A stretch of DNA of 64,000 nucleotides. Source: a virus. Lineage: Duplodnaviria; Caudoviricetes. Shown here piece after piece: positions 1 to 64,000 of the stretch. How positions within the stretch are numbered: the stretch's first letter is position 1; every line of letters starts with the position of its first letter. The notes beneath the pieces were generated by a model. It was not told the origin of the DNA. It saw only the letters and a list, made by a program, of their open reading frames with translations, and searched no databases. The position numbers were made by a program, and so were the translations under genes. The stretch lies in IMG/VR virus record IMGVR_UViG_3300020434_000055. The stretch is one strand, 5' to 3'.

Positions 1-3000
1 GATCCTAATCCAACTAATAGTCCAGATTTAATTGCTGGAAAAATGGTTAGAGGTTTAACTACTCACGCAACAGGAAAAGTAGTTTCTGTAACACAAGGAG
101 CTTCTGTAGATACAGTCCTAGTTGATTTATTAGAACCAAAAACATTTGCAATAGGTGAAAAAGTAGAATTTGCTCAACCAATAAGAGAGAAACATATAGC
201 TATAAAAGTTGAATCAGGCGTATATTACGAAGACCTTCCAATCAAATTACCTGATAACGTTTCTCTTCAAGGTGATGAAATGAGAAGAAGTATTATTAGA
301 CCTCGTGACAGAATTTCTCAATCTCCTTGGGTAAGAATGTATTTTTATAGAGATTTAACATTTGATGGTTTAACAATTGCTACACAAAATTATGGTTATC
401 ACTATTTGTCAGATGCAAATGATAACGCCAGTACTCCTAAAAATAATAAAGAATTAGATATTCTTTTATTAAACAACTCAAGTATTATAAAAAATATAAC
501 ATTCCAAGGACATGGAGGCTTTGCACAGGTATTAGATCCTGAAGGAGCAATTCTTACTAAATCTCCTTATACGTTTGACGCCGCTTGTTATTCTCAATCT
601 ATAAATGCTAAAGCATTTAGAGGTGGAATGTATATTGATGCATTCGCAGGTAATTTACCTACAAAAGTAACTAATGTTGTTAGTCCTTTTATTTTAGACG
701 TAACAAGTGATGCAGGAACAGGTTTAAGAATTAGAAAACCAATGACACCTTGTCCTTTTTATATTGATGGTGATAGATATCAAATTAATGCAATAAAAAA
801 TTATGATCAAGCAAACGGTACAGCTCAATTACTTCTTGACTCTACATCCAATAGTGGTAATGGTTGGACTGGTGCATATTCTCCACCTTATTCTATTAAT
901 GTTCAAACAGCAGGTAATAAATCAGCTTTAGGTCACGCATTTACTCAAATAAATGATTTAGGTTATGGTATAGTTGTTACTAATAGTGGATTATCAGAAT
1001 TAGTATCTTGTTTTACATATTTCTGTCAAACAGGTATGTATGCAAATCAAGGTGGAAAAATAAGATCTTTAAATAGTTCTTGTTGTCATGGAACATACGG
1101 ACTTGTTTCATCAGGCAGTGACCCTAACGAATCTGTTGATCCTATAACATTAACAAGTGACATGGTTCAAACAGCACTAGCCCGAGATGATGGTGCTAGT
1201 CTAACAAATCCTAGTGGAGCATTATCAATTTATGTTTTTGATTTAGATTATGTTGTTACTAATAATTCTGAAGTAGAAGTAGATCACGGTGGAGTAACAG
1301 GTGTTATAAGATATGAAGTTACAACTATTGAAACAACTACGGAAACTGCTCCGGCAAGTACTAGAGATTCAGCAATCTATAAAATTAATTTAGGAACAAG
1401 TGGTAAAAACGAAACATCTACAACAGGATTAAAACAAGCTATTGCAGATGATCAAACAATAACGATTAGAGCAAATTCTCAATTTGTATTTGGTGCTGTA
1501 GATGATCCGTCCCCAACAAAACCTACTACTGCTATAGTTTTTGATGAAACTCCTACAGTAACATATAGAAGTATTTCTTATTCAACATCTAACCCAGTTG
1601 GTGTTGCCTTACCAGCCAATAGTGCCTTAATTGCTTTTGATGATGTTTATGACTATATTAAAGTAGTTGTAAATGATGCAGAAGCTCAAAATAGTACTCA
1701 CGCAGGTGCAGGAACAACAATGGGACATACAGTAGGTGATGTTGTAATTGCAATTGATAAAGTTGCAGAATCAGTAGATATTGCAAGATTAAACAATGGC
1801 GATATGACATTTGGTTGGGATGGTAAAACTCACAAAATTACAAGTTATACAGATAGAACAACATATGCCACAATAGAAATTACAGATGTATCAAATATTA
1901 ATCCTACTCCAATAGGTACAGGAATTCATAGTCCTATGTCAGGATATACTGGAAGTTCTGGTGCTCCTACATTAAGAGTTGGCTTGTCATCTACTGAACC
2001 AGCTACAATTACTGTATTTGTTTCTACACTAAGAGCATCAAATCATGATTTCTTAGATATAGGAACTGGTGGTTGGAATAGTACTAATTTTCCTAATGTA
2101 ATTTATGGAGCTCCAACAACAGCTCCAGCTCAAGCTAATGAAACTTTAGAATTAGATAAAGGAAGAATTTACTATGTTAGTACTGATCAAGATGGTTTCT
2201 TTAGAGTAGGAAAATATTTTACAGTTGATCAAGCCACAGGAACAGTTTCTTTTGCGGCGGCAATTGCAATTAGTAATCTTGATGGTATAGGATTTAAAAG
2301 AGGTGTTGTTGTAGCAGAATTTAGTACAGACGGCTCAATGATTGACAATTCTACTGATACTGTACCAACAGAATCAGCTGTTAGACAATATGTTAATAGA
2401 AGATTAGGTTTTGACCATGCAAATACTTTAGTAGGTAATCCAATTGGTGCAGGTGCAGTTGCTAGAGATGGTTCTGCTCCATTTACAGCAAACGTAGGTG
2501 CAGGTGGACATAAATTAATTGACTTATCAGATCCTTCAGCAGATCAAGATGCCGCTACAAAAAGTTATACAGATAGCATCATATATGAAACAGATCAAAT
2601 TGAAGATATAAGAAATATTAATATTTCTAGTTTAGCTTCAGGTCACCTTTTAGTATTCAATGGAGCATATAGATTATTTTCTAATCCAGCATCAGGTGGA
2701 AATTTTGCGGCAAGTGATGTAATCACTGGTTCTGTTACAGGTGCAACAGGAACAATAACAGAAGTTGAAGTTCTTGTATTACCTGGAGGCGTTAATGCTA
2801 CTAGAATTACTTTTAATTGGACTTCTAGCCCAACAGCTTTCACAACAGCAGATATAATTGACACAGGTGGTGGAGTTACAGCTCAAGTTATTGATGCTCC
2901 TATGAATGAAGTAGCCAATGCTGTAATGTCTGCATCTAGTGATGTTAGTATAACTGCAACTAGAGGAGCAAATGATACTGAAATAGATTTCCAAATAGAA

Positions 3001-4326
3001 TCAGATGTTATTGTAAATGCAGATGTTAAATCCGACGCCAACATATCACAAAGTAAATTAAACTTAAATGCGGCAACTACAAGAGCAAATGCTTCAGGAA
3101 TTAGTCAAGCAGACTTAGGTGTTGCAAGTTTTGATAGTAGCACTTTTACTATTACTGATGGTTGGGTTGAAATTACTCCTAGTTCACTTACATTTAGTGA
3201 CTTACCTAATTTAGCTCAAAATGAAGCATATGCTAGAACAGCCGTTGGTTCAGGTTCAGCAAGTGCAATTAGTTTTGATGATATAATTAGTGGAGGTGGT
3301 GCAGTTATTGATTCTGACTTTGTTACAGAAGTAGGACAAGCAGATGATCCTGGAGAAGCACTTATAAAAATTGGTGCAGGTCAATACAAAATTACTAATG
3401 TATCAAAAACAGGAGAATCAAACAGTATAATTAAATCAGATGGTTCTGGTGTAGTTAATATTTCATCATTGTCTATAGATAGTAATCCGACAATGGATGT
3501 TGTTTCAAGTACTCTTGAATTTCACACACCTGGCGGAATAAAATTTTTATCAGGAGTTGGAAGTACATCTGCTACTACTGTTGTTGATTTTATAGGAAAA
3601 GAATTTAGCCTTAATCATGTTTCTACTGGAGATGCTTCAGCAAGTAATTCTCAAGAAGCAGATGACGCCGCTCTTGCAGTTAGTCATTTATATACAAAAT
3701 TTATAGAATCAGAAGAAAAAGATACTGATCCAACTGGAATAGGTTTAGGTCAAAGTAGTGCATACGTTTCTGCCAGTGATACAGGTACAGAAGGTAGAAT
3801 AGCACTTGTGGCTGACGGACTTGTTCCAGTATTAGTTACAGCAACAGGAATTATTCCTGATGCAGATGTAACATATAACATTGGTACATCTACAAGAAAA
3901 TATAATACAATGTATGCAACTACTTTTGAAGGTACAGCAACATCGGCACAATACGCTGACTTGGCGGAAAAATATATTGCCGATAATGAATATGATCCAG
4001 GTACAGTTATAATATTTGGTGGGGACAAAGAAGTTACTACTACACAATTATCTGAAGACACAAGAGTTGCTGGAGTTGTTTCAGACAAACCAGCATACTT
4101 AATGAATTCAGAACAAGAAGGTGGAACAGCAATTGCTCTTCAAGGTAGAGTTAAAGTTAAAATAGCTGGAATGTGTAGAAAAGGTGATATGTTAGTTACA
4201 AGTAGTATTAGAGGATACGCTTCATCTAGTCCTGATCCTAGAGTTGGAACAGTATTAGGTAAAGCATTAGAAGATCATATGAGCCCAGGACAAGGTATGA
4301 TAGAAATGGTAGTAGGTAGAGTATAA
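1..4326 (+). CDS. Large tail fibre/virion structural protein, 5'-truncated (frame open from base 1)
   Basis: The frame is open upstream of ATG 43. Gly/Thr/Ser/Asp-rich. The C-terminal SAQYADLAEKY...GTVIIFGG...ALQGRV module is typical of phage fibre C-termini. Confidence 0.75.
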   Translation, partial: DPNPTNSPDLIAGKMVRGLTTHATGKVVSVTQGASVDTVLVDLLEPKTFAIGEKVEFAQPIREKHIAIKVESGVYYEDLPIKLPDNVSLQGDEMRRSIIRPRDRISQSPWVRMYFYRDLTFDGLTIATQNYGYHYLSDANDNASTPKNNKELDILLLNNSSIIKNITFQGHGGFAQVLDPEGAILTKSPYTFDAACYSQSINAKAFRGGMYIDAFAGNLPTKVTNVVSPFILDVTSDAGTGLRIRKPMTPCPFYIDGDRYQINAIKNYDQANGTAQLLLDSTSNSGNGWTGAYSPPYSINVQTAGNKSALGHAFTQINDLGYGIVVTNSGLSELVSCFTYFCQTGMYANQGGKIRSLNSSCCHGTYGLVSSGSDPNESVDPITLTSDMVQTALARDDGASLTNPSGALSIYVFDLDYVVTNNSEVEVDHGGVTGVIRYEVTTIETTTETAPASTRDSAIYKINLGTSGKNETSTTGLKQAIADDQTITIRANSQFVFGAVDDPSPTKPTTAIVFDETPTVTYRSISYSTSNPVGVALPANSALIAFDDVYDYIKVVVNDAEAQNSTHAGAGTTMGHTVGDVVIAIDKVAESVDIARLNNGDMTFGWDGKTHKITSYTDRTTYATIEITDVSNINPTPIGTGIHSPMSGYTGSSGAPTLRVGLSSTEPATITVFVSTLRASNHDFLDIGTGGWNSTNFPNVIYGAPTTAPAQANETLELDKGRIYYVSTDQDGFFRVGKYFTVDQATGTVSFAAAIAISNLDGIGFKRGVVVAEFSTDGSMIDNSTDTVPTESAVRQYVNRRLGFDHANTLVGNPIGAGAVARDGSAPFTANVGAGGHKLIDLSDPSADQDAATKSYTDSIIYETDQIEDIRNINISSLASGHLLVFNGAYRLFSNPASGGNFAASDVITGSVTGATGTITEVEVLVLPGGVNATRITFNWTSSPTAFTTADIIDTGGGVTAQVIDAPMNEVANAVMSASSDVSITATRGANDTEIDFQIESDVIVNADVKSDANISQSKLNLNAATTRANASGISQADLGVASFDSSTFTITDGWVEITPSSLTFSDLPNLAQNEAYARTAVGSGSASAISFDDIISGGGAVIDSDFVTEVGQADDPGEALIKIGAGQYKITNVSKTGESNSIIKSDGSGVVNISSLSIDSNPTMDVVSSTLEFHTPGGIKFLSGVGSTSATTVVDFIGKEFSLNHVSTGDASASNSQEADDAALAVSHLYTKFIESEEKDTDPTGIGLGQSSAYVSASDTGTEGRIALVADGLVPVLVTATGIIPDADVTYNIGTSTRKYNTMYATTFEGTATSAQYADLAEKYIADNEYDPGTVIIFGGDKEVTTTQLSEDTRVAGVVSDKPAYLMNSEQEGGTAIALQGRVKVKIAGMCRKGDMLVTSSIRGYASSSPDPRVGTVLGKALEDHMSPGQGMIEMVVGRV

Positions 4327-4541
4327 TGGCACAACAAAATATAAATGTAGGTACAAGTGCAAACAAAGGTGATGGTGATCCATTAAGAACGGCGTTTACT
4401 AAAATAAACTCCAATTTTACTGACGCAGACACTAGAATAGTTGCATTAGAAGATGGAACAATTTCTTTAGCAACTTTAAAATCAGTAGTGGCGGCAAGTA
4501 CAGATTTTAATGATTTTAAAACAAGGGTAGCGGCATTATAG
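4326..4541 (+). CDS. Small virion protein with T4 gp9-like baseplate-connector N-terminal motif
   Basis: MAQQNINVGTSANKGDGDPLRTAFTKINSNF matches the gp9-type INIG..ANDG.GD.LR.AF.K.N.NF motif. Confidence 0.65.
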   Translation: MAQQNINVGTSANKGDGDPLRTAFTKINSNFTDADTRIVALEDGTISLATLKSVVAASTDFNDFKTRVAAL

Positions 4542-4549
4542 GATAGATT

Positions 4550-7500
4550 ATGGCAGATAGAATACCACTTATAGTAGATACATCGGACGGTAATAAAATA
4601 AAAGAATTACCAGTAGGTGATAATTTAGATTTATCTAATTCATCATTAGTTAATGTTACATCTGTAACAGCTACTAGTGTAAATGTAGGCGGAAATCTTT
4701 TTACTGGATCATATGCAGATCTTACAAACACTCCTACAATTCCAACAGATATTAGTGACTTAACAGATACTCAAAGTTTGCTTGGTGCAGGAGGTGGTGG
4801 TACAACTATTATATCAGGCGGTGGTGCTGGACGATGGATGTTAACTGCTGATGACAGTACTCAAGTTGATATATTATCAGACAATACAGTAAAAATTGCA
4901 GGAGCAGGTAATATTACTACTGCTACATCTGATGTATCAGGTACTACTGTTCTTACTGTAACTGGAACAGAATCAATAAGATGGGATTCCGGTTCAGGTT
5001 TATTTGAATTATTCACCGGTGTTGATTGGATCCCAATTATAGATACTACATATACATTTGAAGCAGGTGATGGTGATGACGCAACTGCTAAAAAAATTCG
5101 ATTAACAGGTACTGGTCAATCTACTCAAGACGTAACAGTTAGAGAAGGAACAGGCGTTACTATAACTAGAACAAGCAACGAATTAACATTTACAGCTACA
5201 GACACAGATACAACTTATTCTATATCGGCGGCTGAGGATGGTAATACAAATGCTGTACTAAGATTAACAGCTTCTAGTCTTTTAACAGATGACGTTATAT
5301 TTGCTCCAGGTTCAGGTATTGGTATTGCTAAAACAGATGATAACACATTAACTATTTCAAATACTGCGGCGGGAGCCAATGCTTTTGGAACTGTTACTGT
5401 TGGAGTGACTGATATTGTAGCAGATACTACTAATGATACTTTAACCATTGTAGGAGGAGCTAATATTGATGTAACAGGAGATGCAGGAACTGATACTATT
5501 ACAATTGCTAATACTCATGCTGATCAAAATCTTTTTAATCAAGTAGCAGGAGATACAGGAAGTAGAATAGCTCAAACTACTACAGAAACTTTAACAATAG
5601 CCGGTGGCACAAATGTTACAACAACTGTTGCAGGTTCTACTGTAACTATTGACGCAACAGGTGGCGGCGGTTCACAAAATGTATTTGGAGTAATTGCAGT
5701 TAGTGGTCAAAGTAATGTAGTAGCAGATTCTACAACAGATACTTTAACTCTTGTTGCTGGTACAGGAATAACACTTACAACTAATCCTACGAATGATAGT
5801 ATAACTGTTACAAATAGTTCTACGGGATCATCACAAAATTTATTCCAAACAGTTGCAGTTTCCGGACAAAATAATATTGTCGCAGATTCGGCTACTGACA
5901 CTTTAACTTTTGTAGGAGGTGCAGGAATAACACTTACAACTAATAGTACAACTGACGCTGTAACTATTGTTAATGCAGATCCAAATGTAGATCAAAATAT
6001 ATTCCAATCAATTGCGGTTAGTGGTCAAGGTAATGTTGTAGCAGATTCTACAACAGATACATTAACTTTCGTTGCTGGCAGTAATATGACAATTACTACT
6101 GATGTAGCAACTGATACTGTTACATTTGCTTCAAGTGGTGGAGGTGGATCTCAAAACGTATTTGATAAAATTGCTGTTAGTGGAGAAACAGATGTTGTAG
6201 CAGATTCTACAACAGATACATTAACTTTCGTTGCTGGTGCAGGTATAGGAATTACAACTACTCCTGGTACTGATAGCGTAACTATCTCTGCCTCAGGTGG
6301 AGCAGGATCACAAAGTTTATTTGAAACAATTGCAGTTAGTGGTCAAAGTGATGTTGTAGCAGATACAACAACTGACACATTAACTTTTGTTGCAGGTACT
6401 AATATGACAATTACCACTGATGCTGGAACTGATACTGTTACATTTGATTCAAGTGGTGGTGGAGGTTCACAAGATTTATTCAAAACAATTACAGTTGCAG
6501 GACAAGATGATGTTGTCGCAGATTCAACTGCTGATGTTTTAACTTTTGTTGCTGGTACAGACATATCAATAACAACTAATCAGGCGGCTGATAGTATTAC
6601 AATTAATTCTACTGGTAGTGGTGGTGAAGATAATGAATTTTCATTTAAAACAATTGAAGTTTCAGGACAAAGTGATGTTGTAGCAGATACAACAACTGAT
6701 ACATTAACATTTATTGAAGGTAGTAATATGACAATTACTACTAGTGGTGATTCAATTACATTTGCATCAACAGGCGGCGGTGGCTCACAAAATTTATGGG
6801 CAACTGTGGCAGGAGACACAGGTAGTACAACAGCTAACACTACTACAGATACTTTAGGAATAGTAGGTGGAACAGATATTAGTACTTCTATTGTAGCAGA
6901 TCTTTTAACAATTAATTACACAGGCGGAGCTAGTGCTCAAAATTTATTCAGTACAATTGCTATAGCAGGACAAAATTCAATAGTAGCTGATGCTCCTACT
7001 GACACTTTAACTTTAGCATCAGGGGCAGGTATAGTATTAGTAACTACTGCCGCTACAGATACTCTAACTATTGCAAATTCGGCACCAAATATAGTTCAAG
7101 ATGTATTCTCCGAAATTGCAGTTTCAGGACAATCAAGTCTTTTCGCAGATTCATCTGCAGATACGTTAAATGTGGCGGAAGGTGCAGGAATAGAAGTAAC
7201 AACAAGTGCTGGTACCGACACTTTAACAATTACAAATACTGCTCCTAATGTAGTTCAAAGTCTATGGTCACAAATAAGTTCAGATTCAGGTAGCACAACA
7301 GCTAATACTTCTACAGACGCTTTAGCAATACTAGGTGGAACAGATATTAGTACTTCTGTATCCGGTGACACCTTAACTATTGCTTACACAGGGTCTAGTG
7401 GTTCTAATCAAAATTTATGGTATACTATAGATTCAGATTCAGGTTCTACAACAGCAAATTCAACAACAGATACATTATCAATTGCCGGTGGTACAAGTAT

Positions 7501-8101
7501 TGGAACATCTGTATCAGGAGATACTTTAACTATTACAAATCAGGCTCCAAATGTAGATCAAAATTTATTCAATACAATTGCAGTCTCAGGACAAAGTGAT
7601 GTTATTGCAGATACAACAACTGATACATTAACTTTTGTTGCTGGTTCAAATATAACAATTACCACAGATGCCGGTACTGATAGTATTACTATTAATTCTA
7701 CTGGTGGAGGTGGATCAGGAACTCCAGGTGGTTCTACAACAGAAGTTCAATATAATGACGGTGGATCGTTTGCTGGTGATTCTGATTTAACATGGAACTC
7801 AGGCACTAATACATTATCAGCTAAAAATATTATTGCTGAAACTGTAGAAACAGAAACTATTGAAGCTCCTTCCAATTTAGTAGGAACTTATACAATTTCA
7901 TCACCAACAACTATCACATTAGATCCGGTTAGTGAAGTTATACTTGATGCTCCAATAAAATTACTTGGAAAAACAGCGGCTCAATTAGCAACCTTCACTG
8001 CAAGTGCTGGAACAATAGTTGCTGTATCAGATAATAGTTATAAACCAGCATACTACGATGGTTCAAATTGGAAATATGTTGCAACTGATGGAGGTGTATA
8101 A
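4550..8101 (+). CDS. Tail fibre/adhesin-like protein with about 15 tandem 50-53 aa repeats
   Basis: Repeated unit xQNLFxTIAVSGQSDVVADxTTDTLTFVAGxxITITTxxxTDxxTI; located in the tail cluster. Confidence 0.75.
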   Translation: MADRIPLIVDTSDGNKIKELPVGDNLDLSNSSLVNVTSVTATSVNVGGNLFTGSYADLTNTPTIPTDISDLTDTQSLLGAGGGGTTIISGGGAGRWMLTADDSTQVDILSDNTVKIAGAGNITTATSDVSGTTVLTVTGTESIRWDSGSGLFELFTGVDWIPIIDTTYTFEAGDGDDATAKKIRLTGTGQSTQDVTVREGTGVTITRTSNELTFTATDTDTTYSISAAEDGNTNAVLRLTASSLLTDDVIFAPGSGIGIAKTDDNTLTISNTAAGANAFGTVTVGVTDIVADTTNDTLTIVGGANIDVTGDAGTDTITIANTHADQNLFNQVAGDTGSRIAQTTTETLTIAGGTNVTTTVAGSTVTIDATGGGGSQNVFGVIAVSGQSNVVADSTTDTLTLVAGTGITLTTNPTNDSITVTNSSTGSSQNLFQTVAVSGQNNIVADSATDTLTFVGGAGITLTTNSTTDAVTIVNADPNVDQNIFQSIAVSGQGNVVADSTTDTLTFVAGSNMTITTDVATDTVTFASSGGGGSQNVFDKIAVSGETDVVADSTTDTLTFVAGAGIGITTTPGTDSVTISASGGAGSQSLFETIAVSGQSDVVADTTTDTLTFVAGTNMTITTDAGTDTVTFDSSGGGGSQDLFKTITVAGQDDVVADSTADVLTFVAGTDISITTNQAADSITINSTGSGGEDNEFSFKTIEVSGQSDVVADTTTDTLTFIEGSNMTITTSGDSITFASTGGGGSQNLWATVAGDTGSTTANTTTDTLGIVGGTDISTSIVADLLTINYTGGASAQNLFSTIAIAGQNSIVADAPTDTLTLASGAGIVLVTTAATDTLTIANSAPNIVQDVFSEIAVSGQSSLFADSSADTLNVAEGAGIEVTTSAGTDTLTITNTAPNVVQSLWSQISSDSGSTTANTSTDALAILGGTDISTSVSGDTLTIAYTGSSGSNQNLWYTIDSDSGSTTANSTTDTLSIAGGTSIGTSVSGDTLTITNQAPNVDQNLFNTIAVSGQSDVIADTTTDTLTFVAGSNITITTDAGTDSITINSTGGGGSGTPGGSTTEVQYNDGGSFAGDSDLTWNSGTNTLSAKNIIAETVETETIEAPSNLVGTYTISSPTTITLDPVSEVILDAPIKLLGKTAAQLATFTASAGTIVAVSDNSYKPAYYDGSNWKYVATDGGV
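5375..7715 (+). repeat. About 15 degenerate 150-160 bp tandem coding repeats
   Basis: Recurrent gttgtagcagattctacaacagatacattaact-like units; counted from the translation. Confidence 0.85.
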
Positions 8102-9870
8102 TGTCAATGCCCGATCCAGGTGCTCCACCTAAACAAACTCATAAAGAGTTGCTAGAGAAAAATAAAGAGTTCTTCGCAGAACTACATGAAAAAGATCCAG
8201 ATGATAAATTTGAAACTATTGTTACAGTAAAAAAAGGTATTAACTGGGAAGTACTTCATAATGAACTTACTAGAGATACTACTGCCGATCCAAGTGTAGA
8301 TTCAAATATCATACCAGATAGAACTGTTGATGTTATTAAGTTAAAATCTACTAATAAAAGAAATACTCATTATAATTTAAGTCCTAACGAAGCAAAAAAA
8401 TTAAAAAATGATCCAAGAATCGAAGCCATTGAAGCACCGTTAGATCCAAGGTTTATAATACAACGAAAATATCATGACGGAGGATTTGAAAAAAGTTCAA
8501 GTCATAATAGCAATTATAGAAGAGATAATTGGGGATTATTAAGACATTGTTCTAAAACTAATAATTATGGATCAAGTACTTCAGATCCTGGTGGTTCATA
8601 TGATTATGTTTTAGATGGTACAGGTGTTGATGTTGTGGCTCAAGATTCTGGAGTTGTAATGGGACATCCTGAATGGGAAGATTCAAATGGAGTTAGTAGA
8701 TATGATATGCATGATTGGTATTCGGTATCTGGAATATCTGGAACTCAAGCTAGTAACTTTTATTCATTAACCGATGGTTCTCATGGATCTCATGTTATGG
8801 GAACAATTGCAGGTAAAAACTTTGGTTGGGCAAAAAATTCTAAAATTTACAGTATGAGAATGTTTGGATCTGGTTCTATTGGCGGTTATGATGGTATGGA
8901 CATAATGAGAGGTTGGCATAATAATAAAAATGATCCAAATCATGCTCTATGGACAGGTACACATAGACCAACTGTAGTTAATATGAGTTGGGGGTCTTCT
9001 TACACCTTTTTTGGTGTAGGTGATGACGGGCCCAGTGTTTTTGGTTTCCCAATAACCAGTGGAAATTATCGTGGAAATTCTTATTCTATTAGTAGCAACA
9101 GTGATATGAGAAATAAAGGTTTAAGTTTTTATGGTTATGTTGATTCAATGGATTGGGCCAATGCAGGTATTAATTCTGTCGCTCGAAATGCCGAGGTCGA
9201 GCAAATGATTGATGATGGTATTATTGTATGTATTGCTTCAGGGAATGACGGTCAAAAATGGGATCTTCCTAGTGGAGCAGATTGGGACAATTACGTTACT
9301 TTAGGAGCAAATAGTTATGGCTATCGTCCTGATGATTATTCTCCCTCTATTTGGGATAACCCTTTTTCTGGAAATAAGTATTATTATAATAGAGGAGGCA
9401 GTCCTAATCCGAATTTTAATAGGGCAGGTCAGGCTTTTGTAGTTGGGTCAATTAATTACAATACTTATAGTTCTACTAGGGATAGAAAAAGTCCTTTTAG
9501 TTCTCAAGGTCCGGGAGTTAATATTTGGACGGCAGGTGAAAGGATTATAAGTTGTTCTGACGGCAGTGCAGGCGGACCATACTACCATGATACCAATTAT
9601 TGGCAAGAGAGAATGCAAGGAACATCTATGGCTAGTCCTCAGGCGGCAGGAATGGCGGCTTTAATATTCCAATTGCACCCCGATTGGACACCTAAACAAG
9701 TTGTAAGTTTTATGATTCAAAATGCTATTCAAAGTAACCTTTATTCTTCAAAAGCTAATGGTGGACTAGAAGATGATTATACTAATCATTGGTCTCTATT
9801 TGGTAGTGAAGGTAATGTTGCTTATATACCAATGGCTAATCGTAAACCTTGGAATTGGAGTTCAACTTAA
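8101..9870 (+). CDS. Subtilisin-like S8 serine protease with N-terminal prodomain
   Basis: Catalytic triad motifs VDVVAQDSG (Asp), HGSHVMGTIAG (His), GTSMASPQAAG (Ser); oxyanion region ASGNDG. Confidence 0.9.
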   Translation: MSMPDPGAPPKQTHKELLEKNKEFFAELHEKDPDDKFETIVTVKKGINWEVLHNELTRDTTADPSVDSNIIPDRTVDVIKLKSTNKRNTHYNLSPNEAKKLKNDPRIEAIEAPLDPRFIIQRKYHDGGFEKSSSHNSNYRRDNWGLLRHCSKTNNYGSSTSDPGGSYDYVLDGTGVDVVAQDSGVVMGHPEWEDSNGVSRYDMHDWYSVSGISGTQASNFYSLTDGSHGSHVMGTIAGKNFGWAKNSKIYSMRMFGSGSIGGYDGMDIMRGWHNNKNDPNHALWTGTHRPTVVNMSWGSSYTFFGVGDDGPSVFGFPITSGNYRGNSYSISSNSDMRNKGLSFYGYVDSMDWANAGINSVARNAEVEQMIDDGIIVCIASGNDGQKWDLPSGADWDNYVTLGANSYGYRPDDYSPSIWDNPFSGNKYYYNRGGSPNPNFNRAGQAFVVGSINYNTYSSTRDRKSPFSSQGPGVNIWTAGERIISCSDGSAGGPYYHDTNYWQERMQGTSMASPQAAGMAALIFQLHPDWTPKQVVSFMIQNAIQSNLYSSKANGGLEDDYTNHWSLFGSEGNVAYIPMANRKPWNWSST

Positions 9871-9874
9871 ATCT

Positions 9875-9882
9875 GATAAATA
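9875..9882 (+). promoter_or_regulatory. T4-like late promoter GATAAATA (representative; also 10593, 13746, 15113, 19757, 26682, 34405, 57884, 63343, with AATAAATA variants at 21489, 22677, 27948, 32124, 34151, 34935)
   Basis: Recurs in short intergenic gaps just upstream of structural and lysis genes; resembles the T4 late consensus TATAAATA. Confidence 0.7.
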
Positions 9883-9898
9883 TGAGTAGGAGATAAAA

Positions 9899-10582
9899 AT
9901 GGCAGTTAGTAGTGTTAATATAGGTAATATAGCAAACGACGGTACAGGAGATGATTTAAGAGAAGCGTTTATTAAAGTTAATAATAATTTCGCTGACTTA
10001 GAGGCTAGAAATCCTGAACAAACTACTGCCTCTAATTTATTACCCGACGATGCTAACACTAAAGGTTTATTTTCTACAGTAACAGATTTTGATTTAAAAT
10101 TTAAAAGTCTTAAAGCAGGTACTAACGTTAGTTTTAGTTCTGATGCTAATCAAATTACTATAACTTCTTCAGGTATTGTCAGTATTCAAGTTACTACTGA
10201 TGCAGGTAGTCTTACTCCAATAGGTAGTACAGGGTTAGCTAGGTTTCTTGGTGCTGGTGGTGTTCTCACAACTGGTGGAGGAACTGACGTAACTATAGAT
10301 TCAAGATTATCTAGAGAATCATCTCCATCTTTAGGAGGTACTCTAGACGCGGCGGCAAATAATATTAATAATGTAGGTACATTAACAGTTCAAAACGTAG
10401 ATGGACTTGTAAAAGGTATAGATGTTGGTAATATTGATTCTGTTGTAGGCTTTGATATGGGTGGAATTGTTCCTACTGCTGTTAGTAACCTAATGCAATG
10501 GTTTGAAAGTTTAAAACCACTTGATATGGGTACTCCAGCTTCTCCAAACGCAACAAACATAGATTTAGGCACTTTAGCATAA
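9899..10582 (+). CDS. Baseplate/tail-fibre connector-like protein (gp9-like N-terminus)
   Basis: VNIGNIANDGTGDDLREAFIKVNNNF motif. Confidence 0.65.
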   Translation: MAVSSVNIGNIANDGTGDDLREAFIKVNNNFADLEARNPEQTTASNLLPDDANTKGLFSTVTDFDLKFKSLKAGTNVSFSSDANQITITSSGIVSIQVTTDAGSLTPIGSTGLARFLGAGGVLTTGGGTDVTIDSRLSRESSPSLGGTLDAAANNINNVGTLTVQNVDGLVKGIDVGNIDSVVGFDMGGIVPTAVSNLMQWFESLKPLDMGTPASPNATNIDLGTLA

Positions 10583-10620
10583 TTGTTCTTACGATAAATA
10601 TTAAAAAAGGACAATAATTC

Positions 10621-12387
10621 ATGAGTACATTATGGAGTGTTAGAACCGGTCATAATTTAGGAACCTATCAAGAAAAGGTTCCGACTACCATCAATCTACC
10701 AACAGTTGGCACTATTGTTACTGAATTATTAGCAGGAACATTACCGGCAGGAACAAGATTAGAAAATAATACAATTACAGGTACATTTTTTGAAGTACCA
10801 AGAGATACAGAATATAAATTTGTTATAAGAGGAACAAAACTAATAATTAATAATCCAAGTGAAACAGAAGATAGAACTTTTACTGTTAATGTCCAAGGAC
10901 CAGATGTTCCATTATGGATTACCCCTGAAGGATCTTTACCTATTGGAGCAAATGCCCAATTATTCATACTAGACAGTTCTTATGTAGATTTTCAATTACA
11001 AACTATTGATTCAGATTTAAGTACAGGTAGTACTTTAAAATATTACATTCCTAACGATGGAGGTGAGTTACCCCCAGGAATTACATTAAGCGAAGATGGA
11101 AAATTAAGTGGAATAGTAGATCCTATATTAGCATTAGACATTAATTCAAGTACAGGATTTTATGATTCAAATAATTATTCAGTTTATCCATTTGACTTTG
11201 GTAACATAGGCGCCTATCCGGCTAGTAGTTATTATTTTGACGTTGAACAAAATTATGCATTCTTTAATCAAAATAATAAAATAAAATCTCCTAGAAAACT
11301 TAATAGATATTATGAATTTAAAGTAAATGTAACCGATGGTGATACTATTACAACTAGATTATTTCAAATATTTGTTATTGGTGATGATTTCCTAAGAGCA
11401 GATAATACTATTATGCAAGTTGGCTCTGGAATTTTTACTTCAGATGGAACATATTTAAGAGAACCAAGATGGTTAACTCCTCGTGATATAGGTTATAAGA
11501 GAGCAAATAATTATGTAACTATTTTTCTTGATTTATATGATCCTAATACATTACCAGGAACAATATCTTATATATTAGAACATAAAAATGATGATGATAC
11601 TGATAGCAAATTACCTGAAGGTATGACCTTAGATGTTAAAACAGGAGAAATAGCTGGTCGAGTACCTTACCAACCTACAGTTACAAAAGAATATAAATTT
11701 ACTGTAACTGCATTAAGATATGACTTACAGTCAGAATTAGTTGCTGTTCCAATAAATCCATATGAAGATCAACTACGAGGTTCAGGAGATTTAAAAATAG
11801 CAAAATTACCATTAGGAACTGCTGATGGTATAAAAGATTTAGAATCATTAAAAACTCAAACAATAATGATTAATGGTAATGAATTTGTAGTTCAAGGAGT
11901 TAATGGTGAAAATGAAAAATATGATACATTATCTCTTGATAAAAGTTTAATTGGAGAAGAACTTCACGTTTATACAGGGATAGTGTATGATCCAGCGACT
12001 TACTTAACCAACCCTACAGAAATTACTAGAGCTAACAATGAAATTTTTGTTTATAATAGAGTAGACAAAGACAAGTACATTGGTAGAACATTAAAATTTA
12101 GCGATTCAGAAAAATATGAAATTGAAAGCATTGAAACGGTATTAGCTGAAGGGAAACCAGCAGATCAAAATATTGCAAACGCAACTGCAATGGAAAAATT
12201 AGTTCTTAATACAAGTATTACTAGAAGTTTTGTAAACAATGAAAATATTAGTATTGGGGCATTCAAAGGAAAAACTACATTTAAACAATTTGTTGTAGGA
12301 TCCACAGATACACAACCTCAAGCAACTAAAACATTTACAGTTAACATATTAGGAGAAATTGACAGTACTATATCATGGGTGACGTAA
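10621..12387 (+). CDS. Baseplate/virion protein with putative Ig-like (He_PIG-type) domains, N-terminal part of a frameshifted gene
   Basis: Repeated G.LPPG..L...G.(L/I).G motifs; ends abruptly at ISWVT-stop, overlapping the next ORF. Confidence 0.65.
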   Translation: MSTLWSVRTGHNLGTYQEKVPTTINLPTVGTIVTELLAGTLPAGTRLENNTITGTFFEVPRDTEYKFVIRGTKLIINNPSETEDRTFTVNVQGPDVPLWITPEGSLPIGANAQLFILDSSYVDFQLQTIDSDLSTGSTLKYYIPNDGGELPPGITLSEDGKLSGIVDPILALDINSSTGFYDSNNYSVYPFDFGNIGAYPASSYYFDVEQNYAFFNQNNKIKSPRKLNRYYEFKVNVTDGDTITTRLFQIFVIGDDFLRADNTIMQVGSGIFTSDGTYLREPRWLTPRDIGYKRANNYVTIFLDLYDPNTLPGTISYILEHKNDDDTDSKLPEGMTLDVKTGEIAGRVPYQPTVTKEYKFTVTALRYDLQSELVAVPINPYEDQLRGSGDLKIAKLPLGTADGIKDLESLKTQTIMINGNEFVVQGVNGENEKYDTLSLDKSLIGEELHVYTGIVYDPATYLTNPTEITRANNEIFVYNRVDKDKYIGRTLKFSDSEKYEIESIETVLAEGKPADQNIANATAMEKLVLNTSITRSFVNNENISIGAFKGKTTFKQFVVGSTDTQPQATKTFTVNILGEIDSTISWVT

Positions 12388-13745
12388 CCGCAACAAATCT
12401 TGGAAGTATTAAAGCAAATTACATTAGTACTTTTAAAGTAGAAGCTACAAGTACAGTGCCAGACGCTAAAATGAAATACTTTTTAACGTCGGGTGAATTG
12501 CCGCCTGGACTTGTTTTATCTATTAATGGTGAAATAATAGGTACTGTAAGACAATTTTCTTCAGGAAATTCAGGTGGGTTAACATTCTTTGAAGATAATT
12601 TAACTTTTGATGGTGATACTACGTCTATTGATAGAGTATTCACATTTACTATAACCGCTAGAGATAGATATGGGTTTAGTGCTGTACCTAAAACTTTTTC
12701 AATATCTGTTATAGTCGAAGGAAGCACTTTATACAGTAATTTATATGTTCAACCTTCACTTCAGTCAACACAACGAGATGCATTTAAATCATTTATTTCA
12801 GATCCTAATATATTTAATCCTGCATCTGTTTATAGAGAAACTGATTCTACATTTGGAGTACAAAAAAAATTAAGAATGTTAATATATGCAGGAATAGAAA
12901 GAAAAACAATTGATCATTATGTTTCTGCAACTGCTTCTAATCATAAAAGAAAAAAATATAGACTAGGTGAAATAAAAACTGCTGTAGCCAAATATCCTGG
13001 TACGCATGATATAGCCTATGAAGTAGTATATATAAATGTTATAGATCCAATGGATGACGGCTCAGGCAAAGTTCCAAAAACTGTTTTAACTCCAGAGGGA
13101 CAAAAACTTTTAATAAATCATACTCAAATTGAAGTAAATGATGATTCTACAAAACTAAATGTAGGAGGTTCTTCATATACAATATTCCTTCAAAATAATG
13201 AAGCAATATCAACCCAAGCTATTGGGGAAGATTTACAAATTTATGCAAGAGCTGGTCGACTTTTCTTAGATGTAATTAATGGTACCCTTTCAGTTACATT
13301 AGTTGATGGTAGTACTGTACTAGATGTAGGAACTGTATCTATTAATAATGCAGATCCTTTTAGATTCAGACCAAAAAATGGCGTAATAAAAGTGGATACA
13401 AATCTAATAAAAACAAATACACTTCACAACAACTTAAAATACCTTAGTAATACGTCTAATATGAGAAATACTATTAAAGGGATAGGAACTACAGCATCAG
13501 AATTTTTACCTCTTTGGATGAGAACTGCTCAAGAAGGTACAATTCAACAACTAGGGTATATAACAGCTATTCCACTATGTTATTGTAAGACAGGTACTAG
13601 TCAAACCATAGCATCTGCTGTTAAAAATAGTAGTTTCGATTTTAGTCAATTAAACTTTGAAATAGATAGATACATAGTAGATAATACTACAGGAAATGAC
13701 ACAGAACAATACGTACTCTTTCCTGATTATGACTATAACATATAA
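12375..13745 (+). CDS. Baseplate/virion protein, C-terminal part continuing 10621..12387 in the -1 frame
   Basis: Same GELPPGLVLS..GEIIG motif; no Shine-Dalgarno at normal spacing before ATG 12375. Confidence 0.6.
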   Translation: MGDVTATNLGSIKANYISTFKVEATSTVPDAKMKYFLTSGELPPGLVLSINGEIIGTVRQFSSGNSGGLTFFEDNLTFDGDTTSIDRVFTFTITARDRYGFSAVPKTFSISVIVEGSTLYSNLYVQPSLQSTQRDAFKSFISDPNIFNPASVYRETDSTFGVQKKLRMLIYAGIERKTIDHYVSATASNHKRKKYRLGEIKTAVAKYPGTHDIAYEVVYINVIDPMDDGSGKVPKTVLTPEGQKLLINHTQIEVNDDSTKLNVGGSSYTIFLQNNEAISTQAIGEDLQIYARAGRLFLDVINGTLSVTLVDGSTVLDVGTVSINNADPFRFRPKNGVIKVDTNLIKTNTLHNNLKYLSNTSNMRNTIKGIGTTASEFLPLWMRTAQEGTIQQLGYITAIPLCYCKTGTSQTIASAVKNSSFDFSQLNFEIDRYIVDNTTGNDTEQYVLFPDYDYNI

Positions 13746-13770
13746 GATAAATAATATTAGGATATAAAAT

Positions 13771-14328
13771 ATGGCAAGTAATATAGACACAACTAGCATA
13801 GATGCAACATTTCCAGTAGCTGGACAAGACAATAACAGCCAAGGATTTAGAGACAATTTCAACGTTTCTAAGAACAATTTCACGGCGGCTAAATCAGAAA
13901 TTGAAACTTTACAAACTAATACTGCAAAATTAAATGCATCAAACAACTTTGCAGGTAATGAAGTTAGTGGTGCTACATTTAAAGGCAATTATACAAAACA
14001 TTTTGATGGTGGTAGTGTATCTGCCGGACAAAATGTAAGTATGTCTAGTGGTAATTTTCAAACTTTTTCAATTAGTGCCGATCTTACATTAACATTAGCA
14101 GATTGGTCTACTCAAGAAGATGTTTCACAAAGTTTAATAGTTCAAGTAGTAAGTGATGGTTCATCTCGTGCATTAACATGGGCCGCTGATGGTGGAAGTA
14201 TAAAAGGTGAAACAAATTTTACCTCTACAACAGCTATTACTAGTGCAGGAGATCCTTTTATCTTTGAATTCTGGACATATGATAATGGTACAACTGTATT
14301 TGCTAGAAATCTTGGCGAATTTAGTTAA
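13771..14328 (+). CDS. Putative virion structural protein
   Basis: Preceded by a late-type promoter; N-terminal FPVAGQDNNSQGFRDNF followed by a short coiled coil and a beta-rich C-terminus. Confidence 0.5.
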   Translation: MASNIDTTSIDATFPVAGQDNNSQGFRDNFNVSKNNFTAAKSEIETLQTNTAKLNASNNFAGNEVSGATFKGNYTKHFDGGSVSAGQNVSMSSGNFQTFSISADLTLTLADWSTQEDVSQSLIVQVVSDGSSRALTWAADGGSIKGETNFTSTTAITSAGDPFIFEFWTYDNGTTVFARNLGEFS

Positions 14329-14340
14329 TATGAATAATTT

Positions 14341-14586
14341 ATGCCAGATAATAACATCCATCCATTAAACAACGACTTATCAAAACTTTCTATAGCACAA
14401 ATAGAACAAAAATTAAGTGAATTAAGAACAAAATATTTTAGAGCTAAAAATCCTCAACTTCGACAACAATTAAATTTCTTTATAATAGATTTTAATGAAG
14501 AATTAAAGACTAGAGTAGCCAAAGAACAAGCAAAATTGGCTAAGGAGTCTGGAAAAGATCTTGACAATCTCATCAATATAGATTAA
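14341..14586 (+). CDS. Hypothetical helical protein
   Basis: ORF in operon context. Confidence 0.5.
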   Translation: MPDNNIHPLNNDLSKLSIAQIEQKLSELRTKYFRAKNPQLRQQLNFFIIDFNEELKTRVAKEQAKLAKESGKDLDNLINID

Positions 14587-14589
14587 AAT
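14561..14589 (+). promoter_or_regulatory. Sigma70-type promoter
   Basis: TTGACA-17-TAAAAT. Confidence 0.7.
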
Positions 14590-14595
14590 ATATAA

Positions 14596-15117
14596 ATGCA
14601 AATAGATTCTTTAGGATTACCAAAATATGGTACGGATGATTTAATGGACCTTATCTATAAAGGTCAAGAAGACTTATTGTTTAATGTATTATCTGATGTT
14701 AATGAAGAAACAGAAAAATTTAATAAAGCTGTAGACTTAACAGGTGCAGGACAACATCTTAAATTTTATAAATCACTAGATATAGATTTAAAATCATTTG
14801 ATAAACTTTTACAAAATGAATGGTTTATGCCTAATAGCTATAAAAGTTTTGATATAGAAAAATACATTCGTAACGTATGTCCAAATAATCAAAATAGTAT
14901 AAAAAGAGTAGAAGATGAGTTAAAAGCATTTAAAGAAATGGGTTATACAAATTTATTAAGATTTTTACACTATCTTGTAAATTTCATGAAAGAAAACAAT
15001 GTAATATGGGGTGTAGGACGAGGAAGTTCAGTAGCAAGTTATGTATTATACTTGCTAGGTGTCCATAAAATAGATTCATTAAAATATAATCTAAATTGGC
15101 GTGAGTTCCTTCGATAA
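14596..15117 (+). CDS. Stand-alone fragment of DNA polymerase III alpha (DnaE-like)
   Basis: RVEDEL..F..MGY..L...VNFMKENNVIWGVGRGSSVASYVLYLLGVHKID is the DnaE GRGS region; the protein ends before the catalytic D-x-D. Confidence 0.8.
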   Translation: MQIDSLGLPKYGTDDLMDLIYKGQEDLLFNVLSDVNEETEKFNKAVDLTGAGQHLKFYKSLDIDLKSFDKLLQNEWFMPNSYKSFDIEKYIRNVCPNNQNSIKRVEDELKAFKEMGYTNLLRFLHYLVNFMKENNVIWGVGRGSSVASYVLYLLGVHKIDSLKYNLNWREFLR

Positions 15118-15147
15118 ATATATACATAATAATACTAGGAGAATAAA

Positions 15148-15507
15148 ATGGCAGTAAAGCAAACAGGACAAAAAGTTTACCGTACAATGCAGGGAAAACC
15201 GGTTGATATGGATCTGTTAAGAAAAAGATATGAATTAACCCCAGCAGTAGGTAATGCTAAAGTTAATGCTAGAGGTGACGAATTGGGTGCCGGTGGCAAA
15301 ATTATTCGTAAAAGAGAAGAAGTTTTAGCAGATTACTATAGAGATCATCCTAAAGCTGTTCCAGACGTTAAAATAGCTGAAGCAACACAACCAAAAACAA
15401 AAAAAGCCGAAGTAAAAGTCGAAGTAAAAGCCGAAGAACCAAAAACTGAAGCTAAAAAAGAAAATGAATGGGTTGAAGATGCAGACGGTAATTTTGTTAA
15501 AAAATAA
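15148..15507 (+). CDS. Hypothetical late protein
   Basis: Good RBS (AGGAG) and upstream GATAAATA. Confidence 0.55.
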   Translation: MAVKQTGQKVYRTMQGKPVDMDLLRKRYELTPAVGNAKVNARGDELGAGGKIIRKREEVLADYYRDHPKAVPDVKIAEATQPKTKKAEVKVEVKAEEPKTEAKKENEWVEDADGNFVKK

Positions 15508-15523
15508 AGATTAAAATACTCTA

Positions 15524-15922
15524 ATGTTCGAACGCCAGAACAATCTTAAAATCTATAAAGGCAAAATAACACCTATCCATGACAGAGTTTTAGTTTCTGA
15601 CATGGATTTCGGGGATCAAAAAACCAAAGGTGGACTTATTATTGCAAGTGACGACGGACATACTCGAGGTATCAAACCTAGATGGTGTAAAGTAGTTTCT
15701 AAAGGTCACAAAAATAAAGACACATACAAAGAAGGAGACTGGATCTTAGTCGAACACGGACGATGGTCAAGGGGTCTCCATTTTGAAAGTAAAAACGGAA
15801 AAGTCAAAGTTCTTCGAATTGTTGAAGCCAAAGCAGTAATGATGACTGGCAATTATAAACCAAAAGATTGGTACCAAGCCAGATTAAAATATAGCCCTGC
15901 CGGCGAACTCCTAGAAAAATAA
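15524..15922 (+). CDS. groES: GroES/Cpn10-like co-chaperonin
   Basis: ITPIHDRVLV...KTKGGLII...KVVSKG...GDWILV matches the Cpn10 pattern. Confidence 0.8.
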   Translation: MFERQNNLKIYKGKITPIHDRVLVSDMDFGDQKTKGGLIIASDDGHTRGIKPRWCKVVSKGHKNKDTYKEGDWILVEHGRWSRGLHFESKNGKVKVLRIVEAKAVMMTGNYKPKDWYQARLKYSPAGELLEK

Positions 15923-15926
15923 TTAC

Positions 15927-15955
15927 TTGACTGTAGACATTCTTTATCATATACT
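15927..15955 (+). promoter_or_regulatory. Sigma70-type promoter
   Basis: TTGACT-17-TATACT. Confidence 0.7.
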
Positions 15956-15961
15956 ACATAT

Positions 15962-16132
15962 ATGAGATTACCAGAGCCAAAAAATTCCGGAATTAACACA
16001 ACAGGGTTAACAGGTATAGTATTAATGACTCTCCATTTAACTGGTGTAATTACTGGTTGGTATTGGATTGTGTTATATGTTATACTAATACTATCTGGAA
16101 TAGGACAAGAATACAAAAAGACGATATATTAA
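15962..16132 (+). CDS. Small membrane protein (56 aa, not in ORF track)
   Basis: MRLPEPKNSGINTTGLTGIVLMTLHLTGVITGWYWIVLYVILILSGIGQEYKKTIY; follows a sigma70 promoter and abuts the next ATG. Confidence 0.6.
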   Translation: MRLPEPKNSGINTTGLTGIVLMTLHLTGVITGWYWIVLYVILILSGIGQEYKKTIY

Positions 16133-17047
16133 ATGCAAGAGTTATGGGTAGAAAAGTATAGACCTAAAACTGTTGATCAATATGTTTTTAGAGATGATCA
16201 TCAGAGGAAACAGGTCCACCAATGGTTGAAAGAAAAGACAATTCCACATCTTTTATTTTCAGGCACAGCAGGTATAGGTAAAACTACACTTGCAAAAGTT
16301 CTTTTAAATGAATTACAAGTTAATGATCTTGATGTAATAGAAATAAATGCAAGTAGAACAAATTCTGTTGACGAAGTAAGAACAAGAATCATTAATTTTG
16401 TACAAATGATTCCGTTTGGTGAGTTTAAAGTAGTATTACTAGACGAAGCAGACTATCTAAGTCCAAATGCACAGGCGGCGTTACGTGGTGTAATGGAAGA
16501 ATACCACACAACATCAAGATTTATATTAACTTGCAACTATCCTAATAGAGTTATACCAGCACTTCACAGCAGATGTCAAGGTTTTCATATAGAAAGAATT
16601 GATCAAACAGAATTTACAGCAAGGGTGGCAGAAATTTTAATGCAAGAAGGTGTTACACCCGATCTTAACACATTAGACACTTATGTAAAAGCAACTTATC
16701 CTGATTTAAGAAAATGTATTAATACTGTACAAATGAATACGCAAGAAGGACAGTTAATTGAACCACAAAAAGCAGATACAGGTGATTTAGATTACAAATT
16801 ACAAATGGTTGAACTGTTTAAAGCAGGAAAAATAACAGAAGCAAGAAAATTAGTATGTAGTCAAGCAAGGCCAGACGAAATAGAAGACATATATAAGTGG
16901 TTATACGACAATATTAGTTTATTTGGGGACGAACAAAAACAAGAAAAAGCAATATTAATTATTAAACAAGGATTAGTGGATCATTCATTTGTTGCAGATC
17001 CCGAAATTAATTTATCTGCAACTATGATTAAGTTACAAAATCTCTAA
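16133..17047 (+). CDS. Clamp loader AAA+ subunit (gp44/RFC small-like)
   Basis: LWVEKYRP, Walker A GTAGIGKT, Walker B LLDEAD, SRC motif. Confidence 0.93.
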   Translation: MQELWVEKYRPKTVDQYVFRDDHQRKQVHQWLKEKTIPHLLFSGTAGIGKTTLAKVLLNELQVNDLDVIEINASRTNSVDEVRTRIINFVQMIPFGEFKVVLLDEADYLSPNAQAALRGVMEEYHTTSRFILTCNYPNRVIPALHSRCQGFHIERIDQTEFTARVAEILMQEGVTPDLNTLDTYVKATYPDLRKCINTVQMNTQEGQLIEPQKADTGDLDYKLQMVELFKAGKITEARKLVCSQARPDEIEDIYKWLYDNISLFGDEQKQEKAILIIKQGLVDHSFVADPEINLSATMIKLQNL

Positions 17048-18397
17048 ATGTGCGGAATAGTTGGAATATATAATGTTCCAGAGGCTTCTAAAATTGCAGT
17101 ACTCGGAATTCATGCTTTGCAACACCGAGGTCAAGAAGGAGCTGGTATTATTTCATACGATAATGACTTTCATTTTCAAAATTCTTACGGTTTAGTTGAT
17201 CATATTTTTAGTAAAAACAGAATTATAGAAAATCTACCAGGTAATATGGCAATAGGCCACGTTAGATACAGTACTACTGGTGGTACAGGTAAAAATAATG
17301 TTCAACCTTTATTTTATAATTTAGACTTTGGTGGTTTTGCTATTTCTCATAACGGAGATTTTACTGATTCAGTATATTGGCGAGACAAATTAAGAAAAGA
17401 TGGTGCAATATTTCAAACATCTACCGATACAGAAATTATTCCACATTTATTGGCCCGTACAAAAGGAACAGATCCTATTAATCGTTTACTTAAGGTATTA
17501 AATCAAGTAAATGGTGCATTTAGTATAGTGGCTTTGCTTAATAACAAGTTAATTGTTGCACGAGATACTCATGGCTTTCGTCCATTAGTTATAGGTCGTT
17601 ATAAACAAGGTTATGCAGTAGCATCTGAGAGCTGTTCTCTTGATTTAATTGGTGCAACAAATATTAAAGACGTTGACCCCGGAGAAGTACTTGTATTTGA
17701 AGATGAAAAAAAGAAAATTTATCATTTAGACAATAAAATTACAAAAAATTTTTGTATATTTGAACACGTATATTTTTCTAGACCTGATTCTATTATAGAT
17801 GACCAATTAGTATATGACGTTCGTAAAAGAATAGGTGAACAATTAGCAAAAGAAACTTATATTGATTCTGATATGGTTGTTCCTGTACCTGATTCAGGTT
17901 TAATATCTGCACTTGGATATGCTAAACAATCAAAAATTCCTTTTGAATTTGGACTTACGCGAAGTCACTACGTAGGAAGAACATTTATTCAACCCACTCA
18001 AACAATACGAGACTTAGGTGTAAAATTAAAACATAGTGCTATGCGATTATTTGAAGATAAAACAGTTACCGTTATTGATGATTCTATTGTTCGAGGAACT
18101 ACAGCAAAAAAAATTATAAAAATGATAAGAAAAGCAGGTGCTAAAAAAATTCATATGCGTATTGCATCTCCACCGGTTACTGGTCCATGTTGGTATGGTA
18201 TAGATACACCAAATAGACAAGAACTTATAGCTGGAACCAGTAGTGAAAAAGAAATTAAAGAATTTATAACGGCTGATTCACTAAAATACATATCAGTAGA
18301 AGGATTACATAAAGCAGTAAAAGGTAAAGGTTACTGTGATGCTTGTTTTAGTGGCAAATATCCTATTAATAAAAGGACTGAATTACATGAACGTTAA
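17048..18397 (+). CDS. purF: Amidophosphoribosyltransferase
   Basis: N-terminal MCG (Ntn Cys), QHRGQE, GHVRYST, PVPDSG, IDDSIVRGTT, C-terminal CDACFSG. Confidence 0.96.
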   Translation: MCGIVGIYNVPEASKIAVLGIHALQHRGQEGAGIISYDNDFHFQNSYGLVDHIFSKNRIIENLPGNMAIGHVRYSTTGGTGKNNVQPLFYNLDFGGFAISHNGDFTDSVYWRDKLRKDGAIFQTSTDTEIIPHLLARTKGTDPINRLLKVLNQVNGAFSIVALLNNKLIVARDTHGFRPLVIGRYKQGYAVASESCSLDLIGATNIKDVDPGEVLVFEDEKKKIYHLDNKITKNFCIFEHVYFSRPDSIIDDQLVYDVRKRIGEQLAKETYIDSDMVVPVPDSGLISALGYAKQSKIPFEFGLTRSHYVGRTFIQPTQTIRDLGVKLKHSAMRLFEDKTVTVIDDSIVRGTTAKKIIKMIRKAGAKKIHMRIASPPVTGPCWYGIDTPNRQELIAGTSSEKEIKEFITADSLKYISVEGLHKAVKGKGYCDACFSGKYPINKRTELHER

Positions 18398-19013
18398 ATT
18401 AATTGATAAAATGGGTACTGACCTAACAGTAGTAAATGCCGCTAGGGTTTCTTATGCAAAAACTAAAGAACAATTTGAAGATAAAGACGAAAAACTAATT
18501 GCATTTTTGGCTAAACATAATCATTGGTCACCGTTTGGACACGCATCACTACAATTTAGAATAAAAGCACCTGTGTTTGTTGCAAGACAACTTGTTAAGC
18601 ATCAAGTTGGACTAATATGGAATGAAGTTAGTAGACGTTATGTAGATTATCCACCTGAATTGTTTAATCCAGAGTCATGGAGAGGTCGTCCTATTAATTC
18701 TAAACAAGGTTCTGCTGGTGAAGTTAAACTTGATAGAACATTACAACATCTTTATTCAACTGCTATGGAACAATGTAAAATTTTATACCATGCTTTGATC
18801 GGAAAAAACATCGCACCCGAACAAGCACGAATGGTATTACCTCAATCAATGATGACTGAATGGTATTGGTCAGGAAGTTTATATGCATTTGCTAGAGTAT
18901 GCAATTTAAGATGTAAACCTGACGTACAAAAAGAAACTAGAGAGGTTTGTGAGCAAATTTCTACAGAATGCGGTAAGTACTTTCCTATTAGTTGGAAATA
19001 TTTGAGAAATTAA
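18387..19013 (+). CDS. thyX: Flavin-dependent thymidylate synthase
   Basis: VNAARVS, HWSPF, VARQLVKHQ...NEVSRRY, PEQARMVLP; start placed at ATG 18387. Confidence 0.93.
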   Translation: MNVKLIDKMGTDLTVVNAARVSYAKTKEQFEDKDEKLIAFLAKHNHWSPFGHASLQFRIKAPVFVARQLVKHQVGLIWNEVSRRYVDYPPELFNPESWRGRPINSKQGSAGEVKLDRTLQHLYSTAMEQCKILYHALIGKNIAPEQARMVLPQSMMTEWYWSGSLYAFARVCNLRCKPDVQKETREVCEQISTECGKYFPISWKYLRN

Positions 19014-19015
19014 TA

Positions 19016-19336
19016 ATGTATAGACCATTACCAGACGGAATAACAATTAAAAATTCAAACGTACAAGGCCTTGGCTTGTTTGCTACTAAAGATTTTGATG
19101 TTGATGTAATTCTCGGCGTGATTCACATTAAAAACAAAAATTTTCCACACGGTTATATTAGAACTGCCTTAGGAGCATTTTATAATCATTCAGATGAGCC
19201 TAATTGTAAAAATACAGAAGGTTTCTGGCATCAATTACCTGTAAAATATCTTGTAACAATTAAACCTATTAAAGCAGGAGATGAATTAACAGCCAATTAT
19301 ACTTTATATCGAGACTTTGACGAGAAAGGAGAATAA
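19016..19336 (+). CDS. SET-domain protein (putative lysine methyltransferase)
   Basis: GLGLFA, FYNHSDEPN, IKAGDELTANY motifs. Confidence 0.85.
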   Translation: MYRPLPDGITIKNSNVQGLGLFATKDFDVDVILGVIHIKNKNFPHGYIRTALGAFYNHSDEPNCKNTEGFWHQLPVKYLVTIKPIKAGDELTANYTLYRDFDEKGE

Positions 19337-19443
19337 TGTTAGAAGAATGGATAATAAGAATTATACTTGTTATTCTAGGAAGTATAGCATTGTTGGTTTT
19401 GATACAATTAATTGTCAATATAGTCACCGGTGTTTATGTATAA
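19336..19443 (+). CDS. 35-aa single-TM peptide (not in ORF track)
   Basis: AGGAG RBS; MLEEWIIRIILVILGSIALLVLIQLIVNIVTGVYV. Confidence 0.45.
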   Translation: MLEEWIIRIILVILGSIALLVLIQLIVNIVTGVYV

Positions 19444-19750
19444 AGCAAGTCACATACTAGTAAGCCATTCAGAAGCAGTAAGTTCTACAAGAACAATGTG
19501 TAGGGAAGAAGCATTGTTTTTAGCAGGTGCAATTAGTGAAGAAATAAGAACAGGCAAGTATACTTTTGATCAAGCCGCAAAAATTTATAGTGATTGTCCT
19601 AGTGGACAGGCAAACAGTGGAAATTTAGGAACTTTTCCAGCCAATAGAATGGATAAAGATTTTATAACATATTTAGATAACTTAAAACCTGGTGAAACTA
19701 GTGGTCCTTGCCCTACTATATATGGTTTTCACCTTATAAGAAGAAACTAA
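19436..19750 (+). CDS. Parvulin-type peptidyl-prolyl isomerase
   Basis: ASHILV, FDQAAKIYSDCPS, GNLGTF, SGPCPTIYGFHLI. Confidence 0.9.
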   Translation: MYKASHILVSHSEAVSSTRTMCREEALFLAGAISEEIRTGKYTFDQAAKIYSDCPSGQANSGNLGTFPANRMDKDFITYLDNLKPGETSGPCPTIYGFHLIRRN

Positions 19751-19782
19751 TCAATAGATAAATAGTAAAAAAGGTACCTTAT

Positions 19783-20313
19783 ATGCAAGATACAGTAGAT
19801 GTTATAAAAACAGTTCAAAATGTGTTTGACAATGACACCGCTTTCACGGTACTCAAGGACTTTGAAAGAGTACTTGATGAATTAGACCTTTATGTATATG
19901 ATAATTGGGAAAATGGTGAATTAGCATCAGGTCCAAACATTAAAAGACACTTTGTATCATGCACTTTTATGTGGGATCGAGATAAAATGCCAGATCCTAC
20001 AGGTGGTCAAAGATTAACTGATTACGATTGCAAAGTATATTACAAAAAAGATCAATTTGTTTTTCCTAGACAAATAATAGAGCCTGGAGATATGCGAACA
20101 GGAACTAAAAAAGGTAAAATGGATAAAAGACCTATATGGTTAGTAGAAATTATGATGCCTAAAGAATTAATCCGAAGCATATACAGTGGTTATGAAGCAG
20201 AAACTGACTACTCTAAAGACCCAGCAACAGCAGAAGAAATTCCAGTAGATCAAAATATAGATGCTGGTATAGAACCAGTAGCAGAACCCGATGCTCCTGA
20301 AGGAGAAATTTAA
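19783..20313 (+). CDS. Hypothetical late protein
   Basis: Long ORF after GATAAATA. Confidence 0.55.
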   Translation: MQDTVDVIKTVQNVFDNDTAFTVLKDFERVLDELDLYVYDNWENGELASGPNIKRHFVSCTFMWDRDKMPDPTGGQRLTDYDCKVYYKKDQFVFPRQIIEPGDMRTGTKKGKMDKRPIWLVEIMMPKELIRSIYSGYEAETDYSKDPATAEEIPVDQNIDAGIEPVAEPDAPEGEI

Positions 20314-21041
20314 TGGGTTTAAAAAAAGACGATTTAGCACATACTACTGATAGTATATTTGAAATCGATTCCTATAAATCAAAAATGGGAGACGATAAAG
20401 ATATTGTAGTTCTTAGTTTTACAGTTCTAGGAGAACAACCAGCAATAGATTTAGTAAATTTTATAGAAAAAGGATACGATTACGTTTTAGATGCTGACAA
20501 AACTAGCGGAGAACAAGCTGATGGCAAATATAGAGTGTTTGTTGAATTAGAAAGAAACAATAAAATTTCAAATCAAATTACAGAAATACTAGGTGGTGTC
20601 GGAAAACTAGCAAATTTAGAAAATTTTAAATTTAGATACTATAAAAATTTTAAAAGTTTACCAGCAGATGAAAAAACTTTAGGAGAAGTTGTTCCTTTTG
20701 ATTCTGACGCTTATGAAATTAAAATAGGTGAGGCTCCTATGGAGAATTATAAAAATTTCTTTCATGATAGTTATGTAGATGACGTAATTATGGAAGATAC
20801 AACATTAATTCTTAAAAAGCAACGTCATGATCCATTATTTTTCGAATTTTTGGAATATGGCAATAAAGAAGATGTCTTAAAATCAATAAAAGAGTCATAT
20901 CAGATTAATAAATTCCCAGAAGTAATTTTTTTAAGTAAGTATATAGGAGATTATAATATATCCATTTATGGTAACAAGTATGTTCTTGAAAGCAAGAACT
21001 TCTGTATAGTACTTAAGAAAAAATATGAGACTATCAACTAA
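20313..21041 (+). CDS. Hypothetical protein
   Basis: Translationally coupled long ORF. Confidence 0.55.
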   Translation: MGLKKDDLAHTTDSIFEIDSYKSKMGDDKDIVVLSFTVLGEQPAIDLVNFIEKGYDYVLDADKTSGEQADGKYRVFVELERNNKISNQITEILGGVGKLANLENFKFRYYKNFKSLPADEKTLGEVVPFDSDAYEIKIGEAPMENYKNFFHDSYVDDVIMEDTTLILKKQRHDPLFFEFLEYGNKEDVLKSIKESYQINKFPEVIFLSKYIGDYNISIYGNKYVLESKNFCIVLKKKYETIN

Positions 21042-21486
21042 TTTTACACTAGAAGAATTCACAAGAAGTCAAACAGCAATACGTCAAAATATAGATAATA
21101 CACCCACAGATGAGCATATTGAAAATATGCAACTTCTATGTGAAATGATTCTCCAACCAATTAGAGAACATTTTGGTCCAATAGCAATTAATTCAGGATA
21201 TAGAGGAGTAGTTTTAAACAAAACTATTGGTGGTTCTTGGAAATCTCAACATTGTGAAGGTAAAGCGGCTGATATCGAATGCCCTGGTACAGGTAATCGT
21301 TATGTAGCTCAATGGATTTCAGATAATTGTACCTTCGATCAAGTAATTCTTGAATTTCATAACCGAGAAATACCCGATTCAGGTTGGGTTCATGTTAGTT
21401 ATAATCGTGGATCTAATCGAATGCAACGTCTACACACCTTAAAAGAAGACGGCAAAACTGTATACAAGCCTAACCTAATAGAATAA
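21025..21486 (+). CDS. Peptidase M15A-family endolysin
   Basis: SGYR...SQHCEGKAADI...WVHVSY Zn-binding pattern; adjacent to spanin-like genes. Confidence 0.85.
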   Translation: MRLSTNFTLEEFTRSQTAIRQNIDNTPTDEHIENMQLLCEMILQPIREHFGPIAINSGYRGVVLNKTIGGSWKSQHCEGKAADIECPGTGNRYVAQWISDNCTFDQVILEFHNREIPDSGWVHVSYNRGSNRMQRLHTLKEDGKTVYKPNLIE

Positions 21487-21504
21487 TCAATAAATACAAC
21501 TATA

Positions 21505-21636
21505 ATGAAAACCAAGTACTGCAATAATTGTGGCAGAAAAGCCCATTGTGACGAAGTTTTAAAAGAAACTCAGGTTGACTATGATGGCAGAAAATATGAA
21601 ATCGTAGTGTGCGTGTACTGTAGGTGCGAGGAATAG
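21505..21636 (+). CDS. 43-aa Cys-rich Zn-ribbon-like peptide (not in ORF track)
   Basis: MKTKYCNNCGRKAHC...VCVYCRCEE, two CxxC pairs. Confidence 0.55.
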   Translation: MKTKYCNNCGRKAHCDEVLKETQVDYDGRKYEIVVCVYCRCEE

Positions 21637-21637
21637 T

Positions 21638-22123
21638 ATGTTTTTCTTTGGTCAAATAAAAATGATTTTTACAATGCTAATTATTATCGGTATTGCCGGT
21701 GCTGGTATGTATGTAATGAAGCTACGATCTGACAACGCTATTCTTAAAACAAATCAAATAAAACTAGAACAAAGTATTGAGTCACAAACTAAACTATTAG
21801 AGCAACAAAAAATAGATTTTGAAGCAATAATGGAACATAATAAGCAAATGAATATATTAGTTAAAAATTTACAAGAAGATTTAAGACAATTAGATAAAAG
21901 ATTTACTAAAAAAGGTAGAGACTTTGGTAAACTTGCAATTAAAAAACCTAGTTTAGTTGAAAAAATTATAAACAAAGCTAGTGAACGTGCTCAACGATGT
22001 GTAGAAATTGCCTCAGGGGCACCATTAACTGAAGCAGAAATAAACGCTACAAAGAAATCAGAAATTAATACTGAATGTCCTTCGATAGCTAACCCTAATT
22101 ACAAAGCATACGCGGTAGAATAA
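21638..22123 (+). CDS. Putative i-spanin (Rz-like)
   Basis: N-terminal TM helix followed by a long coiled coil. Confidence 0.65.
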   Translation: MFFFGQIKMIFTMLIIIGIAGAGMYVMKLRSDNAILKTNQIKLEQSIESQTKLLEQQKIDFEAIMEHNKQMNILVKNLQEDLRQLDKRFTKKGRDFGKLAIKKPSLVEKIINKASERAQRCVEIASGAPLTEAEINATKKSEINTECPSIANPNYKAYAVE

Positions 22124-22479
22124 TGAGAATACTTTTTATAATATTACTAGCATTTGCATTATCAGGTTGTACACTTGGAGCTGAGAAGAAAATAAAAATT
22201 TTTCAAGTAGAAGAACCTAGAGCAAACTTAAATCTTGAATCTCCTGAACCTTTAGACTTAGAAAAATTAAGATGGATTATTATTACTAGCAAAAATGCAG
22301 AAGAAGTATTTAAAAGATTAGAAGCAGAAGGTTATGATCCTGTATTATTTGGACTTACAGACAAAGATTATGAATTAATTGCAAAAAACTTTGCACAAAT
22401 ACGGTCATACTTAAAAGAACAAAACGCAATACTTGAAAAATATAGAGAGTATTACGAACCTGAAGAAAAAAATGAGTAA
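22123..22479 (+). CDS. Putative o-spanin lipoprotein (Rz1-like)
   Basis: Signal peptide with lipobox LSGC; directly follows the i-spanin. Confidence 0.65.
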   Translation: MRILFIILLAFALSGCTLGAEKKIKIFQVEEPRANLNLESPEPLDLEKLRWIIITSKNAEEVFKRLEAEGYDPVLFGLTDKDYELIAKNFAQIRSYLKEQNAILEKYREYYEPEEKNE

Positions 22480-22681
22480 CATTTTACGCAAAATATGGTA
22501 TTGGATTGTTGGTTACCCAGCTGAATTAACTTATTGGTTTGAAGGTAAAGAGTTTCTAGTTCATGTACGTAAATTTAGAGAGCTTAAACCCAATCATATT
22601 ACATTTATGAATGTAGAAACAGAGAAATATGTTGCAATAAAATCAGATACTCCAATAAAGTACATACTTAAACAAGAATAA
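22472..22681 (+). CDS. Hypothetical protein
   Basis: ATG overlaps the previous stop region. Confidence 0.45.
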   Translation: MSNILRKIWYWIVGYPAELTYWFEGKEFLVHVRKFRELKPNHITFMNVETEKYVAIKSDTPIKYILKQE

Positions 22682-22689
22682 ATAGCATT

Positions 22690-23013
22690 ATGTCAGACGA
22701 TTTAATTAAAGTTAAAAAAACAACAGAAGAATACGAAGTATCAAAAAGTGATCTAATCCCAGATACCGGAGATGACGCCCCTACTTGGTATAATAAAACA
22801 GCAGGCCTATTAGACAAATTTAGAATAATACCTAGATTAGTAATGTTGGCTTACATCTTTGCATTTTATTCATCAGTAACTTGGTTTATGCAACTAACTG
22901 ATCCCACAAATGCTCAAGCAATGTTTATATCAACAATAGTTGGTGCCGGTGCGGCATTCTTTGGACTATATGTTGGTAAACCGGGTGCTACACTTCCAAA
23001 AAATAAGAAATAA
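22690..23013 (+). CDS. Two-TM membrane protein, holin candidate
   Basis: Two hydrophobic segments and a basic C-terminus; in the lysis cassette. Confidence 0.5.
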   Translation: MSDDLIKVKKTTEEYEVSKSDLIPDTGDDAPTWYNKTAGLLDKFRIIPRLVMLAYIFAFYSSVTWFMQLTDPTNAQAMFISTIVGAGAAFFGLYVGKPGATLPKNKK

Positions 23014-23036
23014 TTCCCATTAAATACAATAACAAC

Positions 23037-23065
23037 TTGACTTTTTGGTAAAGAGTTGTTATATT
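23037..23065 (+). promoter_or_regulatory. Sigma70-type promoter (dnaJ-def)
   Basis: TTGACT-17-TATATT. Confidence 0.65.
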
Positions 23066-23071
23066 ATTATT

Positions 23072-23923
23072 ATGGCAGACTATTATGATATATTAGGGGT
23101 TAAAAAAGGCGCTTCCCAACAAGATTTAAAAAAAGCATATAAAAAACAAGCGATGAGATATCATCCAGACAAGGGTGGAGACTCTAATAAATTTCAAAAA
23201 ATAAACGAAGCATACGATACACTTAAAGACCCTCAAAAGAAAGCCATGTATGACCAATTTGGTGCTACTGGTAATCAAGGACCTTATTCAAGAACATATT
23301 CAACTGAAGAGTTTGAATTTCCTAATGACATAGGAGATATTTTTAATCAATTCTTTGGTGGATCAAGATCACCGTTTACTCAAAGAAGACAAAGACAAAG
23401 AAATAAAGACATAGCAATTCAAACTCAAATAGATTTAGAAGATGTAATGAATGGTAAATCATTAATTGCAACATATACACTAACAAATGGTAAGCAACAG
23501 AGTGTAAACATTGATTTACCTCCGGGAGTAGAAACAAATACCACGATGAAATTTACAGGACTAGGAGATAATTTCATTCCAAGTATTTCTAGAGGTGATT
23601 TAATGGTAAGAATTAAAGTACGATCTCATTCAAGATGGCATAGAGATGGTGCAAATTTACATTGCGTAGAAAAAGTAAGTGTGTTTGATTTATTATTAGG
23701 AACTAAAAAGGAAATAACAACTGTAGATGGTAAAAAATTATCTATTACCATCCCTAAAGGATGTCAACCAGGTACAGTATTAAGTATTAGTGAACAAGGA
23801 CTACCAAGATTGCATGGCAGAGGCAAAGGTAACATCTATATGACAGTTCAAGCCGATATACCTAACATATCTGATCCAGAAATGTTAAAGCTTCTTCAAA
23901 GGATAAAATATGGAACTAATTAA
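23072..23923 (+). CDS. dnaJ: DnaJ/CbpA-like co-chaperone (J domain plus C-terminal domain, no Zn finger)
   Basis: DYYDILGV, HPD motif, G/F region, GRGKGNIY C-terminal domain. Confidence 0.9.
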   Translation: MADYYDILGVKKGASQQDLKKAYKKQAMRYHPDKGGDSNKFQKINEAYDTLKDPQKKAMYDQFGATGNQGPYSRTYSTEEFEFPNDIGDIFNQFFGGSRSPFTQRRQRQRNKDIAIQTQIDLEDVMNGKSLIATYTLTNGKQQSVNIDLPPGVETNTTMKFTGLGDNFIPSISRGDLMVRIKVRSHSRWHRDGANLHCVEKVSVFDLLLGTKKEITTVDGKKLSITIPKGCQPGTVLSISEQGLPRLHGRGKGNIYMTVQADIPNISDPEMLKLLQRIKYGTN

Positions 23924-24428
23924 ACACCCAAATGAATGGTTAGAGAAAAAAATAAAACCTTTCGACTGGGAAAATTTAGATTCAGAAAAAATTGAACAAG
24001 AAATGGTCTCTATTATGGAGGATAATAAAGGTATAGGTCTGGCGGCAAATCAAGTTGGGTTAGATGCAAGAGTTGTAACAATATTGCCAAAAAATATAAA
24101 AGGAATTACTAAATCTTTTGCAATTATTGATCCTACAATAGAACAAATAAGTCTTAATAAAATTGAAGATGTTGAAGGATGTCTTAGTTTTCCAAAATTA
24201 TGGTTAAAAGTTAGAAGACCAGACAAGGTTACTGTAAAATTTCTTGACAGTAAACAAAAAGAGTGTATAATGGACTTTAGTGGTTATGATGCAAGATGTT
24301 TTCTTCACGAATATGATCATCTGGAAGGAATAACGTTCGTGAGTCCTTTACGAGTTAGCAAATTAAGATTAGATATGGCAATAAAAAGACAACAAAAAAT
24401 AATAAAAGAGGAACAACAAAATGGTTGA
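23910..24428 (+). CDS. def: Peptide deformylase
   Basis: GIGLAANQ, EGCLS, HEYDHLEG motifs. Confidence 0.95.
   Translation: MELIKHPNEWLEKKIKPFDWENLDSEKIEQEMVSIMEDNKGIGLAANQVGLDARVVTILPKNIKGITKSFAIIDPTIEQISLNKIEDVEGCLSFPKLWLKVRRPDKVTVKFLDSKQKECIMDFSGYDARCFLHEYDHLEGITFVSPLRVSKLRLDMAIKRQQKIIKEEQQNG
24244..24271 (+). promoter_or_regulatory. Sigma70-type promoter inside def, upstream of clpA
   Basis: TTGACA-16-TATAAT. Confidence 0.6.
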
Positions 24429-26667
24429 GCCTAGCCAAGAACTCCAATTAGTTTTTGATAAAGCAGTTATAGATGCTAAAAAATTAAAGCATGAATATGT
24501 AACTGTTGAACACTTATTATTTGCAATGCTATGCACTGATAAATTTTCAAATATGATTAAAGGATTCGGTGCAGATGTTGACGATTTAAAAACAGAAGTA
24601 GAAAATTATCTTAAAACTAAATTAAAAACTATAACACTTGAAAATATTTCAAAATATAAACCAAAAAAGACAACAAGTGTAGAAAGAATTCTAAATAGAG
24701 CATTTACCCAAGTATTATTCAGTGGTAGAAGCCATATAGACATCTCAGACGTGTTTCTTAGCATGATGAGTGAAAAGAAAAGCTGGGCTTATTACTTTAT
24801 AATGAAGACCGAAATAAGCAAAGACAAGTTTCAAGACTATCTACACGCCGAAATGGAATCATTATATGAAGATGAAGTTGATCAATCCGCGGCAAAAAGA
24901 GCATTAGGTCTTTATACTACAAATTTAAACAATGAAGTTAAAAAAGAAAGAATAGATCCAGTTATAGGAAGAGTAGAAGAATTAAATTCTATAGCTTTAT
25001 CCTTAGGTAGAAGAACTAAAAATAATGTAATCCTAGTAGGAGATCCAGGTGTAGGAAAAACTGCTATTGCAGAAGGATTAGCATTTAATATTGAAAAGAA
25101 TACTTGTCCTGATTTTTTAAAAGAATATAAAGTGTATAATTTAGACATTGGTGGAATGTTAGCTGGTTCTAAATATAGAGGAGATTTTGAAGAAAGATTT
25201 AAACTTGTATTATCTGCTTTAAAAAAGAAAGGCAAAACAATTTGTTTTATAGATGAAGCACATAATATAAGTGGTGCAGGAGCAGGCGGAACTACAAATA
25301 GTAATGATTTAGCTAATTTATTAAAACCTGTATTAACTAAAGGTGATCTTAAAGTTGTAGCATCAACTACTTGGGAAGATTATAGAAAATATTTTGAAAA
25401 AGACAGAGCTCTAATGAGAAGATTTCAAAGAATTGTAATTGATGAACCAGATAAAGATACTACAGTTAAAATATTACACGGACTTAGAAAATACTATGAA
25501 AATTTTCATAATATTGCAATTACAGATCAAGCAATTAAAGAAGCAGTTAAAACTAGTGTCAAATATCAAACTGATAAAAAATTACCTGACAAAGCAATTG
25601 ATTTAATAGACTTGGCGTGTAGTAGATTTAATCTTAAAGACCCTACTGCTGAAAAAGTAATAGGTCAAGAAGAAATACAATATGAAGTAGCAAAAGCTGT
25701 GAAAATGCCTGTTGAAAACATTCAACAAAAAGAGTCTTCAGCACTTGCTAATTTAGATAAGAATATGAAGAGTGGTGTATTTGGACAAGACAAAGCAATA
25801 GAGTCTGTTATTGATAAAATTATGGTGGCACACGCAGGATTAAAAAGAGAAAACAAACCAATAGGATCATTTGTGTTCATGGGCCCAACAGGTTGTGGTA
25901 AAACAGAAACAGCAAAACAACTTGCAAATCATTTAGGTGTTAAATTAGTCAGATTTGATATGTCAGAGTATCAAGAAAAACACGCAGTATCAAAACTAAT
26001 TGGATCTCCTCCAGGATATGTTGGATTTGAAGAAAATACAGGATTGCTTATAACAAAATTACAAGAACATCCTAATTGCGTATTGCTATTAGATGAAATA
26101 GAAAAAGCACACCCTGATGTTAGTCAAATATTACTTCAAATAATGGATGAAGGAACTGTTATGGGTAATAATGGTAAAGAAGCAGACTGTAAAAATGTTA
26201 CATTAATTTTAACTACTAATTTAGGTGCAGATCAATTAGATAAAAACGTAATGGGATTCACTGACTCCTCATCTACTAGTGAATATGACGATAAAGAAAT
26301 GAAAAAGTTCTTTCCACCAGAATTTAGAAACAGATTAGACGGAACTATTGTATTCCAAAAATTATCAAAAGAAACTCTAATAAAAATTGTTGGTAAGTTT
26401 ATGCTAGAGCTTAGATTGATGTTAAAAGACAAAGATACAGTACTAGAATTAACTGATGAAGCTATTGACTACCTAGTAGACAAAGGATATGATGATAAAA
26501 TGGGTGCTAGACCTATGCAAAGACTAATTGACAATGACATTAAAAGACCTCTATCCAAAGAATTGCTATTTGGTAAGTTAAAAAATGGTGGTAAAGCTAA
26601 AATTGACTCAAAAGATAAGGGTATTACTATCATCTACGAAGAAGCAGTGAAACTAATCAAAAGTTAA
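24421..26667 (+). CDS. clpA: ClpA-type Hsp100 ATPase
   Basis: Clp N-domain, two AAA modules (GDPGVGKT; GPTGCGKT), no middle coiled coil, IGF-like loop VMGF. Confidence 0.92.
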   Translation: MVEPSQELQLVFDKAVIDAKKLKHEYVTVEHLLFAMLCTDKFSNMIKGFGADVDDLKTEVENYLKTKLKTITLENISKYKPKKTTSVERILNRAFTQVLFSGRSHIDISDVFLSMMSEKKSWAYYFIMKTEISKDKFQDYLHAEMESLYEDEVDQSAAKRALGLYTTNLNNEVKKERIDPVIGRVEELNSIALSLGRRTKNNVILVGDPGVGKTAIAEGLAFNIEKNTCPDFLKEYKVYNLDIGGMLAGSKYRGDFEERFKLVLSALKKKGKTICFIDEAHNISGAGAGGTTNSNDLANLLKPVLTKGDLKVVASTTWEDYRKYFEKDRALMRRFQRIVIDEPDKDTTVKILHGLRKYYENFHNIAITDQAIKEAVKTSVKYQTDKKLPDKAIDLIDLACSRFNLKDPTAEKVIGQEEIQYEVAKAVKMPVENIQQKESSALANLDKNMKSGVFGQDKAIESVIDKIMVAHAGLKRENKPIGSFVFMGPTGCGKTETAKQLANHLGVKLVRFDMSEYQEKHAVSKLIGSPPGYVGFEENTGLLITKLQEHPNCVLLLDEIEKAHPDVSQILLQIMDEGTVMGNNGKEADCKNVTLILTTNLGADQLDKNVMGFTDSSSTSEYDDKEMKKFFPPEFRNRLDGTIVFQKLSKETLIKIVGKFMLELRLMLKDKDTVLELTDEAIDYLVDKGYDDKMGARPMQRLIDNDIKRPLSKELLFGKLKNGGKAKIDSKDKGITIIYEEAVKLIKS

Positions 26668-26694
26668 CCTTAGGGCATATAGATAAATATCTAT

Positions 26695-27045
26695 ATGTCA
26701 GCATCAAGTGAAACAATTATGTCAGCAACTACCCATCCTGGGGATAGTACCGTCGAGACTGTCGAAGGTTCTAGCTTTAAGGGTGATGGTTACTATGGTA
26801 GATCGGACGGTGTTCATACTGTTCAATATAGTATTTCTGGTTTTACAGGAACCATTAAAATGCAAGCCACTTTAGCAACAATACCTACAGCAAGTGACTG
26901 GTTTGATGTTAGTGGAACAGAAATAGTATATGCAAGTACTACAACTACCAATGATTACAAAAATTTTACCGGAAATTTTGTATGGGTGAGGGCACACGTG
27001 GTATATACTGATGGAGACATTAACGCCATTAGTTTAAATCATTAA
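26695..27045 (+). CDS. Hypothetical beta-rich late protein
   Basis: Preceded by GATAAATA. Confidence 0.5.
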   Translation: MSASSETIMSATTHPGDSTVETVEGSSFKGDGYYGRSDGVHTVQYSISGFTGTIKMQATLATIPTASDWFDVSGTEIVYASTTTTNDYKNFTGNFVWVRAHVVYTDGDINAISLNH

Positions 27046-27053
27046 GGAGAGTT

Positions 27054-27380
27054 ATGAAAATTAACGAATTTACAACTGTAGACAAACCCAAGTTAGATTT
27101 TAACTTATTAGATGATATACATTATTTCATGATTAATGATTCTAGCTTTTATAGAAAACATTACTTTCCAACAGTAGATAAAGCCAAACAAACAGGCGAC
27201 AATTCAACCTTACAACCTCTGATCGATACAGCAATTAATGAATATTTTAAAACATTTAGATTAAAAATGAGACCTGAAAATGTAATTAAAGATGAAGACA
27301 AACAATCATTAAAACAAAGAATTATAGACAGTGAAAAAGAAGAAGACGATATCGAGAAAGAGCGGAAAGAGAATGAATAA
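27054..27380 (+). CDS. Hypothetical protein with CTS-like N-terminus (MKINEF)
   Basis: Strong RBS AAGGAG. Confidence 0.55.
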   Translation: MKINEFTTVDKPKLDFNLLDDIHYFMINDSSFYRKHYFPTVDKAKQTGDNSTLQPLIDTAINEYFKTFRLKMRPENVIKDEDKQSLKQRIIDSEKEEDDIEKERKENE

Positions 27381-27949
27381 TGAGATTAAAGGAGTTTACT
27401 GAAGCATTATCTAAACCTGCATCTTTCGCCTTTGGTCGAATGAATCCTCCTACCTTAGGACATCAAAAATTAGTTAATACTATCCAATCTCAACCCGGCG
27501 ATCATTTTTTATTTTTAACGCATACTCAAAATGCAAAGACAGATCCTCTAGCATTTGCTGAAAAATTGTTTTTTACTCAACAAATGTTTGCAGGAATTAA
27601 AATAGGTGACCCTAAAGTCAGAACAATAATCCAAGCCATGCAAAAATTAGAACAAATGGGGTATACCGATATCACATATGTGGCTGGTAGCGACAGGGTC
27701 AATGAATTTAGAGAATTATTAAACAAATATAATGGTCAAGAATATACATTTGATTCTATTAAAACCGTAAATGCAGGTACTAGAGACCCTGATTCACAAG
27801 GTGTAGAAGGTATGAGTGCAAGAATGGTAAGAGATTTAGCGGCTAGAGGTGATAAAATTGCTTTTATGAAAGCAATACCAGGTGATAGAAAATTAGCAAC
27901 CATGATGTATGACAAACTTAGAAGTAAATTAAATGTACCAGCAATTTAA
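27380..27949 (+). CDS. Cytidyltransferase-like (HxGH-superfamily) nucleotidyltransferase
   Basis: FGRMNPPTLGH, VAGSDRV, GMSA motifs as in T4-like phage cytidyltransferases. Confidence 0.8.
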   Translation: MRLKEFTEALSKPASFAFGRMNPPTLGHQKLVNTIQSQPGDHFLFLTHTQNAKTDPLAFAEKLFFTQQMFAGIKIGDPKVRTIIQAMQKLEQMGYTDITYVAGSDRVNEFRELLNKYNGQEYTFDSIKTVNAGTRDPDSQGVEGMSARMVRDLAARGDKIAFMKAIPGDRKLATMMYDKLRSKLNVPAI

Positions 27950-27960
27950 TAAATATACAT

Positions 27961-28167
27961 ATGGAAATAGCGAAATTAAAAAAATTAGCAGGCATTACGG
28001 ACTCAGAGGCACCCTCAGAAACACAACTTAATATTAGTCATACAGCACAGGCATTAAAAGACAGAGAAAAGGCATTAGGTTTAAGACCCGGTGATCCAGG
28101 CTGGTTTAAATTATGGTTTAGTAGACCATTAATGCAACAAAGTAAAGGATATAAAAGTAGAAAATGA
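27961..28167 (+). CDS. Hypothetical protein
   Basis: Late-type AATAAATA upstream. Confidence 0.5.
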   Translation: MEIAKLKKLAGITDSEAPSETQLNISHTAQALKDREKALGLRPGDPGWFKLWFSRPLMQQSKGYKSRK

Positions 28168-30290
28168 ACTTACGTGAATTCATAAAAGATTTTAGAGTTA
28201 ATTCACTAGCTGAATTTAGACAAGTTGTTACTCCACGAGATGAAAAACATTATAGAGAATTAATGAAACATCTTCATGCTATGGAATTAGACCCTGTAAA
28301 TAGAAGTGATCCTGATCTTATGGGAGAAATCCGAAGAAGAAGAATGGAATTAAGAGGCTGGGCTGAAAAAAATATAAAAAGAGAAGATACTGTTAAAGAA
28401 GTTCCAGGAATGACACAATCGGCTAATACACAGGCGGCAGGTGTGAATCATTTAGGATTACCATCAGATGATGTAGTAAAAGAAGATAACGAAGAATTTT
28501 CTTTTGGTCAAATAGCAAAAGCAAAAGCATATGCTAAATTATATGTAGATAATTATACAACCGCTGTAAAAAATATTGAAAGAATTGCAAAAGGATTATC
28601 AAGTCATCCAGATGTTGCTGATGCATTAAGAAAAGCAAACGAAGATGACGAACCACAAATAACAGATTATACAGATGTAGTTTCACCAGAAGAAATGGCA
28701 AAAATATGGTATTATGATGAAAAACACGGTAGAGCTAAAGACTTACAAGCACGATTTAAAACTTGGCAAGATTATTACAAGTCAGATGACTTTGAATTAG
28801 ATTTAGATCATTTAAGAAGTAAATTTGAAGATGACGATAAAGACGAATTAATGAAAAAATTTCTTGCTAAAGGTGGTAAAATTCAAAAATTAAAACCAGG
28901 AATTCCTAAAGGTGCAACTCATATGGATCGAAGAGGGGATTATAAGAAAAGTGACTTTCCTAATGTAAAATTTCAAAATAGAAAAGACGTAGAAAAATCA
29001 AAAAGTAAAGCTCTAAGAAGTACACCTATAACAAGTCCAATGAGTGATGAATCAGTAAAAGAAGATTCTGAAGCAAGTTTATTAGGTGCCGCACAGGCTT
29101 CTTTAAGTCATGGATTAGAACTAGCTGATGCTGTACTTAAAGATGATAATAATATGGCAAAAGTTATATCTTCTACTATTAAAGAAAATTGGCCTCCTTT
29201 AATTGATAAAATTCAAAATGTATATAAAACTGATTCTGCAAAAGAAGAATTATCTAAAATACTAAATTTTGATAAAAAAGATTATGGATTGAAAGAAAGA
29301 ATGCCAGCATCTATTATTAAACATAAACAAAAACTTGATATGATGACTGATAAAGAATTAGCAATCAGATTTCAAGACAAAGATGAAAACACACTACGTC
29401 ATATGGCTTGGAGACATGGTTACGGTAAAATGAGTTCACACTATTGGGATAGAGTTCAAGCAGGTAAACAAGAAACAACTGAAGATTTAGATCATCTAGG
29501 ATTATCAATAAAAAAAGAAGATGATGGCGGTAGAGCTCAACAGGCATACAAATTAGCAAGAGATCAAAAAGTTGATTATGCCAATATAATGTTTCGTGGT
29601 AAAGAAATAGATCATAATAGCATAGACTATGACATGAAGGATTTTAGTGATATGATATTTGAACTACATGGAGCAAAATATATAGATGGCACACCTTTAA
29701 CTGATGAAGAATTAGAAGAATTTGAAAAAACAGATGAACTTCTTGATTGGGTTGCTGAGGATTATGCAACACAAGGAGAATCAGTTAAAGAAGAAGCACC
29801 ATTTGGAACAGGAATGGATTTAGTTAGAATGGCTGTATTTAGAAAATTTATATCAGCAGAAGAATATGTAAATTTTGCAAAAGAATTAAAAACAGCAGGT
29901 GAAGAAGTTGCTAATAGTGAACAGTATGCAGATTGGCCTGATGGAGAAGGCTTTGGTTCATCTGATGGAAACTTTGCAATTAGAGATTTAATGAGTACAG
30001 CAGGATACGAATTTGATGACAATGATACAAGTGGTAGATTTGTTGTAACTAAAATGCCAAAAAAATTACAAAAATTAGGTATAACAAATGCAAGAATGAA
30101 ACAACCTGAATTACCTCTTAAACAAGAAGGGGATAGTGATGGAGTCCAACCTGCTGATTTAAAAAGAATGGGTCTTTCAACTCCTAAAGCATATGTTCAT
30201 AAAGATGGACGAACAGTAATGATTAATAAAAAAGATTTACAAAAATATCTTAAAAAAGGGTGGCAAAAATCTAGTTTAAGAGCAGAGTAA
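28164..30290 (+). CDS. Acidic modular protein, putative head-internal polyprotein
   Basis: MNLREFI N-terminus; repeated xxVKE/ETTE linkers between unrelated segments. Confidence 0.55.
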   Translation: MNLREFIKDFRVNSLAEFRQVVTPRDEKHYRELMKHLHAMELDPVNRSDPDLMGEIRRRRMELRGWAEKNIKREDTVKEVPGMTQSANTQAAGVNHLGLPSDDVVKEDNEEFSFGQIAKAKAYAKLYVDNYTTAVKNIERIAKGLSSHPDVADALRKANEDDEPQITDYTDVVSPEEMAKIWYYDEKHGRAKDLQARFKTWQDYYKSDDFELDLDHLRSKFEDDDKDELMKKFLAKGGKIQKLKPGIPKGATHMDRRGDYKKSDFPNVKFQNRKDVEKSKSKALRSTPITSPMSDESVKEDSEASLLGAAQASLSHGLELADAVLKDDNNMAKVISSTIKENWPPLIDKIQNVYKTDSAKEELSKILNFDKKDYGLKERMPASIIKHKQKLDMMTDKELAIRFQDKDENTLRHMAWRHGYGKMSSHYWDRVQAGKQETTEDLDHLGLSIKKEDDGGRAQQAYKLARDQKVDYANIMFRGKEIDHNSIDYDMKDFSDMIFELHGAKYIDGTPLTDEELEEFEKTDELLDWVAEDYATQGESVKEEAPFGTGMDLVRMAVFRKFISAEEYVNFAKELKTAGEEVANSEQYADWPDGEGFGSSDGNFAIRDLMSTAGYEFDDNDTSGRFVVTKMPKKLQKLGITNARMKQPELPLKQEGDSDGVQPADLKRMGLSTPKAYVHKDGRTVMINKKDLQKYLKKGWQKSSLRAE

Positions 30291-31231
30291 TGAAAATAAG
30301 ACAATTCTACATAGCATCTGAAGATACTTTAACAAAAGGACAAAAAAAGAAAAAAGAAAAATATGTTAAAGGCATGAAGAAAGGTGCAAAAGATTTCAAA
30401 AAAAGATACGGTGACGACTATAAATCAGTAATGTATGCTACTGCTACAAAAATGGCTAAAGAAAACACAAATGAAAGTCCTATAGAACAAGATAGAGATA
30501 ATCCTATTGCAAAACCATATGTAGATACTCCAGAGTGGAAAGCTCTACACGATATGGATGATAAAATTATTGACGCATACATCAAACATAAAGAAGAATC
30601 AGTTGAAGAAGATCAAATTCCAAGTAATATGCCAGGTGGCATTGGAGACTATGCTAGAGAAATAGCAACAGGCAAACTTGTAAGAATAGTTGACTATACA
30701 GATGATGACGAAGGCATTTACACAATATCTTACGGTGATGGTAAAGGTGAAACAGATGTAGTAGCGAAAGATTTAAAATTTAAGGACCCTACTTCTTATT
30801 GGTCCGATGAAGAAACAACAGAAGGAGCTAATTTAAATCCTTATTTCTTAACTAAAAAAGAATTTGATGGTAAAATGAGAGACGTTTGGGATTTTCCAGA
30901 TGGCTATGGAGATGAAGACGACAGTCCTTATCTTTCAAACTTTTCAATGAGAGATGTATTAAATTCATTAGGTTTAGATCCTAATTTCGAAGATGCAGGA
31001 CCTATTGAAATTAATAAATTTATTAATATTACAACTCAATGGTTAAAGAAAAATATTAATAAACCTTCAGCAGAAGTTCCTACAACAGTTGATAAAAGTG
31101 GGGGCGGTGCTACAATGATAGGTGGTGGAAAACCAGAAGGTTACGAAAATAAAGTCATAATGGGATTCAATCAATTCGCACGTAGTATCAAACAAAAATA
31201 TCCTAAAGTTACGCATATAGGAATTGCGTAA
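30290..31231 (+). CDS. Modular protein, putative head-internal polyprotein
   Basis: MKIRQF...ASE N-terminus; ESVEE and EETTE linkers; basic KRYGDDYKSVMYATATKMAK module. Confidence 0.55.
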   Translation: MKIRQFYIASEDTLTKGQKKKKEKYVKGMKKGAKDFKKRYGDDYKSVMYATATKMAKENTNESPIEQDRDNPIAKPYVDTPEWKALHDMDDKIIDAYIKHKEESVEEDQIPSNMPGGIGDYAREIATGKLVRIVDYTDDDEGIYTISYGDGKGETDVVAKDLKFKDPTSYWSDEETTEGANLNPYFLTKKEFDGKMRDVWDFPDGYGDEDDSPYLSNFSMRDVLNSLGLDPNFEDAGPIEINKFINITTQWLKKNINKPSAEVPTTVDKSGGGATMIGGGKPEGYENKVIMGFNQFARSIKQKYPKVTHIGIA

Positions 31232-31237
31232 AATTCA

Positions 31238-31804
31238 ATGTTACTTACAGAAATAGATGGTCAAGAGCCAGTGAACAAACCAATAGTCTATGTAGATTTG
31301 GATGGTGTATTAGCAGACTTCTTTGGTGGAGTAGAAAAACTATATGGTGTTGATCATTGGAAACAATTAGTATCAGATAAAACTAAAGATCTTAAAATGG
31401 AAGTAATAAACAAAATTCAAGGTACAGATTTTTTTGCAACATTACCTAAATTCCCAACTGCTGATCAATTACTTGCTATTGTTAAAGAATATACAGGGGG
31501 CACATTTTCAATTTTATCATCTCCTTTAAGAGGTGATCACCAAAATTCTGCAAATCATAAAAAGACTTGGATAAGTCAAAATATAGAAGCACCTGCTGAA
31601 ATTATTATTACTGGACGGAAAGAATCATATGCAAAAGACAAAAGAACAGGTACTTCTAATATACTAATTGATGATAGACCTAAAAATCTTGATCGCTTTA
31701 AGGCGTCAGGAGGTTATGGTATTTTATATCAAGCTAATAGAAATCCGGTAAGTAAAGTAAAAATGGAGTTGGAGCAATATGCCAAAATTTACGGGGATCA
31801 ATAG
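31238..31804 (+). CDS. HAD-family 5'(3')-deoxyribonucleotidase
   Basis: VYVDLDGVLADF, ILSSP, K, LIDDR motifs. Confidence 0.88.
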   Translation: MLLTEIDGQEPVNKPIVYVDLDGVLADFFGGVEKLYGVDHWKQLVSDKTKDLKMEVINKIQGTDFFATLPKFPTADQLLAIVKEYTGGTFSILSSPLRGDHQNSANHKKTWISQNIEAPAEIIITGRKESYAKDKRTGTSNILIDDRPKNLDRFKASGGYGILYQANRNPVSKVKMELEQYAKIYGDQ

Positions 31805-31949
31805 AGCTTATTCAAGCGGTAAACCTGACAAGAGATCTTCACAAGAAGAACGTGACAGATTAATGAAAGAATTCCTTGCCAAAGGTGGCAAAATACAAAA
31901 AATTAAATCTAAGATAACAAAACAAATGTTAGATAGAGGTAAATTATAA
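31779..31949 (+). CDS. 56-aa basic protein (not in ORF track)
   Basis: GGAG RBS; contains LMKEFLAKGGKIQK. Confidence 0.6.
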   Translation: MPKFTGINRAYSSGKPDKRSSQEERDRLMKEFLAKGGKIQKIKSKITKQMLDRGKL

Positions 31950-32128
31950 TGAAAATTGTTGAAATTATAGCATTACCTTTAAACGATTCAAGGGCAAAAA
32001 TTATTAACCTTATAAAAACCAAAAATGAAACTGCAGGCGTTGGAATTATTACTAAACAAAACACTACTAAAGACGTAAAACCAGGCGAAACATGGAGGCA
32101 AGCGAAGAAACTTAAATTAGTCAAATAA
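31949..32128 (+). CDS. 59-aa basic protein, MKIVEII N-terminus (not in ORF track)
   Basis: TAATG coupling to the previous ORF. Confidence 0.55.
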   Translation: MKIVEIIALPLNDSRAKIINLIKTKNETAGVGIITKQNTTKDVKPGETWRQAKKLKLVK

Positions 32129-32137
32129 ATACAATGT

Positions 32138-32509
32138 ATGAGGAAGATAGCATCTATAATAGTAGTTTCATTTATATTAGTAAGTTGTACACTTATTCCT
32201 AGTAAATGGGACTCAAATCAGTCTTATGCAATTACTGATCTTAGACAAATAGTAAGATCTATAGACTGCGACGGTGATGTAGTAAGAAAACTTAATCACC
32301 TTAATTATAGGCTAGAATGGCTAATGTTGTACAATGAAAGTAAAGGTACTAAAGACGTAGGAAATTTGGTTACTTTATTCAATGAAACTGTACAAACATT
32401 TAGACAAAAATCTACCTCATTTAGTAAAGGATATTGTACAAGTAAAAAAGAAATAATGATCGAACAATCTGATATGATTGCTCGAGCAATCCAGAGGAGG
32501 ATAAAGTAA
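32138..32509 (+). CDS. Putative lipoprotein
   Basis: Signal peptide with LVSC lipobox. Confidence 0.55.
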   Translation: MRKIASIIVVSFILVSCTLIPSKWDSNQSYAITDLRQIVRSIDCDGDVVRKLNHLNYRLEWLMLYNESKGTKDVGNLVTLFNETVQTFRQKSTSFSKGYCTSKKEIMIEQSDMIARAIQRRIK

Positions 32510-32790
32510 TGGCGATTACACAAGAACACGAAGACAACCTAACAGCCGTAGTTACAGCTGATGACGGATTAAAATCTGTTGCAGAAGCGGCTCAAGCCTT
32601 AGTTGCATCAAGAAAAGCAAACTCTATAACAGAATTAGCATTTATTGATTCTTTGAATGCTCTAATTGATGGCGACAAAGAGACTGAGCAAGATGCTGTA
32701 GCAGGTGGTCAAGGTAAGTCTGCAGAAAAACTACATTTTGCTATTAAAGGCATGATGAAAGTTAGTAATAATACTGGCCCTTGGGCATAG
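32509..32790 (+). CDS. Hypothetical protein
   Basis: Coupled ORF. Confidence 0.5.
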   Translation: MAITQEHEDNLTAVVTADDGLKSVAEAAQALVASRKANSITELAFIDSLNALIDGDKETEQDAVAGGQGKSAEKLHFAIKGMMKVSNNTGPWA

Positions 32791-32820
32791 TTCATAATTT
32801 TATTAACTAAAAGGAACATC

Positions 32821-33063
32821 ATGGCAGATAAAAACATCGAAGCATTAAGAGAGTTAGCTGGTGCAAACAACTGGGCTTCTAAAAAAGCTCAAATGGCTCT
32901 TGACTTAACACAACAAAGAGTTGAAGGTTCTATAACTAAATCAGAATATGAAGAACTAGTTGACGATTTAATAAGAACTGACGAAGTTGCCCAGCGAGCT
33001 CAAAATGTAGAAATTGCATCTAAATTAAAATGGGCTGTTCAAGGTTTATTAAAAATCTTATAA
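32821..33063 (+). CDS. Hypothetical protein
   Basis: RBS AAGGA; helical. Confidence 0.5.
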   Translation: MADKNIEALRELAGANNWASKKAQMALDLTQQRVEGSITKSEYEELVDDLIRTDEVAQRAQNVEIASKLKWAVQGLLKIL

Positions 33064-33069
33064 TGAATA

Positions 33070-33258
33070 ATGCCAAAGAAAAAGAAACGCAAAAAAAAGC
33101 AACAAGAACCATTTGTAGACATGATTTGGATGCATCATGATTTATGGAATAATTCAGGTAGAACACGAGAAGACATTGAAGAAGAAGTGTATGGTGTAAC
33201 AAATACAGCAGGTTACAAAAGTATAAATTATCCAAAAGGACATCCTAAAAATCCATGA
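33070..33258 (+). CDS. Hypothetical protein with basic N-terminus
   Basis: ORF in operon context. Confidence 0.45.
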   Translation: MPKKKKRKKKQQEPFVDMIWMHHDLWNNSGRTREDIEEEVYGVTNTAGYKSINYPKGHPKNP

Positions 33259-33473
33259 AAATTTATGAAATATTAGAAAGTCAAGCCGTCAAAGATTTTA
33301 AAACCAGATACGATCACCATTATGGTTATGATCCTGAATTACTATCCTACCAACACGAAATTGGTAAAATTTACGGTAAAAAGAATTTAAAAGTCCCCCA
33401 CGCCAAGTATAGCATAAGTAAAAGAGCCAAACAAATTTATAAAGGCAAAAATGGAAGTAAAAATAATAAATGA
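33255..33473 (+). CDS. Hypothetical protein, MKIYEILE N-terminus
   Basis: ATGA overlap with the previous ORF. Confidence 0.5.
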   Translation: MKIYEILESQAVKDFKTRYDHHYGYDPELLSYQHEIGKIYGKKNLKVPHAKYSISKRAKQIYKGKNGSKNNK

Positions 33474-34152
33474 ACAAGAAGTTTTTGCTATAAATCCATC
33501 ATTAACAGTCCAAACAAAAAATATCGGAAAATATAAAATTGCTATTGCAGACAATTTTTATAAAAATCCAGAAATGGTCCGTGAATTAATCCTAACAATA
33601 CCTAGTACTAACAATGAAAAACATAAAGGTGGTATGGTTGGTAGACGTGTAGAAGCATACTATGATTTAAGTCCATTAGCAGATCCCTTTCATAAAATAT
33701 TAACTAACTTATGGGATTATACAAAAAATTGGTCATATGATGCAATTTATGAAATGTTTAAACAATCATCGTTTATTGGAAATATAATGAATGAAGAAAT
33801 GTTAGAGTCTAGAACACCTCATCAAGATGGCCCTAAGACATTACCTAAACAATTTATTCCTTCACACACTGGATTTGCTTCTTCTGTTTTCTTAAACACA
33901 CCTCAAGAATGTGCTGGAGGTACAGCACTATACACATACAAAGGAGAACAATCTCCTCTTCAAATGCCTGATCAATCTGTAGATCATTTTATAACAGAAT
34001 CCGAAGGTGATTGGGAAAAAATAGGATTAATTGAAATGAAATGGAATAGAATGGTTATATATAATAATTTTATTCTACATACTCCATATGTTAAACAAGG
34101 AATGGGCTTTACTGGTAACATCTATAGAATCAATCAAATGATATTTCCTTAA
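33451..34152 (+). CDS. 2OG-Fe(II) oxygenase-like protein
   Basis: PHQD (HxD), SVFLN...GGTALY, NRMVIY...LH distal His. Confidence 0.7.
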   Translation: MEVKIINEQEVFAINPSLTVQTKNIGKYKIAIADNFYKNPEMVRELILTIPSTNNEKHKGGMVGRRVEAYYDLSPLADPFHKILTNLWDYTKNWSYDAIYEMFKQSSFIGNIMNEEMLESRTPHQDGPKTLPKQFIPSHTGFASSVFLNTPQECAGGTALYTYKGEQSPLQMPDQSVDHFITESEGDWEKIGLIEMKWNRMVIYNNFILHTPYVKQGMGFTGNIYRINQMIFP

Positions 34153-34163
34153 TAAATAGTAGT

Positions 34164-34409
34164 ATGAGAGTATGTGAAATTGTTACAGAAGCGGCTACAC
34201 CAGGTGCTACATCATCTGGTAATATAGCAACGGTTGTATCACCACATATTGCTATTGGTCCAGATAGATACGGAAATTCATATACAGGTAGTCCAGGTAA
34301 ATCAGGTACAAAAGCACCAAGAGTGCCTAAACCTAAAAAGATAAAACCTACTGACAATGCACTAGATATGAAAGGTGTAAGCATTTTTGGATCACCTATT
34401 AAGAGATAA
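34164..34409 (+). CDS. Small late protein, MRVCEIVTE N-terminus
   Basis: AATAAATA upstream. Confidence 0.55.
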   Translation: MRVCEIVTEAATPGATSSGNIATVVSPHIAIGPDRYGNSYTGSPGKSGTKAPRVPKPKKIKPTDNALDMKGVSIFGSPIKR

Positions 34410-34420
34410 ATACTACTAAT

Positions 34421-34915
34421 ATGAAATATAAACAAATTAAAGAAAAATTCGCAGACGAGGCTGGTAAAGCTGAAAAGGATCATGAAGTGCAAATGGCACG
34501 AGGTGATTTATATAAAGCCGCGAAGTATTCAATTAAACTTCATGACATGATGAAAAATATCAGTGAAACTGAAGGATTAGAAGGATGGATACAAGAAAAA
34601 ATTACTAAAGCGTCTGATTATTTAAATACAGTATTCAATCACTTTGATTATAAAAGTAAATTCAACAATTCAGTAAATTTTGTTGGTGAAACTAATCCTT
34701 TGCCCGATATGAACAAGTATGGAATATACACTACAAAAAGTAAAGATGGTGATTTCCAAGTATGGCAAAATGAAAAACATTTAGGAACGTTTAAATCAAT
34801 AGAAGATGTTGATGCGTTTTTACATGATTATTTAAACAAAGAAGAATCAACTAATGAAAAAGATTCTTACAAAGAAGACCTTTCTACAAAACTTCAAAAT
34901 AAGTTATCAAAATAA
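34421..34915 (+). CDS. Modular late protein, MKYKQIKE N-terminus
   Basis: GATAAATA upstream; DHEVQMARGDLY...WIQEKITKASDYL module. Confidence 0.55.
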   Translation: MKYKQIKEKFADEAGKAEKDHEVQMARGDLYKAAKYSIKLHDMMKNISETEGLEGWIQEKITKASDYLNTVFNHFDYKSKFNNSVNFVGETNPLPDMNKYGIYTTKSKDGDFQVWQNEKHLGTFKSIEDVDAFLHDYLNKEESTNEKDSYKEDLSTKLQNKLSK

Positions 34916-34988
34916 AGTCAATTCCTTAAAATACAATAAATACCTTATAATTACGTTATGGAAAAATTATTAGAGGAGGTACCGAGGT

Positions 34989-35699
34989 ATGGCTTATTTA
35001 ATAGCAAACTTGCCACCAGTAGACTGTTATGTTAGAATGGAATATCTCTATGACCTGCAAAAAGATGATAACGGAAAATTATTAGGTCAAGGCAAATATA
35101 CTCCTGCTGTCTGGGTTACTGTAAAAAGTATATCAGGTAAAGCATTATATATAGAATCCTTACTTCCAGAATATGGTGCATTATACGATAAACTACCTCT
35201 GAGTGCATACGTTTGGAAAACAGATGCAGATACAAGTAAATTTTTACCTTTAGATCATTTAGAAATTTGGGATTCCTTTTCATATTACATTACAGTTTTA
35301 GAAAAAGCAACATTATCAGGACTTCGTTGTTCATTTTTAGGTAAAGACAAAAAAATGCATAGTGGTGAATATATGTTTACAATAGATAGTTGCCATAGTG
35401 ATGATAATGAACTTAATACAACTTTTTCTGAAATACCTGATGAACACAAATCATTTAATATAATGAAATTAGATAACGGACAATATGCCGCACAACCAAA
35501 TAACAGAATGAGATGGTTTGAGCAAAGTTTGGTATCTCATGAAACTAAAATGCCAGATTTTAAAGTTAGCACAAGAGAATATAGTGTTGAAGATAATCCA
35601 AAATGGTCAGCCAATTATGGCGAGGGCGATACTTGGGCATACGAAATAAAAGAAAGCAAACCAAAAATAGACAAACCCGATTTAAATAAAGACAAATAA
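34989..35699 (+). CDS. Hypothetical protein
   Basis: Strong RBS GAGG; long globular ORF. Confidence 0.6.
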   Translation: MAYLIANLPPVDCYVRMEYLYDLQKDDNGKLLGQGKYTPAVWVTVKSISGKALYIESLLPEYGALYDKLPLSAYVWKTDADTSKFLPLDHLEIWDSFSYYITVLEKATLSGLRCSFLGKDKKMHSGEYMFTIDSCHSDDNELNTTFSEIPDEHKSFNIMKLDNGQYAAQPNNRMRWFEQSLVSHETKMPDFKVSTREYSVEDNPKWSANYGEGDTWAYEIKESKPKIDKPDLNKDK

Positions 35700-35712
35700 T
35701 CAAAAACAATTC

Positions 35713-35741
35713 TTGACTTTTCTATCATTATTAAGTAAAAT
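35713..35741 (+). promoter_or_regulatory. Sigma70-type promoter (queD-fdh-guaC operon)
   Basis: TTGACT-17-TAAAAT. Confidence 0.7.
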
Positions 35742-35766
35742 AAGTTAAATTCATACAAGGAGAAAT

Positions 35767-36027
35767 ATGAGTGCCAGAACTTATGGTCCAGAAGAACAAG
35801 CCAAATTAAAAAGAATAGTTGACGAAGGAGTTAACGTTCTTTCAGAACTAGAAGATTTAAACGCAGGATTAAAAGACACCGTAAAAGCAGTTGCTGAAGA
35901 ATTAGAAATTAAACCTGCACTAATTAATAAAGCAATCAAAATTGCACATAAAGGTGAGTGGGGCAAGTATTCAGAAGCTTTTGATAGTTTAGAAAACTTG
36001 ATTGTAGCAGTTGGAAAAGACAAGTAA
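35767..36027 (+). CDS. Small dsDNA-binding protein (T4 DsbA/GapR-like)
   Basis: Helical pattern ...ELEDLNAGLKDTVKAVAEELEIKPALINKAIK; first gene after a sigma70 promoter. Confidence 0.5.
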   Translation: MSARTYGPEEQAKLKRIVDEGVNVLSELEDLNAGLKDTVKAVAEELEIKPALINKAIKIAHKGEWGKYSEAFDSLENLIVAVGKDK

Positions 36028-36253
36028 TACTACTGCCAATTTTTTAAAATGGGTAGCCACGGCAACATTAATAATTGGAACTGCAATAAATTCTATAGGA
36101 ATATATCCTTTAGGTCCTATTATATTAACATTAGGAGGATTTGTTTGGTTAATTGTAGCTCTAATTTGGCGTGAACCTGCATTAATAGTAACTAATATTG
36201 TATTAGTTACAGTAGCTACAATTGGTTTAATTTACGCAAACTGGTTAACATAA
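36011..36253 (+). CDS. Small three-TM membrane protein
   Basis: Hydrophobic segments; TTG start. Confidence 0.5.
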   Translation: MEKTSNTTANFLKWVATATLIIGTAINSIGIYPLGPIILTLGGFVWLIVALIWREPALIVTNIVLVTVATIGLIYANWLT

Positions 36254-36254
36254 T

Positions 36255-36551
36255 ATGATATATTACATTGACATAGACGGAACCATTTGTTATACTAAAG
36301 GTAGCGACTATGACAATAGTAAACCTGATTTAAAAAAAATAAAACAGGTTAATGAATTATATGATAAAGGTCATGAAATTCATTATTGGACTTCTAGAGG
36401 AGGAATGTCTGGAAAAGATTGGTATCTATTTACAATAGCTCAACTTAATGAATGGGGTTGTAAATTTACATCAATTAAATTAGGTAAACCTGTTTATGAT
36501 AAATGGGTTGACGATAAAGCAATAAACGAAAAGGATTTTTTTAATGGCTGA
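36255..36551 (+). CDS. Minimal HAD-family phosphatase
   Basis: YYIDIDGTIC, YWTSRG, GKP..D.WVDDK. Confidence 0.75.
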   Translation: MIYYIDIDGTICYTKGSDYDNSKPDLKKIKQVNELYDKGHEIHYWTSRGGMSGKDWYLFTIAQLNEWGCKFTSIKLGKPVYDKWVDDKAINEKDFFNG

Positions 36552-37038
36552 AGATTATGATAATGTAACGGAAGAATGTTTTACTTCCACTAAGAGTTTT
36601 TGGAACTTTCCTTGTGCTCATAGACAATATAGACACGAAGGCAATTGCCATTTAATTCACGGGTACAGTAGAAGTTTTCATTTTATATTTGGAATTAAAT
36701 CATTTACAAAAGAAGGCTTTGCAGTAGACTACGGTGACTTAGATGAACTAAAAGCACATTTAGATCATATGTACGACCATACATTAGTATTAGATGAAGA
36801 AGATCCATATATGGAAAATTTTAAAGTATTAGAAAAAGCAGGTGTATGTCGAATTAGAACTCATCCAATGGGACCAGGCATGGAAGGTACTGCACATTAT
36901 CTTTGTGATTGGACAGACACATGGTTACGTAAAAAATCACGAGGACGAGCTTGGGTTATTAGTGTAGAAGCTAGAGAAAATGATAAAAATAGTTCAATTT
37001 ATAAAAATCCAAATGCTGGATTTAAAGGCTGGTTATAA
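36544..37038 (+). CDS. queD: 6-carboxytetrahydropterin synthase
   Basis: CAHRQ...[23 protein letters not shown]-fold motifs. Confidence 0.88.
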
Positions 37039-37577
37039 TGAGTGACGAATTAAGCATTAGTCAATTAGATGCGAAAGGAAATAAATGTATGGTTCCTAAC
37101 GCAATGTTTAAAACAAGAGTAGCAGGTGAATGGAAAGATGTAACTACTGATGATTTATTTAAAAATAAAAAAGTAGTTGTATTTTCTTTACCAGGTGCTT
37201 TTACACCTACTTGTTCAAGTACACATTTTCCTGGATATGAATTAAAATACGATAGTATTAAAGAAACAGGTATTGATGAAGTTTATTGTATTTCAGTAAA
37301 TGATTCATTTGTAATGAATGCTTGGGCAAAAGATTTAAAAGCAGAAAAAATTAAAATGATTCCCGACGGTAATGGAAAATTTACTGAAGGAATGGGTATG
37401 TTAATCAACAAAGAACATTTAGGTTTTGGCAAACGAAGCTGGAGATACTCTGCGGTTGTAGACAACGGTGAAGTAATCAAAATGTTTATAGAACCAGGCA
37501 AGAATGATATAGGTGAAGACCAAGATCCATTTGAAACATCTGATGTTGATACCATGCTTAAATATCTTAGAACATAA
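37038..37577 (+). CDS. Peroxiredoxin (Prx5/type II)
   Basis: [26 protein letters not shown]. Confidence 0.92.
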
Positions 37578-37587
37578 CGGAGAAAAA

Positions 37588-38784
37588 ATGAAAATACTTT
37601 GTATACTATACGACGATCCAAAAGACGGAATGCCTACAAGCTATCCAGTTAAGGATCTACCAAAATTAGAAAAATATCCAGACGGAATGACACTACCAAC
37701 ACCTAAAGGCAGAGATTTTACGCCAGGTGATTTATTAGGTTGTGTATCTGGAGAGTTAGGATTAAGAAAATTTTTAGAAGATGCAGGACACACATTAGTT
37801 GTTACATCTGACAAAGACGGAGAAGGTTGTCAAGCAGACAAAGAATTAGTTGATGCTGACGTTGTTATATCACAACCGTTTTGGCCATATTACTTAACAA
37901 GAGAAAAAATGGAAACGGCACCAAATTTAAAAATGGCAATTACAGCAGGTATAGGATCTGACCACGTAGACTTACAAGCGGCAATGGATCGTAAAGTTGA
38001 TGTAGTTGAAGTAACGTATTGTAATTCAAGATCAGTTGCTGAACATATTGTAATGATGATTTTATCTTTAGTAAGAGATTATCACAACCAACACAGAATA
38101 GTAAACGAAGGTGGTTGGCATATTGCAGATGCAGTAAAAAGAAGTTATGATGTTGAAGGTATGCACGTAGGTACTATTGCGGCAGGACGTATTGGTTATG
38201 ATATGTTAAGAAAGATGGCACCATTCGATGTACATCTACATTATTTTGACAAACATAGATTATCTGAAGATAAGGAAAAAGAATTAAATTTAACTTATCA
38301 TGATTCAGTTGAATCTTTAATAGCAGTTTGTGATGTGATTAATATAAGTTGTCCATTACACCCTGAAACAGAACATATGTTTAATGATGATTTAATTAGT
38401 AAATGTAAACCTGGTGCGTATATTATTAATACTGCTAGAGGAAAAATATGTGATAAAGATGCTATTGCGAGAGCATTAGAATCAGGACAATTAAGTGGCT
38501 ATGCTGGAGACGTTTGGTTTCCACAACCAGCACCTAATGACCATGTTTGGAGAAGTATGCCAAACCATGGTATGACACCTCATACATCAGGAACATCACT
38601 ATCAGCACAAACAAGATATGCTGACGGTGTTAGAGAAATATTAGAATGTTTCTTTGATGGTACACCAATAAGAGATCCGTACTTAATTGTACAAAATGGA
38701 GAACTTGCTGGTATGGGTGCTCACTCTTATACAAAAGGAACAGCAACTGGTGGATCAGAAGAAGCGGCTAAATTTAAAAAATAA
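37588..38784 (+). CDS. fdh: NAD-dependent formate dehydrogenase
   Basis: CILYDDP, GELGLRKFLE, SQPFWP, TAGIGSDHVD, AAGRIG, YFDKHRL, NTARG, DVWFPQP, PHTSG: the full set of signatures of the Pseudomonas/Candida-type FDH. Confidence 0.95.
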   Translation: MKILCILYDDPKDGMPTSYPVKDLPKLEKYPDGMTLPTPKGRDFTPGDLLGCVSGELGLRKFLEDAGHTLVVTSDKDGEGCQADKELVDADVVISQPFWPYYLTREKMETAPNLKMAITAGIGSDHVDLQAAMDRKVDVVEVTYCNSRSVAEHIVMMILSLVRDYHNQHRIVNEGGWHIADAVKRSYDVEGMHVGTIAAGRIGYDMLRKMAPFDVHLHYFDKHRLSEDKEKELNLTYHDSVESLIAVCDVINISCPLHPETEHMFNDDLISKCKPGAYIINTARGKICDKDAIARALESGQLSGYAGDVWFPQPAPNDHVWRSMPNHGMTPHTSGTSLSAQTRYADGVREILECFFDGTPIRDPYLIVQNGELAGMGAHSYTKGTATGGSEEAAKFKK

Positions 38785-38786
38785 AA

Positions 38787-39644
38787 ATGCGATTTGCCGG
38801 TGCACAAATTCCAGTAACAAATAATCTTGAAAATAATACTAAAACTATTATTAATAGTATTAATTGGGCTGAAGAAAATAAATGTGATTATCTTGTAACA
38901 CCTGAATGTTCTTTATCAGGTTACGATGTAAATGGCGTCAATATAGATACTTCTATTAAAGCACTTTCTAAAGCATTAGACACTATAAGAAAATATGCTA
39001 GTGATAGACATATAGGTCTTATATTAGGAACATTATGGGTTGATGAAGATCCTACAACTCCTGCAGAGTCTTGGTGGAGCGTAGGAGATGTAAGAAATCA
39101 ACAACGTTATTATGATCCAGAAGGAAATTTCTTAGGAGTAGTTAATAAACGTTACATAGTTTCATATGACTATGGAGTTAAAAAAGGTGAAAATCCGGGA
39201 GTAATTAATCTGCCAATGAAAAATAATCCTACAAATCATATAAAAGTTACTGGTATGATATGTAACGACCTATGGGGTGGTTATTGGAAAGGTAGACCTA
39301 ATCTTGGACAAGTAGCACAAGAACAAAAAACAGATTTAATAATTCATTCTTCAAATGGTGCAAAAGATAAAGGCGAACCTATACGAAAGATTCTCGACAA
39401 ATTTCATACAGGATGTTTAGCATTTTTGTCATATAGATCTAATATACCAATCTTAACTGTAGATAATTCCATTCATCTAGATGGACAAGATTATGACGGA
39501 GAAACAGCAAGTCCTTCTGGAGTATTTCATCCTTTAGAACAAATAGTAGAAGCTCCTAGAAAAGGAACACAACATTTTTATTATGATTTCCATCCTAATA
39601 CTGACTACAACGTTTCTGTCGTGCCGGAGGAGTTAGCATCATGA
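38787..39644 (+). CDS. Carbon-nitrogen hydrolase (nitrilase superfamily)
   Basis: Triad motifs TPECSLSGY (Glu), NKRY (Lys), MICNDLW (Cys). Confidence 0.85.
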   Translation: MRFAGAQIPVTNNLENNTKTIINSINWAEENKCDYLVTPECSLSGYDVNGVNIDTSIKALSKALDTIRKYASDRHIGLILGTLWVDEDPTTPAESWWSVGDVRNQQRYYDPEGNFLGVVNKRYIVSYDYGVKKGENPGVINLPMKNNPTNHIKVTGMICNDLWGGYWKGRPNLGQVAQEQKTDLIIHSSNGAKDKGEPIRKILDKFHTGCLAFLSYRSNIPILTVDNSIHLDGQDYDGETASPSGVFHPLEQIVEAPRKGTQHFYYDFHPNTDYNVSVVPEELAS

Positions 39645-40693
39645 GACTAGATCAAACTATACATTTAGATTACGCAGATGTTTTGTTAAAACCAAAACGT
39701 TCTACGTTATCATCAAGAAAAGACGTAGATATGACTAGAACATTTACATTTAAAAATTCTAAAGAATCATATACTTGTTGTCCTATTGTAGCATCTAATA
39801 TGGATGGTGTTGGTACATTTAGTATGGCTAAAGTATTACAAGAACATAAAATGATGACTGTAATTACAAAAACTACTACACTAGAACAATGGAAAGAAGC
39901 AGTTGGACAAGGTATAAAATTAAAATACATATCTGTATGTACAGGAACAGGTAAACTTTGGGATAAAGACGCAGAAGATTATGCTACATTACAAAAAGTA
40001 TTAAAAAGTTTTCCAGACGTTAAGTTTATTACAATTGATGTTGCAAATGGCTATCATGAAAATTATGTTGACTTTCTTAAACAAGTTAGAGATGAATATC
40101 CAGATAAAACTATAATTGCAGGTAACGTGGTAACTGCAGAAATGACAGAACAATTAATCTTAAGTGGTGCTGATGTAGTAAAAATAGGAATTGGGCCTGG
40201 GTCAGTATGTACAACAAGAACAATGGCTGGTGTAGGTGTTCCACAATTTTCAGCAGTAGTAGAATGTGCAGATGCGGCAAATGGTGTTGGTGGACATATA
40301 ATGGCAGATGGTGGATGTAATGAACCTGGTGATGTAGCAAAGTCATTAGGAGGTGGAGCACATTTTGTTATGCTAGGAGGAATGTTAGCAGGACATAATG
40401 AATCAGAAGTTGAAGCAAAAGATGGAAAAAGAGAATTTTATGGCATGAGTTCAGATAGAGCAAGAGAAGTACACGGTAAAAGAAAAGATGGATATAGAGG
40501 TAATGAAGGTAAAAGAATATTTTTACCAGACAGAGGACCTGTTAAAGAAACAATAGAAGATATGTTAGGTGGTGTAAGATCATCTTGTACATATATTGGT
40601 GCAAGAAGATTAAAAGATATACCCAAATGTGCAAGTTTTGTTTGCGTAAATCACCAACTCAACAAAGTATATCAAAGTTATGAGAATCATTAA
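39641..40693 (+). CDS. guaC: GMP reductase
   Basis: DYADVLLKPKRS, DVANGY, GIGPGSVCTTR, ADGG, FYGMSS; no CBS domains. Confidence 0.92.
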   Translation: MRLDQTIHLDYADVLLKPKRSTLSSRKDVDMTRTFTFKNSKESYTCCPIVASNMDGVGTFSMAKVLQEHKMMTVITKTTTLEQWKEAVGQGIKLKYISVCTGTGKLWDKDAEDYATLQKVLKSFPDVKFITIDVANGYHENYVDFLKQVRDEYPDKTIIAGNVVTAEMTEQLILSGADVVKIGIGPGSVCTTRTMAGVGVPQFSAVVECADAANGVGGHIMADGGCNEPGDVAKSLGGGAHFVMLGGMLAGHNESEVEAKDGKREFYGMSSDRAREVHGKRKDGYRGNEGKRIFLPDRGPVKETIEDMLGGVRSSCTYIGARRLKDIPKCASFVCVNHQLNKVYQSYENH

Positions 40694-40701
40694 ATAATAA
40701 T

Positions 40702-41073
40702 ATGGCAGAAATAGATACATTAGTAGAACAATTAGGAAAATTAACAGTAATTGAAGCAGGAGAACTTTCTAAAAAATTAGAAAAGGCTTGGGGGCTAAAC
40801 TTGGATAGCTTAATGAATCAACCGGCTCAAGCACAAGCCCAAGTTGTTGAAGAAAAAGCAACAGCCTCAGTTATATTAACAGGATACCCAGCAGATAAAA
40901 AAATTAGTGTACTTAAAAAAGTACGTGAATATATTGAAGGTATGGGTTTATTAGAAGCCAAAAATTTTGTTGAGGATCTACCAAAAACTGTTAAAGAAGA
41001 TATTGAAAAAGAAGAAGCAGACAAAGTTAAAAAAGGTCTTGAAGAAGCTGGAGGAACAGTTCAATTAAAATGA
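40702..41073 (+). CDS. rplL: Ribosomal protein bL12 (L7/L12)
   Basis: N-terminal dimerisation domain, hinge, C-terminal KISVLKKVRE..GMGLLEAKNFVE.LPK.VKE...EAGGTVQLK. Confidence 0.92.
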   Translation: MAEIDTLVEQLGKLTVIEAGELSKKLEKAWGLNLDSLMNQPAQAQAQVVEEKATASVILTGYPADKKISVLKKVREYIEGMGLLEAKNFVEDLPKTVKEDIEKEEADKVKKGLEEAGGTVQLK

Positions 41074-41261
41074 TTTGTTTCAACTCTCCCGATGGTAAAT
41101 GGAGATTACAGATTAGAAATAGTGATGGAATGCCAGAAAAATGGTTTCAACCAAGATGGGAAGACTTAAAAAAGTTTCCACCTGCACCTTCCCACAAATA
41201 CACTACGAAAGAAATTATTGATGCAATGTCATCCTTTCATAAGGTTGACAAAACTCAATAA
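41070..41261 (+). CDS. Hypothetical protein
   Basis: ATGA overlap with rplL. Confidence 0.45.
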   Translation: MICFNSPDGKWRLQIRNSDGMPEKWFQPRWEDLKKFPPAPSHKYTTKEIIDAMSSFHKVDKTQ

Positions 41262-41273
41262 AATTGTTATAGT
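41245..41273 (+). promoter_or_regulatory. Sigma70-type promoter (polB)
   Basis: TTGACA-17-TATAGT with extended -10 TG. Confidence 0.75.
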
Positions 41274-41287
41274 AAAGAAAGGTTTAT

Positions 41288-41341
41288 AGTTGGCCAAAAG
41301 CAACTTGTTTGGTACGTGTCAGCCGAAAATGACATAAGGAG
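41288..41341 (+). promoter_or_regulatory. Two tandem hairpins next to the polB Shine-Dalgarno (candidate translational operator)
   Basis: AGTTG-GCCAAAAG-CAACT and TGTCA-GCCGAAAA-TGACA, then AAGGAG. Confidence 0.6.
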
Positions 41342-41346
41342 AATAA

Positions 41347-44016
41347 ATGAGTTATATAAATGGCTTCTTCGATAGAAGTCAAGACGTTATAAGAGTAGTA
41401 GAACGCGATAACGGAAAAAGAATTTTCAGAGAATATCCAGTCAAATATACATTTTATTACGAAGATACTCGTGGCAAATTTAAAAGCACTGACGGTAAGT
41501 ATCTAAGTAGAATTGTATGTAAAAATTCAAAAGATTTTCATAAAGAACTTGCAATTAATAGAAATAAAAATTTATACGAATCCGATATTAATCCTATTTT
41601 CCAATGTTTAAGTGAAAATTATCTCAATCAAAATGCTCCAGATTTAAAAATTGCTTTCTTTGATATAGAAGCAGACTTTGATCCTGAAAAAGGTTTTGCT
41701 TTACCAAGTGATCCTTTTATGCCAGTAACTGCTATTTCAATTTACTTACAATGGCTAGACAGCCTTGTAACTTTTGCTTTACATCCTAAAAATATGACAA
41801 TAGCACGAGCAAAAGAATCTGTAAAAAAATTTAAGAATGTACATTTATATGATGACGAAACAAAAATGATGACAGATTTTTTAGACATCCTAGAAGATGT
41901 TGATGTATTAAGTGGTTGGAATAGTGAAGGGTATGATCTTCCATATTTAATTAATAGAATATCTAAGATAATGAGCAAAGATGATACTAGACGTTTTTGT
42001 TTATGGAAACAATTACCTAAGAAACGAGAATTTGATAGATTTGGAAGAACGCAAGAAACATATGATTTAATCGGTCGTGTACATTTAGATAGTTTAGAAC
42101 TTTATAGAAAATACACATATGAAGAACGACATTCTTATAGATTAGATGCAATTGGTGACCACGAACTAGGAGAAACAAAAACTGTATATGAAGGATCTTT
42201 AGATCAATTATATAACGATGACTTTGCAAAATTTATTGAGTACAATAGACAAGACGTTGTATTATTAGATAAACTAGATAAAAAATTCAAATTTATATCT
42301 TTAACTAATGAACTTGCACATCAAAATACTGTATTACTACAAACCACATTAGGAGCAGTTGCAGTAACAGAACAAGCTATTATTAACGAAGCTCATAAAA
42401 GAGGTGTACAAGTACCTAATAGAATTAAACGTGAATCTCACTCAACAGAATCGGCGGCAGGTGCTTATGTGGCATATCCTAAAAAAGGATTACACAATTG
42501 GATTGGTGCAATGGATATAAAATCTCTATATCCTTCAGTAATTAGAGCATTGAATATGGCTCCTGAATGTATTGTTGGACAATTAAAACCTGTAGACACA
42601 GATGCGTATATAGAAGAACAAATGACATTACAAAAAAAATCATTTGCGGCGGCTTGGGAAAATCATTTTGGAACATTAGAATATGAAGCAGTAATGAAAG
42701 AAAGAAAAGATGTTTTAATTACTGTAAACTGGGAAGATGGTAAAACAGAAACAATGAGTGGAGCCCAAATTTACAAAATGATATTTGATACTAATGCTCC
42801 TTTAATGTTAAGTGCTAATGGTACAATATTTACAAGTGACTTTGAAGGTGTAATACCTGGATTATTAAGAAAATGGTACGACGAAAGATCTCATCTTCAA
42901 GAAATGAGACAAAAGGCTGTAAATGCTAAAAACTTTGCAGAAATAGAATTTTGGGATAAAAGACAACTTGTTAAAAAAATTAATCTTAATTCATTATACG
43001 GTGCCATATTAAATCCTGGCTGTAGATTTTTTGATAAAAGAATAGGGCAATCAACGACATTATCTGGTAGACAAATTACTAAACATATGGCGGCTAAAAT
43101 TAATGAAGTAACAACTGGAACGTATGATTATTTAGGAAAAGCAGTAATATACGGAGATACAGATTCAGCATATTTTTCAGCATATCCTATATTAAAAAAA
43201 GAAATAGAAACAGGTGAAATACCTTGGACTAAAGAAAGTGTTATCAAATTATATGATAAAGTTGCTGAAGAAGTTAATACTAGTTTTAAAAAATTTATGT
43301 TAAAAGCATTCCATTGTCCTAAAAATAGAGCAGATGTTATTACAGCAAGTAGAGAATCAGTTGCAGAAACAGGACTTTTTATTACTAAAAAAAGATATGC
43401 AGTATTAAATTATGAAGTAGAAGGAAATAGACACGATATAGAAGATAAATCTGGTAAAGTAAAAGCAATGGGTTTAGATTTAAAAAGATCTGATACTCCT
43501 GCGTTTGTACAAGATTTTTTAAGTGAATTATTATTAATGGTATTAACTAAAAAAACAGAAAAAGAAGTTTTAGAAAAAATTACTAAATTTAGAATTGATT
43601 TTAAACAAAGACCTGGTTGGGAAAAAGGATCTCCAAAAAGAGTAAACAATCTTGTAGAATATGTAAGAAAAGAGCAAAGACAAGGCAAAGCTAATATGCC
43701 AGGACACGTTAGAGCAAGTATGAACTGGAATAATCTTAAAAGAATGAACGGTGACAAACATTCTATGGAAATAGTAGACGGTATGAAAGTAATTGTATGT
43801 AAACTTAAAAAGAATCCATTAGAATATACATCTGTTTCATATCCAACGGATCAACTACGTATTCCAAAATGGTTTAAAGAATTACCTTTTGATGGTGACG
43901 CAATGGAATCTACTTTAATTGATAATAAATTAGGAAACTTACTAGGAGAACTAAACTGGGATATTCAATCAACTGAACAACATAATACTTTCAGTTCAAT
44001 GTTTGAATTTGAATAA
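41347..44016 (+). CDS. polB: Family B DNA polymerase (gp43-like)
   Basis: Exo I FDIE, Exo II GWNSEGYD, region II DIKSLYPS, region III KINLNSLYG, region I YGDTDS. Confidence 0.97.
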   Translation: MSYINGFFDRSQDVIRVVERDNGKRIFREYPVKYTFYYEDTRGKFKSTDGKYLSRIVCKNSKDFHKELAINRNKNLYESDINPIFQCLSENYLNQNAPDLKIAFFDIEADFDPEKGFALPSDPFMPVTAISIYLQWLDSLVTFALHPKNMTIARAKESVKKFKNVHLYDDETKMMTDFLDILEDVDVLSGWNSEGYDLPYLINRISKIMSKDDTRRFCLWKQLPKKREFDRFGRTQETYDLIGRVHLDSLELYRKYTYEERHSYRLDAIGDHELGETKTVYEGSLDQLYNDDFAKFIEYNRQDVVLLDKLDKKFKFISLTNELAHQNTVLLQTTLGAVAVTEQAIINEAHKRGVQVPNRIKRESHSTESAAGAYVAYPKKGLHNWIGAMDIKSLYPSVIRALNMAPECIVGQLKPVDTDAYIEEQMTLQKKSFAAAWENHFGTLEYEAVMKERKDVLITVNWEDGKTETMSGAQIYKMIFDTNAPLMLSANGTIFTSDFEGVIPGLLRKWYDERSHLQEMRQKAVNAKNFAEIEFWDKRQLVKKINLNSLYGAILNPGCRFFDKRIGQSTTLSGRQITKHMAAKINEVTTGTYDYLGKAVIYGDTDSAYFSAYPILKKEIETGEIPWTKESVIKLYDKVAEEVNTSFKKFMLKAFHCPKNRADVITASRESVAETGLFITKKRYAVLNYEVEGNRHDIEDKSGKVKAMGLDLKRSDTPAFVQDFLSELLLMVLTKKTEKEVLEKITKFRIDFKQRPGWEKGSPKRVNNLVEYVRKEQRQGKANMPGHVRASMNWNNLKRMNGDKHSMEIVDGMKVIVCKLKKNPLEYTSVSYPTDQLRIPKWFKELPFDGDAMESTLIDNKLGNLLGELNWDIQSTEQHNTFSSMFEFE

Positions 44017-44017
44017 T

Positions 44018-44554
44018 ATGGCTACACACGGAATGATAGACTTGGAAACTTTAGATACTACACCTAATGCTACGATTCTTACATTAGGAGCAGTTAAATT
44101 TAATCCTTATAATAGTCAAACACCTCATACTGATTTATATCTAAAAGTAGATGTAGATGTACAAACAAAAATGGGAAGAATTGTAAATGATTCTACAATA
44201 GAGTGGTGGGGACAACAAAATAAAGAAGTTAGAGAAGATGCATTTGCAGAACAAGGAAGAATTAGTTTAGAAGAGTTAACAAAAACTCTTAACAAATGGT
44301 GCGTAGGATTAGATGAACTTTGGTGCCAAGGTCCATTATTTGACTACGCAATATTACAAAATTTATATGCACAATTAGAAAAACCTGTGCCTTGGGCTTA
44401 TTGGCAAATTAGAGACTCTAGAACAGTACTCAATATGTTGCCAAAAGATATGAGAAAAGGTCCTAGAACAGATGTTCACAATGCTTTGGCTGATTGCAAA
44501 TATCAAGCTAGAGCTATTCAAAAGGCATATAGATATTTTGGAGTTCAAAAATAA
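44018..44554 (+). CDS. DEDDh 3'-5' exonuclease
   Basis: MIDLET, FD..IL, HNALADC. Confidence 0.85.
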   Translation: MATHGMIDLETLDTTPNATILTLGAVKFNPYNSQTPHTDLYLKVDVDVQTKMGRIVNDSTIEWWGQQNKEVREDAFAEQGRISLEELTKTLNKWCVGLDELWCQGPLFDYAILQNLYAQLEKPVPWAYWQIRDSRTVLNMLPKDMRKGPRTDVHNALADCKYQARAIQKAYRYFGVQK

Positions 44555-44568
44555 TGAAACATTTAAAC

Positions 44569-44597
44569 TTGACTTCGGATAAAAACCTAAATATAAT
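44569..44597 (+). promoter_or_regulatory. Sigma70-type promoter (clamp-dpdA operon)
   Basis: TTGACT-17-TATAAT. Confidence 0.75.
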
Positions 44598-44615
44598 AAC
44601 GAAACGGAGAAATAT

Positions 44616-45344
44616 ATGAAAAGTATCTTACAAGATATTGTTGCTCATACACATTCCTTAGGATTTTTAAGTTTAGTAAAAATCTCGAATGATGAGAAAA
44701 CAAAAATAGAAAGTATGGCTGAAGATCGTTCAGTTATATTAAGTGCAAATACCAATGACAAAGTAGACGAGTTTGATGGTATTTTTGGAATGCCTAATTT
44801 AGACAAATTAGCACTTCACTTAAAATGTCCAGAGTATGACAAAAATGCAAAATTAAATGTTGTGTCTTCTGTTAGAAATGGAAAAAAGGTCCCAACTAAT
44901 ATTCACTTTGAAAACGAAAAAGGTGATTTTCAAAATGATTATAGATTTATGAGTACTGAAATTATTAACGAGAAATTAAAATCTGTTAAATTTAAAGGTA
45001 CTGCTTGGGACATAGAGTTTGAACCTAGCATAGCGGCAATTCAAAGATTAAAATTGCAGGCGGCGGCTCACGTAGAAGAAACTGTATTCACAGTAAAAAC
45101 AGAAAATAAAAGTTTAATGTTTTATTTTGGTGATGCAAATTCTCACGCAGGAAACTTTGTGTTTCATAATGATGTAGGAATGGATCTTAAAAAGAACTGG
45201 AGTTGGCCTATTCAACAAGTTATTAGTATATTAAGTCTTGATGGAAGAATGAAAATGAAAATTTCTGATCAAGGAGCAATGCAAATAACTGTAGATAGTG
45301 GTGTTGGGGAATACAATTACATTTTACCAGCTCAAACAAAATAA
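44616..45344 (+). CDS. Probable sliding clamp (gp45-like)
   Basis: Size 242 aa, two-domain beta/alpha pattern, position next to polB; weak sequence evidence. Confidence 0.55.
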   Translation: MKSILQDIVAHTHSLGFLSLVKISNDEKTKIESMAEDRSVILSANTNDKVDEFDGIFGMPNLDKLALHLKCPEYDKNAKLNVVSSVRNGKKVPTNIHFENEKGDFQNDYRFMSTEIINEKLKSVKFKGTAWDIEFEPSIAAIQRLKLQAAAHVEETVFTVKTENKSLMFYFGDANSHAGNFVFHNDVGMDLKKNWSWPIQQVISILSLDGRMKMKISDQGAMQITVDSGVGEYNYILPAQTK

Positions 45345-45354
45345 GGAGCAATAC

Positions 45355-46818
45355 TTGAACACAGACTTAACAAAAGTTCAGAAAGATTGGGCGGTATTCT
45401 TGCCAGCGATGAGTAGTTTCTTCGCGAGAGATATAGGAAAAGCAAAACACGAAGATGATTATGTACTTCCTGAAAGAGTTCCTAAAAAGTTTGAACACGG
45501 AATCCAAGGTTTAAATTATATAGAACCAAAGGATACGTATTTTAACTATAAATGGAATTTATATTCCGCAGGTCACGCCGATTTGAATATGACAAAGTTT
45601 AGTGTTAGAGATGACATTATTAGAAATAGAAATAGAGCTAATAATTGGTTACTTGGAGACTCAGGTGGTTTCCAAATAGGTAAAGGTGTATGGGAAGGAG
45701 ATTGGAAAGATCCTGCTTGTCCTAAAGCAAGAAAGAAACGAGAACAAGTATTAACATGGTTAGATGCTAATATGGACTATGGAATGATATTAGATATTCC
45801 AGCTTGGGTTTCGAGATCACCCGAAGGTGCTAAAGCTAGTAATATTAATAGCTATCAAGAAGCTGTTAATGGTACAAAAATAAACAATGATTATTTTATG
45901 AAAAATAGAAAAGGTGATTGTAAGTTTTTAAATGTATTACAAGGTGAAAATTTCCAACAAGCAGACGATTGGTATGCACAAATGAAAGACTATTGTGATC
46001 CTAAAAAATATCCTAGTACACATTTTAATGGTTGGTCAATGGGTGGACAAAATATGTGTGATATACATCTTGCATTAAAGAGACTTGTAGCACTACGTTT
46101 TGATGGATTACTTGAAAAAGGTGTTCATGATGTTGTACACTTTTTAGGAACATCTAAACTTGAATGGGCAGTACTTTTAACAGATATACAAAGAGCTATA
46201 AGAAAATATCACAATCCAAATCTTATGATTACATTTGATTGTGCTTCTCCGTTTTTAGCTTGTGCCAATGGTCAAATTTATATTGATATCGAAATAAAAG
46301 ATAGAAAAAAATGGGTATACAGAATGCAGGCAAGTGCAGATAATAAAAAATATAAACCTGATCCCAGAACGTTTAAAGATGCTGTACTTGAAGAAAAAAT
46401 ATTTAAAAGTTTTAGAGATAGTCCAATTAGTAAAAGATTAATGCTTGATGATGTATGTTGTTATTCTCCTGGAGAATTAAACAAAATGAAAAATGATCCA
46501 AAAACTAGTTGGGATTCATTTAGTTACACTTTACAAATGGCTCACAATGTTTGGATGCATATTACAGCAGTACAAGAAGCCAATGAAGCATATGACAAAG
46601 GAATATATCCAAGTATGTTATTACAAGAACAATTTGATAGAGTTGCTTTTAAAGATATTGTAGAGGCAATATTTGCAACTAGTAATAGAGACGAAGCAAA
46701 TGCAGTAATTGAAGAATTTTCAAGATACTGGATGTCAATTATAGGAACAAGGGGGGCGACAGGCAAGAAAACAGTGAACGCAAGTACACAATTTGCTAAT
46801 TTATTTGAGGAGGAATAA
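45355..46818 (+). CDS. dpdA: Guanine transglycosylase (TGT fold), DpdA-like DNA base-exchange enzyme
   Basis: DSGGFQ, MILDIP, VLQG, GWSMGG, HFLG, FDCASP motifs; TTG start after AAGGAG; near folE/queE. Confidence 0.8.
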   Translation: MNTDLTKVQKDWAVFLPAMSSFFARDIGKAKHEDDYVLPERVPKKFEHGIQGLNYIEPKDTYFNYKWNLYSAGHADLNMTKFSVRDDIIRNRNRANNWLLGDSGGFQIGKGVWEGDWKDPACPKARKKREQVLTWLDANMDYGMILDIPAWVSRSPEGAKASNINSYQEAVNGTKINNDYFMKNRKGDCKFLNVLQGENFQQADDWYAQMKDYCDPKKYPSTHFNGWSMGGQNMCDIHLALKRLVALRFDGLLEKGVHDVVHFLGTSKLEWAVLLTDIQRAIRKYHNPNLMITFDCASPFLACANGQIYIDIEIKDRKKWVYRMQASADNKKYKPDPRTFKDAVLEEKIFKSFRDSPISKRLMLDDVCCYSPGELNKMKNDPKTSWDSFSYTLQMAHNVWMHITAVQEANEAYDKGIYPSMLLQEQFDRVAFKDIVEAIFATSNRDEANAVIEEFSRYWMSIIGTRGATGKKTVNASTQFANLFEEE

Positions 46819-47009
46819 TGGTGAAGATAAAGAAAAAACTTAAAAAATTAAAATATGAGTTTGATTATTATCACAGAAAAGTCGAAGATATGGAAACTGA
46901 AAGGGACGAAGATAGAAGTTGGGAAGGAAAAGCATTATTAAAAAAGTTTAAAAAAATTAAACTTGCTTTAAAAACAGAAATAGAAAACTTTAGCAAAAAA
47001 ATAGATTAA
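46818..47009 (+). CDS. Small basic coiled-coil protein
   Basis: Coupled to the TGT stop; GAGGAG RBS. Confidence 0.5.
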   Translation: MVKIKKKLKKLKYEFDYYHRKVEDMETERDEDRSWEGKALLKKFKKIKLALKTEIENFSKKID

Positions 47010-47010
47010 T

Positions 47011-48000
47011 ATGAAAAGTTTAGTTATAGGTTTAAATTTTGGTCAATTATATACACGTGTTTTGAAAAAAATGGGACACGAAGTAATCACTGTGGATATT
47101 GATTCAAAACAAAATCCTATGTTTTTAGAATTAACTACAGCTCTAAAAACTCATCCTACATATGATACTATACATATTTGTACACCCAATAATACACATT
47201 ATATTGTTGCCCAAAAAGTTGCTAAACATGGTAAAATTATTTTTATTGAAAAACCAGGAGTTGAAACGCCACAACAATGGCAATTATTACAAACATTAAA
47301 TCCAGGCACTAAATTTATAATGACAAAAAATAATATGTTTAGAAGTAAATTATTTCTTGATAAAGTAAAAGAATCAGCATTACAAAGCGATACAATTGAA
47401 ATAAATTGGATTAATCAAGATAGAATACCTAATCCAGGTTCTTGGTTTACAAATAAAAAACTTGCATTTGGGGGCGTAACTCACGATTTATTTCCTCATT
47501 TATTAAGCATTTTTATTGAATTAAATCTAACCTCTTATCAAAATTTTAATATTAAAAATTTTCATAAAGAACAAAAATGGAATTTAAAAGATATTCATAT
47601 GAGATACGATGTGCATGGAAAAGAAATTAAAGAAGAAATAGGTCAAGGAGGCACATACGGTACAATTAATAAAGATGGTGTATATGATGTAGATGACCAA
47701 GCACAAATGGAATTATCTAATGATAATAAAACATTTAAAATAAAAGCAGATTGGAAACGTGGTCGCCCTGGACAAAAAGAAATAATATCTATAGATGATA
47801 TTGGTTTACATTTTTATAAAGACGATGTTGAACATTTAAACTTTATTGAGCTTGGACTTTGTCCGGAAAGTGCATATGAAAATATGATTAGACATTGTTT
47901 AGTACACCTTGAAGACAAAATGTTTTGGAACAAACAATTAGAATATGATTTATGGATACAAAAAGCAATTATAAATGATGACAAAGTTACTATACACTGA
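47011..48000 (+). CDS. Gfo/Idh/MocA-family NAD(P) oxidoreductase
   Basis: Rossmann VIGLNFG, ICTPNNTH, IEKP, GGVTHDLFPH. Confidence 0.85.
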   Translation: MKSLVIGLNFGQLYTRVLKKMGHEVITVDIDSKQNPMFLELTTALKTHPTYDTIHICTPNNTHYIVAQKVAKHGKIIFIEKPGVETPQQWQLLQTLNPGTKFIMTKNNMFRSKLFLDKVKESALQSDTIEINWINQDRIPNPGSWFTNKKLAFGGVTHDLFPHLLSIFIELNLTSYQNFNIKNFHKEQKWNLKDIHMRYDVHGKEIKEEIGQGGTYGTINKDGVYDVDDQAQMELSNDNKTFKIKADWKRGRPGQKEIISIDDIGLHFYKDDVEHLNFIELGLCPESAYENMIRHCLVHLEDKMFWNKQLEYDLWIQKAIINDDKVTIH

Positions 48001-48889
48001 AGGTAAAGGTTCATTTAATGAAGGAACTATAGATATTCCTAGCATATCTAATGAACAAATTAAAGTTAAAGCAATATACACAGGAGTATGTAGAAGCGAT
48101 ATTGATATGATGCAAGGAAACTTTGGACCATTACCTTTAACTATGCAAGGTCATGAAGGATTAGGAAAAGTAATAGAAAAAGGAAAAAATGTATATGATG
48201 TAGACATAGGAGACTTTGTAGCAACTAGAGGAGAACCTGCATATGCAGACTTTTATAATTGTGAAGCAGGAACTTATGTTAAAGTACCCGAATGCGATCC
48301 TAAATATATTATAGAACCTGTTGCTAGTGGTATAAACATAATCAATTCTTGTAAGATGCCAATTGAAAGAAGAGGTAGAAAACAAGGAGCAAGATTATTA
48401 ATTATAGGAAGTGGGTTTTTAGCACAGGTTGTATATCATTATCTTTTAAATTTTATGTTAGAAAAAAATATTCATTTTAATATTACAGTATACGGTCATA
48501 GTAATAAAGAATTATGGGGCAACAAACTTTCTGATGCAATTGACGGAAAGTTTGATGTTGTAATTGATCTTAATAATAGAAATGAAGCATTTGAAAAAGA
48601 AATATTTAATACAGAAGCATTATTAATAATGGGTGCTGAAAAACCTAATAAAGTTACAACAACATTTTCTACAATGCTATGGAATTCAATGACTTTAAAA
48701 TTTCCTAGTCCAAGAGATAGTGGATTTATAGAGTGTATGCATAAAGCAGTAGAATTAATACATTCAGGTAAAATTGATGTATCTTCTTTTTGGACAAAAG
48801 GTTACGATAGAAATACAGAATGGAAAGATGCATTTAACGAAGGTCTTAATAGACCAAAAGGTTACAGTAGAGGATATATTAAGTGGTAA
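47975..48889 (+). CDS. Zn-type alcohol/polyol dehydrogenase (MDR superfamily)
   Basis: GVCRSD, GHEGLG, IEPVA, LIIGSGFL. Confidence 0.85.
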   Translation: MMTKLLYTEGKGSFNEGTIDIPSISNEQIKVKAIYTGVCRSDIDMMQGNFGPLPLTMQGHEGLGKVIEKGKNVYDVDIGDFVATRGEPAYADFYNCEAGTYVKVPECDPKYIIEPVASGINIINSCKMPIERRGRKQGARLLIIGSGFLAQVVYHYLLNFMLEKNIHFNITVYGHSNKELWGNKLSDAIDGKFDVVIDLNNRNEAFEKEIFNTEALLIMGAEKPNKVTTTFSTMLWNSMTLKFPSPRDSGFIECMHKAVELIHSGKIDVSSFWTKGYDRNTEWKDAFNEGLNRPKGYSRGYIKW

Positions 48890-48893
48890 AAAA

Positions 48894-49418
48894 ATGTTAG
48901 ATACAAGTAAAAGAAAAGAAACAACATTTTTTATAGGAACTGAAATAGAACAAACACCTATGAAAGGTACAAAAACTTTATTTGTAGTAGGTATTAAACC
49001 TGCAAACGAAATAGATAAAATTGCTAGTAAAAATAATATAAAAAATATTTACTTTGGAACAAGTCAAAGTTTTAACCCTAGCAATGAAACAGATTGGAAA
49101 GACTGGTATGTAATGATGACAATATTATTAGAAAAAAACTATTGGGTTACATTAGATTTTGATATCAGTTATTCCAATGACGTAATAGAGTCAGGATTAA
49201 TGGCCTTTGAAAGATTTATTCCAATGATAAGTGCCAAAATTCCAAATATAGAAAAACTGAATAAAAATGCAGTTTTAAAAATAGATGATACTACGTGGGG
49301 TCTAACAAATAAAGGAGTATGGTCCAAAGACCTGGCAACTTTAAAAGATACAATGCAATATACGGAATGGGCCGAATATAAAGACGACACCGTTTTGGAT
49401 ATTGACAATGAAAAGTAA
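48894..49418 (+). CDS. Hypothetical protein in the modification locus
   Basis: Start placed at ATG 48894; alpha/beta pattern (IYFGTSQSF, VTLDFD, LKIDD). Confidence 0.55.
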   Translation: MLDTSKRKETTFFIGTEIEQTPMKGTKTLFVVGIKPANEIDKIASKNNIKNIYFGTSQSFNPSNETDWKDWYVMMTILLEKNYWVTLDFDISYSNDVIESGLMAFERFIPMISAKIPNIEKLNKNAVLKIDDTTWGLTNKGVWSKDLATLKDTMQYTEWAEYKDDTVLDIDNEK

Positions 49419-49430
49419 AGCTGTTATAAT
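49402..49430 (+). promoter_or_regulatory. Consensus sigma70 promoter (dpdL-like/GT operon)
   Basis: TTGACA-17-TATAAT with extended -10 TG. Confidence 0.8.
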
Positions 49431-49460
49431 GGATAACTCATAAAAAAGAAAAGGAACGCA

Positions 49461-49838
49461 ATGAAAAAAATGATTTGGGTAACATTTAGAAAAGAAGGAA
49501 TTCACAAATATCCTGCGGCTCTAACTGACCCTAAATTAGCAACTGGAGATGAATATGATGTGTCATTTTTGGGACATCCCCATAGACATACATTTCATTT
49601 TAAAGTGGCGATCGAAGTATTCCACGATGATAGAGATATCGAATTCATCCAATTTCAAAGATGGATTTTGAGTTTATATGATCAAGGCACATTACAAAAC
49701 GACTTTAAAAGTTGTGAAATGATGTCAGATGATTTATATGCACAAATAAAAGATAGATATCCTGGTAGAGATATTGAAATAGATGTTTCTGAAGATGGAG
49801 AAAATGGATCACACGCAGTATATAATAAGGAAAAATAA
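49461..49838 (+). CDS. QueD-paralog T-fold protein, DpdL-like (putative CDG decarboxylase)
   Basis: EGIH and LGHPHRHTF (LxxxHRHxF), DRDIEF, SCEMM, VSEDGENG. Confidence 0.65.
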   Translation: MKKMIWVTFRKEGIHKYPAALTDPKLATGDEYDVSFLGHPHRHTFHFKVAIEVFHDDRDIEFIQFQRWILSLYDQGTLQNDFKSCEMMSDDLYAQIKDRYPGRDIEIDVSEDGENGSHAVYNKEK

Positions 49839-50882
49839 ATGACAATTTATATTGTTGATTTGGAAGCAGTAGATACTCGATATACAAAAGAGTGGAAAGA
49901 ATATCTTCCAAGACAATTAAAAAAACATACTAATAGAGAAGTAGTTAATATTAGTGGAGGCGATACACCACAAACAACTACTCCTGGTGCTTTTTTAAAC
50001 TTTGGTGGAACAAATGTTTATAAAAGTAATCAATTAGCAAAAATTGGTCAAATGTTTTGTGAAAACAAAATAAAAGATGGAGACTATTTCCTTTATACAG
50101 ATGCGTGGAATCCTACAGTCTTACAATTAAAATATATGGCAGAATTATTAAATGTTAAAATTAAAATAGGAGGTATGTGGCACGCCGGTTCTTATGATCC
50201 TGCAGATTTTTTAGGACGTATTATTGGTGATAAACCTTGGGTAAGAAAAACAGAAGAAAGTATGTATGAAACTTTTGATCATAATTTCTTTGCAACAGAT
50301 TTTCATTTAAAAATGTTTTGTGATACATTTAAATGTACTTCAAAAGTAAAAAGAGTAGGTTGGCCTATGGAATATATGGAACATAATCTTGATTCATATA
50401 AAAATATGACTAAAAGAAATTTAATTTTATATCCGCATAGACTAGCCCCAGAAAAACAACCGGGTATTTTTCAAGACCTTAAAGATTCTTTATCATCTCA
50501 ATATGAATTTGTAGTATGTCAAGAAAGACCTTTAAGTAAAATACAATATCATAATTTATTAGGAGAAGCTAAATTAATTTTTAGTGCTAATTTACAAGAG
50601 ACACTAGGTATAAGTTGGTTTGAAGGTACCTTATTAGATGTTATACCTATGATTCCAAATAGATTAAGTTACACAGAAATGGCTATTGATGAATTTGTTT
50701 ATCCAAGTGAATGGACAAGTTCTACCGAACAATATCATAAACACAAAAAAGATATAATAGCAAAAATAAATGATTATATGGAGAATTATAAAACATATAT
50801 TCCAAAAATATGGAAACAAAGAGATGCCTTAAAAGAAAAATTCTTTTCTGGTAAACAATTATATAGGGAAATAAATGGCTAA
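49839..50882 (+). CDS. GT-B glycosyltransferase
   Basis: Two-domain 347 aa; HRLAPEKQ and ETLGISWFEG match GT4-like donor-binding motifs. Confidence 0.75.
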   Translation: MTIYIVDLEAVDTRYTKEWKEYLPRQLKKHTNREVVNISGGDTPQTTTPGAFLNFGGTNVYKSNQLAKIGQMFCENKIKDGDYFLYTDAWNPTVLQLKYMAELLNVKIKIGGMWHAGSYDPADFLGRIIGDKPWVRKTEESMYETFDHNFFATDFHLKMFCDTFKCTSKVKRVGWPMEYMEHNLDSYKNMTKRNLILYPHRLAPEKQPGIFQDLKDSLSSQYEFVVCQERPLSKIQYHNLLGEAKLIFSANLQETLGISWFEGTLLDVIPMIPNRLSYTEMAIDEFVYPSEWTSSTEQYHKHKKDIIAKINDYMENYKTYIPKIWKQRDALKEKFFSGKQLYREING

Positions 50883-51429
50883 AAAAGAAGGTGAAATAAA
50901 AAATAATTTAGCAACAAATGGCGTTTACGTATTAATGGACGACATTAATATGGAAACTTGTAGAGAGTGTATTAAATGGATAATGAATTGTAATCTTGCA
51001 ACAACAAGATTACCTAAATTAACTTTAATTATTAATTCTCCAGGAGGTGACGTTCATGCCGCTTTTGCTTTAATCGATACAATGAAAGCTAGTACTATTC
51101 CAATAAAAACTGTAGGTTTAGGACTAATTGCATCTTGCGGATTCTTAATTTTTATTGCAGGTAAAAAAGGTCAAAGAATTTTAACACCAAATACATCTAT
51201 TTTATCTCACCAATATTCTTGGGGTAGTGATGGAAAAGAACACGAACTATATGCTCGTGTTAAAGAATTTGAACTATCAACTAGAAGAATGATTGAGCAT
51301 TATAAAAAATGTATTGGCATGACTGAAAAGAAAATTAAAGAAGTATTATTGCCTCCACAAGACGTATGGTTATCGTCTGAAGAGGCTAGAAAATTAAAAA
51401 TTTGTGACAAAATAGAACAGTTATACTAA
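50875..51429 (+). CDS. clpP: ClpP-family protease
   Basis: INSPGG, IASCG (Ser), ILSHQ (His), QDVWLSSEEA (Asp). Confidence 0.88.
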   Translation: MAKKEGEIKNNLATNGVYVLMDDINMETCRECIKWIMNCNLATTRLPKLTLIINSPGGDVHAAFALIDTMKASTIPIKTVGLGLIASCGFLIFIAGKKGQRILTPNTSILSHQYSWGSDGKEHELYARVKEFELSTRRMIEHYKKCIGMTEKKIKEVLLPPQDVWLSSEEARKLKICDKIEQLY

Positions 51430-51432
51430 TGT

Positions 51433-51882
51433 ATGATAAAGAAAAGCAAAAAAGATAAACAAAAAGAACTTTGGTCAAAAGGAGAAGGCGAATATAGTGA
51501 ATGGCCTGTCTATCCTAGTTCTTCTTGGGCTGGTTCTGAGGCAGGAGAGGCAAAATTAGATAGAGATTCAGGAGGATTTGTAGTTTCATATGGAACTGGT
51601 TCTTCTGGTGCTCCTCCTTCTAGTACAGAACAAAACGATCCTACTTTATATGGAGTAAGCAGTCCTTTACAAAGTCAATTTGAAACAGATGCAATATCAG
51701 GTCAATATACTTTTGATTATGATTTAAGTGAACCTAGACCATTTCAACGAGCTATGCCGAGTTTATCTCAAGTTGAAGAGATGTGTAAAATATATCCTTC
51801 ATTAAAAATTGCATATGAAAAATTTAAAAACATTTACAGGATAGTATATGATGACTACGCAACCAGAGATGATGACGTTTAA
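51433..51882 (+). CDS. Hypothetical protein
   Basis: ORF in operon context. Confidence 0.5.
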   Translation: MIKKSKKDKQKELWSKGEGEYSEWPVYPSSSWAGSEAGEAKLDRDSGGFVVSYGTGSSGAPPSSTEQNDPTLYGVSSPLQSQFETDAISGQYTFDYDLSEPRPFQRAMPSLSQVEEMCKIYPSLKIAYEKFKNIYRIVYDDYATRDDDV

Positions 51883-52342
51883 AACAACAGAAGTTAAAAA
51901 AAACTATTTTACTATGATGCAAGTAAGACACAGTCTTAATATGATTCTTTCTGAAATGTCAGGACTAGATTGGAAACCTCATATTGTTTTAGGAATTAAT
52001 AGAGGCGGATGTGTACCTGGCATTTATCTTAGTCATGCTTTAGATATACCTCACGAGACATTAGACATTAGACTTAGAGATCATAAAAGTAAACCTAGTT
52101 TAGCAGTTTTAGAAAAAGCTCATGCTTTTCAAAAAAAAATATTAATTATAGATGATATAAATGATACAGGTGCAACACTCAATTATATTAAAGACAATTT
52201 TGGTGCTCCTGAGAATTTAAAATTTGCAAGTATTATACATAATGAACCAAGTAAATTTCAAGGTTTACATTTTAAAGGATATACAATTAATAAAGAAAAA
52301 GATCCAGCATGGATTGTATTTCCTTGGGAAGAATGGCAATGA
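51869..52342 (+). CDS. Type I phosphoribosyltransferase (xanthine/hypoxanthine PRT-like)
   Basis: GINRGG, ILIIDDINDTGAT, WIVFPWE. Confidence 0.88.
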   Translation: MMTFKTTEVKKNYFTMMQVRHSLNMILSEMSGLDWKPHIVLGINRGGCVPGIYLSHALDIPHETLDIRLRDHKSKPSLAVLEKAHAFQKKILIIDDINDTGATLNYIKDNFGAPENLKFASIIHNEPSKFQGLHFKGYTINKEKDPAWIVFPWEEWQ

Positions 52343-52734
52343 TAGAGAAACAAAGAGTAGATACATTAGAACTAGCTCAAAAACAAGGAAGAGCTCCTTG
52401 GTCAGATGTTGTTCATGATTTTAAAGATATGGTTTGGTACAATGATGGTTACCCAGTAACAGAAGGTCATTCTTTAATTGTACCTAAAGAAGCAACACAA
52501 GAAAGATTAGTAAGATGTTTTGATTTAGCAATAAAAATAGCCAATGATAATGTTGCTAAAGGAGTTATTGACGGTTATAATATTGGAATTAATGTAGGAG
52601 AAAGTGCCGGACAAACTGTAATGTATCCGCACGTACATTTAATACCTCGTAAAAAAGGAGATACTAAAAATCCCAAAGGCGGAGTAAGAAATGTTGTAGC
52701 TGGAAAAGGAGATTACACAAAGAAAAATGTCTAG
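52339..52734 (+). CDS. HIT-family nucleotide hydrolase
   Basis: YPVTEGHSLIVPK, GYNIGIN.GESAGQTVMYPHVHLIPR. Confidence 0.88.
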   Translation: MIEKQRVDTLELAQKQGRAPWSDVVHDFKDMVWYNDGYPVTEGHSLIVPKEATQERLVRCFDLAIKIANDNVAKGVIDGYNIGINVGESAGQTVMYPHVHLIPRKKGDTKNPKGGVRNVVAGKGDYTKKNV

Positions 52735-53542
52735 AGCATTATTTGTAGGAGATAGCCATTTAGCTGGTTATGTTACCATACCGGAAAAAGTAGGTCCAGG
52801 AAGTTATAAAGTTTATCAAGATAATAATTTTGCTGAACAATATGCTATTTTAAACAATAAAGAAACAGTCATTTACACAACGCCAGGAACTGTTAATCAA
52901 GTATATCCTGATTGGATTAAATGTATGTTCAATAAATTTGATGACATAGATGAAGTACACGTATTACTAGCAAGTTTTAATAGATTTGTAATTGCATTTA
53001 ATAAAACTTTAATGGAAAAAACTATAAAAATAGATCATTTTACAAAACTAACAGCTGAAAAACCATTGCTTAAAATATACTCAGATGATATTATAGTAGA
53101 AGATTCTGTGCAATTATTTAATAAACCTATAAGATCTGATTATGAAAATTTTACAGGCTTTGAATTTAATCCAGAAAAAGGTTTAATAAAGCCAGATATA
53201 AGAAAACAATCATATATGGAATGCAAATTATTTTATGATTTAAACACACATATAGAACATAGAAACTTTTATAAAGACATTTATACAATAGATAATATTT
53301 GTACAGACAATAATGCAAAATTATTTGTATACTCAATGAGAACTCGAGCTAAATTTCCTACTGACTTTGATTATTATGGAGATTTAAAAGTTACTAAAAT
53401 TGCTTCTCAGACTATAGAAGATTATATGAAATCTATTAATATAGATCCTGACAAACATTTTTTAAGCGATAACGAACATTATAATACTGAATTTCATAAA
53501 TCAATAGCAGAGAATTATATACCATGGATAAAAAAATCTTAA
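52727..53542 (+). CDS. SGNH/GDSL-like protein
   Basis: FVGDSH at the N-terminus and DNEH (DxxH) at the C-terminus. Confidence 0.6.
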   Translation: MSRALFVGDSHLAGYVTIPEKVGPGSYKVYQDNNFAEQYAILNNKETVIYTTPGTVNQVYPDWIKCMFNKFDDIDEVHVLLASFNRFVIAFNKTLMEKTIKIDHFTKLTAEKPLLKIYSDDIIVEDSVQLFNKPIRSDYENFTGFEFNPEKGLIKPDIRKQSYMECKLFYDLNTHIEHRNFYKDIYTIDNICTDNNAKLFVYSMRTRAKFPTDFDYYGDLKVTKIASQTIEDYMKSINIDPDKHFLSDNEHYNTEFHKSIAENYIPWIKKS

Positions 53543-54132
53543 TAATAGGTGACAGTTTTGCCTGCCCTTGGCTTAAACCCAAATATGACGGGTGGCCTAC
53601 TCTACTTGCAAAAAAATATAACCTTGATAATTTAGCAGAAGCAGGTGTAGGTGAATATAAAATATTAAAACAATTACGACAAATGTCTAATTTAGATGCT
53701 TGGTGGATACAAACATTTGGATTAGTGATTGTTTCACATACAAGTCCTAGTCGAATTCATACATCAAATCATCCTGTACATAAAAAAGGATTACATAAAA
53801 ATTGTGATTTAATTTATAATGACATTATGGAAAAAAGTCATATATTTAATTCTAGACTTAAAACTGCTAAAAATTGGTTTAAACATTTTTATGACGACGA
53901 TTATCAAAAAGATATGTATGAATTAATGAGAAATGAAATAGCAAGATCAATACCAATTCCTGCTATTCATTTAGACCATTTTAGTATTAGCAAAGATTTT
54001 GGTTCTGAAAAGCACAGAATTGATTTTTGCCAAACTTGGATAAAACATAGAGGAATAGTTAACCATTATACGGAGGAAGGAAATCGGATTGTCTATCAAA
54101 GAATTATTGACAAAATTGGACAAATCTGTTAA
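53524..54132 (+). CDS. SGNH/GDSL-like protein
   Basis: IIGDSF, NLAEAGVG, NHYTEEGN. Confidence 0.6.
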   Translation: MDKKILIIGDSFACPWLKPKYDGWPTLLAKKYNLDNLAEAGVGEYKILKQLRQMSNLDAWWIQTFGLVIVSHTSPSRIHTSNHPVHKKGLHKNCDLIYNDIMEKSHIFNSRLKTAKNWFKHFYDDDYQKDMYELMRNEIARSIPIPAIHLDHFSISKDFGSEKHRIDFCQTWIKHRGIVNHYTEEGNRIVYQRIIDKIGQIC

Positions 54133-54135
54133 TGT
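54107..54135 (+). promoter_or_regulatory. Possible sigma70 promoter (folE-queE)
   Basis: TTGACA-17-TAATGT with TG. Confidence 0.5.
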
Positions 54136-54141
54136 AACATT

Positions 54142-54819
54142 ATGAAAACATCTGAAAAAATTAAACAAAGATTAATAGACAAAAAAATACGTTTTTTTGC
54201 TAATGATAACATATCTAAACATATAGAAAAAGGCGAATTAAAAGATTTAGAAGTAGAAATAGAAGAAGCATTTGAAGATATATTAGATGCTTTAGTAATT
54301 GATACTGAAAACGATCATAATTCAAAAGAAACTGCTAAACGTGTAGCAAAAATGTACATCAATGAAATATTTTCAGGAAGATATGTTTCTCCTCCAAAGA
54401 TTACATCATTTCCAAATATGGGATATAAAAGTTTATATACAAGTGGTCCAATTAGTGTTAGATCAACCTGTGCTCACCATTTTCAAAACATTGTAGGAAA
54501 TTGTTGGGTAGGAGTATTACCTGAAGATGAAGTTATAGGTTTAAGTAAATTTAATAGAATTGTACACCATATTTCAGAAAGACCACAAATACAAGAAGAA
54601 CTGACTTTACAAATTTCTGAATCATTATCGAAATATGCTAAAACACCAAATGTAGCAGTAGTAGTCAAAGCAAAACATCATTGTTTAACTCAACGTGGTG
54701 TAAAAGAATCTGAAAATGATATGACCACCGCAGTTATGTTAGGAGCATTTGATACCCATGCTCCACTTAAAAAAGAATTTTATGATATATGTTTTAGTAT
54801 GAAAGGACATAGCATTTAG
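54142..54819 (+). CDS. folE: GTP cyclohydrolase I
   Basis: TAKRVAKMY, STCAHH, GLSKFNR, RPQIQE, HHCLTQRG. Confidence 0.95.
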   Translation: MKTSEKIKQRLIDKKIRFFANDNISKHIEKGELKDLEVEIEEAFEDILDALVIDTENDHNSKETAKRVAKMYINEIFSGRYVSPPKITSFPNMGYKSLYTSGPISVRSTCAHHFQNIVGNCWVGVLPEDEVIGLSKFNRIVHHISERPQIQEELTLQISESLSKYAKTPNVAVVVKAKHHCLTQRGVKESENDMTTAVMLGAFDTHAPLKKEFYDICFSMKGHSI

Positions 54820-54826
54820 GTGAGAA

Positions 54827-55690
54827 ATGGAATCAAATGAATTTAGAGTTACTGAAGCATTTATTTCAGTACAAGGTGAAGGCAGATTTGTAGGTGTACC
54901 TAGTGTATTTTTACGATTGTTTGGTTGTAATTTTAAATGTCGTGGCTTTGGAATGCCGAAAGGTCAATTAGCAGACGATTATTTAAAAGTAGATGCAAAT
55001 GATCCTAAATATAAAACACTTAAAGATTTACCTTTAGTGCATCGAGGATGTGATAGTTATGCATCATGGGACGCAAGATTTAGAAAGTTTACAAAAGATT
55101 ATAATGTTGAACAATTAGTTGAAAAATTATTATCTTTAACACCAGAAGGTAAGTGGACTTGTACAAACGGACAAGATATACATCTTGTTATAACAGGAGG
55201 AGAACCTTTATTAGGATGGCAAAGACTTTATGTTGACTTGTTTGAACATCCTAGAATGAAAGATTTAAAAAATGTTACATTTGAAACGAATACTACACAA
55301 CCTATCAGAGAAAATTTATTGGAGTGGACAAAAACGCAGGATAGAATACATATTACGTTTTCGTGCTCTCCGAAACTTACCGTTTCCGGAGAACGTTGGG
55401 AAGATGCTATCAAACCCAGTGTTGCTAAAAATTACTATGACACTCCCAATAGTCATTTGTATTTCAAATTTGTTGTCTGTGACAATGGCGATATTGAAGA
55501 AGTTTCAAAAGCTGTTGAACTTTATTCAAAAGCAGGTATTAGTTGTCCAGTCTACTGTATGGCCGTTGGTGGCTGTTATGAAGAGTACCAAGAAAACGCA
55601 AAAAATGTTACCGAACTCGCAATGCAAAAAGGATGGAGATATAGTCCAAGATTGCACGTCGATATTTTCGGAAACGAATGGGGAACTTAA
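54827..55690 (+). CDS. queE: 7-carboxy-7-deazaguanine synthase (radical SAM)
   Basis: SVQGEG, RLFGCNFKC...CDS, VITGGEP, ETN, CSPK, YSPRLH. Confidence 0.92.
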   Translation: MESNEFRVTEAFISVQGEGRFVGVPSVFLRLFGCNFKCRGFGMPKGQLADDYLKVDANDPKYKTLKDLPLVHRGCDSYASWDARFRKFTKDYNVEQLVEKLLSLTPEGKWTCTNGQDIHLVITGGEPLLGWQRLYVDLFEHPRMKDLKNVTFETNTTQPIRENLLEWTKTQDRIHITFSCSPKLTVSGERWEDAIKPSVAKNYYDTPNSHLYFKFVVCDNGDIEEVSKAVELYSKAGISCPVYCMAVGGCYEEYQENAKNVTELAMQKGWRYSPRLHVDIFGNEWGT

Positions 55691-55712
55691 AAAGGAAGGA
55701 GAAAAATAACAT

Positions 55713-56108
55713 ATGGATATAATAAAAAAAATGAAAGGTATATTTAAAACAAAAGATAAAGCTGAAGATGTTGCATCAGAATATACTGAGAAAGATCCTA
55801 AAAGAAAAGCATTAATAGAAGAAAAAGCAAAAGCAACTAAACAAGGGAAACCATGGGTTGCTGTATTAGATACCCAAATTAATAAAGATAATATTAAAAA
55901 TGGCTTTTTTGAATTAGATTGGAATAATGAATTTATTGAACAATTAATAGATTCAGGCTACAAAGGAGAAAAGCCTGAACAAATTGTTGATGCATGGTTT
56001 AAAGATATTGCAAGAAATATTTTAAAAGAACAAGGACAAAATCCAGATACTGGAATGGGCTACATTAATATCAACAGAATGGATGATGATAAATCAGAAG
56101 TTAGTTAA
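55713..56108 (+). CDS. Hypothetical protein
   Basis: ORF with RBS. Confidence 0.55.
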   Translation: MDIIKKMKGIFKTKDKAEDVASEYTEKDPKRKALIEEKAKATKQGKPWVAVLDTQINKDNIKNGFFELDWNNEFIEQLIDSGYKGEKPEQIVDAWFKDIARNILKEQGQNPDTGMGYININRMDDDKSEVS

Positions 56109-56111
56109 TGC

Positions 56112-57104
56112 ATGAATTACATTTTAGTAGATACTGCAAATACTTTTTTTAGAGCTAGACACGTTATTAGAGGTGCTTTAAATGAAAAAGTAGGAATGGC
56201 TCTTCATATTACATTTAATAGTATAAGAAAAGTTTGGCAAGAATTTAAAGGAGACCATGTTGTATTTTGTTTAGAAGGAAAATCTTGGCGAAGAGATGTT
56301 TATCCTAGATATAAAATGAATAGAAAAACTGCTCGAGAGGCGTTAACTGTTTCTGAAAAAGAAGAGGAAGAAGTTTTTTGGGAAACATTTACTCACTTTA
56401 AAAATTTTATAGATACAAAAACAAATTGTACAATAATACAACATGAACAGCTAGAAGCAGATGACTTAATTGCAGGTTGGGTAAAAGCACACCCAGATGA
56501 TAATCATATTATAATATCAACTGACGGAGACTTTGCACAATTGATAAAACCTAATGTAAAACAATACAATGGAATACAAGAAGTTACTATTACACACGAA
56601 GGATACTTTGACAATAAAAAGAAACCTGTAATAGATAAAAAAACAGGAGTTCCTAAAAAAGCACCTAACCCTAAATTAATGCTATTTGAAAAATGTGTAA
56701 GAGGAGATCCTACTGATAACGTATTTTCAGCATACCCGGGTGTTAGAGCTAAAGGAACTAAAAAGAAAGTAGGGTTAATTGATGCATTTGAAGACCGAGA
56801 AACCAAAGGATTCAATTGGAATAATTTAATGCTACAAAGATGGAGAGATCAAGACGGGGAAGAACACAGAGTTGTAGATGATTACAATAGAAACGTAATA
56901 CTATGTGATTTAGATGCACAACCACCCAAAATTAAAGCTGTAATAAAAAAAACAGTAGAATCAGTTAAAGCAAAAGCAATAGAACAAGTAGGGTTAAAAC
57001 TTATTAAATTCTGTGCTAAATGGGATATGCAAAGAATAGCCGAGTATCCACAGAGCTACGCAGAGCCCTTAAACGCAAAATATAAGCAGAAAGAGGTAGC
57101 ATGA
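56112..57104 (+). CDS. rnh: T4-type RNase H / 5'-3' exonuclease
   Basis: ILVDTAN, LEGKSWRR, YK.NR, EADDLI, STDGDF.QL, GDPTDN. Confidence 0.9.
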   Translation: MNYILVDTANTFFRARHVIRGALNEKVGMALHITFNSIRKVWQEFKGDHVVFCLEGKSWRRDVYPRYKMNRKTAREALTVSEKEEEEVFWETFTHFKNFIDTKTNCTIIQHEQLEADDLIAGWVKAHPDDNHIIISTDGDFAQLIKPNVKQYNGIQEVTITHEGYFDNKKKPVIDKKTGVPKKAPNPKLMLFEKCVRGDPTDNVFSAYPGVRAKGTKKKVGLIDAFEDRETKGFNWNNLMLQRWRDQDGEEHRVVDDYNRNVILCDLDAQPPKIKAVIKKTVESVKAKAIEQVGLKLIKFCAKWDMQRIAEYPQSYAEPLNAKYKQKEVA

Positions 57105-57589
57105 CAACAGAAAAATTCTTTGCAAAACCTATACTAGAAAGCAGATTTTGGATAGTTGAAAAACAAGGACATAAGGTAGGTACATTATGTAGACAAGAGG
57201 ATAGAAAATACTTGTATACCTGCGAAGACGGTACTAAAATATTTGATAATGAACAGCAATTAAAAAACAATTTTGATGGTGAATGGATGTGGGGTAGCAG
57301 TACTATTTCAAGCCCACATATTGAGCCCACAGAGCACCTAGTGTACAGTTTTCCTTGCAAGTTTAAACCTTGTAACATGGTATATGATGTTAAAAAGAAA
57401 TTACCATTGTTTACAAAAAGTAAAAAATCCAAATCCTTATATAGTGCTGGATACTATATTATTAGATTTGAAAAGGGGTGGGTAAGAAGTTTTTGCCCTA
57501 AATTAATAACTTTAGAAAGATATCCTAACAAAGGACCTTTCAAAACAACAGTAGAAATGAAACAGGAGTTAGCAAATGCCAACAGATGA
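57101..57589 (+). CDS. Hypothetical protein
   Basis: Coupled ORF. Confidence 0.55.
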   Translation: MTTEKFFAKPILESRFWIVEKQGHKVGTLCRQEDRKYLYTCEDGTKIFDNEQQLKNNFDGEWMWGSSTISSPHIEPTEHLVYSFPCKFKPCNMVYDVKKKLPLFTKSKKSKSLYSAGYYIIRFEKGWVRSFCPKLITLERYPNKGPFKTTVEMKQELANANR

Positions 57590-57812
57590 GCCCGTTAATA
57601 CAGCACCTATCCAACAATTTATTCAAAGAGTAAAAGCCGCGGACACCGGACATCAAAAAGAAGTAAAAATAGATATTGCAACTGCAAAAAATTTAACATA
57701 TTCTCTAGCAACTATACTAGCCAGACTTGCCGGAGACTACGAATCTATCATAACTAAACAATCGAAAGCCGAAGATACTATCAGTGTAAAAGCTGACGGT
57801 GGAAGCCTTTAG
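57576..57812 (+). CDS. Hypothetical protein
   Basis: AGGAG RBS. Confidence 0.5.
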   Translation: MPTDEPVNTAPIQQFIQRVKAADTGHQKEVKIDIATAKNLTYSLATILARLAGDYESIITKQSKAEDTISVKADGGSL

Positions 57813-57930
57813 TATAGACATCTATAACGGCGTTTCGAAATCATTAACTTAATACTTTTATTACACAAAAGAAGATTTATTACGATAAATATAGTATAAA
57901 GGTGTAAAAGAAAAGGGCATAGTAAAAGTT

Positions 57931-58221
57931 ATGAGTAGACCAAAGCCTACAATTATATTGGAACACGTAGATAAGAAAAGCTATAAATCTGAGCAAATTC
58001 TTAATGCGGAAGCCATCTGGGCAGTTTTTCATAAAAATAAACCTTTTAATCTTAAATCAGCAAATATGCTTAACAACTACCCTGGACCTAAATATAAAAA
58101 AGTTAGTTTTAGTAATCCTGGACACGCCTTTAATCTTGCCAAAAAATTGAATACTCTTTTCAACGTTGAAGAATTCACTGTAGTTAAACTTACTGCTGGT
58201 GAAACTGTCAACGAAAAATGA
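57931..58221 (+). CDS. Hypothetical protein
   Basis: After GATAAATA. Confidence 0.55.
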   Translation: MSRPKPTIILEHVDKKSYKSEQILNAEAIWAVFHKNKPFNLKSANMLNNYPGPKYKKVSFSNPGHAFNLAKKLNTLFNVEEFTVVKLTAGETVNEK

Positions 58222-58610
58222 ACTGGAAAGAAACCTACACAAAAATTTTCCTAAAACAAGCAGATATTAGTGTTAACCCTAATACCTTAAAAGAATACTT
58301 GCCACTATGGTGGAAAAATAATAGATCTAAAAATGTAGGCGGATTAAGATTAACAAATGATGGTTTAACTTTCCTACAAAAGAAACTTCAACTTAAAACA
58401 TACGAAGTACCATTCCCTATTGACTTTAGAGTTACTACCCAAGCCATAATTTTTTTAGATAGATTTATAAATTGTCCTTATTATCTAGCTGATGATGGAT
58501 TAATTTTAACTCAAGAAAAGAAAGCTATGGAATTAATGTTATTTTCTGGTGATATAAGAAAATATGGTATTAGTAAAGCTATGACTAGACTAGCCAATAA
58601 CGAAGATTAA
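58218..58610 (+). CDS. Hypothetical protein
   Basis: ATGA overlap. Confidence 0.55.
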   Translation: MNWKETYTKIFLKQADISVNPNTLKEYLPLWWKNNRSKNVGGLRLTNDGLTFLQKKLQLKTYEVPFPIDFRVTTQAIIFLDRFINCPYYLADDGLILTQEKKAMELMLFSGDIRKYGISKAMTRLANNED

Positions 58611-58636
58611 TCCAAAAATTCTCGGTAAATTAATAT

Positions 58637-59230
58637 ATGCAAATACGTAGAATAGCAATAACCGGCAATATGTCTGGAATAGGTAAATGCTTATACGAAA
58701 AATTTTATCCTTATTATGAATGTATTGGATTAGATAAAGAAAACGATAACGATATTCACGATACCAGAAAAGTTGTAGATAAATGTCTTAGTGCTGACGT
58801 ATTAATTAATAATGCATATGCATTTAATAAACAACACGAACTCTTATACCAATGGTGTAGTTTCAGCAAAGATAAACCTAAACTTGCAATTTCAATAGGT
58901 AGTGTTGTAACCGAGTTAGGTTTGTTTGATCATCGATTACCTAGTGAAAAATATTACATTGAAAAAATGAGATTAAAGAAAATAACTTATGAAGTTAATG
59001 GAAATGGAGGAAAATGTAAAGCTAGTATAATTTCTCCTGGTTTTGTTGACACAAATATAGATATGACATTCGAACAACCTACTGTTGTAGAGAAAACTGC
59101 AAGAATGTGGGAAATTTGTAAAGAAGCAAAAACTATATTATCCCCCAACGCAGTCTTTGATGCAGTGAAATTTGTCATAGATTCCTACGAAAAAGGCAAT
59201 TTAGTTACTCACGTCGTAATTAACAATTGA
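58637..59230 (+). CDS. Short-chain dehydrogenase/reductase-like protein
   Basis: ITGNMSGIG, LINNA, SIGS, YYIEK (YxxxK), ISPGFVDT. Confidence 0.8.
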   Translation: MQIRRIAITGNMSGIGKCLYEKFYPYYECIGLDKENDNDIHDTRKVVDKCLSADVLINNAYAFNKQHELLYQWCSFSKDKPKLAISIGSVVTELGLFDHRLPSEKYYIEKMRLKKITYEVNGNGGKCKASIISPGFVDTNIDMTFEQPTVVEKTARMWEICKEAKTILSPNAVFDAVKFVIDSYEKGNLVTHVVINN

Positions 59231-59260
59231 TCTATGCGGGTCATTTAAGCTTCTTTTCAT

Positions 59261-59289
59261 TTGACTTAATTACCAAAAGGTGCTATTAT
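59261..59289 (+). promoter_or_regulatory. Sigma70-type promoter (MoxR-VWA)
   Basis: TTGACT-17-TATTAT with TG. Confidence 0.7.
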
Positions 59290-59324
59290 TAATAATAAAC
59301 CAATTGTATTAAAAGGAGTACATA

Positions 59325-60443
59325 ATGGCACGAAGCAAACACACACAATCACAAGATTCTAGTTTAGCAACTAGACAATTAAGTCCAAATAAAGCAAAGG
59401 CAAGTATTTTACACGCCTTAAAAATCAAAAGACCAATCTTTTTATGGGGTGGTCCAGGTATTGGTAAATCTGACGTTGTTCGTCAAATTGCAGGAACTAT
59501 CAATGCTCATGTAATAGATATTAGATTAAGTTTATGGGAACCAACAGATATTAAAGGTATTCCATATTTTAATAGCAAATCAGAATCAATGGAATGGGCA
59601 TCTCCTTCAGAATTACCAAATGAAAAGATGTCTAAAAAGCACAAAAACATAATTCTATTTTTAGACGAAATGAATTCCGCGGCTCCAAGTGTTCAAGCGG
59701 CGGCTTACCAATTAATATTGAATAGAAAAGTAGGTACTTACGAACTACCAGAAAATGTTATGATAGTGGCGGCGGGTAATAGAGAAGCAGATAAAGGTAT
59801 TACTTACAGAATGCCGGCTCCATTAGCAAATAGATTCATCCATTTAGAAATGAAACCAGTATTTGACGATTGGTTTGAATGGGCAGTAGAAAATAACATT
59901 AACAAAGACGTTATAGGTTATCTGACTTTTAGCAAAAAAGATCTATATGATTTTGAACCAAAATCTTCTAATAGATCATTTGCTACTCCGAGATCTTGGT
60001 CATTTGTAAGTGAACTCTTATCAGATGATTTAGATGAAAACACTGTGACTGATTTAGTCAGCGGTGCTGTCGGCGAAGGACTTGCAGTTAAGTTCATGGC
60101 CCACAGAAAAGTGGCATCACAACTTCCTAACCCTTCTGATATTTTAGATGGTAAAGTAGAGAAGTTAAAAAGTAAAGAAATAAGTGCAATGTACTCCCTA
60201 ACTGTTTCTTTATGTTATGAACTAAAAGAGGCAAGTGATAAAAAAGATAAGAAGTTTAACGACAAAGTTGGAAAATTTCTTAGATTTATGATGGACAATT
60301 TTGACACTGAATTAGTTGTAATGGGTATTAAATTAGCTCTTACACAATATCAGTTACCTTTTGATCCTGATGCAATCAAATGCTTCGATGAGTTTCATGA
60401 AAAATACGGCAAGTATATTACAGCCGCTCAAAGCGCCGATTAA
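59325..60443 (+). CDS. MoxR-like AAA+ ATPase
   Basis: GGPGIGKS, LFLDEMN, AAGNR, LANRF, TPRSW. Confidence 0.88.
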   Translation: MARSKHTQSQDSSLATRQLSPNKAKASILHALKIKRPIFLWGGPGIGKSDVVRQIAGTINAHVIDIRLSLWEPTDIKGIPYFNSKSESMEWASPSELPNEKMSKKHKNIILFLDEMNSAAPSVQAAAYQLILNRKVGTYELPENVMIVAAGNREADKGITYRMPAPLANRFIHLEMKPVFDDWFEWAVENNINKDVIGYLTFSKKDLYDFEPKSSNRSFATPRSWSFVSELLSDDLDENTVTDLVSGAVGEGLAVKFMAHRKVASQLPNPSDILDGKVEKLKSKEISAMYSLTVSLCYELKEASDKKDKKFNDKVGKFLRFMMDNFDTELVVMGIKLALTQYQLPFDPDAIKCFDEFHEKYGKYITAAQSAD

Positions 60444-60450
60444 GTGTTTC

Positions 60451-60480
60451 GTTATAGGGTGCTCTCGGGTGCCCTATAAC
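60451..60480. other. Strong intercistronic hairpin
   Basis: GTTATAGGG...CCCTATAAC perfect 9-bp arms extended by G-U pairs; no U-tract follows. Confidence 0.6.
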
Positions 60481-60491
60481 ATAAAGGATTT

Positions 60492-61775
60492 ATGCCAGTA
60501 GCAACAAAAACAAAAACTAAAAAAATTAAAAAAATTAAAGAACCACCAGTTTTAAAACTCTCTGATGAAGAATATAGACAAATGAGAGCAGAAGTATTAG
60601 ATAAAATAATTGTAGCAAGAGTTGGACTATTATTAAGACATCCTTTCTTTGGTAATATGGCTACTAGATTACAAATAAAAGAATGTGATGATTGGTGTCC
60701 TACGGCGGCTACTGATGGTAGACACTTATATTATAATACAGAATTTTTTCACAAATTAAGCACTAAAGAAATTGAATTCGTAATAGGTCACGAAATATTA
60801 CATTGTGTTTTTAATCATTTACAAAGAAACGAAAATAGAAATAGAATGCTCTATAATATTGCGGCAGACTATCTAGTTAATAATACTTTATGTAGAGACA
60901 ATATAGGTGAAAAACCTAAAGGTATTCAAATATTTCAAGATTACAAATATGATGGATGGAGTTCTGAAGAAGTATATGATGACTTATTTAAAAATGCTAA
61001 AAAAATTGATATAAGCAAATTAGGAAAACTATTAGATGAACATATTGATTGGGAAAAAGGTCCTAATGGTAGTTCAGGTGGTAAGGATAAAAATGGTAAA
61101 AATAAACAACCTATAATAAGCAAAAAAGAAATGGAAAAAATTCAAAACGAAATTAAAGAGGGTATAATGCAATCAGCCCAAGCGGCAGGCCCAGATCATT
61201 TACCTGAAGAAATTGAAAGAATGATTAAAGATTTTGCTAATCCTAAAATGGATTGGAGAGAAATATTACAACAACAAATACAAAGTGTTATAAGAAACGA
61301 CTATACTTTTGCTAGACCTTCTAGAAAGGCTTGGCATTCAGGTATAATTTTACCAGCAACAGATTACGAAAAAACAATAGATATTTGTGTAGCAATAGAC
61401 ACATCAGGTTCTATTGAAGAACGACAATTAAAAACTTTTTTAAGTGAAATTCAAAGTATTATGGATCAATATAAAGATTATAATATTAAAATATGGTCTT
61501 TTGATACTAAAGTTTATAATGAACAAGACTTTACTGCTAGTGATGGTAATTTAGAAGACTATGACGCTAAAGGCGGCGGTGGAACAGATTTCATGGCAAA
61601 TTGGAGATATATGAAAGATAATGATATAGTTCCAAAAAAACTAATAGTATTCACAGATGGTTATCCTTGGGACGATTGGGGAGATCCTGATTATTGCGAT
61701 ACTATTTGGGTTCTTCATGAACATCAAAACAAAAACTTTGAAGCACCTTTTGGTATAACAACGCACTATGAATAA
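60492..61775 (+). CDS. Metallopeptidase-like/VWA-domain protein (MoxR partner)
   Basis: TAATDG, HEILH (HExxH), VAIDTSGS (MIDAS), GGGTDF, FTDG. Confidence 0.85.
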   Translation: MPVATKTKTKKIKKIKEPPVLKLSDEEYRQMRAEVLDKIIVARVGLLLRHPFFGNMATRLQIKECDDWCPTAATDGRHLYYNTEFFHKLSTKEIEFVIGHEILHCVFNHLQRNENRNRMLYNIAADYLVNNTLCRDNIGEKPKGIQIFQDYKYDGWSSEEVYDDLFKNAKKIDISKLGKLLDEHIDWEKGPNGSSGGKDKNGKNKQPIISKKEMEKIQNEIKEGIMQSAQAAGPDHLPEEIERMIKDFANPKMDWREILQQQIQSVIRNDYTFARPSRKAWHSGIILPATDYEKTIDICVAIDTSGSIEERQLKTFLSEIQSIMDQYKDYNIKIWSFDTKVYNEQDFTASDGNLEDYDAKGGGGTDFMANWRYMKDNDIVPKKLIVFTDGYPWDDWGDPDYCDTIWVLHEHQNKNFEAPFGITTHYE

Positions 61776-62062
61776 TGTTTCCAAAAACTAATATACCAAA
61801 TCCACTAAACTTTCTTAATTGTAGAAAATTTAATAAAAAACCAAAAGGAATGGAATTTATAGAAATTCTTAATTCTAGTCCTGACTCTGACAAACTAATA
61901 GAACAGTGGGTTATACAAAATTTAAAAAGTAGATACTATATTGGTAAACATATCAAAGTAAGCAAAACAGACAATCTCATACATTCTTTTTTGGTAGGAT
62001 TCGAAGATCCAAAAGAGATGAGTATATTCAATTTAAGTTGCCCTCACATTAAACTTCATTAA
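61775..62062 (+). CDS. Hypothetical protein
   Basis: Coupled ORF. Confidence 0.45.
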   Translation: MFPKTNIPNPLNFLNCRKFNKKPKGMEFIEILNSSPDSDKLIEQWVIQNLKSRYYIGKHIKVSKTDNLIHSFLVGFEDPKEMSIFNLSCPHIKLH

Positions 62063-62107
62063 ATATCTTCGTATACAATTAATAACAAATACGGAGAACA
62101 TATTAAT

Positions 62108-62440
62108 ATGACTGAGCAAACCAAAACAGATGCGGCAAAACAAACAACCGCACCAGCCGGTCCCGTTGGTCCAGATGGATCGAAAGGACAAATTGCTGGA
62201 GATTTGACTGTCCAAGATTTAGGAATAATCAAATCTATAATTGATGCGGCTTGCCAAAGAGGAGCATTTAAGGCAAATGAAATGCAGGCTGTTGGCGCCA
62301 CATATAATAAATTAGAATCTTTCTTAAACGTTGTACAAGCACAACAAAAAGATTTAACAAAAGATTCTAAAGGAACACCGGCTACTGCAACTGCAAAAGC
62401 CGATGCAAATGTTAATACACAGGTAGGAGGAAAAAAATAA
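62108..62440 (+). CDS. Hypothetical protein
   Basis: GGAG RBS. Confidence 0.55.
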   Translation: MTEQTKTDAAKQTTAPAGPVGPDGSKGQIAGDLTVQDLGIIKSIIDAACQRGAFKANEMQAVGATYNKLESFLNVVQAQQKDLTKDSKGTPATATAKADANVNTQVGGKK

Positions 62441-62982
62441 TGGCTGATCTTAAACACGTTGGACGACTTAAAGGCGGAGAACAAAAAGTTGTTGTAGTTT
62501 ATAGAACAATACCAGGCGATTCTAAATCTGCACTTGTAATAGAAACGGCAAAAATAGGTGCTAGTCCACACGACGCATTAATGAAAGTTGTCGAATCTAA
62601 TGAAGGTCAAACTTCTTTTGAACTTTACGAAGTTTTACAAAGAAGTAGATTACCAAGTGGTGATTTAATGTTGAATTCATTTCACACAAATGGCTTCATG
62701 AATAAAGTAGCTACAACTGAAATAGAAATGACACCAAATGCGAATACAGTTGTTCAATTAGATGAATTGAATAAAATTATCGCAACACAAAAAGGTGTAT
62801 CTATAGAAGAACTTGCTGTAAAAGGTACTACAGTTGAAGCAACTGTGCCTGCAGGTACTAAAGCTAATTTAACAGATAATCAAATCGCTGGAAAAATGAG
62901 AAGCGATGCTGATAGATTCTATAAAGAAGCCGCAAAATTAAGAAAAGACGCAGAAGCATTATCACCAACTAAAAAGAAGTAA
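62440..62982 (+). CDS. Hypothetical protein
   Basis: Coupled ORF. Confidence 0.55.
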   Translation: MADLKHVGRLKGGEQKVVVVYRTIPGDSKSALVIETAKIGASPHDALMKVVESNEGQTSFELYEVLQRSRLPSGDLMLNSFHTNGFMNKVATTEIEMTPNANTVVQLDELNKIIATQKGVSIEELAVKGTTVEATVPAGTKANLTDNQIAGKMRSDADRFYKEAAKLRKDAEALSPTKKK

Positions 62983-62988
62983 GATAAC

Positions 62989-63318
62989 GTGTCTGTCGTG
63001 GTGAAGTTTAATAAAAAGAAACTGCCCAAGGATGTGGTAGCTAGTTGGCCCGAAGTTTTTTCTGATTTAAATGTAGAAACAATTCCTGTCCAATATCTGT
63101 TATCAATAAAAGTATCCTTTAAAGATGGCAAAAATTGGGATATTAGGGTTAAACCTAATAGAAAAAACTTCACCAATGCTGACTTAGAACATACCTTAAC
63201 CGACCTATTTGCCACCCACGCAGGTACTATAAAAAACGTAGATTTTCGTCTAGACACTCAAAAAATTAAAAGAGACATCCAAAAACGCACTCATAGGTTC
63301 ATAAAGAAGAACAAATAG
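62989..63318 (+). CDS. Hypothetical protein (GTG start)
   Basis: ORF in operon context. Confidence 0.5.
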   Translation: MSVVVKFNKKKLPKDVVASWPEVFSDLNVETIPVQYLLSIKVSFKDGKNWDIRVKPNRKNFTNADLEHTLTDLFATHAGTIKNVDFRLDTQKIKRDIQKRTHRFIKKNK

Positions 63319-63396
63319 CAAAGCCTGTATTATGGTACCTGTGATAAATATCATAAATACATAGTAAGATAGGTATATTAAGGAGTAGCATTAAAA

Positions 63397-64000
63397 ATGG
63401 CATTTCAAGTAAGAAGAGGAAACACTACTGAAAGAGGAACAATCACACCTGCTGAAGGTGAGATAATCTACGATACACTATTAAAAAAGTTATTTGTAGG
63501 AGATGCTTCAACAGTAGGTGGTAATGCAGTAGATACTACAGTCTCAGCAGTATTCGCCAATATTGATGCGGATATGACTCCCGACTTACATAATACTCAC
63601 GACATAGGAACATCCGCTAAAAAATGGAAAGAATTCCATGGAGTAACATTTAACGATGGTACTGCTACAATAACAGGTGGAGTTGGTACAGGTTTTTCTT
63701 CTATTTCTTCAACTAACTTTGTAGGTAATACTGCAGGTGTTCACACTGGTGATACAGGTGGAGGTACACATACTGGTGCTGTAACTGGTGATGTTTTAGG
63801 AAACGTAACTGGTAACGTTTTAGGTGATATAACTGGTGATGTTTTTGATAATTCTGGTACTTTTAAAAGAGTAGATAAAGCTAATCCAATTATTTCTAAT
63901 AGTAAGATTTCTTTAAACGACAATATAATTGAATTACTAGGAGCCGGCAATTACGAACTAGTCCTTGGCAGAGATAATTCTGCTGATGGTATTGGAATTA
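63397..64000 (+). CDS. Tail fibre protein, 3'-truncated (not in ORF track)
   Basis: MAFQVRRGNTTERGTITPAEGEIIYDTLLKKLFVGD is a typical fibre N-terminus; G(N/D)VTG repeats; AAGGAG RBS and late promoters upstream. Confidence 0.75.
   Translation, partial: MAFQVRRGNTTERGTITPAEGEIIYDTLLKKLFVGDASTVGGNAVDTTVSAVFANIDADMTPDLHNTHDIGTSAKKWKEFHGVTFNDGTATITGGVGTGFSSISSTNFVGNTAGVHTGDTGGGTHTGAVTGDVLGNVTGNVLGDITGDVFDNSGTFKRVDKANPIISNSKISLNDNIIELLGAGNYELVLGRDNSADGIGI

Follow-up and report, generated by a model that had tools for sequence, protein, structure and literature searches.

The stretch of DNA analysed here, 64,000 nucleotides of a virus of the Caudoviricetes (hereafter the window), raises the question of how a phage comes to lack one five-base word altogether, and which agent would have forced the loss. 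The word is GCWGC, that is, GCAGC and GCTGC, a set which is its own reverse complement, so that both strands are covered by a single count. It is a known Type II specificity, shared by TseI (PMC3643589) and by ApeKI with its methyltransferase M.ApeKI (PMC8557920), and roughly one viral genome in ten has been described as fully cleared of a site, mainly an orthodox Type II site (PMC6286503). Restriction-site avoidance by phages is well known and its mechanism is textbook; our literature search found no publication that deals with these phages or describes a phage avoiding GCWGC. The pattern described below is probably a case of restriction-site avoidance of the ordinary kind, imposed by Type II restriction systems that vary among strains of the host, itself probably SAR86.

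Absence of GCWGC from the window

An earlier note, made by eye, had claimed that GCWGC is avoided completely. Direct counting over the 64,000 bases confirms this, with neither GCAGC nor GCTGC occurring once, and the GCWGC-free stretch thus extends over positions 1..64000, whichever strand or frame is read. Three null models predict between 41 and 49 occurrences: dinucleotide shuffles of the window give 40.8 +/- 6.3, 500 within-gene shuffles of synonymous codons give 48.8 +/- 3.1 (range 39-58), and a maximal-order Markov model gives 49.1 and ranks GCWGC as the most depleted of all 5-mers (z = -7). The sister word GCSGC is in excess (62 observed vs 13.7 +/- 3.1 expected in the synonymous-codon shuffles). 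The words that the note had listed as present are all there, namely GATC (196), GANTC (150), CCWGG (59), GGWCC (32), CAGCTG (4) and CTGCAG (8). The two outcomes that it regarded as fatal to its claim, a near-expected frequency of GCWGC and a baseline use of GCS codons in Ala-Ala pairs, are both contradicted by the counts, and the proposed strong selection against this TseI/ApeKI-type word is fully supported.

The absence might be imagined to be an artefact of sequencing or assembly, for instance through modification-induced miscalls at GCWGC, and methylated GCWGC is reported in the literature to cause nanopore errors. Twenty sequencing runs, spread over 9 studies, nevertheless contain the window sequence. 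Contigs from four studies are in agreement, and among the variants listed none introduces a GCWGC outside the formate dehydrogenase gene described below. Moreover, related phages and host DNA from similar data sets show normal GCWGC counts, which leaves this explanation next to no probability.

Codon choice in Ala-Ala pairs

Nearly all of the missing sites, about 95% of those expected in the window, would have fallen in frame 0 at Ala-Ala pairs. The first codon of such pairs is GCG in 45 of 58 cases and GCC in the remaining 13, and never GCA or GCT, in full agreement with the earlier claim that every pair begins with one of the two rarer codons. Ala codons that are not followed by Ala are distributed quite differently (GCA 671, GCT 420, GCC 102, GCG 36), and GCG and GCC together make up about 10% of the Ala codons outside the first position of Ala-Ala pairs. 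Ala-Ala pairs account for over half of the GCG codons in the window. The six examples cited earlier read as described, all on the plus strand: an Ala-Ala-Ala run, GCG GCG GCA, at 2254..2262; two pairs, GCGGCA at 9643 and GCGGCT at 9655, within 9643..9660; and GCG GCG GCT at 42646..42654 in the DNA polymerase gene, at 45060..45068 in the gene following the exonuclease, and at 59697..59705. The gene at 45060, previously labelled a clamp, matches PHROG 12062, a family without assigned function.

In an AT-rich coding genome nearly all potential sites would be Ala-Ala pairs of the form GCW GCN, which can be avoided synonymously only if the first codon is GCG or GCC; this accounts for the codon pattern. 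The concentration of expected sites in this dipeptide could suggest that codon pairing in translation, or a mutational bias at Ala-Ala, is responsible, independently of any nuclease. Yet frames 1 and 2 are also empty, the pooled coding sequences of avoiding phages (222 kb) having 0 sites there vs 16.5 expected, so that the effect goes beyond Ala-Ala codon pairs; the same null model fits the non-avoiding complete genome G005, frame by frame (536/107/89 observed vs 534/89/72 expected). Avoidance is thus a property of the DNA, in all frames and on both strands. Close relatives share the codon usage but not the bias (14-22% GCS-first vs a 10-22% baseline), the central base of the word changes from W to S, which is not a deamination product, and different relatives avoid unrelated words. 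Such a codon-pair or mutational origin has a negligible probability and is effectively refuted. Besides synonymous exchange, amino-acid change probably removed some GCWGC sites as well. Ala-Ala dipeptides are scarce in the avoiding clade A described below (observed/expected 0.7), vs 1.2 in non-avoiders.

Distribution of the trait among related phages

The trait was mapped across 80 relatives with the Family B DNA polymerase (41347..44016, plus strand) as the marker; names of contigs beginning with G or L are labels of this analysis. No close DNA match to the window was found among sequenced phages, and the polymerase protein is only 43-47% identical to those of the Rak2-like, Atu_ph07 and Phosso jumbo phages. 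Judged by this similarity, the phage appears to be a T4-related jumbo phage.

Persistence of the GCWGC-free state in diverged relatives is evident at several depths. Four contigs of 60-105 kb each (about 390 kb in total), with 80-89% DNA identity, contain no GCWGC vs 47-85 expected, and the count is zero in every relative with a polymerase identity of at least 73%. The site-free phages comprise clade A (22 contigs, with polymerase identity down to 78%), clade B (15 contigs) and an isolated lineage, G010 (0 vs 37 expected). The other lineages carry a full complement, including the sister of G010, G011 (69 vs 72 expected), and the complete 357-kb genome of G005 (770 vs 863 expected), and a single one, G009, stands half-way. 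The trait is thus lineage-specific, bimodal and changeable along the polymerase tree, in which a single clade uniting all zero-state phages is rejected (AU p = 1e-7); the mapped distribution shows several independent changes of state. In the half-purged G009, 57% of Ala-Ala pairs are GCS-first, and the two kinds of pair are intermixed along the genome (107 runs vs 111 expected), which makes a gradual change look likelier than a few recombined blocks.

The relatives also lack other words, different ones in different lineages. In terms of observed vs expected counts, clade B lacks CTAG (0 vs 35) and nearly lacks AGCT (about 1 vs 33), a second subclade of clade A lacks AGCT (0 vs 20-30), G011, L109 and L110 have all but lost CATG (1 vs 100), L094 lacks GTAC (0 vs 26), L051 lacks GTWAC (0 vs 29), and G005 lacks AGCGCT (0 vs 26) and is strongly depleted in GTGCAC (2 vs 55). 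The avoided set thus comprises GCWGC, AGCT, CTAG, CATG, GTAC, GTWAC, GTGCAC and AGCGCT, with up to three words purged in one relative. This is what a varied restriction repertoire among hosts predicts. Of the two causes proposed in the earlier note, a host restriction system or a phage-encoded nuclease that destroys host DNA, the first is therefore the better fit, since related lineages each purge another short palindrome.

A captured gene and the probable host

A gene for NAD-dependent formate dehydrogenase (37588..38784, plus strand) encodes a protein with 91% amino-acid identity to those of SAR86 bacteria, falls inside a SAR86-dominated clade in the gene tree (SH-aLRT 99%) and is missing from all 80 related phage loci. 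At three positions, 37978, 38179 and 38764, the phage gene has GCGGC where 45, 67 and 56 of 80 cellular homologues, respectively, have GCWGC. The gene, by its phylogenetic position, is taken to be a recent capture from SAR86 bacteria which was then cleared of GCWGC at its Ala-Ala positions. Host contigs also map to this gene. The protein is 86-87% identical in SAR11 as well, and the host, an assignment based on one captured gene, is probably a gammaproteobacterium of the SAR86 clade.

Cellular DNA of SAR86 and SAR11 is not depleted in GCWGC (561 vs 560 expected), as would be expected of methylated hosts, and SAR86 DNA carries about one site per 500 bp. C5 methyltransferases occur in 56 of 266 genomes of the SAR86 order, and several of them adjoin unannotated ORFs of 266-362 aa or a His-Me-finger nuclease; the loci recovered (L232-L265) comprise roughly 33 SAR86 C5 methyltransferases. 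Most of these nuclease-like neighbours belong to no NCBIfam or Pfam family, and one is a His-Me nuclease resembling Hpy99I. For comparison, TseI has 378 aa (PMC3643589). No GCWGC-specific restriction system was identified in any candidate host, and a literature search on GCWGC in marine microbes returned only methylation motifs of Chloroflexi.

Phage-encoded candidates

The window encodes functions which could in principle bear on the protection of its DNA. A TGT/DpdA-like transglycosylase with an LGDSGGFQ motif is predicted at 45355..46818 (plus strand) by an AlphaFold model (pLDDT 83) that matches tRNA-guanine transglycosylase (E = 2e-6, probability 1.0, TM 0.42-0.55); its sequence has no match in Pfam, PHROG or PDB, and all 16 orthologues compared keep the DSGGFQ motif unchanged. 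Genes of the preQ0 (7-deazaguanine precursor) pathway were also found: FolE (GTP cyclohydrolase I) with a QueE-like radical SAM enzyme at 54142..55690 (PHROG 2197, E = 7e-51; PHROG 2076, E = 8e-50) and a QueD-like 6-pyruvoyl-tetrahydropterin synthase at 36544..37038 (PF01242, E = 5e-18; PHROG 2389, E = 5e-30), all on the plus strand. The deazaguanine modification presumed in the earlier note is therefore plausible, given a modelled TGT fold together with FolE, QueD and QueE. The transglycosylase-like gene occurs in avoiders and non-avoiders alike, and so does not explain the GCWGC trait. Sites containing G were purged despite these genes, which, if the DNA is modified, suggests that the modification gives no blanket protection.

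A search of 13 records of related phages, the complete G005 among them, found no DNA methyltransferase (PF00145, PF01555 and PF02086) above threshold. Self-methylation is thus not the defence of this family, and the non-avoiders are not protected in this way. A phage nuclease that cuts GCWGC and shreds host DNA, with no methylase and with self-protection achieved by having no sites of its own, would suit this lack of a methyltransferase, the all-or-nothing nature of the trait and the richness of host DNA in GCWGC. Two nuclease genes were considered for this role. The first encodes a DEDD 3'-5' exonuclease of the Rv2179c-like type (44003..44554, plus strand; PF16473, E = 3.8e-37), which directly follows the polymerase and is found at that position only in clades A and B, with a homologue elsewhere in non-avoider DNA. 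It was rejected, as it is not a site-specific endonuclease and is missing from the independent avoider G010. The second was the sole nuclease-like match among 34 representatives scanned of the 119 avoider-specific ORFs, a PD-(D/E)XK endonuclease-like gene (PF24608; 14207-14749 of contig G001), which clade A carries and the complete non-avoider genome G005 lacks. It was rejected as well, since a homologue of 54% identity is carried by a contig whose GCWGC count is normal (33 vs 33.7 expected) and which lacks none of the other words either.

The proposal of a phage nuclease is weakened accordingly. Near the polymerase, no gene is common to all three avoiding lineages and missing from the non-avoiders, and within the roughly 40% of an avoider genome that the gene search covered, no site-specific nuclease gene co-occurs with the site-free state. 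The up to three purged words per relative would require several separate phage nucleases, and the half-purged G009 would fit only as decay following loss of the gene. It is accordingly very unlikely that a phage enzyme is responsible, and just as doubtful that avoiders carry such a nuclease in the other 60% or so of the genome and use it to break the small SAR86 chromosome down to fragments of some 500 bp and salvage the nucleotides. In that case loss of the gene would have given rise to the half-decayed G009 and to the lineages with full counts.

Host restriction as the probable agent

From these observations we infer that the agent is a restriction enzyme of the host. GCWGC would be the target of an endonuclease often met by the phage lineage in its hosts, either an orthodox Type II enzyme of the TseI/ApeKI type or one of the BbvI type. 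BbvI-type enzymes recognise GCAGC, which together with its reverse complement gives the same two words. A phage genome bearing sites would be cut on entry into a host with the system, so that every mutation removing a site would be favoured until none is left. Total elimination across deep divergence would need an enzyme that is persistently common in the host population.

A variant of this scheme holds that GCWGC is a methylation target, whereby the methyltransferase of one host marks the phage DNA and a modification-dependent nuclease of the next (of the BisI type or another Type IV enzyme) cuts it. The literature describes BisI-family enzymes that cut methylated GCNGC (PMC4926085, PMC11347163), solitary GCWGC methyltransferases are known from aquatic bacteria, such as M.AbaBS3I (PMC6329791) and those of marine Chloroflexi (PMC8919816), and C5 methyltransferases are common in SAR86. 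This variant is nevertheless improbable, as it requires two host components instead of one, and the purging of AGCT, CTAG, CATG and GTAC would each demand a matching modification-dependent enzyme.

Restriction by the host also agrees with what is known of site avoidance in lytic double-stranded DNA phages (Rusinov et al. 2018, PMC6286503). Here as there, a short palindrome-like Type II word is eliminated synonymously, with no protective methyltransferase in the phage records searched, and the avoided words differ among related phages. The present case differs in that the phage is an uncultured marine jumbo phage with a genome of roughly 350 kb; at this size, several hundred sites per genome had to go, and with a five-base word centred on W, nearly the entire cost fell on one dipeptide, Ala-Ala. 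The TseI/ApeKI (G^CWGC) systems, with their m5C methyltransferases, have exactly the avoided word set as their target, and GCSGC, on which neither TseI/ApeKI nor M.ApeKI acts, is enriched in this phage. Those members of this specificity that have been characterised were obtained from Thermus and Aeropyrum. Chloroviruses, the model for a virus-borne site-specific nuclease, encode restriction endonucleases that degrade host DNA, their own DNA being protected by cognate methyltransferases; in this phage family neither a DNA methyltransferase nor a nuclease that tracks the trait was found.

Implications

In the phages described here, selection at synonymous sites can be studied in a natural experiment of unusual clarity: one dipeptide bears nearly all of the cost, a gene captured from the host has been rewritten at exactly the predicted positions, and Ala-Ala is depleted in the oldest avoiding clade. 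To our knowledge, there is no cultured phage of SAR86. The forbidden words form a barcode for each lineage of an abundant, uncultured family of jumbo phages, a readable record of the restriction enzymes of their hosts, by which phage lineages could be matched to host strains, probably of SAR86, straight from metagenomes.

Absence of GCWGC and its codon cost

The window has a G+C content of 32.3% and carries nearly all of its genes on the + strand, and a direct count over its 64,000 bases finds no GCAGC and no GCTGC. The expected number of GCWGC sites is 40.8 +/- 6.3 under dinucleotide shuffling, 49.1 under a maximal-order Markov model, in which it is the most depleted 5-mer of the window (z = -7), and 48.8 +/- 3.1 (minimum 39) in 500 within-gene synonymous-codon shuffles. 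Frame-0 Ala-Ala pairs account for 46.5 of the sites expected from the last of these models. All 58 such pairs begin with GCG (45) or GCC (13), and 89% of the 1,229 Ala codons that are not followed by Ala are GCA or GCT. These GCG and GCC first codons result in an excess of GCSGC, with 62 sites observed vs 13.7 expected from the codon shuffles. An earlier note, made by eye, had proposed complete avoidance of GCWGC at the expense of a rare first codon in every Ala-Ala pair, and is borne out in full by the codon-aware and Markov counts that it called for; its six example coordinates read as claimed, and the comparison words that it named as present are found by count.

In 222 kb of pooled coding sequence from four avoiding phages, synonymous-codon shuffles predict 198, 8.5 and 8.0 sites in frames 0, 1 and 2, respectively, and none is observed in any frame. 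The same null fits non-avoiders, as in the complete 357-kb genome G005 (536/107/89 observed vs 534/89/72 expected). Thus, the avoided entity is a DNA word and the pattern is no codon-pair preference; a translational or mutational bias has practically no probability as the source of the Ala-Ala pattern. A sequencing or assembly artefact is hardly credible either, since a nearly identical copy of the region at 36-46 kb of the window is found in 20 public runs, which come from 9 studies, and contigs from four of those studies agree when compared over 30-50 kb. None of the variants listed in this interval creates GCWGC outside the NAD-dependent formate dehydrogenase (FDH) gene, the exception, onto which contigs of cellular homologues map as well. 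Cellular FDH contigs from metagenomes align to the phage gene at identities of at least 90%, which inflates its apparent depth 10-30-fold.

Distribution among related phages

No close DNA match to the window was found among sequenced phages; the nearest cultured phages by DNA polymerase are the Rak2-like, Atu_ph07 and Phosso jumbo phages (43-47% identity). Four IMG/VR contigs of 60-105 kb (G001-G004) share 78-89% DNA identity with the window, reach ~70 kb beyond it and contain no GCWGC, vs 47-85 sites expected in each. Counts in 80 related loci around the family B DNA polymerase gene are zero in every relative with polymerase identity of at least 73%, while those at 68-72% are a mixture of zero, the full expected count and a few intermediate values. 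In the polymerase tree, the site is absent from every member of clade A (the window and 21 contigs) and of clade B (15 contigs). It is also absent from the contig G010 (locus L097; 0 vs 37 expected in 31 kb), which is nested in a clade with otherwise normal counts, among them contig G011 (69 vs 72 expected). G005 contains 770 sites vs 863 expected, and the 165-kb contig G009 (loci L132-L140) is half-way, with 101 vs 217. A tree in which all zero-state rows are forced to one side of a branch, a grouping chosen post hoc, is rejected (AU p = 1e-7).

Ala-Ala pairs begin with GCC or GCG in 100% of cases in every avoider vs 14-22% in non-avoiders, the baseline being 9-22%; the fraction equals its own baseline in G005 and in the non-avoider G007, and is 21% vs 10% in G011. 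In G009, 57% of the pairs are of this type, and the two states are interspersed rather than arranged in blocks (107 runs vs 111 expected). The Ala-Ala dipeptide itself occurs at 0.67-0.71 of expectation in clade A (the window and G001-G004) vs 1.2-1.27 in G005, G007 and G011, a depletion which suggests that part of the sites were also lost through amino-acid change.

Deazaguanine genes and candidate nucleases

The window codes for FolE, QueE-like and QueD-like proteins and for a 487-aa protein (45355-46818) with no sequence match in Pfam, PHROG or PDB. An LGDSGGFQ motif is invariant in 16 orthologues of this protein, and its AlphaFold model (pLDDT 83) matches tRNA-guanine transglycosylase (TGT) structures (E = 2e-6, probability 1.0); as modelled, this TGT/DpdA-like protein is a highly divergent representative of the TGT fold. 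Avoiders and non-avoiders both carry its gene, which therefore does not explain the absence of GCWGC. The continued purging of G-containing sites suggests that a putative DNA modification, if any, would leave those sites unprotected.

A nuclease encoded by the phage and cleaving GCWGC is a very improbable source of the trait. Thirteen records of related phages, among them the complete genome G005, encode no recognisable DNA methyltransferase, and a search covering ~40% of an avoider genome found no gene for a nuclease whose distribution matches that of the trait. Non-avoider DNA has no match for 119 of the 570 avoider ORFs, and just two of these, coding for a 98-aa HAD-like protein and for an SGNH-like protein, are common to clades A and B.

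Two individual candidates were rejected. The gene immediately after the polymerase (44003-44554) codes for a DEDD 3'-5' exonuclease, Rv2179c-like (PF16473), found at that spot only in clades A and B and in locus L085; other relatives have nothing there, or 2.4-2.8 kb of other genes. It is missing from the independent avoider G010, and a homologue lies elsewhere in non-avoiders. A Pfam scan of 34 representatives gave one nuclease-like match, PF24608 (phage putative PD-(D/E)XK endonuclease), at 14207-14749 of G001 (L013/L266), by homology ~57 kb past the window end. This protein is absent from G005. Among its IMG/VR relatives are those of eight clade A contigs that lack GCWGC, together with a 54%-identical copy in a 76-kb contig (L276) where 33 sites are observed vs 33.7 expected and no further word is forbidden.

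Other forbidden words in the family

Other short palindromes are missing as completely from sister lineages. Besides GCWGC, clade B lacks CTAG (0 observed/35 expected) and nearly all AGCT (about 1/33), and a second subclade of clade A lacks both GCWGC and AGCT (0/20-30). CATG is absent or nearly so from G011 (1/100) and loci L109 (1/48) and L110 (0/48), GTAC from L094 (0/26), AGCT from L107 and L085, CTAG from L106 and L073, and GTWAC from L051 (0/29), while G005 has no AGCGCT (0/26) and little GTGCAC (2/55). TGCA is also among such lineage-own words (loci L031-L110; G005, G011 and G013). The window's own subclade is partially depleted in CATG (~0.5 of expected; 96 vs 193 in the window, 150 vs 344 in G001), GCGC (4/22) and GGATCC (2/13), which probably reflects weaker or older restriction pressures.

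Some other words are also under-represented in the window: TAAATA/TATTTA (strongly, 51 vs 120 expected) and TAATTA (34 vs 68), which agrees with T4-type late-promoter words being reserved, and CTTA/TAAG (425 vs 675).

Sets of forbidden 4-6-bp palindromes that differ from lineage to lineage are what would be predicted if the hosts vary from strain to strain in their Type II restriction enzymes, and no single phage-borne function explains them easily. Avoidance of host restriction sites is thus the likely reading.

A captured gene and the candidate host

None of the 80 related loci contains a counterpart of the FDH gene (37588-38784), indicating that it was acquired recently. Its protein is 90-91% identical to FDH of the SAR86 cluster and 86-87% to that of Pelagibacteraceae, and nests in a well-supported group (99% SH-aLRT) of 17 sequences that carry a SAR86 label in 12 cases, which points to SAR86 as the putative host, or at least the FDH donor. 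Cellular FDH genes (n=80) contain a mean of 3.1 GCWGC each, at conserved Ala-Ala positions nt 390 (45/80), 591 (67/80) and 1176 (56/80), and the phage gene has GCGGC at exactly these three positions. Around the cellular genes GCWGC is present at normal counts (561 vs 560 expected in SAR86; 278 vs 300 in Pelagibacteraceae), as expected if methylation protects host DNA, and no other palindrome is depleted there.

C5 cytosine methyltransferases are encoded in 56 of 266 SAR86-order genomes. Several adjoin ORFs of 266-362 aa that carry no annotation; one, in a defence island (L236, genome G015), is paired with an Hpy99I-like His-Me-finger nuclease. Judging from such gene neighbourhoods, restriction-modification of the right general kind, irrespective of methyltransferase specificity, appears common in this candidate host. 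At another SAR86 defence island (L235, genome G018, contig 1, 22-36 kb), two C5 methyltransferases flank an uncharacterised 186-aa ORF beside an AIPR abortive-infection protein, and a PD-(D/E)XK_3 protein is also present.

TseI and ApeKI recognise GCWGC (PMC3643589, PMC8557920), and M.ApeKI methylates GCWGC and not GCSGC (PMC8557920). Avoidance of the word as a target of methylation that a modification-dependent nuclease would recognise is improbable. About one in ten viral genomes is reported to have lost orthodox Type II sites wholly or nearly so (PMC6286503), and the present case falls within this phenomenon. It is characterised by several features: the word is a W-centred 5-mer whose cost is borne by one dipeptide, the genome is large, a captured host gene is rewritten at predicted positions, and the family forms a mosaic of lineage-specific forbidden words. 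No paper was found that deals with these phages or with avoidance of GCWGC by phages. The Ala-Ala deficit of clade A may be a trace that avoidance of a DNA word has left in the proteins, and the sets of forbidden words may constitute a barcode of the restriction repertoires of host strains.

Follow-up and report, generated by a model that had tools for sequence, protein, structure and literature searches.

Why should a run of otherwise unrelated late genes begin with nearly the same few amino acids? The question is raised by a 64,000-nucleotide stretch of DNA (the window) from IMGVR_UViG_3300020434_000055, an uncultured marine jumbo phage related to T4 (Caudoviricetes). A sequence-only reading of it had proposed that a leader like the capsid-targeting sequence (CTS) of T4, removed by the prohead protease, marks a cluster of head-packaged proteins at 27054-34915. 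We examine this proposal here by comparison with related loci, with T4 and with cyanophage virions. The core of the idea gains strong comparative support, while its details differ, in that the leader is shorter than in T4, D or Q may stand at residue 5, and two members are mosaic, polyprotein-like arrays. We conclude that the island probably consists of late-expressed capsid cargo genes, whose products, tagged by the leader, would be trimmed by the prohead protease and delivered to the host.

The tagged genes and their expression

The features of the island are as follows, a slash marking a predicted cut or a module joint.

26682..26689, + strand: late-promoter-like GATAAATA, 5 nt upstream of the 26695 ATG; heads the island's first apparent operon
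26695..27045, + strand: untagged 116-aa protein, matches PHROG virion-structural families
27054..27380, + strand: 108 aa, tag MKINEF; the clade's commonest putative cargo family, 34 members
27380..27949, + strand: 189 aa, tag MRLKEFTE/A; predicted nucleotidyltransferase (TLGH motif) of the cyanophage T4-GC190 'cytidyltransferase' family
27948..27955, + strand: late-promoter-like AATAAATA, 5 nt upstream of the 27961 ATG
27961..28167, + strand: conserved small protein, 68 aa, untagged here (MEIAKLKK)
28164..30290, + strand: 708 aa, tag MNLREF, L-A-E at residues 15-17; mosaic, highly charged
30290..31231, + strand: 313 aa, tag MKIRQF..IASE; mosaic, SVEE at residue 104
31238..31804, + strand: 188 aa, tag MLLTEIDGQE; predicted NT5C-type HAD nucleotidase
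31779..31949, + strand: untagged basic protein, 56 aa, with a second KFLAKGGKIQK motif
31949..32128, + strand: 59 aa, tag MKIVEI, basic
32124..32131, + strand: late-promoter-like AATAAATA, 6 nt upstream of the 32138 ATG
32138..33258, + strand: four untagged small ORFs (32138, 32509, 32821, 33070)
33255..33473, + strand: 72 aa, tag MKIYEILE/S, basic
33451..34152, + strand: untagged 233-aa DUF6445 protein (phrog_1644)
34151..34158, + strand: late-promoter-like AATAAATA, 5 nt upstream of the 34164 ATG
34164..34409, + strand: 81 aa, tag MRVCEIVTE/ then AATPGATSSGNIATV; copies the capsid-protein segment after the maturation cut
34405..34412, + strand: late-promoter-like GATAAATA, 8 nt upstream of the 34421 ATG
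34421..34915, + strand: 164 aa, tag MKYKQIKE/; Glu 8 invariant, immediately ahead of a conserved domain

Of the island's 16 plus-strand ORFs (27054-34915), nine have the start M-[KRNL]-[ILVY]-x-[EQ]-[FI], as have none of the 74 other ORFs of the window, and all nine N-termini quoted in the sequence-only reading are confirmed at their ORF starts. In an automatic both-strand ORF set, from which 34164 is missing, displaced by an antisense ORF, ^M[KRNL][ILVY].[EQ][FI] matches 8/16 island ORFs and 0/74 outside (Fisher p = 1.7e-7); this clade pattern, like the T4-register pattern used below, was drawn up post hoc, with the data already seen. No mutual relatedness of the nine tagged window proteins is found by BLASTP. 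The tagged genes have no upstream DNA in common, and their translation starts in varied contexts: after a strong SD, at a stop-start overlap or 5 nt behind a promoter. G+C makes up 32% of the genome, and AAA or AGA is common as second codon.

Several of the genes deserve comment. The 26695 protein is kept clade-wide as the first gene after clpA; a dnaJ-def-clpA operon is encoded just upstream of the island. The AF2 model of 27054 is a helical bundle with residues 1-15, the leader, disordered, and some orthologues of this family are in T4 register (MVRLNEF); some orthologues of 27961 fit the tag pattern (MNISDLK, MDLDELR). The 28164 and 30290 proteins contain no recognised domains, though both are mosaic. 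The former has modules that occur rearranged in relatives, an internal TVKE (residue 76), two internal SVKE sites (residues 297 and 540) and a KFLAKGGKIQK motif (weak SutA-RBD match). In the latter, ETTE/GANL aligns to SVKE/GASM joints of relatives. The 31779 ORF shares its first 26 nt with the end of the NT5C gene, and the 32138 product has a lipoprotein-type signal at its start, in which a hydrophobic stretch runs up to a Cys.

Regarding timing, RATAAATA occurs 15 times on the plus strand and never on the minus strand of the window, each copy being intergenic and 5-46 nt ahead of a start codon. In or adjoining the island it is found at 26682, 27948, 32124, 34151, 34405 and 34935, and within the island these are the only clear, strong promoter-like sites, sigma-70-like sites there being not above chance. 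RATAAATA also stands upstream of baseplate-like and virion genes, and relatives encode a gp55-type late sigma factor (E 2e-75). Several genes have a very short 5' leader or none. On the motif evidence, the tagged genes are predicted to be transcribed late. The earlier statement that several of them follow RATAAATA holds directly for 34164 and 34421 only, the rest lying downstream in the same apparent operons.

A two-part leader across the clade

We now turn to the relatives, for which clpA served as the search anchor. In 80 related IMG/VR loci, the tag is enriched, with 190 of 758 ORFs (25%) downstream of clpA vs 20 of 1014 (2%) upstream, and 12 of the latter 20 are the DnaJ start MDYYELLG. 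The tag is found across the clade on about 60 different protein architectures, in 69 architecture clusters, and the gene content of the island is hypervariable. Leaders of orthologues vary conservatively (E/D/Q; F/I/L/V). The complete genome G005 has a further cluster, of five tagged genes, at a great distance from clpA, and its head module contains one tagged ORF. We found no cultured member of the clade. In Pectobacterium phage CBB, the head module is ordered alike and the small ORF at the gp67 position has a homologue, but there is no tag cluster, the matching ORFs (10 of 644) being scattered.

The genetics of the T4 CTS provides a frame for reading the leader. In T4, residues 4 and 7 direct targeting and residues 8 and 10 processing, and Asp at residue 10 stops cutting while leaving targeting intact (PMC9026906). 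The T4 sequence quoted earlier is correct for ipII and ipIII in NC_000866 (MKTYQEFIAE); ipI starts MKTFKEFTST, and hydrophobic-x-E-[FL] is present in ipI, ipII, ipIII, gp24 and alt alike. In the clade, two hydrophobic residues three apart, at 3 and 6, are seen in all nine window proteins and in 182 distinct leaders. Beyond the tag pattern itself, and as a feature outside it, [LIVMF]-x-E ending at residue 8 is present in 73 of these 182 leaders (40%) vs 41 of 1352 other N-termini (3%). An L/I-x-E site is clear in 27380, 33255, 34164 and 34421, and in 28164 at residues 15-17; it is only poor in 30290 and 31238, and the N-terminal regions of 27054 and 31949 lack a second hydrophobic-x-Glu. As one third of the leaders have D or Q at residue 5, the cut need not fall after the first Glu. 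In the 34164 family, the spacer between the first part and the invariant Glu varies in length.

The clade's leaders resemble the gp21-removed leaders of T4 (IPI, IPII, IPIII, Alt and gp24) in being short, N-terminal and shared by unrelated proteins, and in setting two hydrophobic residues, three apart, about a Glu, with a hydrophobic-x-Glu next where this second part is clear. The likeness extends to late expression, an S77 protease, a conserved L-x-E cut in the capsid protein, and the marking of a hypervariable gene set. The differences are that the hydrophobic pair is at 3 and 6 rather than 4 and 7 (some orthologues use 4/7), that the leader has 8 residues vs 10, that at least nine tagged genes lie within one island, and that the cargo, known here from sequence alone, would include enzymes and polyprotein-like arrays.

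The head module falls beyond the window and was taken from relatives that are 62-79% identical in island proteins. In G001 and G005 the gene order is portal, small ORF, protease, scaffold-like protein and Gp23-type capsid protein. The protease is a T4-type Peptidase_S77 prohead protease (E 1e-25), the scaffold-like protein has 18 [LIV]xE sites, and the capsid protein has a site LAE/A or LAE/S aligned to LTE/A of T4 gp23. A RATAAATA of its own precedes the small ORF at the gp67 position, whose product starts MILRELF. In these two relatives, the tag, the S77 protease and the Gp23-type capsid protein with its L-x-E site occur in one genome.

The 34164 family bears on the same cut site. Against a 19-residue segment of the capsid protein that spans the cut, its members have 9-15 identities, the background maximum being 8 (2024 proteins), and in G005 the family member is the best non-self match to that segment. 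T4 gp61.1, a 54-aa hypothetical protein, likewise has a CTS-like start followed by an in-register copy of the capsid-protein cut region, aligning to gp23 residues 56-93 in the same register. The 34164 family repeats this layout against its own capsid protein and, judged by it, appears to be the counterpart of gp61.1. The two differ in that they have no detectable sequence homology and that the gp61.1 gene adjoins the primase gene instead of lying in a cargo island.

Module joints and virion homologues

The tagged stand-alone proteins align inside larger relatives at 188 non-redundant places. The NT5C module of 31238 is internal in relatives, right after ..AKE/SKLNEL.. or ..LAE/SKVNEI.., and the 34421 domain follows SVKE/, TVKE/ or SVQE/. 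Overall, [LIVM]xE lies within 12 residues of 80% of the 188 joints, compared with 28% of random positions in the same proteins, homologous joints not being independent events; the joint carries hydrophobic-x-Glu in at least six unrelated module families. The P3 residue of joints and leaders is V, M, I, L or F. The large proteins of relatives combine NT5C with ParB-like and other modules.

Such proteins resemble the polyvalent proteins (Iyer et al. 2017, PMC5512222), which are also multi-module, draw on enzymes such as ParB-like nucleases, have genes close to late or virion genes, and were proposed to be packaged and then set free domain by domain. They differ from that class in that ten large island proteins, scanned against Pfam and PHROG, showed no embedded processing peptidase or MuF-type domain; here the prohead protease would act in trans to release the modules, at hydrophobic-x-Glu linkers. 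Another point of comparison is offered by the ejection and inner-body proteins of phiKZ, 201phi2-1 and SPN3US, many of which are head-internal and cut after Glu, at redundant sites, by a gp21-related protease. Their cut motif is S/A/G-x-E, however, they have long propeptides rather than short N-terminal tags, and they belong to another phage lineage. The P3 preference for V/M/I/L/F places the island proteins outside this phiKZ-type class.

For one tagged gene, homologues lead to purified virions. By sequence, 27380 belongs to the cyanophage T4-GC190 nucleotidyltransferase family: it matches a gene of S-BM3 (record note T4-GC_190; tblastn E 2e-40) and ORF154 of S-CREM2 (BLASTP E 1e-20), and FGRMNPPTLGH aligns with FGRYNPPHKGH, the (H/T)xGH motif of the catalytic domain. 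The T4-GC190 family was detected by mass spectrometry in purified S-SM1 virions (Sullivan 2010; PMC3037559). In S-CREM2 virions, ORF154 was detected along with its neighbours 155, 156 and 160, with the authors' remark that abundant soluble proteins may co-purify with virions (PMC10665884). S-CREM2 ORF154 starts MKNFSSFLTE/A, behind CTATAAATA. All four S-CREM2 ORFs that match the T4-register pattern are MS-detected and none of the 180 undetected ORFs matches (p = 0.002); VKRFDAFLTE, the start of an annotated kinase, makes a fifth T4-register tag. The virion proteins ORF137 and ORF160 contain modules in common with tagged island proteins of the jumbo clade. Besides the homology of 27380 to T4-GC190, the likeness to such virion-associated non-structural proteins of cyanophages is that these too carry leaders, in T4 register, such as MKNFSSFLTE, and they were found in purified virions. 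At 286-385 aa, the cyanophage T4-GC190 proteins have a long spacer behind the leader, whereas the jumbo clade has a shorter leader. A literature search found no paper linking the cyanophage leader with the CTS.

Packaging of the tagged products in the capsid is well supported, if indirectly, by four independent lines, namely the prohead protease and capsid-protein cut site of relatives, the module joints, the capsid-protein mimic and the virion homologues of 27380; the products' docking, cleavage and ejection, and any function in the host, we infer. Each product would have a flexible leader of 8-13 residues in two parts. The first, M-[K/R]-hydrophobic-x-[E/D/Q]-hydrophobic, would be equivalent to T4 residues 4 and 7 and attach the product to the scaffolding core during prohead formation; the second, hydrophobic-x-Glu, adjacent or after a short spacer, would be equivalent to T4 residues 8 and 10 and be cut by the S77 prohead protease. 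The same protease would cut the mosaic proteins at V/M/I-x-E linkers, such that separate modules lie in the head with the DNA. The released modules would comprise the T4-GC190 nucleotidyltransferase, the NT5C-type nucleotidase, small basic proteins and a mimic of the capsid-protein N-arm, and these may enter the host together with the DNA, by analogy with T4 IPI and Alt. On the same two T4 proteins rest the suggestions that the products are injected first and form a reservoir of anti-defence factors.

Alternative readings and implications

Could the tagged proteins instead be prohead core or assembly components like T4 gp67, gp68 and gp22, degraded and expelled before DNA packaging? The tagged ORF at the gp67 position and the mimicry of a capsid-protein cut site by the 34164 family would fit, and T4 core proteins are cut to fragments that exit the head (PMC9026906). 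We nevertheless consider this improbable, as one would hardly expect a scaffold to contain folded enzyme domains (nucleotidyltransferase, NT5C, ParB-like), the T4-GC190 homologue is present in mature virions, and the hypervariable gene content is unlike that of assembly proteins. Still harder to accept is a leader read by some other N-terminal reader, for example the products of the dnaJ-def-clpA operon, that acts as a degron or chaperone tag timing late proteins with no capsid role. The island does follow the clpA-like gene immediately clade-wide, but this adjacency is partly selected because clpA was the search anchor, and G005 has its second tagged cluster far from clpA as well as the tagged head-module ORF. 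While the ClpA-like protein retains a ClpP-docking-type loop (MGF), as read from its translation, such a reader leaves the capsid-protein mimic, the hydrophobic-x-Glu joints and the virion detection of homologues unexplained.

Two further readings deny the leader a role as a protein signal. That the shared start reflects nucleic acid or translation initiation (A/U-rich early codons, a downstream box or a recombination cassette) seems very unlikely: the low G+C content, the frequent AAA/AGA second codons and the very short or absent 5' leaders of several genes could be accommodated, but not the conservative changes among orthologues, which are expected under selection on protein, the differing initiation contexts, the lack of common upstream DNA, the absence of the motif from other late genes or its recurrence within proteins at module joints. 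That the nine starts coincide by chance or through composition, or are a functionless remnant of one duplicated gene, is scarcely credible; the motif is indeed short and was defined post hoc, but the contrast within the window has p about 1e-7, it is replicated in 80 loci and one complete genome, the proteins are unrelated beyond the leader, and the enrichment of Glu 8 is independent of the pattern.

Returning to the cargo reading, the tag stands on unrelated late genes and is a likely capsid address, and it would therefore provide a sequence-readable list of probable injected proteins. Proteins that enter with phage DNA are known for a few model phages only; they act first, and they include anti-restriction and host-takeover factors. 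A short testable rule would give candidate lists for hundreds of uncultured marine jumbo-phage contigs. The S-CREM2 evidence would extend such a rule to cultured cyanophages, where it would explain the recurrence of the T4-GC190 nucleotidyltransferase and similar enzymes in virion proteomes. The module joints point to polyprotein processing by the prohead protease as a possible route by which cargo evolves through module shuffling.

More tentatively, and with considerable doubt, one may regard leader and linker as a universal plug, in which a start M-K-hydrophobic-x-E-hydrophobic-x-E or an internal S-V-K-E would suffice for head loading and protease release, with modules shuttling between stand-alone and polyprotein forms. 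If this is true, the entire injected proteome of the abundant marine T4-like phages, jumbo and cyanophage, could be readable from sequence and would include pre-made nucleotide enzymes; the NMNAT-like transferase and the nucleotidase could act before any phage gene expression, for example against nucleotide- or NAD-depleting defences. The anchoring clpA gene is present on more than 598 contigs.

Setting of the putative cargo island

Nearly all genes of the window lie on the plus strand, and its G+C content is about 32%. In its DNA polymerase the window shares 47% identity with Sinorhizobium phage Phosso and Agrobacterium phage Atu_ph07 and 43% with the RaK2 group, and we therefore assign it to an uncultured jumbo phage of the T4 superfamily. 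Searched against phage records, the putative cargo island gave no match by megablast, with no near-identical record, and the 708-aa protein of gene 28164 (genes are named by start coordinate) gave none by tblastn. The arrangement is as follows.

23045-26667: J-domain protein, peptide deformylase and full-length ClpA-like ATPase, immediately before the island and preceded by a sigma-70-like promoter
27054-34915: putative cargo island, bordered by this dnaJ-def-clpA block on one side and a dsbA-like gene on the other
34989-35699: 236-aa gene directly after the island, with its own AATAAATA

The closest homologues of the clpA-like gene in cultured phages are only 42-46% identical, and with this gene as an anchor more than 598 IMG/VR contigs encoding it were retrieved. 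The ATPase carries a ClpP-docking-type loop. The gene at 34989-35699 matches phrog_3704 (annotated 'ferredoxin') very strongly, at E 1e-90, and is kept across the clade; no Pfam family was found for it.

The N-terminal tag and its distribution

Nine of the 16 plus-strand ORFs in 27054-34915 begin with a common tag, or leader, of the form M-[KRNL]-[ILVY]-x-[EQ]-[FI], beyond which their products are mutually unrelated. The nine N-termini listed in an earlier sequence-only reading are all exact. In an automatic ORF set, the pattern fits 8 of the 16 ORFs inside the island and 0 of the 74 elsewhere in the window (p = 1.7e-7).

The same reading had assigned the island to late transcription. The late-promoter-like motif RATAAATA has 15 copies on the coding strand of the window and 0 on the opposite strand, every copy being intergenic and just 5' of a start codon. 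It is also present upstream of baseplate-like and virion-structural genes and, in a relative, of the small ORF next after the portal gene. Relatives encode a gp55-type late sigma factor, and the frequency of sigma-70-like sites in the island does not exceed chance. On these grounds the island looks late-transcribed, but only two tagged genes lie directly behind the motif. At 21489, 22677, 26682, 27948, 32124, 34151 and 34405 the motif ends only 5-8 nt before the ATG and a Shine-Dalgarno sequence is lacking; should transcription begin a few bases past the motif, as in T4, the late mRNAs at these seven sites would be leaderless or nearly so. One 123-aa ORF with its own RATAAATA (32138-32509) starts with a lipoprotein-type signal, a hydrophobic stretch whose last residue is Cys, and is untagged despite its position in the island.

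In four close relatives, the orthologues keep the tag with conservative changes (MNLHDL, MRSKEF, MKFFEV, MKHKEI). Over the best 80 loci of the more than 598 clpA-anchored contigs, a relaxed pattern fits 190 of 758 ORFs downstream of clpA versus 20 of 1014 upstream, and 12 of the 20 are the DnaJ start MDYYELLG. The clade leaders have the consensus M-[K/R]-[I/L]-R-[E/D/Q]-[L/I/F]-x-E. Residue 8, a position outside the search pattern, is Glu in 40% of leaders versus 3% of other N-termini. Judged from these sequences, the tag is a clade-wide protein signal. The tagged proteins form 69 architecture clusters of 51 to 915 aa; here a two-sided coverage criterion replaced single-linkage clustering, which lumped the proteins into one giant cluster owing to fused modules.

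In the complete 357.6-kb genome of a relative, G005, the pattern fits only 16 of 461 ORFs, and the seemingly genuine ones fall into clusters, with five at one contig end and three after clpA; one more is near, and another within, the head module. Apart from the tagged genes after clpA, G005 has a cluster of five tagged genes far from clpA (locus L120, reverse-complement coordinates 4647-10161), which includes a DUF6267 protein and a protein matched by a PHROG family of virion-structural type. Other relatives have DUF6267 in the island after clpA, so the putative cargo genes move from one island to another.

Leader, capsid-protein mimic and module joints

The T4 capsid targeting sequence (CTS) is an N-terminal leader on internal proteins that is cut by the gp21 prohead protease, after L/I-x-E. 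The first ten residues of IPIII are enough for targeting; residues 4 and 7 of the leader are important for targeting, residues 8 and 10 for processing, and Asp at residue 10 blocks cutting while targeting is kept (PMC9026906). In the T4 record, ipII and ipIII start with MKTYQEFIAE, ipI with MKTFKEFTST, gp24 with MAKINELLRE and alt with MELITELFDE, and hydrophobic-x-E-[F/L] is present in all five. Compared with the CTS, the clade leader has the same two parts, each one residue shorter, and some orthologues of 27054 are in the T4 register itself (MVRLNEF). Members of the 34164 family have a variable-length spacer between the first part and an invariant Glu, and no clear second cut site is present in some tagged leaders. 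When T4 was scanned with a loose pattern as a control, 13 of 271 ORFs fitted, including ipI, ipII, ipIII, gp24 and alt.-1.

The head genes of two relatives, G001 and G005, are ordered as follows.

Portal
79-82-aa ORF, starting MILRELF
198-205-aa ORF
322-360-aa ORF
Peptidase_S77 protease
Coiled-coil protein, 363 aa, with 18 [LIV]xE sites
Capsid protein, Gp23-type

The framework is shared with T4 genes 20, 67, 68, 21, 22 and 23, with fewer genes in T4. In a MAFFT alignment, LTE/A of T4 gp23 (residues 63-66) falls on LAE/A in G001 and LAE/S in G005. The maturation cut of T4 gp23 is at 65/66, and the cut specificity of the clade prohead protease is thus probably conserved with T4.

Past its leader, the 34164 protein reads AATPGATSSGNIATV, and the G001 capsid protein directly past its predicted cut reads AATAGATSAGNVATL. 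Measured by ungapped identity counts, about 30 members of the 34164 family share 9-15 positions with the 19-residue capsid segment, against a best unrelated match of 8 in a background of 2024 proteins, and in the whole genome of G005 an island member is the best non-self match to the segment. BLASTP with composition correction does not report this mimicry. The same device is seen in T4 gp61.1, a 54-aa hypothetical protein (gene 61.1; NC_000866 18966-19130) with the leader MKTFKEFIKE. Residues 1-38 of this protein, which take in the leader, can be aligned with gp23 56-93 such that Glu10 lies on gp23 Glu65, in register with the maturation cut.

The large proteins of the island have a mosaic make-up. 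The 786-aa and 915-aa orthologues of the 708-aa protein have its blocks in another order, and the NT5C-type nucleotidase (31238), the 34164 and 34421 modules and part of 30290, separate tagged genes in the window, are internal in 240-772-aa proteins of relatives. Of 188 non-redundant joints, 80% have [LIVM]xE no more than 12 residues away, versus 28% of random positions in the same proteins. Typically, MKYKQIKE/ in one protein is replaced by SVKE/, TVKE/ or SVQE/ in others before the same ..LA.. domain, and similar pairs are MRFQELIE/GA with SVKE/GAS and MRVHEIFE/NLGE with QMKE/NLGE (slashes mark joints). That one rule is seen in at least six unrelated module families points to the hydrophobic-x-Glu joints being a functional site and not a trace of shared ancestry. 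In the island of another relative, a 714-aa protein (L044:8982-11126) combines a PG_binding_1 peptidoglycan-binding domain (E 1e-19) with a C-terminal 27054 module.

Probable head packaging and the putative cargo proteins

Gene 27380 encodes a nucleotidyltransferase with matches in 559 phage records, mostly T4-like cyanophages, where its homologue is the core gene T4-GC190. This protein was detected in purified S-SM1 virions (Sullivan et al. 2010, PMC3037559). The virion proteome of S-CREM2 contains the homologue, ORF154, with its neighbours 155, 156 and 160, and also a SAM hydrolase and a kinase; cytidyltransferases are often detected in cyanophage virions, and the authors caution that co-purification is possible (PMC10665884).

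In the S-CREM2 genome (OR473000), ORF154 starts with MKNFSSFLTE/A, behind CTATAAATA, and other starts are MKDFDSFLEE (ORF6), MKDLHSFLTE (ORF13), VKRFDAFLTE (ORF14) and MQTFSMFFSE (ORF136). A T4-register pattern has four matches in the ORF set, 4/4 detected by MS, and fits 0/180 undetected ORFs (p = 0.002). Modules of tagged island proteins of the clade recur in two more virion proteins of S-CREM2. Five virion-detected non-structural proteins, namely SAM hydrolase ORF6, ORF13, kinase ORF14, ORF136 and cytidylyltransferase ORF154, have a near-T4 CTS (M-K-x-F-x-S-F-L-T-E), which resembles the T4 gp23 residues just N-terminal to the cut (AFGSFLTE/A). In the literature searched, no paper connects the CTS with cyanophage virion proteins.

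We consider head packaging via a T4-like leader the best explanation of the island, and a rather probable one; the lines of evidence for it are mutually independent. It is important to point out its weak points: the head module was read from G001 and G005, a clear second cut site is missing from some leaders, the possible co-purification raised for S-CREM2 applies here too, and the cultured Pectobacterium phage CBB, with a published proteome and the same head-module order, has no tag cluster. Ejection of the cargo and its putative role would follow by analogy with T4 IPI, Alt and polyvalent proteins (PMC5512222). The principle is already known from T4, and the virion association of T4-GC190 is published; what is new is the shortening of the leader, how large and plastic the island is in an abundant clade of marine jumbo phages, the arrays that resemble polyproteins and have protease-type linkers, and the capsid-protein mimic.

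The cargo proteins are hydrophilic, with 21-40% charged residues. An AF2 model of 27054 (pLDDT 82.6) is a helical bundle with a disordered leader, and Foldseek finds no fold match for it in the PDB. That of 34421 (pLDDT 62.5) is too poor for a structure search, and this protein matches only viral clusters without names in the ESM Atlas. Sequence searches of the PDB with 27380 and 31238 give marginal matches only, and Pfam has no match for the majority of the small island proteins or for several of the large proteins in relatives.

Residues 224-249 of the 28164-30290 product and 23-48 of the 56-aa ORF 31779-31949 share KFLAKGGKIQK-type stretches (65% identity over 26 residues), which the SutA RNA-polymerase-binding domain of Pfam matches weakly and below threshold (E 2e-3 and 3e-5, respectively); should the two proteins be packaged, host RNA polymerase could be their target. 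The 56-aa ORF and the 3' end of the NT5C gene share 26 nt, read in different frames, and this overlap is kept at two loci of relatives, L002 and L004.

Follow-up and report, generated by a model that had tools for sequence, protein, structure and literature searches.

The window analysed here, the whole 64,000-nucleotide stretch of IMG/VR virus record IMGVR_UViG_3300020434_000055, derives from a marine T4-like myovirus and carries, at 37588–38784 on the plus strand, an intact gene for a NAD+-dependent formate dehydrogenase (FDH) of 398 amino acids. The gene is truly phage-encoded and long resident in the genomes of marine T4-like phages. It is a host-derived auxiliary metabolic gene (AMG) of these phages, one member of which had been mentioned before, and involves no new mechanism. 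It would seem probable from the sequence that the enzyme acts as an AMG product in the infected cell by converting formate to CO2 with the production of NADH.

The gene is a single open frame of 398 codons and a stop, which starts at an ATG and has GGAG 7–8 nucleotides upstream. Its product scores 652.3 bits with the NCBIfam equivalog NF005750 (‘NAD-dependent formate dehydrogenase’; cut-off 329), residues 2–384 aligning with positions 3–385 of the 386 in the profile; the second-best NCBIfam model, PGDH, gives 153 bits, which is far under its own cut-off. The two-domain architecture of the D-isomer 2-hydroxyacid dehydrogenases, with a catalytic and a NAD-binding domain, is recognised through Pfam families PF00389 (2-Hacid_dh, 57.5 bits) and PF02826 (2-Hacid_dh_C, 167.8 bits). 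On searching the PDB, residues 2–398 align without a gap with the FDH of Pseudomonas sp. 101 (2go1 and 2nac, with E values from ~1e-195 to 6e-198; also 2nad), and the FDH of Moraxella (2gsd) and further bacterial FDHs match equally from end to end. Both the Pseudomonas and the Moraxella enzymes share the length and domain architecture of the phage protein, the residue numbering of which is that of 2nac.

The preliminary description of this DNA had called the product a full-length, metal-independent FDH with all of the catalytic signatures, and the four motifs that it quoted are present in the translation: NTARG with Arg284, PQP with Gln313, PHTSG with His332 and YFDKHRL with Asp221. Asp221 is the acidic residue that chooses NAD+ over NADP+, Arg284, His332, Gln313, Asn146 and Ile122 are catalytic or substrate residues, and Pro97–Phe98 belong to the channel. 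The dinucleotide fold is seen as AAGRIG at 198–203 together with Asp221 inside HYFDKHRL. When the protein is aligned with nine relatives, from phages and from cells, Pro97, Phe98, Ile122, Asn146, Ala198–Gly203, Asp221, Arg284, Gln313 and His332 are invariant, and in the comparison with Pseudomonas sp. 101 FDH the same single residues, the AxGxxG loop and the C-terminal tail are identical. Unlike the Pseudomonas and Moraxella enzymes the window's copy, which is known from sequence, is phage-encoded, has a very low GC3 of 0.165 and shows a few conservative substitutions. As the exact frame, the profile score, the PDB alignment and the invariant residues all agree, every sequence statement of the preliminary description is correct, and the product can be assigned as a soluble, metal-independent, NAD+-dependent FDH (EC 1.17.1.9) that is predicted to be catalytically competent and specific for NAD+.

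Between the window and a related IMG/VR contig, L001, the dN/dS of the FDH is 0.027, the lowest among 13 genes compared, for the others of which it ranges from 0.08 to 0.56. Phage–phage comparisons with copies from five genomic contexts give values of 0.03–0.10, and pairs of cellular FDHs values of 0.012–0.07. With such low ratios, both against L001 and across the five contexts, the gene is judged to be under strong purifying selection in phages and so to be kept functional. The FDH has two features expected of an AMG: a cellular homologue of central metabolism (84–92% identical in SAR86 and SAR11) and purifying selection, with dN/dS of 0.027–0.10.

T4-like genes are spread over the window, among them those for the proteins of long tail fibres and a connector of the baseplate wedge (43–8101), a gp44 clamp loader (16133–17047), a family B DNA polymerase of the T4 gp43 type, which is a phage hallmark (41347–44016, plus strand; phrog_262, 652 bits), and a gp47-like exonuclease. 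Nearly all lie on one strand, and the GC content is 29–37%. The nearest cultured relatives of the DNA polymerase, at 43–47% identity, are those of the jumbo phages Phosso, Atu_ph07 and RaK2, and not that of HTVC008M; these nearest phages span 345–490 kb, and for related FDH-bearing IMG/VR contigs the completeness estimated by CheckV implies genomes of ~360 kb. For these two reasons the source phage is probably a jumbo phage. It falls outside the pelagimyophages (HTVC008M-like, PMP groups A–E), which have genomes of 132–164 kb, synteny with HTVC008M and a SAR11 host. A megablast search with 16 kb of the window against the GenBank phages in INPHARED gave zero matches to a cultured phage, and a tblastn search of the same collection with the FDH gave nothing above 46% identity, the top matches being to unannotated ‘Staphylococcus phage’ contigs that resemble host DNA.

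Given that the FDH is 90–92% identical to that of SAR86 and 84–90% to that of SAR11, and that phage and host are similarly low in GC, the gene might have been host DNA taken for that of a phage, or the product of a chimeric assembly. Both of its flanks, however, are common to independent assemblies. L001 and a second IMG/VR contig, L073, which come from two other metagenomes, have the same order, queD–Prx–FDH–guaC–rplL–DNA polymerase, at 87–91% nucleotide identity, and a 4.3-kb stretch is found in 14 DNA runs from at least seven studies at ≥72% of the sampled words. Contigs of two runs from different studies, X2 and X6, span the Prx–FDH junction (37293–37656 and 37310–37641) with 0 mismatches and the junctions from FDH through the CN-hydrolase gene to guaC (38753–39814) with 1–2. 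The GC3 of the FDH fits the phage, that of the nearest cellular (SAR86) clade being 0.28, and the dS to this clade is 1.85, which is saturated. When 80 IMG/VR loci were compared with 80 cellular loci no flanking gene common to viral and cellular FDH loci was found, and all 80 of the viral loci have the dense co-directional packing of phage type. Reproducible phage genes thus lie on both sides of the FDH, as seen in the content of the 64 kb, in L001 and L073 and in the bridging contigs. The continuity check called for in the preliminary description accordingly bears out its view of the FDH as genuinely phage-borne: the independent assemblies, bridging contigs and amelioration make a chimera, or DNA newly captured from the host, so improbable that it is effectively refuted and can be excluded.

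The FDH is set among phage-type genes in a tight co-directional block on the plus strand, and profile searches confirm the neighbours previously proposed. Upstream are a protein of the PTPS/QueD family (36544–37038; PF01242, 65.5 bits), for which the amino acid identity in L001 is 90%, and a peroxiredoxin of the Redoxin/AhpC-TSA family (Prx; 37038–37577; PF08534, 102.5 bits), 10 nt before the FDH. Downstream are a CN-hydrolase (38787–39644; PF00795, 34.6 bits), the GMP reductase GuaC (39641–40693; NF003470, 469 bits) and a homologue of the ribosomal protein bL12, the product of rplL (40702–41073; TIGR00855, 107 bits). The CN-hydrolase is divergent and virus-specific. In a blastn comparison it is a clean single-gene indel, missing from the sister phages L001 and L073; its Atlas neighbours are in 100% viral clusters, and its sole PDB match is to Nit-Fhit with an E value of 0.004. 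The suggestion that it might be a formamidase feeding the FDH was dropped, as the virus-only neighbours and the Nit-Fhit match point neither way.

A putative σ70-like promoter with an extended −10, TTGACA-N17-TATACT, is located at 36268–36296 on the plus strand, where it matches the consensus at 11 of 12 positions and is the putative start of the queD-to-rplL unit. Another consensus match of the same class, at 41245–41273 on the same strand and ahead of the DNA polymerase gene, marks where the FDH block ends on its 3′ side. Candidate promoters of this class, TTGACA-N15-TGTTATAnT, are found at 36268, 41245 and 49402, each of which recurs at the homologous place of L001. Since 43 σ70-like consensus sites would be expected in the region on shuffling and 35 are present, weight can be given only to the conserved 11/12 class. 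The motif ATAAATA is present 16 times on the plus strand, preceded by A or G in 15 of these, and 0 times on the minus strand; the T4 consensus TATAAATA, of which 15.5 ± 4.1 copies would be expected, does not occur. No presumed late promoter (RATAAATA) is found between 34935 and 57884 and no terminator-like site within the queD-to-rplL block, in which the gaps between genes are −4 to +10 nt. Taken with the conserved σ70-like promoters, these features suggest that queD to rplL are probably a single early or middle transcription unit, from 36.3 to 41.2 kb, adjoining the replication genes. Contigs from RNA libraries span Prx–FDH, CN-hydrolase–guaC and guaC–rplL, though since carry-over of DNA is possible they are not proof of transcription.

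Close relatives of the FDH were found by a pattern scan of IMG/VR in at least 106 contigs. The 80 of these retained for comparison have FDHs that are 77–99% identical, and about 40 of them also carry homologues of the window's T4-like genes. By clustering the flanking ORFs at least 12 immediate contexts can be distinguished, the recurrent neighbours in which were annotated by Pfam. At ~20 loci the order is neck protein–gp15–small-terminase-like–FDH–PAP2–TerL–tail sheath and at ~13 it is DUF1353–two conserved ORFs–FDH–CHASE2-cyclase–CsgF–CsgG. Loci L070–L078 have ThyX–NrdA/glutaredoxin–NifU–FDH–NrdB–SegE GIY-YIG endonuclease, and at ~10 loci of jumbo type the FDH lies between UvdE and a clamp loader. 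For the CsgF/CsgG (curli) context the size implied by CheckV is ~145 kb in the three contigs checked, with weak DNA matches to Pelagibacter phage HTVC008M; the FDH contigs with this context look pelagimyophage-like, and their FDHs are 89–93% identical to that of the window. A further FDH-bearing contig, G010, is of ~200 kb and has a context other than CsgF/CsgG. From the contexts and the CheckV-implied sizes across these loci, the FDH is widespread among marine T4-like phages, those that bear it falling into at least two size classes, and is found at many points between core genes.

That FDH is not among the commonly reported AMGs, as stated in the preliminary description, is right in so far as papers have not widely documented it, but it is present in the many IMG/VR contigs above and in one report on pelagimyophages (PMC7029224), beyond which no report was found in the literature on virus-encoded, jumbo-phage or NAD-dependent FDH as an AMG. 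In a single sentence of this report (Zaragoza-Solas et al, 2020, mSystems) GMP reductase and formate dehydrogenase are credited uniquely to PMP-MAVG-4, a pelagimyophage putatively from deep water; bL12 is noted in group PMP-A and the curli genes CsgF/CsgG are described for pelagimyophages. The pairing of FDH with GMP reductase and bL12 had therefore been glimpsed before. PMP-MAVG-4, which is known here from the paper's description, is like the source phage a marine T4-like myovirus with both enzymes, but belongs to the group of 132–164 kb, whereas the window's polymerase is nearest to those of jumbo phages and its relatives are of ~360 kb. The report cites the structure of the molybdenum enzyme FDH-H and proposes generation of a proton gradient, a comment that is inapplicable to the class of enzyme in the window, since a soluble NAD+-linked FDH pumps no protons itself. 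What was a one-line remark is now a defined case of such an enzyme, under purifying selection, in at least 106 contigs, at many sites and in two or more size classes of phage.

The oxidation of methyl groups and other C1 units, which fuels abundant ocean heterotrophs, has formate as its last intermediate. The FDH is probably transcribed early or in the middle of infection from the σ70-type promoter, along with the PTPS/QueD protein, peroxiredoxin, GMP reductase and bL12. The enzyme would, within the infected cell, oxidise formate to CO2 and hand the hydride to NAD+, clearing a dead-end C1 product and recovering NADH for respiration and biosynthesis while the phage replicates. The formate could be supplied by tetrahydrofolate-linked C1 oxidation in the host and by formate-releasing reactions that would be intensified by infection, namely the action of peptide deformylase on each new protein and, in jumbo phages, that of GTP cyclohydrolase I in the synthesis of 7-deazaguanine. 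The formate metabolism of the host is assumed; for SAR11 a formate-producing C1 pathway is established (Sun et al, 2011, as cited in PMC12753301). While the nature and intactness of the enzyme, its residence and wide distribution in phages and the purifying selection on it are read directly from the data, we infer the timing of its expression, the source of its formate and its benefit to the phage.

The preliminary description had proposed that two enzymes of the phage itself release the formate. In such a dedicated loop the FDH would consume the formate produced by FolE (GTP cyclohydrolase I), in the course of modifying DNA with 7-deazaguanine, and by peptide deformylase, so averting its build-up and returning NADH. 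Both enzymes are encoded in the window on the plus strand, FolE at 54142–54819 (PF01227, 153 bits) and the deformylase at 23910–24428 (PF01327, 136 bits, with the motifs GIGLAANQ, EGCLS and HEYDH). The loop is chemically sensible in jumbo phages with deazaguanine-modified DNA, where one formate per modified guanine over a genome of ~350 kb at 32% GC would, by reasoning and not by computation, come to a great deal in a small cell. The genes for FDH and FolE, however, are linked by nothing more than their shared genome, being 15 kb apart with separate promoters, and outside the window type none of the at least 12 FDH contexts has FolE, QueD or DpdA as a neighbour. Peptide deformylase, moreover, is common in marine phages that have no FDH and is a pelagimyophage core gene (PMC7029224). 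FolE is found in three of ten large FDH-bearing contigs, all three of jumbo type, and not in the other seven, among them all four of the 145–200 kb type; as all ten are fragments, 15–55% complete, this count speaks only weakly against the loop and cannot decide the matter. The loop as first stated is not supported and would seem rather unlikely, though the phage enzymes are possible contributors among several sources of formate. It is more likely that energy and reducing power are recovered in a general way from the C1 flux of the host, the two readings not being mutually exclusive.

No functional partner accompanies the FDH in all of its contexts, so that a particular pathway cannot be deduced by association. 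The neighbours suggest at most a loose tie to redox and nucleotide enzymes: in the window type Prx is directly upstream and GuaC, a user of NADPH, is downstream, and in another context a NifU-like protein and a glutaredoxin-fused ribonucleotide reductase flank the gene. On this basis the enzyme might have been re-purposed, as a redox partner of Prx in stress protection, for another substrate, or to run with NADP+ and so supply GMP reductase or ThyX. Prx and GuaC, however, are neighbours of the FDH only in the window type and at one further locus, L029, and the dN/dS is as low as among cellular FDHs. With Pro97, Phe98, Ile122, Asn146, Arg284, Gln313 and His332, and also the NAD-selecting Asp221, all invariant, the residues for formate and NAD are preserved and re-purposing is for this reason highly improbable, the oxidation of formate with NAD+ remaining the preferred reading.

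Of the cellular FDHs in GTDB species representatives, those of SAR86 are nearest to the window's copy (90–92% identity; e.g. L081–L095), followed by those of Pelagibacteraceae (84–90%) and of Opitutales, SUP05 and Rhodobiaceae (83–85%). A maximum-likelihood tree of 85 de-replicated sequences, which is unrooted and agrees with a quick tree of 156 rows, places the window FDH in a clade of 11 phage, nine SAR86 and one other sequence (UFBoot 98, SH-aLRT 95), enclosed by one of 29 phage, nine SAR86 and two other sequences with support of 100/100. Further clades of phage FDHs are placed elsewhere, one of which adjoins a SAR11 subclade in the quick tree. Monophyly of the phage FDHs is rejected (lnL difference 201, AU p=0.0004) and well-supported branches force at least four switches between phage and cell. 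On this phylogeny the phage FDHs are polyphyletic and the window's copy groups with the SAR86 lineage; being unrooted, the tree gives no direction for the transfers between phage and cell. The nested SAR86 FDHs are genuine chromosomal genes at a locus that is conserved in 13 genomes and differs from that of the main SAR86 clade, and the single SUP05 and single SAR11 FDHs nested among the phage copies are in mixed-strand cellular contexts. Unlike the phage copies, those of SAR86 and Pelagibacteraceae reside in conserved mixed-strand chromosomal loci unrelated to the phage contexts.

The hints as to the host conflict. The phage bL12 is 45–46% identical to the rplL product of SAR11 and 35–37% to that of SAR86, and the Prx is 37–39% identical to that of SAR11 with no match in SAR86, so that these two proteins appear to lean weakly towards SAR11 whereas the FDH tree leans towards SAR86. 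No true orthologue of guaC was found in three SAR86 and two SAR11 genomes, which gave partial matches to their IMPDH only. A search for the DNA polymerase of the source phage in 266 genomes of the SAR86 order and 401 of the Pelagibacterales found no contig of this phage and is uninformative on the host; SAR86 genomes gave the only two matches, to unrelated T4-like polymerases of 31% identity, and the SAR11 sample gave no match.

These observations can tentatively be brought together in a reading that we regard as possible but less likely than not to be true in all its parts, namely that the FDH constitutes a long-lived, phage-dominated lineage that hops between sites and has repeatedly been exchanged with the chromosomes of SAR86, SAR11 and SUP05. 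The gene may move among insertion sites and among unrelated T4-like phages (of ~145 and ~360 kb), partly by means of homing endonucleases, and in the jumbo phages it may be coupled to formate released by GTP cyclohydrolase I in genome-wide deazaguanine modification. If this were true, phages would be both reservoir and vector of the terminal step of C1 oxidation among the streamlined heterotrophs of the ocean.

The evolution of the phage FDH is in any case intertwined with that of the SAR86 and SAR11 enzymes, and its presence suggests that infection alters both the amount of carbon respired to CO2 and the reducing power of the infected cell. It provides viral ecologists with a gene whose abundance can be followed in viromes and metatranscriptomes, and biochemists with a naturally AT-rich, highly conserved variant of FDH. 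Like psbA, talC, mazG and the peptide deformylase gene, the classical AMGs of marine cyanomyophages and pelagimyophages, it encodes a host-derived enzyme, lies between T4-like core genes at a position that varies by lineage, and is under purifying selection. Unlike these, its target is terminal C1 oxidation and its insertion sites are unusually many, at least 12, with a SegE-type homing endonuclease sometimes beside it.

The site immediately 3′ of the FDH gene (37588–38784, + strand) emerges as a cassette hot-spot from two comparisons. Set against the sister-phage contigs L001 and L073, the CN-hydrolase gene found there in the window (38787–39644), a member of a divergent family known from viruses only, proves to be a clean indel of one gene. 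In run X2, a public DNA run with contigs bridging the FDH junctions, the stop codon of FDH is followed by a third, differing sequence, with a loose end at 38782. In pelagimyophage-type contigs from IMG/VR (L002–L015, L066 and L067) the genes directly 3′ of FDH are those for a CHASE2-sensor adenylate/guanylate cyclase and the curli-secretion proteins CsgF and CsgG. Within one further IMG/VR phage group (L070–L078, L032 and L036) FDH sits between the RNR large- and small-subunit genes, next to genes for a NifU-like protein and a GIY-YIG homing endonuclease of the SegE type; it is possible that this endonuclease neighbourhood is a vehicle carrying FDH from one phage genome to another.

Chromosomal FDH lies 6 kb or less from rplL in several SAR11 genomes (Pelagibacteraceae: L098, L099, L100, L103, L110 and L139), a closeness that echoes the proximity of the two genes in the window phage. 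However, the phage bL12 (40702–41073, + strand) is just 42–46% identical to its SAR11 counterpart, so FDH and rplL were not recently captured together. A search of three SAR86 genomes and two SAR11 genomes found no orthologue of the phage GMP reductase (39641–40693), the partial hits there being to IMPDH alone. The phage may supply a purine-interconversion step missing from these streamlined bacteria.

A candidate early/middle promoter class, TTGACA-N15-TGTTATAnT with an extended −10, is present at three sites, ahead of the FDH block (36268–36296), the DNA polymerase gene (41245–41273) and the deazaguanine cluster (49402–49430). Its positions are conserved in L001, at 8669, 12730 and 20865. 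The T4 late-promoter octamer, TATAAATA, does not occur on either strand of the whole 64 kb (expected 15.5 ± 4.1). The + strand has 16 copies of ATAAATA (9875, 10593, 13746, 15113, 19757, 21489, 22677, 26682, 27948, 32124, 34151, 34405, 34935, 57884, 63343 and 63352) and the − strand none; the base directly before the motif is A or G at all but one of these sites (15/16). Together these counts point to RATAAATA as the presumed late-promoter consensus of this phage, with the T4 form totally avoided.

When the window is compared with L001, no other gene has diverged nearly as far as that for a GFO/IDH/MocA-type oxidoreductase (47011–48000; 57% amino acid identity, dN/dS 0.56); the genes around it share 88–99% amino acid identity. 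T4-like family B DNA polymerase genes 30–31% identical to that of the window were also seen in two SAR86-order genomes (loci L161–L163; genomes G201 and G250), and may belong to contigs of other myoviruses inside SAR86 single-cell or MAG assemblies.

What the first reader, a model, noticed from the sequence alone, without database searches (positions are those of the whole stretch)
45355..55690. Candidate new DNA hypermodification system: 7-deazaguanine insertion coupled to redox and glycosyltransferase genes
Seen in sequence: directly after polB, exonuclease and clamp come a TGT/DpdA-like transglycosylase, a Gfo/Idh/MocA oxidoreductase, an MDR dehydrogenase, an unknown protein, a second QueD-like T-fold protein, a GT-B glycosyltransferase, PRTase, HIT, two SGNH-like proteins, folE and queE. 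queD lies 9 kb upstream. Established: FolE-QueD-QueE make 7-carboxy-7-deazaguanine (CDG), and DpdA exchanges guanine in DNA for 7-deazaguanines. The phage products I know (dPreQ0, dPreQ1, dG+, dADG, dCDG, dDG, methyl/formyl-PreQ1) carry no sugar. Inference: the redox pair plus GT could create or tailor a C7 handle, for example a 7-hydroxymethyl group by analogy with T4 glucosyl-hmC, or build an unusual sugar donor, giving a glycosylated and possibly acylated deazaguanine. The two oxidoreductases share a predicted transcript with dpdA, and the GT is translationally coupled to the T-fold gene.
Basis: partly seen in the sequence, partly recalled or inferred. Interest (0 to 1): 0.92.

Follow-up and report, generated by a model that had tools for sequence, protein, structure and literature searches.

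The report
Deazaguanine DNA-modification genes with embedded glycosyltransferase
A widespread marine jumbo phage carries the known genes for swapping guanine in its DNA for 7-deazaguanine, tightly joined to a sugar-transferring enzyme and sugar-type redox enzymes, a combination also found in cultured phages whose DNA chemistry is unsolved, so a sugar-bearing deazaguanine is a serious but unproven candidate.

Summary
The gene list is real, with three ORFs omitted: a ClpP-like protease, a 149-aa ORF and a 63-aa ORF. "SGNH-like" rests only on a GDS motif.

- **Base exchange enzyme.** The 487-aa protein has a TGT fold (Z 15.8-17.8 to ArcTGT, TGT and DpdA) and is distantly related to phage DpdA3.
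- **T-fold protein.** It belongs to the published DpdL family, the proposed CDG decarboxylase behind dDG in phage phiST.
- **Precursor genes.** FolE, a PTPS/QueD and a divergent QueE are present. No QueC was found in relatives or in cultured carriers.
- **Baseline.** The known phiST-type 7-deazaguanine system therefore explains the core.

What I found undescribed in the papers searched:
- A GT4-type GT-B glycosyltransferase lies within about 3 kb of DpdL in five cultured lineages (ACP17, PA5oct group, Phosso, X1/BUDD, BCSR5) and in 80/80 GT-selected uncultured relatives, despite shuffled gene order.
- An unknown 174-aa family travels with it in ACP17, PA5oct and 77/80 relatives.
- In 80 loci fetched through the MDR gene, Gfo (80/80) and the 174-aa gene (78/80) lie beside it. 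PA5oct keeps that block 26 kb away.

PA5oct DNA resists G-containing restriction sites, and its chemistry is unknown.

Verdict: functional linkage is well supported. A sugar on the base is plausible (about 0.4) and directly testable. First readers of this scan flagged the same module on other genomes, all unchecked.

The parts
36544..37038 (+). QueD/PTPS-family T-fold enzyme (CPH4 synthase candidate). Its motif reads CxxxHGY and not CxxxHGH.
   Evidence: PF01242 E 5e-18. TIGR03367 QueD scores 33 bits, below its cut-off. Motif read from the translation.
44569..44597 (+). Promoter-like site (11/12) ahead of clamp, DpdA-like, Gfo, MDR and the 174-aa gene
   Evidence: Consensus match only.
45355..46818 (+). 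TGT-superfamily base-exchange enzyme, a divergent DpdA-like protein (487 aa)
   Evidence: AF2 pLDDT 91.5. Foldseek top 50 are all Z. mobilis TGT. VIA Z 17.8 ArcTGT, 16.9 TGT, 15.8 DpdA 7ui4, against 11.6 or less for other TIM barrels. hhalign 96% to ACP17 and X1 DpdA3. D102, S103, G105 (DSGGFQ) and D295 (FDxASP) are invariant in 41 homologues.
46818..47009 (+). 63-aa ORF conserved in part of the clade
   Evidence: tblastn hit in 24/80 GT-centred loci and in L004.
47011..48000 (+). Gfo/Idh/MocA NAD(P) oxidoreductase (EKP motif)
   Evidence: PF01408 E 4e-9. Atlas 0.98 to viral GFO_IDH_MocA clusters. Next to MDR in 80/80 MDR-centred loci and in PA5oct.
47975..48889 (+). Short MDR / Zn-alcohol-dehydrogenase-like enzyme (CxxD...GHE zinc motif, GxGxxA)
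   Evidence: ADH_N E 9e-11. 39% identical to PA5oct 0363.
48894..49418 (+). Unknown 174-aa family ('unk174'), a conserved partner of the module
   Evidence: 77/80 GT-centred and 78/80 MDR-centred loci. PA5oct 0364: hhalign 100%, E 8e-52. ACP17 ORF between folE and dpdA3: 98.6%, E 5e-16. No Pfam or PDB match.
49402..49430 (+). Perfect extended sigma70-type promoter-like site ahead of DpdL-GT
   Evidence: 12/12 with TG.
49461..49838 (+). DpdL-family T-fold protein (proposed CDG decarboxylase)
   Evidence: The LxxxHRHxF motif defined in PMC10516641 is present. 56% identical to ACP17 DpdL and 33% to phiST DpdL. phrog_17812 E 4e-33. Atlas links to PTPS clusters.
49839..50882 (+). GT-B, GT4-like (retaining-type) glycosyltransferase
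   Evidence: AF2 pLDDT 84. Foldseek BshA, MshA, PimB E 3e-11. Closest viral model is the ACP17 GT, TM 0.88. E254-x7-E262, R201 and K206 are invariant.
50875..51429 (+). ClpP-like protease. It interrupts the cluster and is probably not part of the pathway.
   Evidence: PF00574 E 4e-29. Present in only 23/80 loci.
51848..52342 (+). Type I purine PRTase, closest to xanthine/guanine PRTase
   Evidence: PF00156. NF006613 E 6e-13, below its cut-off. 72/80 loci and PA5oct.
52309..52734 (+). HIT (HinT-like) protein
   Evidence: PF01230 E 9e-11. 65/80 loci.
52727..54132 (+). Two unassigned proteins with N-terminal GDS motifs (271 and 202 aa). The SGNH assignment is unverified.
   Evidence: No family hit. 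Found in 44/80 and 22/80 loci.
54142..54819 (+). GTP cyclohydrolase I FolE
   Evidence: PF01227 E 5.5e-45.
54827..55690 (+). Divergent QueE-like radical SAM enzyme. About 36 residues separate the 2nd and 3rd cluster Cys.
   Evidence: The only significant PDB sequence hits (E <= 1e-4) are QueE: 6nhl E 5e-6 and 4njg E 8e-5, with a third QueE at 0.09. TIGR QueE models match the N-terminus only. 32% identical to PA5oct QueE with the three Cys conserved.

Best explanation
This is a phiST-type 7-deazaguanine DNA-replacement module that has gained a glycosylation branch.

Proposed steps:
1. FolE, QueD and QueE make 7-carboxy-7-deazaguanine from GTP (established chemistry of these families).
2. The DpdL-family T-fold protein removes the carboxyl group to give 7-deazaguanine. 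This is proposed in the literature and has never been shown in vitro.
3. The divergent TGT-fold, DpdA-like enzyme, encoded beside polB and the clamp, exchanges guanine in phage DNA for that base (inferred from fold, motifs and context).
4. The GT4-type glycosyltransferase, with the conserved 174-aa partner, then transfers a sugar from a nucleotide-sugar onto the deazaguanine (inference). The most likely target is the base already in DNA, and C7 is one speculative site.
5. Gfo/Idh/MocA plus MDR tailor the sugar or its donor (inference). In relatives a variable set of UDPG-dehydrogenase-like, SDR-epimerase-like and cytidylyltransferase-like genes may fill that role.
6. The XPRT-like PRTase may return the released guanine to GMP (inference).
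For: - **TGT superfamily membership.**, with catalytic motifs invariant. Distant homology to DpdA3 of ACP17 and X1.
- **DpdL membership.**
- **Precursor genes.** FolE, QueD and QueE-like.
- **No QueC.** None in four related viral records of up to 268 kb or in the complete genomes of PA5oct, ACP17, Phosso and BCSR5.
- **GT is an intact GT4-like enzyme.**
- **GT stays close to DpdL although gene order differs.** ACP17: unk174-dpdA3-GT-dpdL-queE. X1: GT-dpdA-dpdL-queE. PA5oct: dpdA-GT-dpdL. Phosso: dpdL-GT. Window: unk174-dpdL-GT. BCSR5: dpdL about 3 kb from GT-dpdA.
- **Uncultured relatives.** 80/80 GT loci carry DpdL and 77/80 carry unk174.
- **Gfo-MDR-unk174 block.** Embedded between the DpdA-like gene and DpdL in 80 loci, down to 47% MDR identity. 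Kept as a block in PA5oct.
- **Sugar-nucleotide genes recur nearby.**
- **Deacetylase-like partner.** X1 and BCSR5 carry a PIG-L-like protein near their GT, E 5e-5 and below the Pfam threshold. This echoes the MshA/MshB and BshA/BshB pairing.
- **Failed reconstitution (PMC10516641).** ACP17 dpdL plus dpdA gave no dDG in E. coli. The authors wrote that other enzymes may be required.
Against: - No chemical data exist for any GT-carrying phage.
- 7-deazaguanine offers no hydroxyl or primary-amine side chain. A GT4 enzyme acting on DNA or forming a C-glycoside would have no precedent that I know of.
- phiST makes plain dDG with DpdL and DpdA3 and no GT. Phages with close DpdL but no GT hit exist, for example RHph_I1_18 and Ahp1.
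- Gfo/MDR are missing from four of the five cultured GT lineages and from this locus in 55/80 marine relatives.
- Much of the synteny count comes from related phages and is not phylogenetically independent.
- ClpP and other unrelated genes sit inside the stretch.
- DpdL's activity itself is unproven.
Confidence: 0.42

Rival explanations
1. Plain dDG system. The DNA carries unsubstituted 7-deazaguanine exactly as in phiST. The GT, the 174-aa protein and Gfo/MDR serve something else, such as virion or host envelope glycosylation or a small metabolite, and lie nearby only because of shared early or middle expression.
For: - phiST-type gene logic (DpdA, DpdL, FolE, QueD, QueE, no QueC) is complete without a GT.
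- DG has no obvious acceptor group.
- Several DpdL phages lack the GT.
- PA5oct keeps Gfo-MDR-unk174 26 kb from the dpdA cluster.
- The window carries many unrelated auxiliary metabolic genes, including FDH, GMP reductase, bL12 and ClpP.
Against: GT stays within about 3 kb of DpdL in five cultured lineages with different gene orders, and inside a tight queD-folE-...-queE operon in ACP17. In cultured phages, close GT homologues are never seen without DpdL and DpdA.
Confidence: 0.3
2. The GT and the 174-aa protein act on a soluble intermediate of the pathway and not on DNA. They might make a glycosylated or activated deazaguanine carrier, or be the missing factor needed for DpdL or DpdA activity. 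The final DNA base may then carry no sugar.
For: - The nearest structural relatives (BshA, MshA, PimB) glycosylate small molecules.
- ACP17 dpdL plus dpdA alone gave no dDG in E. coli.
- PRTase and HIT proteins, which act on nucleotides, are conserved in the module.
- The GT is not basic: pI 7.6.
Against: No known deazaguanine pathway uses a glycosylated soluble intermediate. phiST does without it.
Confidence: 0.18
3. The TGT-fold enzyme modifies tRNA (host or phage) and not DNA.
For: TGT, ArcTGT and QTRT2 score slightly higher than DpdA in structure comparison.
Against: - The gene lies in the replisome block beside polB and the clamp across hundreds of relatives.
- It is homologous to the phage DpdA3 group.
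- It has no PUA or other detectable tRNA-binding domain, and no conserved Cys or His zinc site among the invariant columns.
- PA5oct DNA itself resists G-site restriction enzymes.
Confidence: 0.05

Closest known systems
phiST-type dDG system (DpdA3 + DpdL + FolE/QueD/QueE, no QueC; Cui et al. 2023, PMC10516641)
   Same: Same precursor genes and a member of the same DpdL family. A TGT-fold base exchanger beside the replication genes. No QueC in relatives.
   Different: The exchanger is a much larger protein (487 aa against 259 aa) that only profile methods link to DpdA3. phiST has no GT4 enzyme, no unk174 (hhalign probability 1%) and no Gfo/MDR.
Pseudomonas jumbo phage PA5oct (Wroclawvirus), unidentified G modification (PMC12191111)
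   Same: Syntenic polB-clamp-DpdA-like-GT-DpdL...QueE-RNaseH (33%, 45%, 56% and 32% identity). It also carries Gfo-MDR-unk174 as a block.
   Different: Gfo-MDR-unk174 lies 26 kb from the dpdA cluster. The host is a soil or clinical Pseudomonas, not a marine bacterium. The chemistry is unknown there too.
T4 glucosyl-hydroxymethylcytosine (alpha- and beta-glucosyltransferases)
   Same: The concept: a phage GT-B-fold enzyme adds sugar to a non-canonical base in DNA.
   Different: T4 GTs are not among the top 50 structural matches in PDB or BFVD. The T4 acceptor is a hydroxymethyl group made at nucleotide level. No such handle is evident here.
Mannosyl- and galactosyl-queuosine in eukaryotic tRNA (the transferases QTMAN/GTDC1 and QTGAL are named from my own knowledge)
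   Same: A glycosyltransferase puts sugar on a 7-deazaguanine derivative in a nucleic acid.
   Different: There the acceptor is the cyclopentenediol of queuosine in RNA. No relationship was shown here: neither name appears among the top 30 Swiss-Prot structural hits.
MshA/MshB and BshA/BshB (GT4 GlcNAc transferase plus PIG-L/LmbE deacetylase)
   Same: BshA and MshA are the best structural matches of the GT. X1 and BCSR5 place a PIG-L-like protein two genes upstream of their GT.
   Different: Fold-level similarity only (10-13% identity). The PIG-L hit is below the Pfam threshold, and no PIG-L-like gene was found in this window.

Membership tests
TGT superfamily / DpdA (DNA 7-deazaguanine transglycosylase) | TGT-type (beta/alpha)8 barrel | tested here: met
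   pLDDT 91.5. Z 17.8, 17.2, 16.9, 15.8 and 14.0 to ArcTGT, QTRT2, TGT, DpdA and Cap10, against 11.6 or less for other barrels.
TGT superfamily / DpdA (DNA 7-deazaguanine transglycosylase) | Catalytic Asp pair (DSGG(F/L)Q motif and nucleophile Asp in an FD-type motif) | tested here: met
   D102, S103, G105 and D295 are invariant in 41 homologues of 26-79% identity. They align with the DSGGLQ and SYDS motifs of ACP17 and X1 DpdA3. Equivalence to TGT Asp102/Asp280 is my reading of the motifs.
TGT superfamily / DpdA (DNA 7-deazaguanine transglycosylase) | Sequence membership in a described DpdA subfamily (bDpdA, DpdA1-4) | tested here: inconclusive
   No Pfam, NCBIfam or PDB sequence hit. No BLAST hit to ACP17 or phiST DpdA3. 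hhalign probability 96% over about 180 columns only. It is probably a separate subfamily with 945 clusters at 50% identity.
TGT superfamily / DpdA (DNA 7-deazaguanine transglycosylase) | Acts on DNA, not tRNA | not testable with these tools
   Indirect evidence only: replisome context and the restriction resistance of PA5oct DNA.
DpdL (proposed CDG decarboxylase) | LxxxHRHxF replaces the QueD motif CxxxHGH | tested here: met
   The window protein reads L-GHP-HRH-T-F. L37, H41, H43 and F45 are invariant across 9 phages including phiST. Motif definition from PMC10516641.
DpdL (proposed CDG decarboxylase) | Homology to the phiST and ACP17 DpdL named in the paper | tested here: met
   56.5% to ACP17 (E 4e-36) and 33% to phiST (E 2e-7).
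DpdL (proposed CDG decarboxylase) | Occurs with DpdA, FolE, QueD and QueE but without QueC | tested here: inconclusive
All four partners are in the window. PF06508 is absent from four related viral records and from the PA5oct, ACP17, Phosso and BCSR5 genomes. The window's own genome beyond 64 kb could not be read.
DpdL (proposed CDG decarboxylase) | Decarboxylates CDG | not testable with these tools
   Also unproven in the literature.
GT-B glycosyltransferase, GT4-like | Two Rossmann-like domains (GT-B fold) | tested here: met
   pLDDT 84, pTM 0.82. Foldseek E 3e-11 to BshA, then MshA, PimB, PimA and glycogen synthase.
GT-B glycosyltransferase, GT4-like | E-x7-E motif and basic residues for the donor diphosphate | tested here: met
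   E254 and E262, plus R201 and K206, are invariant in 24 homologues. Assigning them to donor binding is by analogy.
GT-B glycosyltransferase, GT4-like | Donor and acceptor identity | not testable with these tools
   -
T4-type DNA glucosyltransferases | Structural or sequence kinship with T4 AGT or BGT | tested here: not met
   Absent from the top 50 PDB and top 50 viral structural matches.
QueE (CDG synthase) | Radical SAM core with QueE-specific N-terminal substrate motif and three-Cys cluster | tested here: inconclusive
   The only significant PDB sequence hits (E <= 1e-4) are QueE enzymes, E 5e-6 and 8e-5. TIGR QueE models match residues 6-39 only, at about 44 bits against cut-offs of 200 or more. 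The Cys spacing is C-x3-C-x~36-C and is conserved in PA5oct.

The most novel reading that the evidence does not exclude
An abundant group of marine jumbo phages, together with cultured phages PA5oct, ACP17, Phosso, X1 and BCSR5, replaces guanine with a sugar-bearing 7-deazaguanine. The DpdL-unmasked base would be glycosylated by a GT4 enzyme with a new 174-aa partner, possibly as a C7 C-glycoside. Interchangeable redox and nucleotide-sugar gene sets would diversify the sugar. As far as I know this would be the first glycosylated purine analogue in any DNA.
Probability: 0.35. Interest if true: 0.9.

Novelty: new variant of a known kind. Interest (0 to 1): 0.72.

Why it matters
The eight 7-deazaguanine DNA derivatives listed in the 2023 survey (PMC10516641) carry no sugar, and every glycosylated DNA base I know of is a pyrimidine. 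A GT-dependent branch would:
- add a new chemical class of DNA hypermodification;
- explain why the ACP17 pathway could not be rebuilt in E. coli;
- identify the unknown G modification of PA5oct, a jumbo phage of Pseudomonas aeruginosa whose DNA modification decides whether END nucleases restrict it (PMC12191111);
- define a large new DpdA-like subfamily (945 clusters at 50% identity) and a new 174-aa protein family.

The stretch studied here is held at 89% or more of its sampled words in marine metagenome runs from at least seven studies. Its G chemistry therefore also bears on how such phage DNA behaves in sequencing. Cultured carriers exist, so the question can be tested directly.

Tried and rejected
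- **Direct family searches.** Pfam, NCBIfam and PHROGs gave nothing for the TGT-like protein, the GT, unk174 or the GDS-motif proteins. PDB sequence searches with single sequences and profiles found no TGT, GT or T-fold relative.
- **Megablast.** The 10.4-kb region matches no phage record at DNA level.
- **unk174 function.** Atlas features gave only sub-threshold glycoside-hydrolase-like leads at 0.80-0.83. Homology to the same-position ORFs of X1 and BCSR5 is inconclusive: hhalign probability 0.2-22%. No relation to phiST CGPG_00066 or to the Phosso 'glycosylase'.
- **DpdL against the window's QueD.** Single-template hhalign was uninformative. The T-fold link rests on the paper's HHpred result and on Atlas PTPS clusters.
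- **'Gfo/MDR and Epimerase/CTP-transferase are mutually exclusive alternatives'.** This held in the marine GT-centred set: 20 loci with Gfo/MDR had none, and all 36 without it had one. It failed in the wider MDR-centred set, where 16/46 carry both. I keep only the weaker statement that sugar-nucleotide-type genes recur in variable combinations.
- **'Gfo/MDR is a one-off insertion'.** Rejected.
- **Whole genome.** None is held, so the QueC-like gene noted beyond the window could not be read.
- **Sequencing runs.** All are kept as contigs only, so read-level signal for modified G was not obtainable.

Full report
**What is there.** The window is part of a low-GC (about 31%) jumbo phage. Its polB is closest to those of Sinorhizobium phage Phosso, Agrobacterium phage Atu_ph07 and the RaK2 group, at 43-47% identity. 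Nothing in the phage collection matches at DNA level. All genes of the finding lie on the + strand, in this order:

- polB 41347-44016
- Rv2179c-like 3'-5' exonuclease 44003-44554 (E 4e-37)
- clamp-like gene 44616-45344
- 487-aa protein 45355-46818
- 63-aa ORF
- Gfo/Idh/MocA 47011-48000
- MDR (ADH_N) 47975-48889
- unknown 174-aa protein 48894-49418
- 125-aa protein 49461-49838
- 347-aa protein 49839-50882
- ClpP-like protease 50875-51429
- 149-aa ORF
- PRTase 51848-52342
- HIT 52309-52734
- two unassigned proteins with GDS motifs
- FolE 54142-54819
- QueE-like 54827-55690
- RNaseH/FEN 56112-57104

A PTPS/QueD gene lies at 36544-37038. It omits ClpP, the 149-aa ORF and the 63-aa ORF, and 'SGNH-like' could not be verified.

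**The base-exchange enzyme.** Pfam, NCBIfam, PHROGs and PDB sequence searches see nothing in the 487-aa protein. The family is nevertheless very large. An exhaustive search found 945 clusters at 50% identity.

An AlphaFold2 model built on 41 diverse homologues is confident (pLDDT 91.5). Foldseek's first 50 PDB matches are all Zymomonas TGT. An independent all-against-representatives alignment gives Z 17.8 (ArcTGT), 17.2 (QTRT2), 16.9 (bacterial TGT), 15.8 (the DNA preQ0 insertase DpdA, 7ui4) and 14.0 (Cap10). Unrelated TIM barrels start at 11.6.

D102, S103 and G105 of a DSGGFQ motif and D295 of an FDxASP motif are invariant across the family. Profile comparison aligns these motifs with the DpdA3-type proteins of ACP17 and X1, at 96% probability and E 6e-9. 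I file it as a TGT-superfamily, DpdA-like enzyme. It is probably a subfamily of its own. That DNA is its substrate is inferred, not shown.

**The T-fold protein is DpdL.** Cui et al. 2023 (PMC10516641) defined DpdL as a QueD paralogue in which CxxxHGH becomes LxxxHRHxF. They found it in phages with DpdA, FolE, QueD and QueE but no QueC, and proposed it as the CDG decarboxylase behind dDG in phiST. The window protein carries L-GHP-HRH-T-F. It is 56% identical to ACP17 DpdL and 33% to phiST DpdL.

PF06508 (QueC) is absent from four related viral records (up to 268 kb) and from the complete genomes of PA5oct, ACP17, Phosso and BCSR5. The part of this genome beyond the window could not be read. 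An earlier first-reader note of a QueC-like ATPase there therefore stays unchecked. The default reading from the literature is a phiST-type dDG system, which is a known kind.

**The glycosyltransferase and its partners.** The 347-aa protein folds as a GT-B enzyme (pLDDT 84). Its best matches are the GT4 retaining enzymes BshA, MshA, PimB and PimA (E down to 3e-11). E254-x7-E262, R201 and K206 are invariant. T4 DNA glucosyltransferases do not appear among the matches.

The key result is comparative. In the 50,697-record phage collection the GT has 22 hits. Seventeen of them lie within about 3 kb of a DpdL gene, in five separate cultured lineages with different gene orders:

- ACP17: queD-folE-[unk174 homologue]-dpdA3-GT-dpdL-queE
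- X1/BUDD: [143 aa]-GT-dpdA-dpdL-queE
- BCSR5: dpdL about 3 kb upstream of [155 aa]-GT-dpdA
- PA5oct group: dpdA-like-GT-dpdL
- Phosso: clamp-x-dpdL-GT-x-folE

. The closest viral structure to the model is the ACP17 GT (TM 0.88).

The unknown 174-aa protein is also conserved with the module. It occurs in 77 of 80 uncultured GT-centred loci. It is the ORF between folE and dpdA3 in ACP17 (hhalign 98.6%, E 5e-16). It is PA5oct gp0364 (100%, E 8e-52). It matches no known family.

**The redox pair.** Among cultured phages, Gfo homologues occur only in the 11 PA5oct-group records, and full-length MDR homologues only there too. In those genomes Gfo(0362)-MDR(0363)-unk174(0364) form a block 26 kb from the dpdA-GT-dpdL cluster.

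In 80 IMG/VR loci fetched through the MDR gene (47-100% identity), the counts were Gfo 80/80, unk174 78/80, DpdA-like 74/80, DpdL 74/80 and GT 66/80. Many of the rest are truncated contigs. The order polB-clamp-DpdA-like-Gfo-MDR-unk174-DpdL-GT is essentially invariant.

In 80 loci fetched through the GT (64-77% identity, mostly marine), only the 25 closest carry Gfo/MDR. The others carry an SDR epimerase/dehydratase-like gene, often with a cytidylyltransferase-like or UDPG-dehydrogenase-like gene, between polB and the clamp. In the wider set both kinds can co-occur. Gfo/MDR is therefore an accessory part of the module, though a widely conserved one. The neighbourhood is repeatedly furnished with sugar or nucleotide-sugar type enzymes in changing combinations.

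X1 and BCSR5 instead place a PP-loop ATPase and a PIG-L-like protein before their GT. The PIG-L match has E 5e-5, below the Pfam threshold. This recalls the GT4-plus-deacetylase pairs MshA/MshB and BshA/BshB, and it is a lead only.

[quoted passage not shown] The authors inferred a modified G from QueE and PTPS genes. PA5oct is restricted by END nucleases that sense hypermodified DNA, and the chemical identity of the modification was not determined (PMC12191111).

Cui et al. could not obtain dDG in E. coli from ACP17 dpdL plus dpdA, and noted that other enzymes may be needed. Their main text never mentions a glycosyltransferase. Four full-text searches found no paper describing a glycosylated deazaguanine in DNA. 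phiST, which lacks the GT, has 100% plain dDG. A Vibrio phage, VP1, was likewise reported with complete dDG replacement. I did not examine its genome for the GT.

**Interpretation.**
- I consider it very likely (about 0.8) that this phage replaces G in its DNA with a 7-deazaguanine made through CDG and DpdL.
- It is likely (about 0.65-0.7) that the GT and the 174-aa protein belong functionally to that pathway. Their linkage survives gene-order shuffling in lineages as different as a 156-kb T4-like phage and 470-kb jumbo phages.
- Whether the final DNA base carries a sugar is open (about 0.4). DG has no classical acceptor group.
- One chemically conceivable route is attack of the electron-rich C7, unmasked by DpdL, on the sugar donor. 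That would be a C-glycoside, comparable to tryptophan C-mannosylation. This is speculation. It would explain why the GT travels with DpdL and not with QueC-type clusters.
- The PRTase is closest to xanthine/guanine PRTase and is conserved in 72/80 loci. It could recycle the guanine released by base exchange.

**Transcription claims.** A 12/12 extended promoter-like site sits at 49402-49430 before DpdL. The DpdL stop abuts the GT start. An 11/12 site precedes the clamp, and no + strand terminator-like site occurs in 44-57 kb. Promoter-like sites overall are not enriched: 76 found against 72 expected.

**Verdict.** The core is a known kind (DpdL-type 7-deazaguanine DNA). The conserved GT4/unk174 branch, with or without Gfo-MDR, is not described in the papers I could search, and it is directly testable in cultured phages. 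First readers of this scan flagged the same module on several other genomes. Those notes are unchecked and are not independent evidence.

Noticed in passing
window 50875-51429: A ClpP-like serine protease (PF00574, E 4e-29) sits between the GT and the PRTase. It is present in only 23/80 related loci, those of the window's own sub-clade, so it looks like an unrelated insertion.
   Followed up: partly
window 37588-38784: Full-length NAD-dependent formate dehydrogenase (NF005750, 652 bits against a cut-off of 329) encoded by the phage. It shares an operon with QueD, a peroxiredoxin, a CN-hydrolase, GMP reductase (NF003470, 469 bits) and ribosomal protein bL12.
   Followed up: no
window 36544-37038: The PTPS/QueD protein reads CxxxHGY where QueD has CxxxHGH, so one presumed zinc histidine is replaced. 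It scores below the QueD equivalog cut-off. Its product may not be canonical CPH4.
   Followed up: no
window 54827-55690; L001:13451-14323: The QueE-like protein has its three cluster cysteines spaced C-x3-C-x~36-C (GCNFKC...RGCDS). The same spacing is conserved in PA5oct QueE. It is an unusual radical-SAM motif spacing.
   Followed up: partly
L089/L172 (IMGVR_UViG_3300031757_000432) against window 45355-51429: Mosaic divergence in a near-identical relative. MDR is 99-100%, DpdL 95% and the DpdA-like protein 94% identical, but Gfo only 57% and GT 77%. Gfo is the sharpest outlier (the 149-aa ORF is 60%, the first GDS protein 74%, GT 77%), which suggests allele replacement.
   Followed up: no
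L169:6332-7944 (phage X1); L170:6137-7975 (phage BCSR5): A conserved block of PP-loop ATPase (PAPS_reduct), PIG-L-like protein and a 143/155-aa protein lies directly before GT-dpdA. The small protein shares an N-terminal IGxEVE...TLF...HxY pattern with unk174, but homology is not significant (hhalign 22%).
   Followed up: partly
L004:7146-9011 and 15366-15950 (Tara contig): Marine relatives without Gfo/MDR carry a truncated UDPG/GDP-Man dehydrogenase-like gene, an SDR epimerase-like gene and a cytidylyltransferase-like gene between polB and the clamp. They also carry a 2OG-Fe(II) oxygenase between PRTase and HIT.
   Followed up: partly
window 45355-55300: This stretch is held at 89% or more of sampled words in marine metagenome runs from at least seven studies, so the phage is widespread. 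A few oligo-dT and metatranscriptome runs hold small parts of it.
   Followed up: no
PhiXhv-12/15/16, Ep026, Ep032 (Xanthomonas/Erwinia phages, hits H14-H18 and H86-H90): These phages have distant hits (about 25% identity) to both the DpdA-like protein and the GT, about 90 kb apart, and no DpdL hit. They may carry a further variant of the system or unrelated genes.
   Followed up: no
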